Virus record (IMG/VR): IMGVR_UViG_3300001919_000065
Origin: an uncultured virus (IMG/VR IMGVR_UViG_3300001919_000065)
Taxonomy: Duplodnaviria > Heunggongvirae > Uroviricota > Caudoviricetes
Reading direction: 5' to 3' (one strand)
Length of the DNA stretch: 20,000 nucleotides
The notes beneath the pieces were generated by a model, which saw only the letters and a program-made list of their open reading frames with translations, made no database searches and had not been told where the DNA came from. This document shows, one piece after another, positions 1 to 20,000 of the stretch. The first letter of the stretch is position 1, and each line of letters opens with the position of its first letter. A program made the translations under genes and the position numbers.

Positions 1-15
1 CGCATTTGATGCTCC

Positions 16-45
16 ATTCTTGTCATAAAATTACCAGTATGTCAA
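16..45 (-). promoter_or_regulatory. Putative sigma70-like promoter firing toward the gene beyond the left edge (probably major capsid)
   Basis: Minus strand reads TTGACA (45-40), 18 nt, AAGAAT (21-16), just after the scaffold stop codon. Perfect -35 but weak -10 and long spacer. Confidence 0.5.
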
Positions 46-55
46 GGAAAATTTA

Positions 56-1276
56 TTATAATCCGAAGGCACTACCGATAATGTCCCCGACTGCGGTCGG
101 CCCGGCGGGTGGCTGGGTCTCCGGAGCTTTGGAGCTACCACTGTTAGCGGAGGGGCGGGCCTTGCGGAGTTTGGCCACCTTCACGTTGAGAGCCTCGATT
201 GTCGCGCGAGCATCTGCCAGTTCCTTAACCATGAGTTCGGCCAGTGCGCCGTCCATGAAGGAACCATTATTTATCTTGTGAGCAAGATGGCGGGCATGCT
301 TCACATTCTCTTCGGTAATCTCCGTGGTCATGCCCAGTTCCTTGGCGCGTTCCTTCATCGCTTCCAACGTGTAGTTGTCGAGATTGACGGTGTAGGTCCC
401 GGCCTCCGACTTGCCGCCGCGGCTGGCTTTCAACTCTTCCACATACTTGTCGGCTTCGGCCTGATAGTTTCCGTGGGCGACAATGGCCGCGTCGCGGACC
501 TTAGCCATGCGGACAAATTTGAACATGGCAGAATCGCTGATGCCCAGTTCCTTCCCAATGGCCTCATACGCTTCTTCCCGGTCGTACTCGTCGAGGTCGG
601 GATTAAGGGCAACTTCATTCAGCTTGTCCATGTCGAGGGAGGCTCCGCTCGCGCGGGCAATCTCCACAAGTTTGGCGTTAGCCTTATTGTACGGGGCAGT
701 TACATTGGTCTTGTATTCTTCGGTTGCGGTGAAGGCATAGCCACGTACAATTTCTCGCAGAGATTCAAGCTCTTCATTGCTTGACGTGGACTTACCCGCT
801 TCTTCCAGCTTGGCCTTCAAGTCCGCGATTTCTTTCTTCGCGCCCCTCAACTGGACGCGCATTTCAGCGAATGCCTTGCTCGCCGCCTTGCTAGCCCGTT
901 GTTCCTTCGGCCCATCATCTTTCTTTTCTTCCTTCTTCCCTTCTTCGTTTTCTTCCTCTTCGTTTTCTTCCTCTTCGTTTTCCCCCTCTTCGTTCTGTTC
1001 TTCCTCGGTTTCCTCGGATTCCGTGTCATCCGAGGGAACCGGGGTTCCCGTGGTATTGACTACTTCATCATCCGCGATGCGGGGGCCAGCATCTGGCATG
1101 ACTACCGTACCGTCCGGGGATTCAATGGGAGCCGTGGGGTTAGCGGGATTGGTGGGTTGAGTGGAATCCGTGGAATCCGGGGCGAACAGGGTCTGTTCGA
1201 AAATGTTATGTATGTCGTTGTGAATAGCACCATCTATGATGCCCTCCGCTACTGCGGGAATATTTACGTTGTCCAT
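56..1276 (-). CDS. Probable capsid scaffolding/assembly protein
   Basis: 406 aa with an acidic Pro/Glu-rich disordered N-terminus, coiled-coil segments (FAEMRVQLRGAKKEIADLKAKLEE; ELADARATIEALNVKVAKLRK), and a position two genes downstream of the portal. Confidence 0.6.
   Translation of the reverse strand: MDNVNIPAVAEGIIDGAIHNDIHNIFEQTLFAPDSTDSTQPTNPANPTAPIESPDGTVVMPDAGPRIADDEVVNTTGTPVPSDDTESEETEEEQNEEGENEEEENEEEENEEGKKEEKKDDGPKEQRASKAASKAFAEMRVQLRGAKKEIADLKAKLEEAGKSTSSNEELESLREIVRGYAFTATEEYKTNVTAPYNKANAKLVEIARASGASLDMDKLNEVALNPDLDEYDREEAYEAIGKELGISDSAMFKFVRMAKVRDAAIVAHGNYQAEADKYVEELKASRGGKSEAGTYTVNLDNYTLEAMKERAKELGMTTEITEENVKHARHLAHKINNGSFMDGALAELMVKELADARATIEALNVKVAKLRKARPSANSGSSKAPETQPPAGPTAVGDIIGSAFGL
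942..1001. repeat. Imperfect 15-bp tandem repeat (4 copies) encoding the Glu/Asn-rich tract of the scaffold
   Basis: TCTTCGTTTTCTTCC x2, then TCTTCGTTTTCCCCC and TCTTCGTTCTGTTCT; encodes EEQNEEGENEEEENEEEENEE. Confidence 0.85.
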
Positions 1277-1283
1277 CTATGTA

Positions 1284-1601
1284 TTACCTGTTGGGTGAAA
1301 GTGAGTTAATCCAAGCGTTACGCTCGGTCATGGGATGATTCATCATAGTTACCGGGGATTCGGTTTCTTCATTCTCTTCGGCCAGATTGAAAAGAGCGGC
1401 GATGACGGATTTGGCCCCTGCCGCGAAAGCCCCGTTTAATGCGGCGGCTTCCATTGTGGGCTGTAATGTCGCATTGAGTTTTGACTGAACAATGCAGAGA
1501 GCTTCTTCCATTACCGGGTCATGCAGGAGTTCAGCAAGGCGGCCAGTCGCCGCCTTGTTGCTTTTGAACCCTTCGACAGTGTAGGTAGGAACTGCCTTCA
1601 T
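1284..1601 (-). CDS. Small hypothetical protein between portal and scaffold
   Basis: 105 aa; ATGA overlap with the portal stop codon (1598-1601); position typical of small head-module accessory genes. Confidence 0.75.
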   Translation of the reverse strand: MKAVPTYTVEGFKSNKAATGRLAELLHDPVMEEALCIVQSKLNATLQPTMEAAALNGAFAAGAKSVIAALFNLAEENEETESPVTMMNHPMTERNAWINSLSPNR

Positions 1602-3868
1602 CGTGCACCTCCCAGCGATTGAGCCGCTTTAGCATTGGCTTCTACGGCGTTACGAGTAATCTCGGCATCCTGCTTTTCCTTAGCCAACTGGATTTCAGCT
1701 TCCGTCTTCATGCGCTTCAATTCAATTTCGGCTTCGGCTTTCATCTGTTCAGGAGTAGGTCCTTCTTGGGGAGCCGCTTCTTCGTTCTGTTGCATCGCTT
1801 CCAAGGCCCGCATGCCGTTGGTAATAACCTCGTTGCACCTCTTGACCAGTTTCTCGTACTGTTCAAATTCGGGGACAACTTCCTTGGCGGCCTGCAAATA
1901 GTCCATGTGTCCTGCCAACTGGGCGACCAGAAGCTGTAGAGGTTGAGCTAGCTGGGCCATCTCTTCGGGTTCCAGCTGTGCGTCCGGTAGCATGGACATG
2001 ATGAAGTTGGCATGCACTTCCGCGTGCGTCCTGTGGTCCTCGTTCGGCATAACCGGAACTTCCTGACCTGCCATGAGCTGGTTGTTCTGGATGGATGCGA
2101 TAGAGGCGGCCACGGTTTCGGACGGGTTGGGGTCATCCTTCAACGGCATGAACAACTGCGCGGTGCGTCCATTCGTTTCATTGGCAATGGCCATGCGGAT
2201 GAGACGTTCCTGCCCAGCTCGTGGCATGAACTGCATGTAGTTGAGACACTGACGGAGAGCCATTGTACGGCGAACCTTACTGCCCGCACCGATAGGCGGG
2301 AGAGCGGTAACGCTGTCAAGGTCGATAGCGAAGAAGGCATCCCTTGGCACACCTGCTTCGTCCAGACGTTGGAGCATGCGTTCACGTTCCTTAAACCCGC
2401 CAATCCCTTCATCGTAGTCCTTGCGGATGATACGGCGAACGATTTCACGGAGAAGGATGGTCATGTGCTCCAAGAGCATATCCATGATGTTATTGCTGAC
2501 CTTGCTCGCATTGCCCATACGGATTTCAGCTTCCAGCTGGGTGCGGCCCATGCCTCCATCAGCATTCACGTCAATCTCGCCCAAGCGTTCCCGGATTTGG
2601 TTCTGCAAGAATGCGAGGGGAGTTCCAGCAACTTGTTGCAGATTCGGTACGGGATTAGGAACCACTTGCGTTGACGGGTCCAAAATGGTATAGGCCCCCA
2701 TCGGGTTCACCATTGCGGAGAGACGGGAGGTTTCATTGGTGGCAGAGACGTTCAGAGCCATGCCGAGGAACGCCGCGTCCGTCGCTTGGTTCATCAACTT
2801 GTCAATGACACGAGTGTGAGGCAGAAGGTCATTGCCATATCCGCGAAGGGCATGAATATCTCCATTGGTGCTACTACCCAGCGGGAAGAGGACGAACGCT
2901 TCTTCCATAGAGTTGTAGGCTCCTTCCTTGGTGTAGAGGAACTTGGTGTCGTCTACATCACGGTTCTGGTCGCGCTTCACATCCTGACCATTGCCGCCGC
3001 TTCCGTTGACGAAGAAAATGGAATGAGTAACCGTACCGTTGAATTCGCGTACCCACATGTGGGCAATCGGAATACTGGTTCCAATTACGTCGGTCAGGGT
3101 GTAGTCTCCGTTTTTGAGCATCTTCTCGGTCTCCCAAGAAATGCGCTGGGGCTGTACTGTCTGATTGTAACTACAGGTCTTCAACACCTTCATGACCTCT
3201 TCCACATCCCAGCCAGCTTCCCTTGCGGTCTGCGGGTCACGAATGAAATCGTAGAGTTCATGGGCACGAAGGGTACGAGTAGCAAACACAACCTCAAGGG
3301 TGCTACTGTCCGGCTTAACCTTGCGTTCGAACGCGAACTCGTTCAGACTACCTGCCTTGAAGTACCAAGTGTCAGGGTCCTCAAAGTAGGCAAGGCCGAA
3401 GCCGTGGAAGGAGAAGTTGTGAAGAAGGTCTGTCATGATGGAAGTGAATCCCGGCATGGACTTGACCATCTTCGTCACCTCGGTGGAAAGGAGGTCTGAA
3501 TAAATGGGGCGACGAGCATTATCTCCGAAGGTGGTTTGCACCGAAACAAGTTCGGGGTTATCCCACACTTCGCGGAGGCTAGCCGCCACCTTTTCACGAA
3601 CAATCCGCATCGTGCGGAAGTTGTAGTTGGTTCGATAATTCTGACCAACTGCGGAAAGGGCCATTGGGTCATACGGGCGTTGTCCGTCCAGCTCTGCCTG
3701 TGCCTCTGTCCTCGCTTGCATGGATAGCTGGTCAGCGGTGAGGCAGAAGTAGAGCAAGGCGCGGGCTTGGTCAGCGGTCGGAACCCTTCGCTTGAGAAGA
3801 GTTCCGTTCTCGTCAACCACGCCAATAACCCCCGGACCTACGGGAGCATTTGCGTCTGGTTTCGGCAT
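1598..3868 (-). CDS. Portal protein (podovirus/P22-like, long helical C-terminus)
   Basis: 756 aa; downstream of terminase and upstream of scaffold-like gene; C-terminal PNEDHRTHAEVH and Q/E/A-rich coiled coil resemble podoviral portal tails. Confidence 0.75.
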   Translation of the reverse strand: MPKPDANAPVGPGVIGVVDENGTLLKRRVPTADQARALLYFCLTADQLSMQARTEAQAELDGQRPYDPMALSAVGQNYRTNYNFRTMRIVREKVAASLREVWDNPELVSVQTTFGDNARRPIYSDLLSTEVTKMVKSMPGFTSIMTDLLHNFSFHGFGLAYFEDPDTWYFKAGSLNEFAFERKVKPDSSTLEVVFATRTLRAHELYDFIRDPQTAREAGWDVEEVMKVLKTCSYNQTVQPQRISWETEKMLKNGDYTLTDVIGTSIPIAHMWVREFNGTVTHSIFFVNGSGGNGQDVKRDQNRDVDDTKFLYTKEGAYNSMEEAFVLFPLGSSTNGDIHALRGYGNDLLPHTRVIDKLMNQATDAAFLGMALNVSATNETSRLSAMVNPMGAYTILDPSTQVVPNPVPNLQQVAGTPLAFLQNQIRERLGEIDVNADGGMGRTQLEAEIRMGNASKVSNNIMDMLLEHMTILLREIVRRIIRKDYDEGIGGFKERERMLQRLDEAGVPRDAFFAIDLDSVTALPPIGAGSKVRRTMALRQCLNYMQFMPRAGQERLIRMAIANETNGRTAQLFMPLKDDPNPSETVAASIASIQNNQLMAGQEVPVMPNEDHRTHAEVHANFIMSMLPDAQLEPEEMAQLAQPLQLLVAQLAGHMDYLQAAKEVVPEFEQYEKLVKRCNEVITNGMRALEAMQQNEEAAPQEGPTPEQMKAEAEIELKRMKTEAEIQLAKEKQDAEITRNAVEANAKAAQSLGGAR

Positions 3869-3873
3869 ATCTA

Positions 3874-4764
3874 CTATTTGTCAATTTCGTCTTTACCCTC
3901 AACCGCATCAGCCTTCATGGCTTTCTTGGTCTTGGGCTTCACAGGTGCAGGTGTAACAACTTTCGCGCTGGGTGTCAAGTCTTCTGCTTCACTTAAATCC
4001 TCGCGGGCTTTAGTTGCTCCACCTACTTGCTCGGACTGTCCCATCATATTGATAGATTCCGCTTTGATGCTGGCGATAGATACCTCGGCAGGGGTCGTCA
4101 CCGTGACTTCGCCAAGAACTTGGGGAAGCTTAAAGTTGTCCGCGTCGGGGATTTCACCAACGGTGATGAGGTCGTCCCAGTTCTCCACGTTGAAGCACTT
4201 CTCGGTCAGCACCTTGTCAAGGAAGAGACGGAAATGCTGGGAGATGGTGACGTAGGGAACTCGCTGGGGATAGAGCTTCGCCAGCTGGCTGGACATGACG
4301 AAGGTTCCGTCCACGGTGCGAGATTCGTAGGAACCTTCGGTAGCGGGAACGGTGAAGTATTTACCCGCAATAACCGGAGCCTTCTTGCGATAGAACGTTG
4401 CATCCAGCGTATCAATCGCGCCGGGCTTAAACTTTTCATTGCCGCGTTCGGAAACCCAAATGATAGCTCGTTCGTCCGGCGCGTTCTCGTAAGCCAGAGC
4501 CTGTTGCAGTCGGGCGAAGAGATGAGTAACGAGAGCGTAGCTACCCGTGACAGGGGTCAGCAACTCAATCGTGCGAAGGTCCCGGAACTGATTCTTCAAG
4601 ATTTTAATCATGGGTTCAGCGGCGGCCTTGGCCCGGTAAGGGAGCAGGAGCCAAACATCGTGGTCGCCACGGCTGGAAGCCGCAACGCTGTCAATGAGGT
4701 TCTGTGCAATGTTCGCGCCGTTGATAAGGACGCGAGGTTCACAAGGGATTGCTATTGTAGCCAT
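3874..4764 (-). CDS. Hypothetical protein, possibly degenerate GT-A (glycosyltransferase-like) fold with low-complexity C-terminus
   Basis: 296 aa, tightly packed in the operon; alternating beta/alpha pattern (TIAIP, DVWLLL, IIWVSE, PGAIDTLDATFY, PVIAG, DGTFVMS). The function is a tentative guess. Confidence 0.55.
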   Translation of the reverse strand: MATIAIPCEPRVLINGANIAQNLIDSVAASSRGDHDVWLLLPYRAKAAAEPMIKILKNQFRDLRTIELLTPVTGSYALVTHLFARLQQALAYENAPDERAIIWVSERGNEKFKPGAIDTLDATFYRKKAPVIAGKYFTVPATEGSYESRTVDGTFVMSSQLAKLYPQRVPYVTISQHFRLFLDKVLTEKCFNVENWDDLITVGEIPDADNFKLPQVLGEVTVTTPAEVSIASIKAESINMMGQSEQVGGATKAREDLSEAEDLTPSAKVVTPAPVKPKTKKAMKADAVEGKDEIDK

Positions 4765-4770
4765 TGTCGT

Positions 4771-5262
4771 TTATTTTGTTTTGGTTGCTTTGAGGGCGCG
4801 GCGTTCAGCCTGTATGCCCAAGGATGTGTCCGCTTGAGGCGGCAGGATATTGAATGCCCATTCAGTTACCAACTGCTGGAAGAGATACCAGCGGAAGTAG
4901 AGCTGGGATTCGACGAGAGGCTCATACATTAGATAGGAGAAGAAGGGGTACTTTCGAGGACTGCCCGGAGTTAGCGTGAGGGGTCTAGTGAGTGGGGTTT
5001 CCGTACTATTCGAGAATATCTTTGTCCGAAAGTATTTAGGACGCACTCCATGCACCGGGTCAACATCCTTAAAGGCCATCACGTGTGTAGGGTTCGCCCG
5101 GTCGGGGTAGGGGTGCATGACCTCGCCACGTGTAGGCGCAAGCCTCGCGGACTTCCCGTTCACCCACGCAAGGTAGTAGGCACGGTATCTCCATGCTTTT
5201 CCCCACACCTCCTTATCCCGTGCTACCTCATGGAAGACGGCGGCATTCTCACTTATCGCCAT
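4771..5262 (-). CDS. Hypothetical protein (basic, aromatic-rich)
   Basis: 163 aa; start overlaps the end of the upstream gene and stop lies 6 nt before the next start; no recognisable family. Confidence 0.7.
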   Translation of the reverse strand: MAISENAAVFHEVARDKEVWGKAWRYRAYYLAWVNGKSARLAPTRGEVMHPYPDRANPTHVMAFKDVDPVHGVRPKYFRTKIFSNSTETPLTRPLTLTPGSPRKYPFFSYLMYEPLVESQLYFRWYLFQQLVTEWAFNILPPQADTSLGIQAERRALKATKTK

Positions 5263-6013
5263 TGTCGGACGTAGGTTTCAGGTTTTTATCCTCTTGTGCG
5301 TCTGCAAGGTAGTTGACGAAGTTAATGAAGGTAGCCGCGTCAAATTCGGGCAGTTCGTTCTTGTAACTGGCATACGCGCTTGTATTCGCCATTGGGATTG
5401 CGGGCCAAGGTTTATATTCCTTGGTCAGCTTCTCGGCGATGTCGCGCAGGAACTGACTATATTCCTCCGACGGTGCGATGAGGGAAAGGAAAGCGTCTGC
5501 CCCGTCAGGGCTACCGGAGGTCTCTACCTCCCTATCAAACGTCAGCGGGTCGTCCGCGTACTCGACATGGGAGAGCTTGGCATTGTACTTGTTCGTTCTC
5601 TTGACGGCCTTCTTGTACTTCTTCGCGTGTTCGCGAAGCTTGTCAAGGTCATCGAGCCACAGAGGAACCTGTTGCCACCATGAACGCATAGCTTCTACCC
5701 GCAAGCGGATAAGATAGGATGAGCGCATGATTTGGGTCAGGCATCCACAATGGTGTTGCTTGCGCGTTAATTGCAGACGGTTCATCGTGACCACATTCCC
5801 ACATGCACATTGCGCGACATACGGATATCGGACATCATGGGAGTACCCAATGACCGTCAGAATTCCCTGACTATGACCAACAGGCAACGGTTCATCATCT
5901 GTTCCCATATAATCGGGGAACGTTTCTGGGGTCTTCACTTCCTCCGGCAAACCCATAAGGGCTACCGGGGTCCAACGACGGAAGACTTCTTGAATTGATT
6001 CGGGTTTGGACAT
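5249..6013 (-). CDS. Hypothetical protein with a Cys-rich module like the N-terminus of phage HNH/AP2 proteins
   Basis: 254 aa; GILTVIG...QCACGN...L...HCGCL matches the G-x-LTV...CxCG...CGC pattern; no HNH catalytic motif seen; has its own promoter. Confidence 0.7.
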   Translation of the reverse strand: MSKPESIQEVFRRWTPVALMGLPEEVKTPETFPDYMGTDDEPLPVGHSQGILTVIGYSHDVRYPYVAQCACGNVVTMNRLQLTRKQHHCGCLTQIMRSSYLIRLRVEAMRSWWQQVPLWLDDLDKLREHAKKYKKAVKRTNKYNAKLSHVEYADDPLTFDREVETSGSPDGADAFLSLIAPSEEYSQFLRDIAEKLTKEYKPWPAIPMANTSAYASYKNELPEFDAATFINFVNYLADAQEDKNLKPTSDNGDK

Positions 6014-6019
6014 GACCTC

Positions 6020-6047
6020 AATATAGGAGAAAATACGAACTTGTCAA
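6020..6047 (-). promoter_or_regulatory. Sigma70-like promoter, probably leaderless transcript
   Basis: TTGACA (6047-6042), 16 nt, TATATT (6025-6020), 6 nt, ATG at 6013. Confidence 0.75.
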
Positions 6048-6049
6048 TA

Positions 6050-6709
6050 TTATTTTTCGTCAGCTTCGGGCTTTTCGCCCTTCTTCTTGAGCTTCAAGGT
6101 GATGGTACGGGCCGCGCTTCCTTCTTCCAGTTCAGGACGAGTGCCATCCTTGTTCAGAGTTACTGGTCCTCCCTGCAATCCCATCTGCGTCACTATCTCG
6201 GTTTGTTCCAGTTCGAACTGCTGGATAACCTGTGACAGTAGGTCCATGTCGCGCTTCGCAATCGCTTCGTTAAACTTCTCCCACAGACCGTGGCTTCGCT
6301 CCATGATAGAGAGGAAGAGAGGTACATCCTTAATTGATTGTATCTCTGCGTCGGCCATGAAGGAAGCGACACGGGAGAATCCACTGTTCATCAGTTCTTT
6401 GTACTGGCTACTCATGGATTCAACGATGTCAAGCTCTATCTTCGTCCTCGCCTCTTGGCGTTGGAGGATGCGTGCCTGTGTGTTCTGTGTGTACGTATTG
6501 AGAAGTTCATTGCGGATAGCCAGTTCCTCCTTCGAGAGTTGGACGCTATCAACAATCTTATCAACACGTTCACGGGGGAGGCCAGTAACTTCCGAGATGA
6601 CAGGAACCGGGGTCCCTGCCTTGTACATCTCAATGGCCTTCCTTATAACGGTGTTTTCGTTAGTGATTGGTTTGGGGGCGGCTATCTTTGCGGCGGCTCT
6701 TAGGTCCAT
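6050..6709 (-). CDS. HTH-domain protein, candidate terminase small subunit
   Basis: 219 aa; N-terminal HTH-like AIEMYKAGTPVPVISEVTGLPRERVDKIV followed by helical/coiled region; start overlaps the 3' end of terL. Confidence 0.55.
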   Translation of the reverse strand: MDLRAAAKIAAPKPITNENTVIRKAIEMYKAGTPVPVISEVTGLPRERVDKIVDSVQLSKEELAIRNELLNTYTQNTQARILQRQEARTKIELDIVESMSSQYKELMNSGFSRVASFMADAEIQSIKDVPLFLSIMERSHGLWEKFNEAIAKRDMDLLSQVIQQFELEQTEIVTQMGLQGGPVTLNKDGTRPELEEGSAARTITLKLKKKGEKPEADEK

Positions 6710-8538
6710 AGCATGTTCATTGCGGCGGTTACGTCGGAGGCAAAGGTGTCGCGGGCAGGAGCGGGAGCGGGGGCATTGCCTCCGACGAAGCCTCCGAGAT
6801 ACCTGCCAATGTCTGCGGCTTCAATATATGCGGTTCCGTCTTCGCGATATTTGATTACCTCTTGATGTTCTACCACCTTATGGTTCTGAATGTCAAGCCT
6901 AATCTTACCGAACTCCGGCCCCATGATTCCCCGGCACACGTGGACGAGAAGTGCTAGTGCGTCCGCGTTGTCCGGGGATTTATGAATCCGCTTCTTCATG
7001 GCCGCCTTGGGTTCCACGGCAATTCGGGTTCCGTTCATGGTGTAGAGCCGGGATTTAAGCTCGACGATAGTTGTCGGGTCGAGGCCATAAAGTTGGCGAG
7101 CATTGATTGCCAGTTTCATACATCCCCAAAGCTCGGAGACCTTGTTGCTATATTGCTGACATGCCTCCTGATTCTGCAACAGGCCAATGGGCACTTTGCT
7201 CGCCATACCCGCGAAGCTGACCGTCTGGAAGTCCGTGCCGACATGCTGGGCGAGGATGTCGATGAAACCAGTACCTCCGGTTACGTCCACGGCAAGGTAC
7301 TTACTTTCAACCCCGTTGGCCCGGAGAATCTCTCCAACTTGCTGGGCGATGTCGAAGTTCCTTTGCTTCATCCGTTCCTTGTCGGACGTGGATTTAAGGA
7401 GATAGGTACGGAAGACTGCACAAGCCCAGAGGCCCTCGACAGTCCTCCCAACTTTGGCGAGCTTCAAACATGACTGGTCCCCGCCGTTGGTGTAGGCAGG
7501 GTCCAATCCTGCGATGGTAATCAACTCGCCGTCTCCCCAGACGGGCATGGCATCCGCGCCACTGCCGTAAATTTCAGCCTCCGACATTAGCGAACCTTCT
7601 TCCGTATCGTCTGAAAAAGTGGCCCGGTGGAACCGCATCACAAACGGACTATTCTCCCCATACTGTTCAATCGTTTGCTGAACGATGTCCAACGGGGTGT
7701 AGAAGCTCCAATCCTCGCGGCCATATTTGATGCGGGGGTTCTGGGTGTTATCGAAGCGGATGTAAATCCCGTCCTTGGTCTCCCACTCGTATTCCTCAAA
7801 GATGTCAACGCTGTTCCACCCGTCCTTGGGCATAGCCATAACACCAAAGGCATCGGTGCGGCTCTTGGGGTTAGAGGCGGCCATCAGGGTAGGCGGCGTG
7901 TCCGCTCTGTTGGTGATGAGGTTGGTACGCCACACCTCGACGAGTTCAATCGGCAATTCGGAAAGCTCATCGTAAAAGACGTGCATGTTCTTTGCCTTAA
8001 TACCGATAAATCGGCTACTGGGGTCGCCGACGTTCGCGCAGGGGATAATGGAGATGCCGCGGGAATCATCAATATCTCCGTCCTCGTTCACGCCTTTAAT
8101 CTGTCCCTTACCATCAACGAGCTTACCCGGAAATTCCTTGCGCCACAACCGTTTAATATCCTTGAAGATACGTTTCTTCGCACCTTCAATAGTAGTCGAT
8201 GTGACTAGGCAAAGGGTATCGACGGGGTCGGCCAGATAGAAGAGCGTCGCCATGATAGCCATAGATAATGACTTCCCAGAGGACGAGCCTCCACCCATGA
8301 TGACCACATCATATTTGCACGCGGTTTCAATCATCCGTTCAATCCACGGTGTCCAGATAATGGGAGTAGGACTGCCCTTGTAATTCCACAGGAGATTGAT
8401 GGCGTTCTTAGCGTGTCCATACCTGCCCAGCCCTCCCTTCTCTTCGGGCCATGCGTATTTGAAGCACCAGAGTTCGATGTCAAGCTCTGATACTCCGTAC
8501 TCCCATTGTCGTCCGTAGCGGGTAAAGTGTCGTGCCAT
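6700..8538 (-). CDS. terL: Terminase large subunit
   Basis: 612 aa; Walker A GGGSSSGKS, Walker B VFYDELSE, coupling motif ASNP, RNase H-like nuclease residues AGLDPA..GGD, AVDVTG and SPDNADALAL. Confidence 0.92.
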   Translation of the reverse strand: MARHFTRYGRQWEYGVSELDIELWCFKYAWPEEKGGLGRYGHAKNAINLLWNYKGSPTPIIWTPWIERMIETACKYDVVIMGGGSSSGKSLSMAIMATLFYLADPVDTLCLVTSTTIEGAKKRIFKDIKRLWRKEFPGKLVDGKGQIKGVNEDGDIDDSRGISIIPCANVGDPSSRFIGIKAKNMHVFYDELSELPIELVEVWRTNLITNRADTPPTLMAASNPKSRTDAFGVMAMPKDGWNSVDIFEEYEWETKDGIYIRFDNTQNPRIKYGREDWSFYTPLDIVQQTIEQYGENSPFVMRFHRATFSDDTEEGSLMSEAEIYGSGADAMPVWGDGELITIAGLDPAYTNGGDQSCLKLAKVGRTVEGLWACAVFRTYLLKSTSDKERMKQRNFDIAQQVGEILRANGVESKYLAVDVTGGTGFIDILAQHVGTDFQTVSFAGMASKVPIGLLQNQEACQQYSNKVSELWGCMKLAINARQLYGLDPTTIVELKSRLYTMNGTRIAVEPKAAMKKRIHKSPDNADALALLVHVCRGIMGPEFGKIRLDIQNHKVVEHQEVIKYREDGTAYIEAADIGRYLGGFVGGNAPAPAPARDTFASDVTAAMNMLWT

Positions 8539-8539
8539 T

Positions 8540-9055
8540 TTAGATTCTTTCTATATCCCAGTTGTCGAGGGTCAGTGTGTGGTCGTCGTTCAGTTCCCGG
8601 TACGCATACAGTAGAATGAGAAGAGCGTCCGCGTTCTGCAATGTCACCTTCGCGCCGGGGAAGTTCTCCATCGCGATGCGTTTCAGGTTGTTCTTCCACT
8701 TCGTGCGGTCCCGGGCGGTCAGGCCCGTATCATACGCGCCCATAGCCCGCATCCATACGATTGGGGAAACCTTTGTGACGGTGTACCCCGCCGCCGCGGC
8801 GTAACCGAGGACCTTCCCGGTTGCCTCTCCCAATACGCCACTACTTCTCGGATTGGACACCTTGCCGCCTCCGCTCATGGCATAGCTCATCTTCTCAATG
8901 TACATGATACGATGACGGCTACGTGGCAGTTTGTTCAATATGATTTCCAGTTCCCTTTCGTCTTCTGGCATGTGCTTTATCCAGATTTTCTTGCTCCGGG
9001 TGTCCGCGAGTACAAGGGCTCCGTGGGTTCCGGGGTCAACTCCTACTAGTTGCAT
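8540..9055 (-). CDS. RuvC-like Holliday junction resolvase
   Basis: 171 aa; N-terminal VGVDPG..GA, central YIEK, P..W motif and C-terminal ADALLI, typical of phage RuvC-like resolvases. Confidence 0.85.
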   Translation of the reverse strand: MQLVGVDPGTHGALVLADTRSKKIWIKHMPEDERELEIILNKLPRSRHRIMYIEKMSYAMSGGGKVSNPRSSGVLGEATGKVLGYAAAAGYTVTKVSPIVWMRAMGAYDTGLTARDRTKWKNNLKRIAMENFPGAKVTLQNADALLILLYAYRELNDDHTLTLDNWDIERI

Positions 9056-9060
9056 AGGAG

Positions 9061-9089
9061 AATATATCCCACAAAGTCCAGAAGGTCAA
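9061..9089 (-). promoter_or_regulatory. Sigma70-like promoter of the resolvase-terminase unit, probably leaderless
   Basis: TTGACC (9089-9084), 17 nt, TATATT (9066-9061), 5 nt, ATG at 9055. Confidence 0.7.
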
Positions 9090-9093
9090 GCAC

Positions 9094-9128
9094 AAAAATA
9101 AGACGGCCACCCCGGTATGGGATGGCCG
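9094..9128 (-). terminator. Intrinsic (rho-independent) terminator ending the replication block
   Basis: Minus strand CGGCCATCCC-ATACC-GGGGTGGCCG (10-bp stem with one G:U) followed by TCTTATTTTT. Confidence 0.85.
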
Positions 9129-9197
9129 AATGGAACGTGCTCCTTTTTTACCCGCAATGCGGTGCTACGGGATAAACCCGTCAGAGCCGGGAGGGGG

Positions 9198-9965
9198 TTA
9201 CTTAGTTACCGCGGAAAGGAGGCCCATCTCTTGGATGGCTTCAACCTGACCTTCCACCGGGTGCGGTTTGAACTTGAGGAACGCTTTGGCGTAGCTGTTC
9301 TTACCGTCACGGGAGACGGCGCGTTGTGCACCAATCTGGACACGGAAGGGCAGGGAGCCGAGCTTGTTCCCCTTCAACATCATGAACTGAATGAAGGGAG
9401 CACCAACGCCCGTATACTGATTACCTTCCGGGGTGTATCGTGCCAGCGTCCACTGGTCGCCCATGAAGTCAATGGTGAAGAGAGCGTCAAGGTCATCCTC
9501 GGTGGTGCTTGCGTCCTTAATACCCTGCGGCTTCTTAACCAGTAGCCACATGGCAAGGGCACGGTTGACCTGTTCCTTGGTGTACCCTTCGGCCTCGTAC
9601 TCTTCCTTCGTATTCCACGTCTTAGCATATACGCCGGGCTGACGTTCGTTGTACGGGATGTATTCGCGGAAGAACTTACGAGCCTTCAATACGATACATT
9701 CAAGAGGATTATTGCGCTCGGCAACGACCAGACCGTTGAGAAGGAACGCACCCAAACTGCCAATCGGTTCTTCCAGTTTAGCCTCATCGCAAGAGGCTTG
9801 CCACAGTTTGAGGTAGGGAATCTGGATATCCGAAGCGTCGGTCTCGCCCTCGAAGGAGTGGTATTCCGTAGCGGTTGCGAGTTGATTGGGTTCCGGGGTT
9901 CCCAGTTCCAATGCGTCTCCCGGGTCTATTCCCAAGGTTTCGTGTTCTGTTTTCTTAGTAGCCAT
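9198..9965 (-). CDS. Probable single-stranded DNA-binding / recombination protein
   Basis: 255 aa; DIQIPYLKLWQAS...G.F pattern seen in phage SSB-like proteins; located in the Pol A/helicase/nuclease module with its own promoter. Confidence 0.5.
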   Translation of the reverse strand: MATKKTEHETLGIDPGDALELGTPEPNQLATATEYHSFEGETDASDIQIPYLKLWQASCDEAKLEEPIGSLGAFLLNGLVVAERNNPLECIVLKARKFFREYIPYNERQPGVYAKTWNTKEEYEAEGYTKEQVNRALAMWLLVKKPQGIKDASTTEDDLDALFTIDFMGDQWTLARYTPEGNQYTGVGAPFIQFMMLKGNKLGSLPFRVQIGAQRAVSRDGKNSYAKAFLKFKPHPVEGQVEAIQEMGLLSAVTK

Positions 9966-10041
9966 AGTATTCGTTTATTCTTGGTTTTGGGTTGAGGGCT
10001 TCTTTGGCGAGTGAACTACCCTCGGTAACTTCTCTGACGTG

Positions 10042-10069
10042 ACTATATCACAAGTTCGTGAAATGTCAA
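10042..10069 (-). promoter_or_regulatory. Sigma70-like promoter with extended -10 for the SSB-like gene
   Basis: TTGACA (10069-10064), 16 nt ending in TGA, TATAGT (10047-10042). Confidence 0.75.
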
Positions 10070-10074
10070 GATGT

Positions 10075-11289
10075 TTATTTGATTTTGAGCAAAGCCATCG
10101 CGCTCGTCACTTCTTTCACTACTCCAAGTTCTTGAAGCTCTTCGAGTAAGGATTCCTTGGCTTCCTTCATCTCGGCACGTGTGGCTCCTTCAACTTTGTT
10201 TTTATCTACCACCATGTCAAGAAGCTCCGACACAGGGAGGCGGGAGATGCTGTCCAGAATTTCCTCTGGGGAAATGTACTGCTCGACGTAGGCACGGAAG
10301 GCATCGTTGTCCACCTTTACGGTATTACCTCGCCGTGCATACTTCCATCCGGGAACATCAACGCCGCAAGCGAAGAGGGTCTTGGCATAGTCCTTATGCA
10401 CCTTGTTGGCCTCCGCGATAATGTTTGCAAAGGAAAGAAGGGAGCCAAGGGTTTCCGGGTTGTCCATCGCCGTACCGACATTGTCAATCATTCCCTCGGC
10501 TAGGTCCTTGTCCTTCAATACTTTAAGTGAGAAGTTACGGGCCATGCTAGTCACCTTCTTACACCGGGCGAGACGGGAACAGTAGGGGCAGACATGCGGA
10601 GAGGATGAGTAGGCATAGGGATTCTCCGCATCACGGCAATGGCGGGCAATGACTGCGGACATGTTTCCCCTTGCGGTAGCTTCATCCATAGAGACGACGG
10701 ACATATCCGTGGTGAACTTCGGCCCCCTACCGTCGCGGTAGAACGCCGCAATCTTCATGCTTTCGGTCTGGCTGGGCTGTACCACCGCAAGGATAATACG
10801 CTTACATTCAGGACGTTCTGCCATTTCCAGCAAACCATAGTAGATGAACTGGGTATTCTCGGCAGGGTCAGAGACAGGGACCATCCCCATTTTGTAGTCG
10901 ATAATCATGGAAGTATCGCCATGCCGGACAAGAACGTCAGCCGTTCCGGTTTGTGCTTCCTCGTCTGGGTTGAAGACGATTCCTTCGAACTTGTGTTCCG
11001 GGAGTACTTCTACCTTGTCCGTTTGTACCTCGGTTGCGAAGATGGACATGAGCCTATCCACCATGTTGGATGCCGCAGTGTAGAGGATGTGTTCATGCTT
11101 GGTAAGAAGGGATTCTGGGTTCTTGGTTTCAAGGGCCGCGTGAACACGGGTCCCAATGGCCGCCGGGGAGAAGTCATCCTCTTCTTCCTCTTTAGTCACG
11201 GGGCGTGGGACATATCCGGGACAGGTAGCGAGCAATGCCATCTTACTCGGACTGTACTTGCTATGAGTGTTGGTTTCGTTATTAGCCAT
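10075..11289 (-). CDS. Cas4-like PD-(D/E)XK exonuclease (DUF2800-like)
   Basis: 404 aa; YSPS...CPG, GTRVHAALE, GTADV...IIDYKMG, QFIYY and CPYCSRLARC (1+3 Cys arrangement of Fe-S-binding Cas4/AddB-type nucleases). Confidence 0.85.
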   Translation of the reverse strand: MANNETNTHSKYSPSKMALLATCPGYVPRPVTKEEEEDDFSPAAIGTRVHAALETKNPESLLTKHEHILYTAASNMVDRLMSIFATEVQTDKVEVLPEHKFEGIVFNPDEEAQTGTADVLVRHGDTSMIIDYKMGMVPVSDPAENTQFIYYGLLEMAERPECKRIILAVVQPSQTESMKIAAFYRDGRGPKFTTDMSVVSMDEATARGNMSAVIARHCRDAENPYAYSSSPHVCPYCSRLARCKKVTSMARNFSLKVLKDKDLAEGMIDNVGTAMDNPETLGSLLSFANIIAEANKVHKDYAKTLFACGVDVPGWKYARRGNTVKVDNDAFRAYVEQYISPEEILDSISRLPVSELLDMVVDKNKVEGATRAEMKEAKESLLEELQELGVVKEVTSAMALLKIK

Positions 11290-12637
11290 TTGATGTTAAT
11301 GCGTTAAAGCAAATTTCTTTTGTGTTGAGTGATTGTATGATTCGTTCCTCCACCGTACCGGAGGCGGTCACAATGTACTGCAAGGTGTGTGACTTTGCAC
11401 CGAGGCGGGCGATACGTCCTTGAGCTTGCAGGAGTGACGAGAGGGAAAAATCGGGCGAGATAAGCGCGGCGCGGGGGTGGCCACCCTCGGTATCGTGGAG
11501 AGACACACCCGTTCCTCCTGCACTAATCTGCACGAGAGCGAGAGGAACTCCATTCCGTTGGAACTTGTCCACCTCTTCCTGTCGGTTCTTCCCAGTCACC
11601 GCTCCACTAATCTCGGAGTAGGGAACTGTTCTCCCCGATTTATTGTTAATGAGTTCCGAGAGTGTGGAGAGACTGTCGAGGAAAGACACGAAGATGGCGA
11701 CGCTATATCCACTATCCAGAAGTTCGACTGCCTTCTCTGCCATCGTGGGGAGCTTAGCCAATTCAGATTGCTGGCGAAGCCGAAGGAGTTCAACGATAGC
11801 AGGAAGTTCGATTCCCTTCTCGTTAGCCCGTTCGATGGACTGGTCCCACGATTTGTCCAGCTTGTCAAGTGCTTTCTGCAACTGTTTAATCTCTCTCATA
11901 CCTTTCATGTCTACGTCCACGGACAGATATTCGATTCTATTCTCCGGGAAGAATGTGTCAAGTCTATCCTTGTCAATCTCTGTCATAACCCCAGCAGTGA
12001 AGAGCTTTTGTTTCAGGCTCTCCATCATGGCGTGGTTACGTGGGTTGAGCTTAAACTCGATACCTCCCCAGAAGCTGTCGGTGCATCCGTGCATGCGTGC
12101 CCAGAGCCAGAACCCGCGTCGAGGGTCTTGAATCCACTTGGCATACGTCGCAGGAACGCTCATATCGAGGGGAGACATAAAAGGAGTAGCAGAGAGCATA
12201 ATCGTCGGAAGTCCTTGATGGGCCGCAGTTAATGCCATGATGTTGCTTTGGCTACCATAGGTTTTGGCCTTATGGCTTTCATCAAGGACCAGCAAGGAAT
12301 CGTCGGGAAGGGTCCAAGCCCCGAAGACTATCCGGGACTTGGGAACCTTTGTTGGGCGTTTGTAGTAGGAGGTACTTCCCCTGCGCACCTTCTCCCATGA
12401 GAGGACATCCACCGCGTCCGCTCCTTGCTGTTCAATCGCTCGCTTCCATTGGGTCACTACGATGGCAGGGCAGACGACGAGAAGTCTCTTGCCCATAGCC
12501 TTCGCGGTTTCGATAGTAACCAATGTCTTCCCCGTACCCGTGCAGGATTTATTTATCACATAGCCGTGCCGGGTAATTGCATCCACCATATCGTGGATGC
12601 AATCTTCTTGGGGAGGGAATGGAGTAAGCGCACTCAT
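11282..12637 (-). CDS. Superfamily 2 (SNF2-like) DNA helicase
   Basis: 451 aa; motif I TGTGKT, II LDESH, III SATP, V GGTGVSL, VI QAQGRIAR; ATGA overlap with the polymerase stop. Confidence 0.9.
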   Translation of the reverse strand: MSALTPFPPQEDCIHDMVDAITRHGYVINKSCTGTGKTLVTIETAKAMGKRLLVVCPAIVVTQWKRAIEQQGADAVDVLSWEKVRRGSTSYYKRPTKVPKSRIVFGAWTLPDDSLLVLDESHKAKTYGSQSNIMALTAAHQGLPTIMLSATPFMSPLDMSVPATYAKWIQDPRRGFWLWARMHGCTDSFWGGIEFKLNPRNHAMMESLKQKLFTAGVMTEIDKDRLDTFFPENRIEYLSVDVDMKGMREIKQLQKALDKLDKSWDQSIERANEKGIELPAIVELLRLRQQSELAKLPTMAEKAVELLDSGYSVAIFVSFLDSLSTLSELINNKSGRTVPYSEISGAVTGKNRQEEVDKFQRNGVPLALVQISAGGTGVSLHDTEGGHPRAALISPDFSLSSLLQAQGRIARLGAKSHTLQYIVTASGTVEERIIQSLNTKEICFNALTSNG

Positions 12638-14553
12638 TTGCGATACTTGTCCATGATTTCAGGTTCGGCAAGGAGCGGAAGGGATGAAGCCCACTGCGGA
12701 GTTTCTTCCATTATCTGTTCGATGCGCTGGGCGTATTCCTCGGCATGGTCAGCCGGAACCATCACTACGGCTTCGTCATGCACGAGAAGGATAGGTTGCG
12801 CACCCTCTAATTCCTTGCACAGGCGGTTGAACGTGCGGACCATGAGGTCACGTGCGATTGACTGGATGTTATTGTTGCTAAGGAGGTTAGTATTGACGAT
12901 GGAGGACTTGTACCCGAAATCGACGCAGGTTGCGAAATAGGGACGACGACCGTCCTTGGGTTGAATGAGTTTCTTGTAACAGTTACGATAATAGAGCTTC
13001 CGGCCAGAGGGAAGGGAGAGCGCGAAGCTATGGGAGGGGGTACGATAGCCGCGAGCCGCTAATGCGTCCAACTCTCTCCACCATGCCACCACTTCGGGAC
13101 TACGACTGCGGTACATGTCCACAATCGCTTGGCACTGGTCCCTGTCCATTCCGGGGTTCGAGCGTTGAATAGCCTTCCATCCAGCACTAAAGCCGCAAGC
13201 AAGTACCCCCGCCTTCACATGCTGACGAAGGTCCGCTTGCCCCGGAGTTTCCTTGCAGTACTGTTTGAAGTCCTTGACATCCGCGGGGATGAGGCCCCAA
13301 CCTTTCGCGTTAGCGGCATAGATGTCCTTCTCACCAGCACGGAGGGTATCAAGAATTTTCTCCTGCCCGCAGAGCCAAGCGGTCAGACGTGCTTCAATCC
13401 CAGCCCAGTCACATACCACGAGCTTATACCCTTCGGGTGCTTGAATGGCGTTGCGCTGGTTAAAGCCCAGAACGTCTTCACGGTTAAGCTGTTGCAGGTT
13501 GAGCTTGTCGCCCCCGGCAGTCCAACGACCCGTGCTTGCGCCACAATAGGTCAGGGTGTAGGGGAGACGTTCTATCCCTTCATGGTCAGTATAGACGCGG
13601 GAAAGCATGCGCTCGGTAATGCTAATCATGCGGTTCACGCTCCTGTACTTCCCGATAAGAGTTACCCACGGAACGAGGTGGCCATACTCTTCCAACCAGT
13701 CAGTAAATAGTTCGCTGGTCTTACTGGTAGTCTCTGGGGCGGGGATGTTCAGCTCTTCGCACGCTTTGCGTAACTGGGGAATGGAGAGTTTCTTTTCAAG
13801 CGGGATAGCTTCCTTGTATTCCTCCTGCGCCTGATGGAGTTTCTCCAGTCCGTCAAGAAGATACTGGCGGGAAGTAGGAACTCCGCGCCATCCCATGATG
13901 CAGGTATTGAGCCAGCATTCCCGTTCATCTTCCGGCCAGAAGTTCTTCATCTTATCCCACAAGGCGAGACAGTAGTAACTATCGCCCGCCACGTATTCCT
14001 TCATGTCGTCGGGGATGGCCTCCATCTTGCGGAAGTCAACGCCTTCGGCCTTGGCTCGGACTTCCTTGCTAATCTCTACACCCCAAAGCTTTGCGACAAT
14101 CTTGTCAAGAGAGCCATAGATGGCGAGATAGTTGGAAGCGGCACGGGAACAGAGCCACTCCTTGAAGGGCGGCTGGAAGCTTGGTGTGCACGGGATGCCC
14201 TTGGCCCCCGGCGCGTGAAGTGCGAAGAGGTAAACGGCATAGTCGAAGCTGGCGTTAAACGCGACGAGGGTTTTGTCCTTCGTAGTTTTCTCCCAGTCAA
14301 AATCCTTCGGATGTCCTACCCAGCAATACTTCCCGTCATAGACGGACATGATGTATGCGTCGAACCGTGGGTCCAGACAGTAGGAATGCGGGTCCATGAA
14401 CTTGAGGGAATATTTCCCTTCATAATACGTTTCAAAGTCAACGGCAAGAGTATCGCCTGTGAGTTTGGTCTGGTCGTCTGTAATCTCCATTTCATACCCC
14501 GGAATGCGAGGCAATGAAAATGATATAGGGGGGTGGTCTATTTCTTCGTGCAT
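12634..14553 (-). CDS. Family A DNA polymerase with 3'-5' exonuclease domain
   Basis: ExoI VDFETY, ExoII FNASFD, ExoIII YVAGD; TGRW; motif A DWAGIEAR, motif B RQHVKAGVLACGFSAG, motif C VHDE. Start placed at 14553 (TAATG overlap with the upstream stop) rather than 14688. Confidence 0.92.
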   Translation of the reverse strand: MHEEIDHPPISFSLPRIPGYEMEITDDQTKLTGDTLAVDFETYYEGKYSLKFMDPHSYCLDPRFDAYIMSVYDGKYCWVGHPKDFDWEKTTKDKTLVAFNASFDYAVYLFALHAPGAKGIPCTPSFQPPFKEWLCSRAASNYLAIYGSLDKIVAKLWGVEISKEVRAKAEGVDFRKMEAIPDDMKEYVAGDSYYCLALWDKMKNFWPEDERECWLNTCIMGWRGVPTSRQYLLDGLEKLHQAQEEYKEAIPLEKKLSIPQLRKACEELNIPAPETTSKTSELFTDWLEEYGHLVPWVTLIGKYRSVNRMISITERMLSRVYTDHEGIERLPYTLTYCGASTGRWTAGGDKLNLQQLNREDVLGFNQRNAIQAPEGYKLVVCDWAGIEARLTAWLCGQEKILDTLRAGEKDIYAANAKGWGLIPADVKDFKQYCKETPGQADLRQHVKAGVLACGFSAGWKAIQRSNPGMDRDQCQAIVDMYRSRSPEVVAWWRELDALAARGYRTPSHSFALSLPSGRKLYYRNCYKKLIQPKDGRRPYFATCVDFGYKSSIVNTNLLSNNNIQSIARDLMVRTFNRLCKELEGAQPILLVHDEAVVMVPADHAEEYAQRIEQIMEETPQWASSLPLLAEPEIMDKYRK

Positions 14554-14936
14554 TAGTGTTTGGGTGTATTTAGTTGTTCCTTCGCTTGCGCGTAGTATTC
14601 TTGTGGGGTGCTCATAGGAATTCCGGCGGTTCTGTCCTTCTTGTACATCTTCACGGCACGGTTCATGCGGTTCACGACTTCCCGGCATTTTTCGTTTGCG
14701 AGGAATATCCCATCCTCAAAGGAGAAACCTTCATCGCGCCCCGTAGCGGCTACTAGGCGCAATGCGAGAATGGCGATGTCGGTTGCCTCCTTTACGCGGT
14801 CCTCCGCGTCAGCTTCCCGGTATTCTTCAATCTCCCACAGAAGATGGCGCAGGAGGTCAGCGGCTGATTCCTCTAATCCCATATAGGAGAAGTGGGAATC
14901 AACAGTTTGGGCGGCGATTGCAATTTCGTTGTACAT
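14553..14936 (-). CDS. MazG-like all-alpha nucleotide pyrophosphohydrolase (DUF550-like)
   Basis: 127 aa; LRHLLWEIEEY...KEATDIAIL...NEK...NR fits the H-x3-E-x2-E...E-x2-D metal-binding pattern of MazG/DUF550 proteins. Confidence 0.65.
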   Translation of the reverse strand: MYNEIAIAAQTVDSHFSYMGLEESAADLLRHLLWEIEEYREADAEDRVKEATDIAILALRLVAATGRDEGFSFEDGIFLANEKCREVVNRMNRAVKMYKKDRTAGIPMSTPQEYYAQAKEQLNTPKH

Positions 14937-14939
14937 AGT

Positions 14940-15200
14940 TTAGCGTGATATAATTATGAAGAAGAGAGTGACCAATGTTGCGGAGAGGCCGAAGATATTG
15001 ATGTTCATGTCCCGGTTACTCCGTTTCAATAGATGCGTGATGGTGATGTAGATGAAGGACCACACCCACAGAACGATGAGGACGAGAATGAGCGAGAAGA
15101 TGAGGGAGGCCAGTAGGGGCATACCATTGACCAGAAAGCCCACGGATAGGGAGAGGTAATAGATGCCCATGTAGGGGGAGAGTTCAACTAATTCTTTCAT
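14940..15200 (-). CDS. Small membrane protein (about 3 hydrophobic segments)
   Basis: 86 aa, strongly hydrophobic, tightly packed between neighbours. Confidence 0.7.
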   Translation of the reverse strand: MKELVELSPYMGIYYLSLSVGFLVNGMPLLASLIFSLILVLIVLWVWSFIYITITHLLKRSNRDMNINIFGLSATLVTLFFIIISR

Positions 15201-15208
15201 GATGTCAT

Positions 15209-15532
15209 CTATATGTTAATACCCATCCAGTGGCAGAAGAGGGCGGGGACAATAAAGAAGGCAGTACCGAAAATGACCAGTCCGTAGAACATGTGCTCCT
15301 TCTTCGGAATGGATATCATGGCCGCGGCAAAGAGAAACTGAATCAGGCTCATGCCGACAACGGTCAAGAAGCACAGCATCCAAGAAGACTGGGGCAGGTG
15401 TGATTTAAGGTACGAGACAAAGAGTAAAGGACAGAAGAAGGCATACGGAAGCATCCGTACCATGTCCATGAAGTTATCCTTGAACCTGCGAGAGTATGTT
15501 GTATCTTCCAATGTCATAAGTCTTTTGGGCAT
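15209..15532 (-). CDS. Small membrane protein (about 3 hydrophobic segments)
   Basis: 107 aa with three hydrophobic stretches; co-oriented and tightly packed. Confidence 0.7.
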   Translation of the reverse strand: MPKRLMTLEDTTYSRRFKDNFMDMVRMLPYAFFCPLLFVSYLKSHLPQSSWMLCFLTVVGMSLIQFLFAAAMISIPKKEHMFYGLVIFGTAFFIVPALFCHWMGINI

Positions 15533-15544
15533 AAGAGGTTAGAT

Positions 15545-15934
15545 TTAGTATTCACCTTCTTCTTCCTGCAAGTCGATAATCCAGTCGAGGCTATCAATGC
15601 ACTTGTTCAGCTGGTCACGCTTCTGGCTAAGTTCATACCGTTCGCGGAGGTTCTGGTTCTGCGCCTTCAAGTTGGCGAGACGTTCATTGGACGGGCGGCC
15701 CAGCTTCTTGCCATTCTTGCTATAGCCGGGGCGAGGGGAATCCGCAACCGTGGTAACGTGCGTATTCTTCATCAAGTTGCCAAGACCATCAAGGAGATTG
15801 ATTAGCTTGACAATGCGGTTGTGATTATTGCGAAGGGACTTCAATTCCGCTTCGGCTTTTTCCACCTGTGAGCGAAGCTCGGATTCAAGAGCTTTCAACT
15901 CGGTAATCATGTTGTCGTCGGTTGTCGTAGTCAT
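15545..15934 (-). CDS. Coiled-coil protein with AT-hook-like KKLGRP motif
   Basis: Start re-placed at 15934 (MTTTTDD...) because the ORF-track start at 16012 lies in the -10 box; two coiled coils flank SPRPGYSKNGKKLGRPS. Confidence 0.7.
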   Translation of the reverse strand: MTTTTDDNMITELKALESELRSQVEKAEAELKSLRNNHNRIVKLINLLDGLGNLMKNTHVTTVADSPRPGYSKNGKKLGRPSNERLANLKAQNQNLRERYELSQKRDQLNKCIDSLDWIIDLQEEEGEY

Positions 15935-16010
15935 GCTTGTTTGCTTAGTTGTATTCGAGGGGATTAGCGGAACGGGATTGGCCCCGCCCCGGAATCCCGG
16001 TGACGAGGCC

Positions 16011-16038
16011 AATGTATCAAAGATTAGATTTTTGTCAA
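16011..16038 (-). promoter_or_regulatory. Sigma70-like promoter with extended -10
   Basis: TTGACA (16038-16033), 16 nt ending in TGA, TACATT (16016-16011), right after the primase stop. Confidence 0.75.
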
Positions 16039-16045
16039 GAAGTTT

Positions 16046-18928
16046 TTAGAAGAAATTTTTCTCGTCTTCCGCAAGTACCTTAATATGTTCATATTGTGAA
16101 AATACTCGCGCCTTCGTTTCTGCGCTTGCTTCCTTCAACCAAAGGTCAAGCGGCATGAAGAAGAAGCATTTCGATTGCCCGGCGGCATCCCTCCGTGTAA
16201 CGTTATGTTTCTTCATAGAATCTGCACCATAGACGGCAATGAGGTCTCGTTTGAAGTTGGGCGCGTCCCATCGTTCAACCTTAGTTCCGTCACCATGATT
16301 ACCACGAACATATTTGAGGATGTTCTCCATAGAGGTAAAGCCGCCCGGTATCTGTTTGGAGAGTCTCTCACCCTTCTTATCTGTGTCCTTGAGGGCCACA
16401 GGGACGAGGTACTTCGTCAGGTCAGTATCATTGCCTCGGCAACTGGCATACTGTTCCGCGAGAGCCGCTCCAACTTTTTCCAGATTAGCCCATTTGTATT
16501 CGCCATCTTCGTGGGCATCTACCATGTATTTAATCTGTGCCCAGAGTTGCTGGTTGTCCTGTTCGAAAAGCTTCTCCACCGCCCAGCTGTTGGGACTAAA
16601 CCCCGGAGGAAGTCCATCCTTCGGTACGGTACGTTCTCCCAAGATGAGGGGGTAATAGCGTCGGGAACCCGTGGTATCTCTCAATACCTGTTCTTGGTTC
16701 GTACTCCCAATGATACTTGCGCAGTACTCGAAGGTCCCGGTGGTGCGGCTAAACGCAACACGGCAACTGTCAGCCTCCCCGGTAATGATTCGCTTCAACT
16801 TACTCTCCTTCACCTTGTTAGAGACTTCTTCGTCAATCTCGTCCAAGATGATAGCAGAGTGCCGGGCCATCTGAACAACACTGTCCGCATTGTTGAGACC
16901 TTCGATGGAGCTAGCGACATCTCCCCGGATTCCACGGAACAACCAGTCCGTGGCTTTCGTTTTACCCAGCCCCTGCGAACCCATGAGCATGGGGATGTAG
17001 TTCTGGGGGAAGGAGGATGAGGTACTGGTATTGGTAATAACGCTTAAACGCCGGGTCACGCGCTTCCACAAAGTGATGAGCCATGTTGTAAGCACCATGT
17101 CCCGGTACTTATCCGGGGTCCAGCCTTCGGGCATGTCTACATCCTGATTCATGGGGAGGAAGTCCAAGAAGATACGTAGGCGGTCCTGCCCATCCCAAGG
17201 ACGGGAACTGACGAACGTAGCCAGCGGGTGGTAGTAGTTGGTCTGGCTAATGCTCGCCAGCGCGTCCTGCAACCGCTGGGTGGGAATGGCCTGACCGGGA
17301 ACTACCAACTGCCAGAAGCTTGAAATCTTGCTCAAGATGGAGTTACTGACCTCGTACCACCTACTATTCTTAAAGTCCAAGAGCAGGAGGTCATTTGTAT
17401 TCATGCGACGAAAAACCCGGAGGTTTAGGCCATGATGGAGCAGGTACTTGATGTTCTCGTCCGTCAGGATGGGTATGCTCTTGCCCGCCTTGTTCTTTCG
17501 GACATAGGGGAACTTGAGGGAGCAGAGCTTCAATCGGCTGACCTCCGGGATGGCCGCGTTCATGTTGCTTGGCGCAATCCCCTGCATGAAGCACTTCATC
17601 AGGAGCGGGTCCTGACACCACGGCTCGGCTCCTGCCTTCCTCTCGGCTTCCGCATCCAACTCCGTCAGATACATATCGAAGAGCCATTGCACGGACATAA
17701 TCTCCGGGTTCGCGCCCTTGCAACTGTCATGGAAGCAGTTAAAGTAGGACTGCCGGGGGTACTGGGGATTAGGGTAGAAGCGAAGGTCCGTGTTCTGGCT
17801 ATTGCCCGACTTGCCTCCCTTGCACTGTGGGCACTCACCATAGAGGCATCCGTCTCCCTTAATATAGTCCATGTGGGAGAGACCTTCGGCGGTATCGTAA
17901 TATTCGTTCACCTTCAACCACGCAATGAAGTCCTCGAATATCTTGGGGCGAGGCGCACCGGGAGCGACGGATGGGAGTTCATAATTGACCACCCTGTTCT
18001 TGTCGTATTGAAGGTAATCCGCTTTCGCCTTCTCCATATCGGGTACATGGAATCGAGGGGTTCCGGGGGTTCCGGGGATGAGGGTATCTAGATAGAAGAA
18101 CTGCATCCGCGCGGGGTCGGTACAGGCCATGTCAAGGATGAACCCTGTCTGTTCATGGATGTATGCCGCAAGGGCATGGTACACCGCCTTATGCAGGTAG
18201 ACGCGCTCATTTGCCAATCGCTTCACGTCCAATTCCTCGTCTCCTTCATCCTCCACCACCTGCGGGTTCTGGTTCAGGTATTGGAGCGTAGAATTGGAGA
18301 TTTGGAAGAACGCCTTAATCCCGTGGTTGGGACTGACGTAGGCGAAGAGGAAACCATCCAGCTGGGGAAGCTTCTCCTGCGCCGTGGATAGAATGGAATC
18401 CGTGGTATGTTCCGGGTTCTCCTTGAGGTCCACGTCAATACCAAAGATACCCGTATGCCGCCACGACGTGCCATCCACGCTGACGAGGCTTCGGTTGGTA
18501 TAGTATCTTGCACCCTTACTGTCGAGGGCGTAGTCATATAATCCGGGTTTACTTAGGAACTGGACAGAAGGCACGATGGCAGGAAGCGCGGGCTTAATGT
18601 CCTTAGCTTCCAATCCATGCTCACGCCAGTTGGCAAGGATGCGCTTATAGACGGGAGGCATGGAGAGGGAGTTCTCGTCCAGCTTCCCCTGCATCACCTT
18701 GAAGAGTTGCACCTGATAATAGTACTGCATCAGTTCTTGGTTCTCAATCGGCATGCCCATGAGAAGGCGAAGGACCTCCGGCATGGCTATGGCGACGGCG
18801 CGGTTACAACTACCCCCGGTGGGGAGTTTCTTCATTCCCTCGGCCAGTTGCAACTGGCTGATGCGAGGGGCGGTAAAGGTCAGTTCAAGCTTCTGAACTG
18901 TCTCGTCGTTCAATAATTCAACAGTCAT
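16046..18928 (-). CDS. Primase-helicase: BT4734-like/VirE N-terminal domain, Cys/His cluster, VapE/VirE-type helicase
   Basis: 960 aa; GIDVD...YVSPNHGIK...D.AC.DPAR (BT4734-like); CPQC...CFHDSC; Walker A GSQGLGKT, Walker B IILDE, GSTN, LRDTTGSRRY. Confidence 0.85.
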   Translation of the reverse strand: MTVELLNDETVQKLELTFTAPRISQLQLAEGMKKLPTGGSCNRAVAIAMPEVLRLLMGMPIENQELMQYYYQVQLFKVMQGKLDENSLSMPPVYKRILANWREHGLEAKDIKPALPAIVPSVQFLSKPGLYDYALDSKGARYYTNRSLVSVDGTSWRHTGIFGIDVDLKENPEHTTDSILSTAQEKLPQLDGFLFAYVSPNHGIKAFFQISNSTLQYLNQNPQVVEDEGDEELDVKRLANERVYLHKAVYHALAAYIHEQTGFILDMACTDPARMQFFYLDTLIPGTPGTPRFHVPDMEKAKADYLQYDKNRVVNYELPSVAPGAPRPKIFEDFIAWLKVNEYYDTAEGLSHMDYIKGDGCLYGECPQCKGGKSGNSQNTDLRFYPNPQYPRQSYFNCFHDSCKGANPEIMSVQWLFDMYLTELDAEAERKAGAEPWCQDPLLMKCFMQGIAPSNMNAAIPEVSRLKLCSLKFPYVRKNKAGKSIPILTDENIKYLLHHGLNLRVFRRMNTNDLLLLDFKNSRWYEVSNSILSKISSFWQLVVPGQAIPTQRLQDALASISQTNYYHPLATFVSSRPWDGQDRLRIFLDFLPMNQDVDMPEGWTPDKYRDMVLTTWLITLWKRVTRRLSVITNTSTSSSFPQNYIPMLMGSQGLGKTKATDWLFRGIRGDVASSIEGLNNADSVVQMARHSAIILDEIDEEVSNKVKESKLKRIITGEADSCRVAFSRTTGTFEYCASIIGSTNQEQVLRDTTGSRRYYPLILGERTVPKDGLPPGFSPNSWAVEKLFEQDNQQLWAQIKYMVDAHEDGEYKWANLEKVGAALAEQYASCRGNDTDLTKYLVPVALKDTDKKGERLSKQIPGGFTSMENILKYVRGNHGDGTKVERWDAPNFKRDLIAVYGADSMKKHNVTRRDAAGQSKCFFFMPLDLWLKEASAETKARVFSQYEHIKVLAEDEKNFF

Positions 18929-19668
18929 TTGAGTGCGAATACTTTACGTTCTGGATTGATAATTTCCGGATTATATTTACTGGTGATTAGTGGATAGGGG
19001 ATATAGAGATTCAAATACTTGAGAGCAGTGTTTCGGCAGTTGCCGCAGGACTGGGCTAAGCGAAGATATTCTTGCTTCGATATACTGGCCCCATTCGCTC
19101 GCCCTAAAGCAGAAAGGATTAGAAACTGAACTTTGAGGGGAGTTCTCTTATATATGCTTTTAAGAGCCTGTGTATATTTTCCGAGTTCGTACTGTTCTTC
19201 CACGTAGTCCTTATGTTGCAACCAGTCTTCTCTCTCTGCAATCATCTCGTGAAACTTCGTTTCGAGAGTTTCTTTGGAATTAGATACGATATCCCATACT
19301 CCAACATGGTCGAAGTAGGAATAGACCTCTGCTTTAGGCCAGACGCTATCCTCTGCCACCTTATTGAAGGCACGCGCATGAAGCTTATCTATCTGTTCAT
19401 CGTTCAGGTTTCTTAGATAGGTAGTCGCCACAAAGGTTCTAATCGCCTCCCGGGTCGCCATAATTGGGAAGTGATAGAAGAAGTACAGTAGCTGTACGAG
19501 AGCCTCGTCAGGACCTTCCGTGAGGTATTCGGGCAAGCCCCACGATATTCGGAGGGGGATGTCCTGACCCCTGCGCCAGTCCATCTGGGGGATGTCGTAG
19601 ACGGCTTGATAGAAGTGTTCCCAGTGGAGAACACCCGGAATTTTTGGTGCAAATGATGTACTTGGCAT
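18925..19668 (-). CDS. Hypothetical protein, possible C-terminal winged-helix DNA-binding domain
   Basis: Start re-placed at 19668 (MPSTSFAPK) directly after a promoter; ATGA overlap with the primase start; C-terminal ILSAL...SISKQEYLRLAQSCGNCRNTALKYL is HTH-like. Confidence 0.65.
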   Translation of the reverse strand: MPSTSFAPKIPGVLHWEHFYQAVYDIPQMDWRRGQDIPLRISWGLPEYLTEGPDEALVQLLYFFYHFPIMATREAIRTFVATTYLRNLNDEQIDKLHARAFNKVAEDSVWPKAEVYSYFDHVGVWDIVSNSKETLETKFHEMIAEREDWLQHKDYVEEQYELGKYTQALKSIYKRTPLKVQFLILSALGRANGASISKQEYLRLAQSCGNCRNTALKYLNLYIPYPLITSKYNPEIINPERKVFALK

Positions 19669-19674
19669 GTCACG

Positions 19675-19703
19675 ATGATACATGGTTTGACACTGCTTGT
19701 CAA
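19675..19703 (-). promoter_or_regulatory. Sigma70-like promoter, probably leaderless, overlapped by a TTGACA-N5-TGTCAA inverted repeat
   Basis: TTGACA (19703-19698), 17 nt, TATCAT (19680-19675), 6 nt, ATG at 19668; inverted repeat at 19687-19703. Confidence 0.8.
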
Positions 19704-19733
19704 GGGAATTTCGACGCTTCGGATGCTTTGCTC

Positions 19734-19990
19734 CCACGGAATCCGTGGATTCTATGGTGTAACCTATTCTATGCCAGCGTGATGCGGAGAAGGACCAAGG
19801 GATTGAGGGGTTAGGTCCTTAAAGGTCCTTCTTCTTAATCGGTTGGTATTCAACGGATTGGTGGCTTTTGGCGGCCTTGGTTGCCTTGGATTCCGGGGGA
19901 GCAAAAGGACCGAGGTGGTCCTTTTCATAACTCATTGACTATCAACATGGAGAGGTTCCTTTTTTCTAAAAAGGACTAAGGACTAATAAT
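19734..19990. repeat. Non-coding cluster of AAGGAC(C/T) repeats and palindromes (candidate origin or genome-end region)
   Basis: AAGGAC(C/T) in either orientation starting at 19790, 19814, 19824, 19905, 19917, 19971 and 19978; palindromes CCACGGA-A-TCCGTGG (19734-19748) and AAAAGGACC-N5-GGTCCTTTT (19903-19925). Confidence 0.7.
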
Positions 19991-20000
19991 AAAAAAAATT

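What the first reader, a model, noticed from the sequence alone, without database searches (positions are those of the whole stretch)
1..20000. Apparent total absence of four short restriction-type motifs: GATC, CCWGG, GCWGC and CTCAG/CTGAG
Seen (manual scan, could miss a rare copy): GAT is very common but never followed by C. CCAG/CCTG are never followed by G, and GCAG/GCTG never by C. TCAG and TGAG are never preceded by C. Near neighbours (CCAGC, GCAGG, GCGGC, GTCAG, CTTAG, GGCC, CCGG, GCGC) are present. Equal base frequencies would predict roughly 78 GATC and roughly 39 of each 5-mer pair in 20 kb. Known: these are targets of Sau3AI/DpnII/Dam-type (GATC), EcoRII/Dcm-type (CCWGG), TseI/ApeKI or BbvI-type (GCWGC/GCAGC) and BspCNI/BseMII-type (CTCAG) systems. 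Inference: the phage has been purged of sites for at least four host defence specificities, so its sequence is a negative imprint of the host methylome and could identify the host or an uncharacterised defence specificity.
Basis: partly seen in the sequence, partly recalled or inferred. Interest (0 to 1): 0.8.

Follow-up and report, generated by a model that had tools for sequence, protein, structure and literature searches.

The report
Phage genome purged of restriction sites
This stretch of an uncultured gut and wastewater phage really does lack a whole set of short restriction-enzyme target words, which is a strong but textbook case of a virus escaping bacterial DNA-cutting defences by not carrying their targets.

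Summary
Observation confirmed. The window has 0 GATC, 0 CCWGG, 0 GCWGC and 0 CTCAG/CTGAG. These are the only 4- and 5-mer classes with zero count, apart from 5-mers that contain GATC. Synonymous-codon shuffles expect 64, 45, 42 and 29 copies; 0 of 1000 shuffles reach the observed counts.

Thirteen word classes are purged in the window, adding GAGTC, RCCGGY, GGYRCC, RGCGCY, GRGCYC, CYCGRG, CTSSAG, GGCGGA and CCATGG.

The window belongs to a roughly 70-kb lytic-type dsDNA phage with no cultured relative. It occurs in wastewater, rat-gut and bovine metagenomes.

Relatives show lineage-specific sets. GCWGC, RGATCY, RGCGCY and RCCGGY are missing in nearly all 38 loci. CCWGG is lost twice independently. 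CTCAG and GAGTC are missing only in the window's clade.

Sites present in the sister clade are replaced synonymously (0 of 37 kept against a 0.33 baseline). New sites are still being purged (about 18 new GATC expected, 0 seen). No DNA methyltransferase is encoded.

Best reading: passive avoidance of host Type II restriction. This is a known phenomenon in an extreme, well-resolved form. The host was not identified.

The parts
1..20000 (.). Whole window. It is devoid of GATC, CCWGG, GCWGC, CTCAG/CTGAG, RGATCY, RCCGGY, GGYRCC, RGCGCY, GRCGYC, GGCGGA, CCATGG, CTGAAG and GAGGAG. 19,320 of 20,000 bases lie in minus-strand ORFs.
16361..16365 (+). The only GAGTC/GACTC copy in the window (expected about 27).
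9016..9021 (+). The only GRGCYC copy (GGGCTC; expected about 18).
13843..13848 (+). The only CTSSAG copy (CTCCAG; expected about 20).
6700..8538 (-). Terminase large subunit (612 aa). Used as the marker to find 38 related loci.
   Evidence: phrog_2, E 9.8e-17
8540..9055 (-). Holliday-junction resolvase-like protein (171 aa).
   Evidence: phrog_1770, E 2e-16
10075..11289 (-). PD-(D/E)XK / DUF2800 exonuclease (404 aa).
   Evidence: phrog_69; for the ortholog in G002
11282..12637 (-). Superfamily-2 DNA helicase (451 aa).
   Evidence: phrog_62, E 3.3e-43
12634..14688 (-). Family A DNA polymerase (684 aa). It is 25-27% identical to polymerases of Acutalibacter, Bacteroides and Rhizobium phages.
16046..18928 (-). 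Primase-helicase (960 aa). The orthologs carry a VapE-like domain.
1598..3868 (-). 756-aa ORF of unknown family, next to the packaging genes. No match in PHROGs, Pfam (ortholog) or GenBank phages.
56..1276 (-). 406-aa ORF with an acidic E/N-rich low-complexity stretch. That stretch is the source of the weak DNA matches at window 915-1005.

Best explanation
The window is part of a roughly 70-kb, non-temperate-looking dsDNA phage of an uncultured gut bacterium. The phage carries no DNA methyltransferase. It escapes restriction passively: selection has removed, and keeps removing, the recognition words of many mostly Type II restriction-modification systems of its hosts.

Inside genes, removal works by choosing synonymous codons or codon junctions that break the word. 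W-centred words are partly replaced by their S-centred twins. Each sub-lineage avoids a different set on top of a family-wide core (GCWGC, RGATCY, RGCGCY, RCCGGY). This pattern is what one expects if each lineage tracks the restriction repertoire of its own host strains.

Shown: the depletion, its independence from coding constraints, synonymous replacement, ongoing purifying selection, lineage specificity, and the lack of phage methyltransferases. Inferred: that host restriction endonucleases are the selecting agent, and which enzymes they are.
For: 1. Zero counts against codon-preserving nulls. Expectations are GATC 64, CCWGG 45, GCWGC 42, CTCAG/CTGAG 29, and 0 of 1000 shuffles reach the observed counts. 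The same holds for nine further word classes.

2. The gaps are selective. Control words sit at expectation (GGWCC 43 against 41, GTNAC 63 against 66). CCSGG (85 against 59) and GCSGC (74 against 54) are in excess.

3. Synonymous replacement. Of 77 CCWGG sites in G003 orthologs of window genes, 37 lie over residues identical in the window, and 0 of 37 are kept. Baseline retention of all 5-mers is 2952 of 9037 (0.33), and CCSGG is kept at 16 of 47.

4. Ongoing selection. Window and G002 differ at 943 of 15,508 aligned bases. From one-off neighbour words and the observed substitution rates, the expected new sites in each direction are 17.9/17.3 GATC, 11.1/11.1 CCWGG, 10.5/10.4 GCWGC, 8.6/8.1 CTCAG and 9.1/8.9 GAGTC. 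Observed: 0 in every case. Seven control words behave as expected, for example GTAC 13.7 expected and 17 seen, CATG 15.3 and 12.

5. Residual sites are rare and private. In 25 clade loci (530,829 bases) there are 6 GATC, 6 CCWGG, 2 GCWGC, 3 CTCAG and 10 GAGTC. Each occurs in one locus or in two near-identical loci.

6. Lineage specificity across 38 related loci:
- GCWGC is at most 1 in 37 of 38.
- RGATCY is at most 1 in 38 of 38.
- RGCGCY is at most 2 and RCCGGY at most 3 in 38 of 38.
- GATC is 0-2 in 35 and 40-83 in 3.
- CCWGG is 0-2 in 29 (two separate clades) and 60-109 in 9.
- CTCAG and GAGTC are 0-2 only in the 25 loci of the window clade.

7. No methyltransferase. There are 0 Pfam methyltransferase hits among 84 ORFs of G002. 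PF00145, PF01555, PF02086 and PF05869 have no six-frame match in G002, G003, G005 or G006. PF00145 has no match in five more clade genomes.

8. Published frame. Site avoidance is a known strategy. It is strongest in non-temperate dsDNA phages and for orthodox Type II sites, and is near-complete in about a tenth of viral genomes (PMC6286503, abstract read).
Against: The host is unknown, so no restriction enzyme or methylated motif of the host could be matched to any avoided word.

A phage methyltransferase only partly tracks tolerance of GATC. G004 has 193 GATC and a Dam-family hit of 29.7 bits that may be split. G006 has 129 GATC and no methyltransferase hit.

GGCGGA, CTGGAG and CTGAAG are asymmetric words. 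From recall, they belong to Type IIG/IIS enzymes, a class for which avoidance was reported as not observed (PMC6286503 abstract).

Many ORFs have no family, so an unrecognised methyltransferase or nuclease cannot be excluded.
Confidence: 0.85

Rival explanations
1. The gaps are a by-product of amino-acid composition, codon usage or dinucleotide bias.
For: The window is 97% coding. CTAG and TCGA are mildly low, as in many genomes.
Against: Synonymous-codon and whole-codon shuffles expect tens of copies. 0 of 1000 and 0 of 500 shuffles reach the observed counts. Markov expectations agree. Sister lineages with 73% identical proteins carry 61-104 CCWGG per 12-22 kb.
Confidence: 0.01
2. Mutational decay. 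The words are methylated in the host (for example 5-methylcytosine at CCWGG and GCWGC) and are lost by deamination, not by selection against cutting.
For: Among the eight commonest replacements of sister-clade CCWGG sites, which cover 29 of the 37 sites, 9 are CTTGG or CCAAG. Those are the products expected from deamination of the inner cytosine.
Against: The other 20 listed replacements (CCTTG, CGTGG, TCAGG, GCTGG, CATGG, CCGGG) are not deamination products. A mutation bias lowers a word's frequency but does not hold it at 0 while about 11-18 new copies per word are expected from neighbour words. GATC has no cytosine-deamination route at its usual adenine methylation; that step rests on general knowledge.
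Confidence: 0.03
3. Self-avoidance. The phage family itself encodes site-specific nucleases without cognate methyltransferases, uses them to destroy host DNA, and is immune because it lacks the sites. This would apply to the family-wide core (GCWGC, RGATCY, RGCGCY, RCCGGY).
For: The core set is kept across all lineages down to 57% terminase identity, whatever the lineage-specific sets are. No methyltransferase is encoded. Most ORFs have no family. A phage-borne RGATCY restriction enzyme has been described, though with its methyltransferase (PMC10734518, passages read).
Against: No restriction-endonuclease family was hit in any of the five genomes scanned. The only nuclease hits were a PD-(D/E)XK/DUF2800 exonuclease, a resolvase and weak HNH matches. 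Four separate nucleases would be needed. A conserved core of host restriction systems explains the same pattern more simply.
Confidence: 0.05
4. For GATC in particular, the pressure comes from methylation-dependent enzymes (DpnI-like). These cut GATC once a Dam-positive host has methylated it. Classical enzymes that cut unmethylated GATC would not then be the agent.
For: Losing the word protects against both kinds of enzyme, so the sequence cannot tell them apart. RGATCY is avoided everywhere while plain GATC is avoided only in some lineages, which shows at least two separate pressures on GATC-containing words.
Against: No direct evidence for either type. This is a variant of the main explanation, not an alternative to it.
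Confidence: 0.1
5. Assembly or sequencing artefact.
For: None found.
Against: The same pattern appears in contigs from three IMG/VR data sets. The stretch is held by runs of 11 studies. Independent contigs from rat-gut (34 kb, 1-19704) and bovine runs lie on the window at 90-99% likeness.
Confidence: 0.01

Closest known systems
Restriction-site avoidance in lytic dsDNA phages (surveyed by Rusinov et al. 2018, PMC6286503). Classic cases recalled from memory, not from a call: coliphage T7 with few GATC and CCWGG, Bacillus phages lacking GGCC, Staphylococcus phage K lacking GATC.
   Same: Short, mostly palindromic 4-6 bp words are missing far below codon-aware expectation in a phage that looks non-temperate and has no methyltransferase. 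The words are those typical of orthodox Type II enzymes.
   Different: The breadth is unusual: 13 word classes in 20 kb, and about 16 specificities per genome. So is the resolution. Dozens of co-occurring relatives show a family-wide core plus sets that switch between clades and even within the clade; GGYRCC is 1 in G002 and 11-25 in five sister genomes. Several asymmetric words are also avoided (GGCGGA, CTGGAG, CTGAAG).
Phage-encoded methyltransferase protection, for example Akkermansia phage Chantilly (ON453895.1), which has three annotated DNA methyltransferases.
   Same: Both strategies counter Type II restriction. The phage's endolysin is 43% identical to Chantilly's.
   Different: Chantilly keeps the words (GATC 115 against 173 expected, CCWGG 126 against 91, GCWGC 86 against 74) and carries methyltransferases and an integrase. 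The window's family has none and removes the words instead.
Gut-bacterial methylation motifs reported in print. GATC restriction-modification and GCWGC 5mC in Prevotella intermedia (PMC5608340). CTSAG in Alistipes finegoldii and Bacteroides ovatus strains, and RGATCY in several gut species (bioRxiv 10.1101/2022.11.07.515285).
   Same: The same words (GATC, GCWGC, CTSAG, RGATCY) are targets of methyltransferases in gut or oral bacteria. Matching restriction pressure therefore plausibly exists in the habitat where the phage is found (passages read).
   Different: None of these organisms is shown to be the host. The match is by word only.

Membership tests
Restriction-site avoidance (passive anti-restriction) | Short words are under-represented against a null that keeps protein sequence and codon usage. 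| tested here: met
   0 of 500 and 0 of 1000 shuffles reach the observed counts for GATC, CCWGG, GCWGC and CTCAG/CTGAG, and for nine further classes.
Restriction-site avoidance (passive anti-restriction) | Sites are removed without changing the protein (synonymous replacement). | tested here: met
   0 of 37 conserved-residue CCWGG sites of the sister clade are kept. The baseline is 0.33, and CCSGG is kept at 16 of 47.
Restriction-site avoidance (passive anti-restriction) | Purifying selection against newly arising sites. | tested here: met
   8-18 new sites expected per word and direction, 0 observed. Seven control words are at expectation.
Restriction-site avoidance (passive anti-restriction) | [quoted passage not shown] | not testable with these tools
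   The host is unknown and REBASE is not on hand. The words match known Type II specificities by recall and by three papers.
Restriction-site avoidance (passive anti-restriction) | The avoided set differs between related phages, presumably with host. | tested here: met
   a core set in 38 of 38 loci. CCWGG is lost in two separate clades. CTCAG and GAGTC are lost only in the window clade.
Restriction-site avoidance (passive anti-restriction) | Non-temperate lifestyle and no self-methylation. | tested here: met
   no integrase and no methyltransferase family among 84 ORFs of G002; no methyltransferase family matches in six frames. Caveat: many ORFs have no family.
Methyltransferase-based protection | The phage encodes DNA methyltransferase(s) covering the host's restriction sites. 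| tested here: not met
   Only G004, a distant relative that keeps GATC, has a Dam-family hit (29.7 bits).
DNA hypermodification | Genes for modified-base synthesis; with these, recognition words need not be lost. | tested here: inconclusive
   Pfam scans found ThyX but no known base-modification family. Loss of the words itself argues that the DNA is not otherwise protected. Chemistry cannot be read from sequence.

The most novel reading that the evidence does not exclude
The family-wide core of missing words (GCWGC, RGATCY, RGCGCY, RCCGGY) is kept in all 38 loci, across lineages with only 57% identical terminases. It may not be an imprint of host enzymes. It could instead reflect phage-borne site-specific nucleases that lack methyltransferases: the phage would shred host DNA and be immune simply because it carries no sites. 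A milder version is that some avoided words with no enzyme I can name (CTSSAG, CTSATC, GGATAC, GCGATS; not checked against REBASE) mark uncharacterised defence specificities of an uncultured gut host.
Probability: 0.05. Interest if true: 0.7.

Novelty: new member of a known kind. Interest (0 to 1): 0.4.

Why it matters
Restriction-site avoidance is textbook, so the principle is not new. The data set is what is useful here.

It offers an abundant, uncultured gut and wastewater phage family with dozens of co-occurring genomes. The avoided set has a fixed core and a fast-switching periphery, and selection against new sites can be measured directly.

This makes two things testable. Avoided-word sets could be used to pair uncultured phages with host strains whose methylomes are read by long-read metagenomics. 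The rate at which a phage population tracks changes in host restriction repertoires could also be measured.

It also warns annotators that word-frequency anomalies in such phages reflect defence pressure, not coding or regulatory signals.

Tried and rejected
Host identification did not succeed.
- A TnpB gene of G002 found only 28-53% identical relatives in mixed phyla.
- The window's DNA against 401 evenly drawn genomes of one Bacteroidales-type order gave only short 76-93% matches. Most fall on a low-complexity acidic stretch, and none of the four hit loci checked (L084-L087) has a CRISPR-like repeat array around it.
- No tRNA genes are present.
- The Atlas gave conflicting phylum leads: ligase to Bacteroidota, lysin to Verrucomicrobiota.
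- Genome handles reached this way carry no taxon names, so a survey of restriction-enzyme families by genus was not attempted.

A halophilic archaeal host was considered because of weak archaeal-flavoured Pfam hits. I rejected it: median pI is 5.8-6.9, the lysin has peptidoglycan-binding domains, and the habitat is gut and wastewater.

Microcystis was considered because its methylome holds GATC, GCWGC and RGATCY (PMC4730716). I rejected it on habitat.

A. muciniphila's conserved RAATTY methylation (bioRxiv 10.1101/2022.11.07.515285, passage) is not mirrored by avoidance in the window clade (74 against 106 expected). This neither supports nor excludes Akkermansia, because the methyltransferase may be an orphan.

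GenBank phage searches with the terminase and the 756-aa ORF found nothing. The window itself has no near match.

Earlier-findings look-ups returned nothing.

The variant table from read laying was truncated (1210 rows not shown). It could not be used to count motif-creating variants in other habitats.

The careful tree did not finish. The quick tree was used instead.
Full report
**1. The observation**

The window (20,000 bases, 52.4% G+C) has no GATC, CCWGG, GCWGC, CTCAG or CTGAG.

A census of all words shows that these are not picked from many gaps. GATC is the only one of 136 4-mer classes with zero count. Seven of 512 5-mer classes have zero count: four contain GATC, and the other three are CCAGG/CCTGG, GCAGC/GCTGC and CTCAG/CTGAG.

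First-order Markov expectations are about 103, 49, 37 and 43 sites.

The window is 97% coding, all on the minus strand, so the fair null is a shuffle of synonymous codons within each gene. That null expects GATC 64.2, CCWGG 44.7, GCWGC 41.7 and CTCAG/CTGAG 28.8. None of 1000 shuffles comes near zero; the minima are 42, 27, 23 and 14. A separate 500-shuffle run and a whole-codon shuffle agree.

**2.

With the same null, nine further classes are at or near zero, with 0 of 1000 shuffles as low:

| Word | Observed | Expected |
|---|---|---|
| GAGTC/GACTC | 1 | 27 |
| RCCGGY | 0 | 16 |
| GGYRCC | 0 | 24 |
| RGCGCY | 0 | 21 |
| GRGCYC | 1 | 18 |
| CYCGRG | 3 | 21 |
| CTSSAG | 1 | 20 |
| GGCGGA | 0 | 15 |
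| CCATGG | 0 | 8 |

Controls are at expectation (GGWCC 43 against 41; GTNAC 63 against 66). The S-centred twins of two purged words are in excess (CCSGG 85 against 59, GCSGC 74 against 54). This looks like the escape route taken.

CTCAG and GAGTC are missing in both orientations. The data therefore fit the palindromic forms CTSAG and GASTC as well as asymmetric enzymes.

**3. What the window is**

PHROG profiles identify these genes:
- a large terminase (6700-8538);
- a resolvase (8540-9055);
- a PD-(D/E)XK exonuclease (10075-11289);
- a helicase (11282-12637);
- a family A polymerase (12634-14688);
- a primase-helicase (16046-18928).

There is no near match among 50,697 GenBank phage records. 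The terminase and a 756-aa neighbour have no tblastn match there. The polymerase is 25-27% identical to those of Acutalibacter, Bacteroides and Rhizobium phages.

IMG/VR holds 38 loci with a related terminase, on contigs of up to 70-73 kb. Several have direct terminal repeats and 98-100% estimated completeness.

A complete genome of the window's clade is G002 (70,540 bp; 93.8% identical to the window over 15.7 kb). It encodes an NAD-dependent ligase, ThyX, a TnpB transposon gene, a 3308-aa ORF of no family, and a lysin with peptidoglycan-binding domains. Among its 84 ORFs scanned there is no integrase and no DNA methyltransferase.

Genes lack Shine-Dalgarno leaders. There are no tRNAs.

The stretch occurs in runs of 11 studies labelled wastewater, rat gut and bovine. 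One is a 34-kb rat-gut contig that covers window 1-19704.

**4. Relatives show that the pattern is selected and lineage-specific**

The table gives counts per locus of 12-22 kb, read against the terminase tree (quick tree).

| Word | Low count | Higher count |
|---|---|---|
| GCWGC | at most 1 in 37 of 38 loci | 5 in L036 |
| RGATCY | at most 1 in 38 of 38 | none |
| RGCGCY | at most 2 in 38 of 38 | none |
| RCCGGY | at most 3 in 38 of 38 | none |
| GATC | 0-2 in 35 loci | 40-83 in 3 (L031, L035, L036) |
| CCWGG | 0-2 in 29 loci | 60-109 in 9 |
| CTCAG, GAGTC | 0-2 in the 25 window-clade loci | 11-42 and 18-39 in the other 13 |

The 29 CCWGG-poor loci form two separate clades: the 25 loci of the window clade, and L033, L034, L037 and L038. 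Each clade has a CCWGG-rich sister.

Whole genomes confirm this. They add lineage-specific hexamers, among them GGYRCC, GRGCYC, GRCGYC, CTGAAG, GAGGAG, ATGCAT and CTGCAG. After collapsing redundant forms, G002 avoids about 16 distinct specificities.

The sets differ even within the window clade. GGYRCC is 1 in G002 and 0 in the window, but 11-25 in five sister genomes, where about 67 are expected.

**5. How the sites were removed**

Window genes and their G003 orthologs are 73% identical in protein and about 71% in DNA.

Of 77 CCWGG sites in the G003 orthologs, 37 lie over residues identical in the window. None of the 37 is kept. All 5-mers together are kept at 0.33 (2952 of 9037), and CCSGG at 16 of 47.

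The same holds for CTCAG/CTGAG (0 of 7), GAGTC/GACTC (0 of 7), CCATGG (0 of 7) and GGGCCC (0 of 3).

The replacements are varied. Among the eight commonest, which cover 29 of the 37 sites, 9 are the products expected from cytosine deamination (CTTGG, CCAAG) and 20 are not. This argues against a purely mutational origin.

**6. Selection is still acting**

Window and G002 differ at 943 of 15,508 aligned positions. From the one-off neighbour words present and the observed substitution rates, the expected number of new sites in each direction is:

| Word | Expected new sites (G002 to window / window to G002) | Observed |
|---|---|---|
| GATC | 17.9 / 17.3 | 0 / 0 |
| CCWGG | 11.1 / 11.1 | 0 / 0 |
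| GCWGC | 10.5 / 10.4 | 0 / 0 |
| CTCAG | 8.6 / 8.1 | 0 / 0 |
| GAGTC | 9.1 / 8.9 | 0 / 0 |

Seven control words gain sites at about the expected rate.

Across 25 clade loci (530,829 bases, not independent) there are only 6 GATC, 6 CCWGG, 2 GCWGC, 3 CTCAG and 10 GAGTC. Each is private to one locus or to two near-identical loci. That is how young deleterious variants, or sequencing errors, would look.

Six near-complete clade genomes carry GATC 0-4, CCWGG 2-8, GCWGC 0-2, CTCAG 0-4 and GAGTC 0-5. The absence is near-total genome-wide.

**7. No self-protection by methylation**

Pfam scans of 84, 140 and 149 ORFs found no DNA methyltransferase in G002, G003, G005 or G006. Six-frame searches with PF00145, PF01555, PF02086 and PF05869 agree. 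PF00145 is also absent from five more clade genomes.

Only G004, a distant relative that keeps 193 GATC, has a Dam-family hit (29.7 bits, possibly split). G006 keeps 129 GATC without one. The methyltransferase correlation is therefore partial.

By contrast, the temperate Akkermansia phage Chantilly carries three annotated methyltransferases and keeps all these words.

**8. Mechanism and rivals**

The best-supported reading is passive anti-restriction. Each genome copy enters the cell unmethylated, so any recognition word of a host Type II enzyme is a liability. Selection removes such words through synonymous choices and purges new ones. The set tracks the restriction repertoire of the host strains each lineage meets.

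This is the phenomenon surveyed by Rusinov et al. 2018. They found it strongest in non-temperate dsDNA phages and for orthodox Type II sites, and near-complete in about a tenth of viral genomes (PMC6286503, abstract).

What remains inferred is the selecting agent itself.

Rivals:
- Coding bias is refuted.
- Deamination decay is unlikely.
- An artefact is unlikely.
- Methylation-dependent enzymes acting on GATC are a variant that sequence cannot separate.
- Phage-borne nucleases with self-avoidance, for the family-wide core, are not excluded, but no nuclease family supports the idea.

**9. Host**

The host is not identified.

Leads:
- The endolysin is 43% identical over 74% of its length to that of Akkermansia phage Chantilly.
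- The lysin's nearest non-viral Atlas clusters are mostly Verrucomicrobiota.
- The ligase's nearest clusters are mostly Bacteroidota.
- The polymerase and primase have distant matches in Bacteroides phages.
- Chantilly genes also lack Shine-Dalgarno leaders (3 of 27), so that trait does not discriminate.

No spacer-like match was found in 401 genomes of one Bacteroidales-type order.

Papers show that GATC, GCWGC, CTSAG and RGATCY are methylated in gut or oral bacteria (PMC5608340, passages; bioRxiv 10.1101/2022.11.07.515285, passages). This shows only that such specificities exist in the habitat.

Enzyme names attached to words (DpnII/MboI/Sau3AI, EcoRII, TseI/ApeKI, BspCNI, PleI, BstYI, HaeII, Cfr10I, BanI, BanII, AvaI, EciI, NcoI) are recalled. 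REBASE was not available.

**10. Verdict**

This is a new and unusually rich example of a known strategy, not a new mechanism.

No paper describing this phage family turned up, but no search was aimed at the family as such. The six literature searches targeted methylation motifs, Akkermansia phages and site avoidance.

Noticed in passing
L048:389-2899 (G004, minus strand): The helicase ortholog of a distant relative is 836 aa. It carries an intein: a Hint domain plus LAGLIDADG homing-endonuclease domains (Pfam PF05203, PF05204, PF14528). The window's helicase is 451 aa and has none.
   Followed up: no
L039:4665-5876 (G002); L047:17947-19080 (G004); L050:4010-5221 (G005): TnpB (IS605 OrfB / Cas12f-like) genes sit in three of five genomes of the family, at different places. 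The nearest cellular relatives are only 28-53% identical and of mixed phyla.
   Followed up: partly
L039:8882-18808 (G002, minus strand); L049:3446-13417 (G004): A giant ORF of 3308-3323 aa with no Pfam family is conserved in the family. Its size recalls virion-packaged polymerases of other roughly 70-kb phages, but this was not tested.
   Followed up: no
L040:6475-7671 (G002, minus strand): Five consecutive small ORFs of 78-84 aa, each overlapping the next by a few bases. They may be a tandem paralog array. None has a Pfam hit.
   Followed up: no
G002 around 65.0-68.3 kb (L042:5089-5616, 6824-7354, 8254-9003): Several plus-strand genes, two of them with DUF6926 domains, are preceded by nearly the same A-rich leader (..AAACAATAGAAAG..). 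It may be a shared promoter or regulatory box.
   Followed up: no
window 1-20000 and whole genomes: CCSGG and GCSGC are over-represented (85 against 59 and 74 against 54 in the window). Their W-centred twins are absent. This suggests W-to-S replacement as a preferred escape.
   Followed up: partly
window 896-1043 (inside ORF 56-1276): An acidic E/N-rich low-complexity stretch. It is a hot spot of length variation between samples (skips and loose ends in laid contigs). It is also the source of weak DNA matches to many unrelated genomes.
   Followed up: partly
L047:312-742 (G004, minus strand): The only Dam-family methyltransferase hit in the family appears as two pieces (profile positions 6-83 and 96-147) in separate open frames. 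It may be frameshifted. That genome keeps GATC but still lacks RGATCY.
   Followed up: partly
G412-G416 against G002 (whole genomes): Within the window clade, GGYRCC counts are 1 in G002 and 11-25 in the others, where about 67 are expected. CTSSAG ranges from 0 to 19 and GGCGGA from 1 to 14. Avoidance sets are shifting at less than 7% nucleotide divergence.
   Followed up: partly
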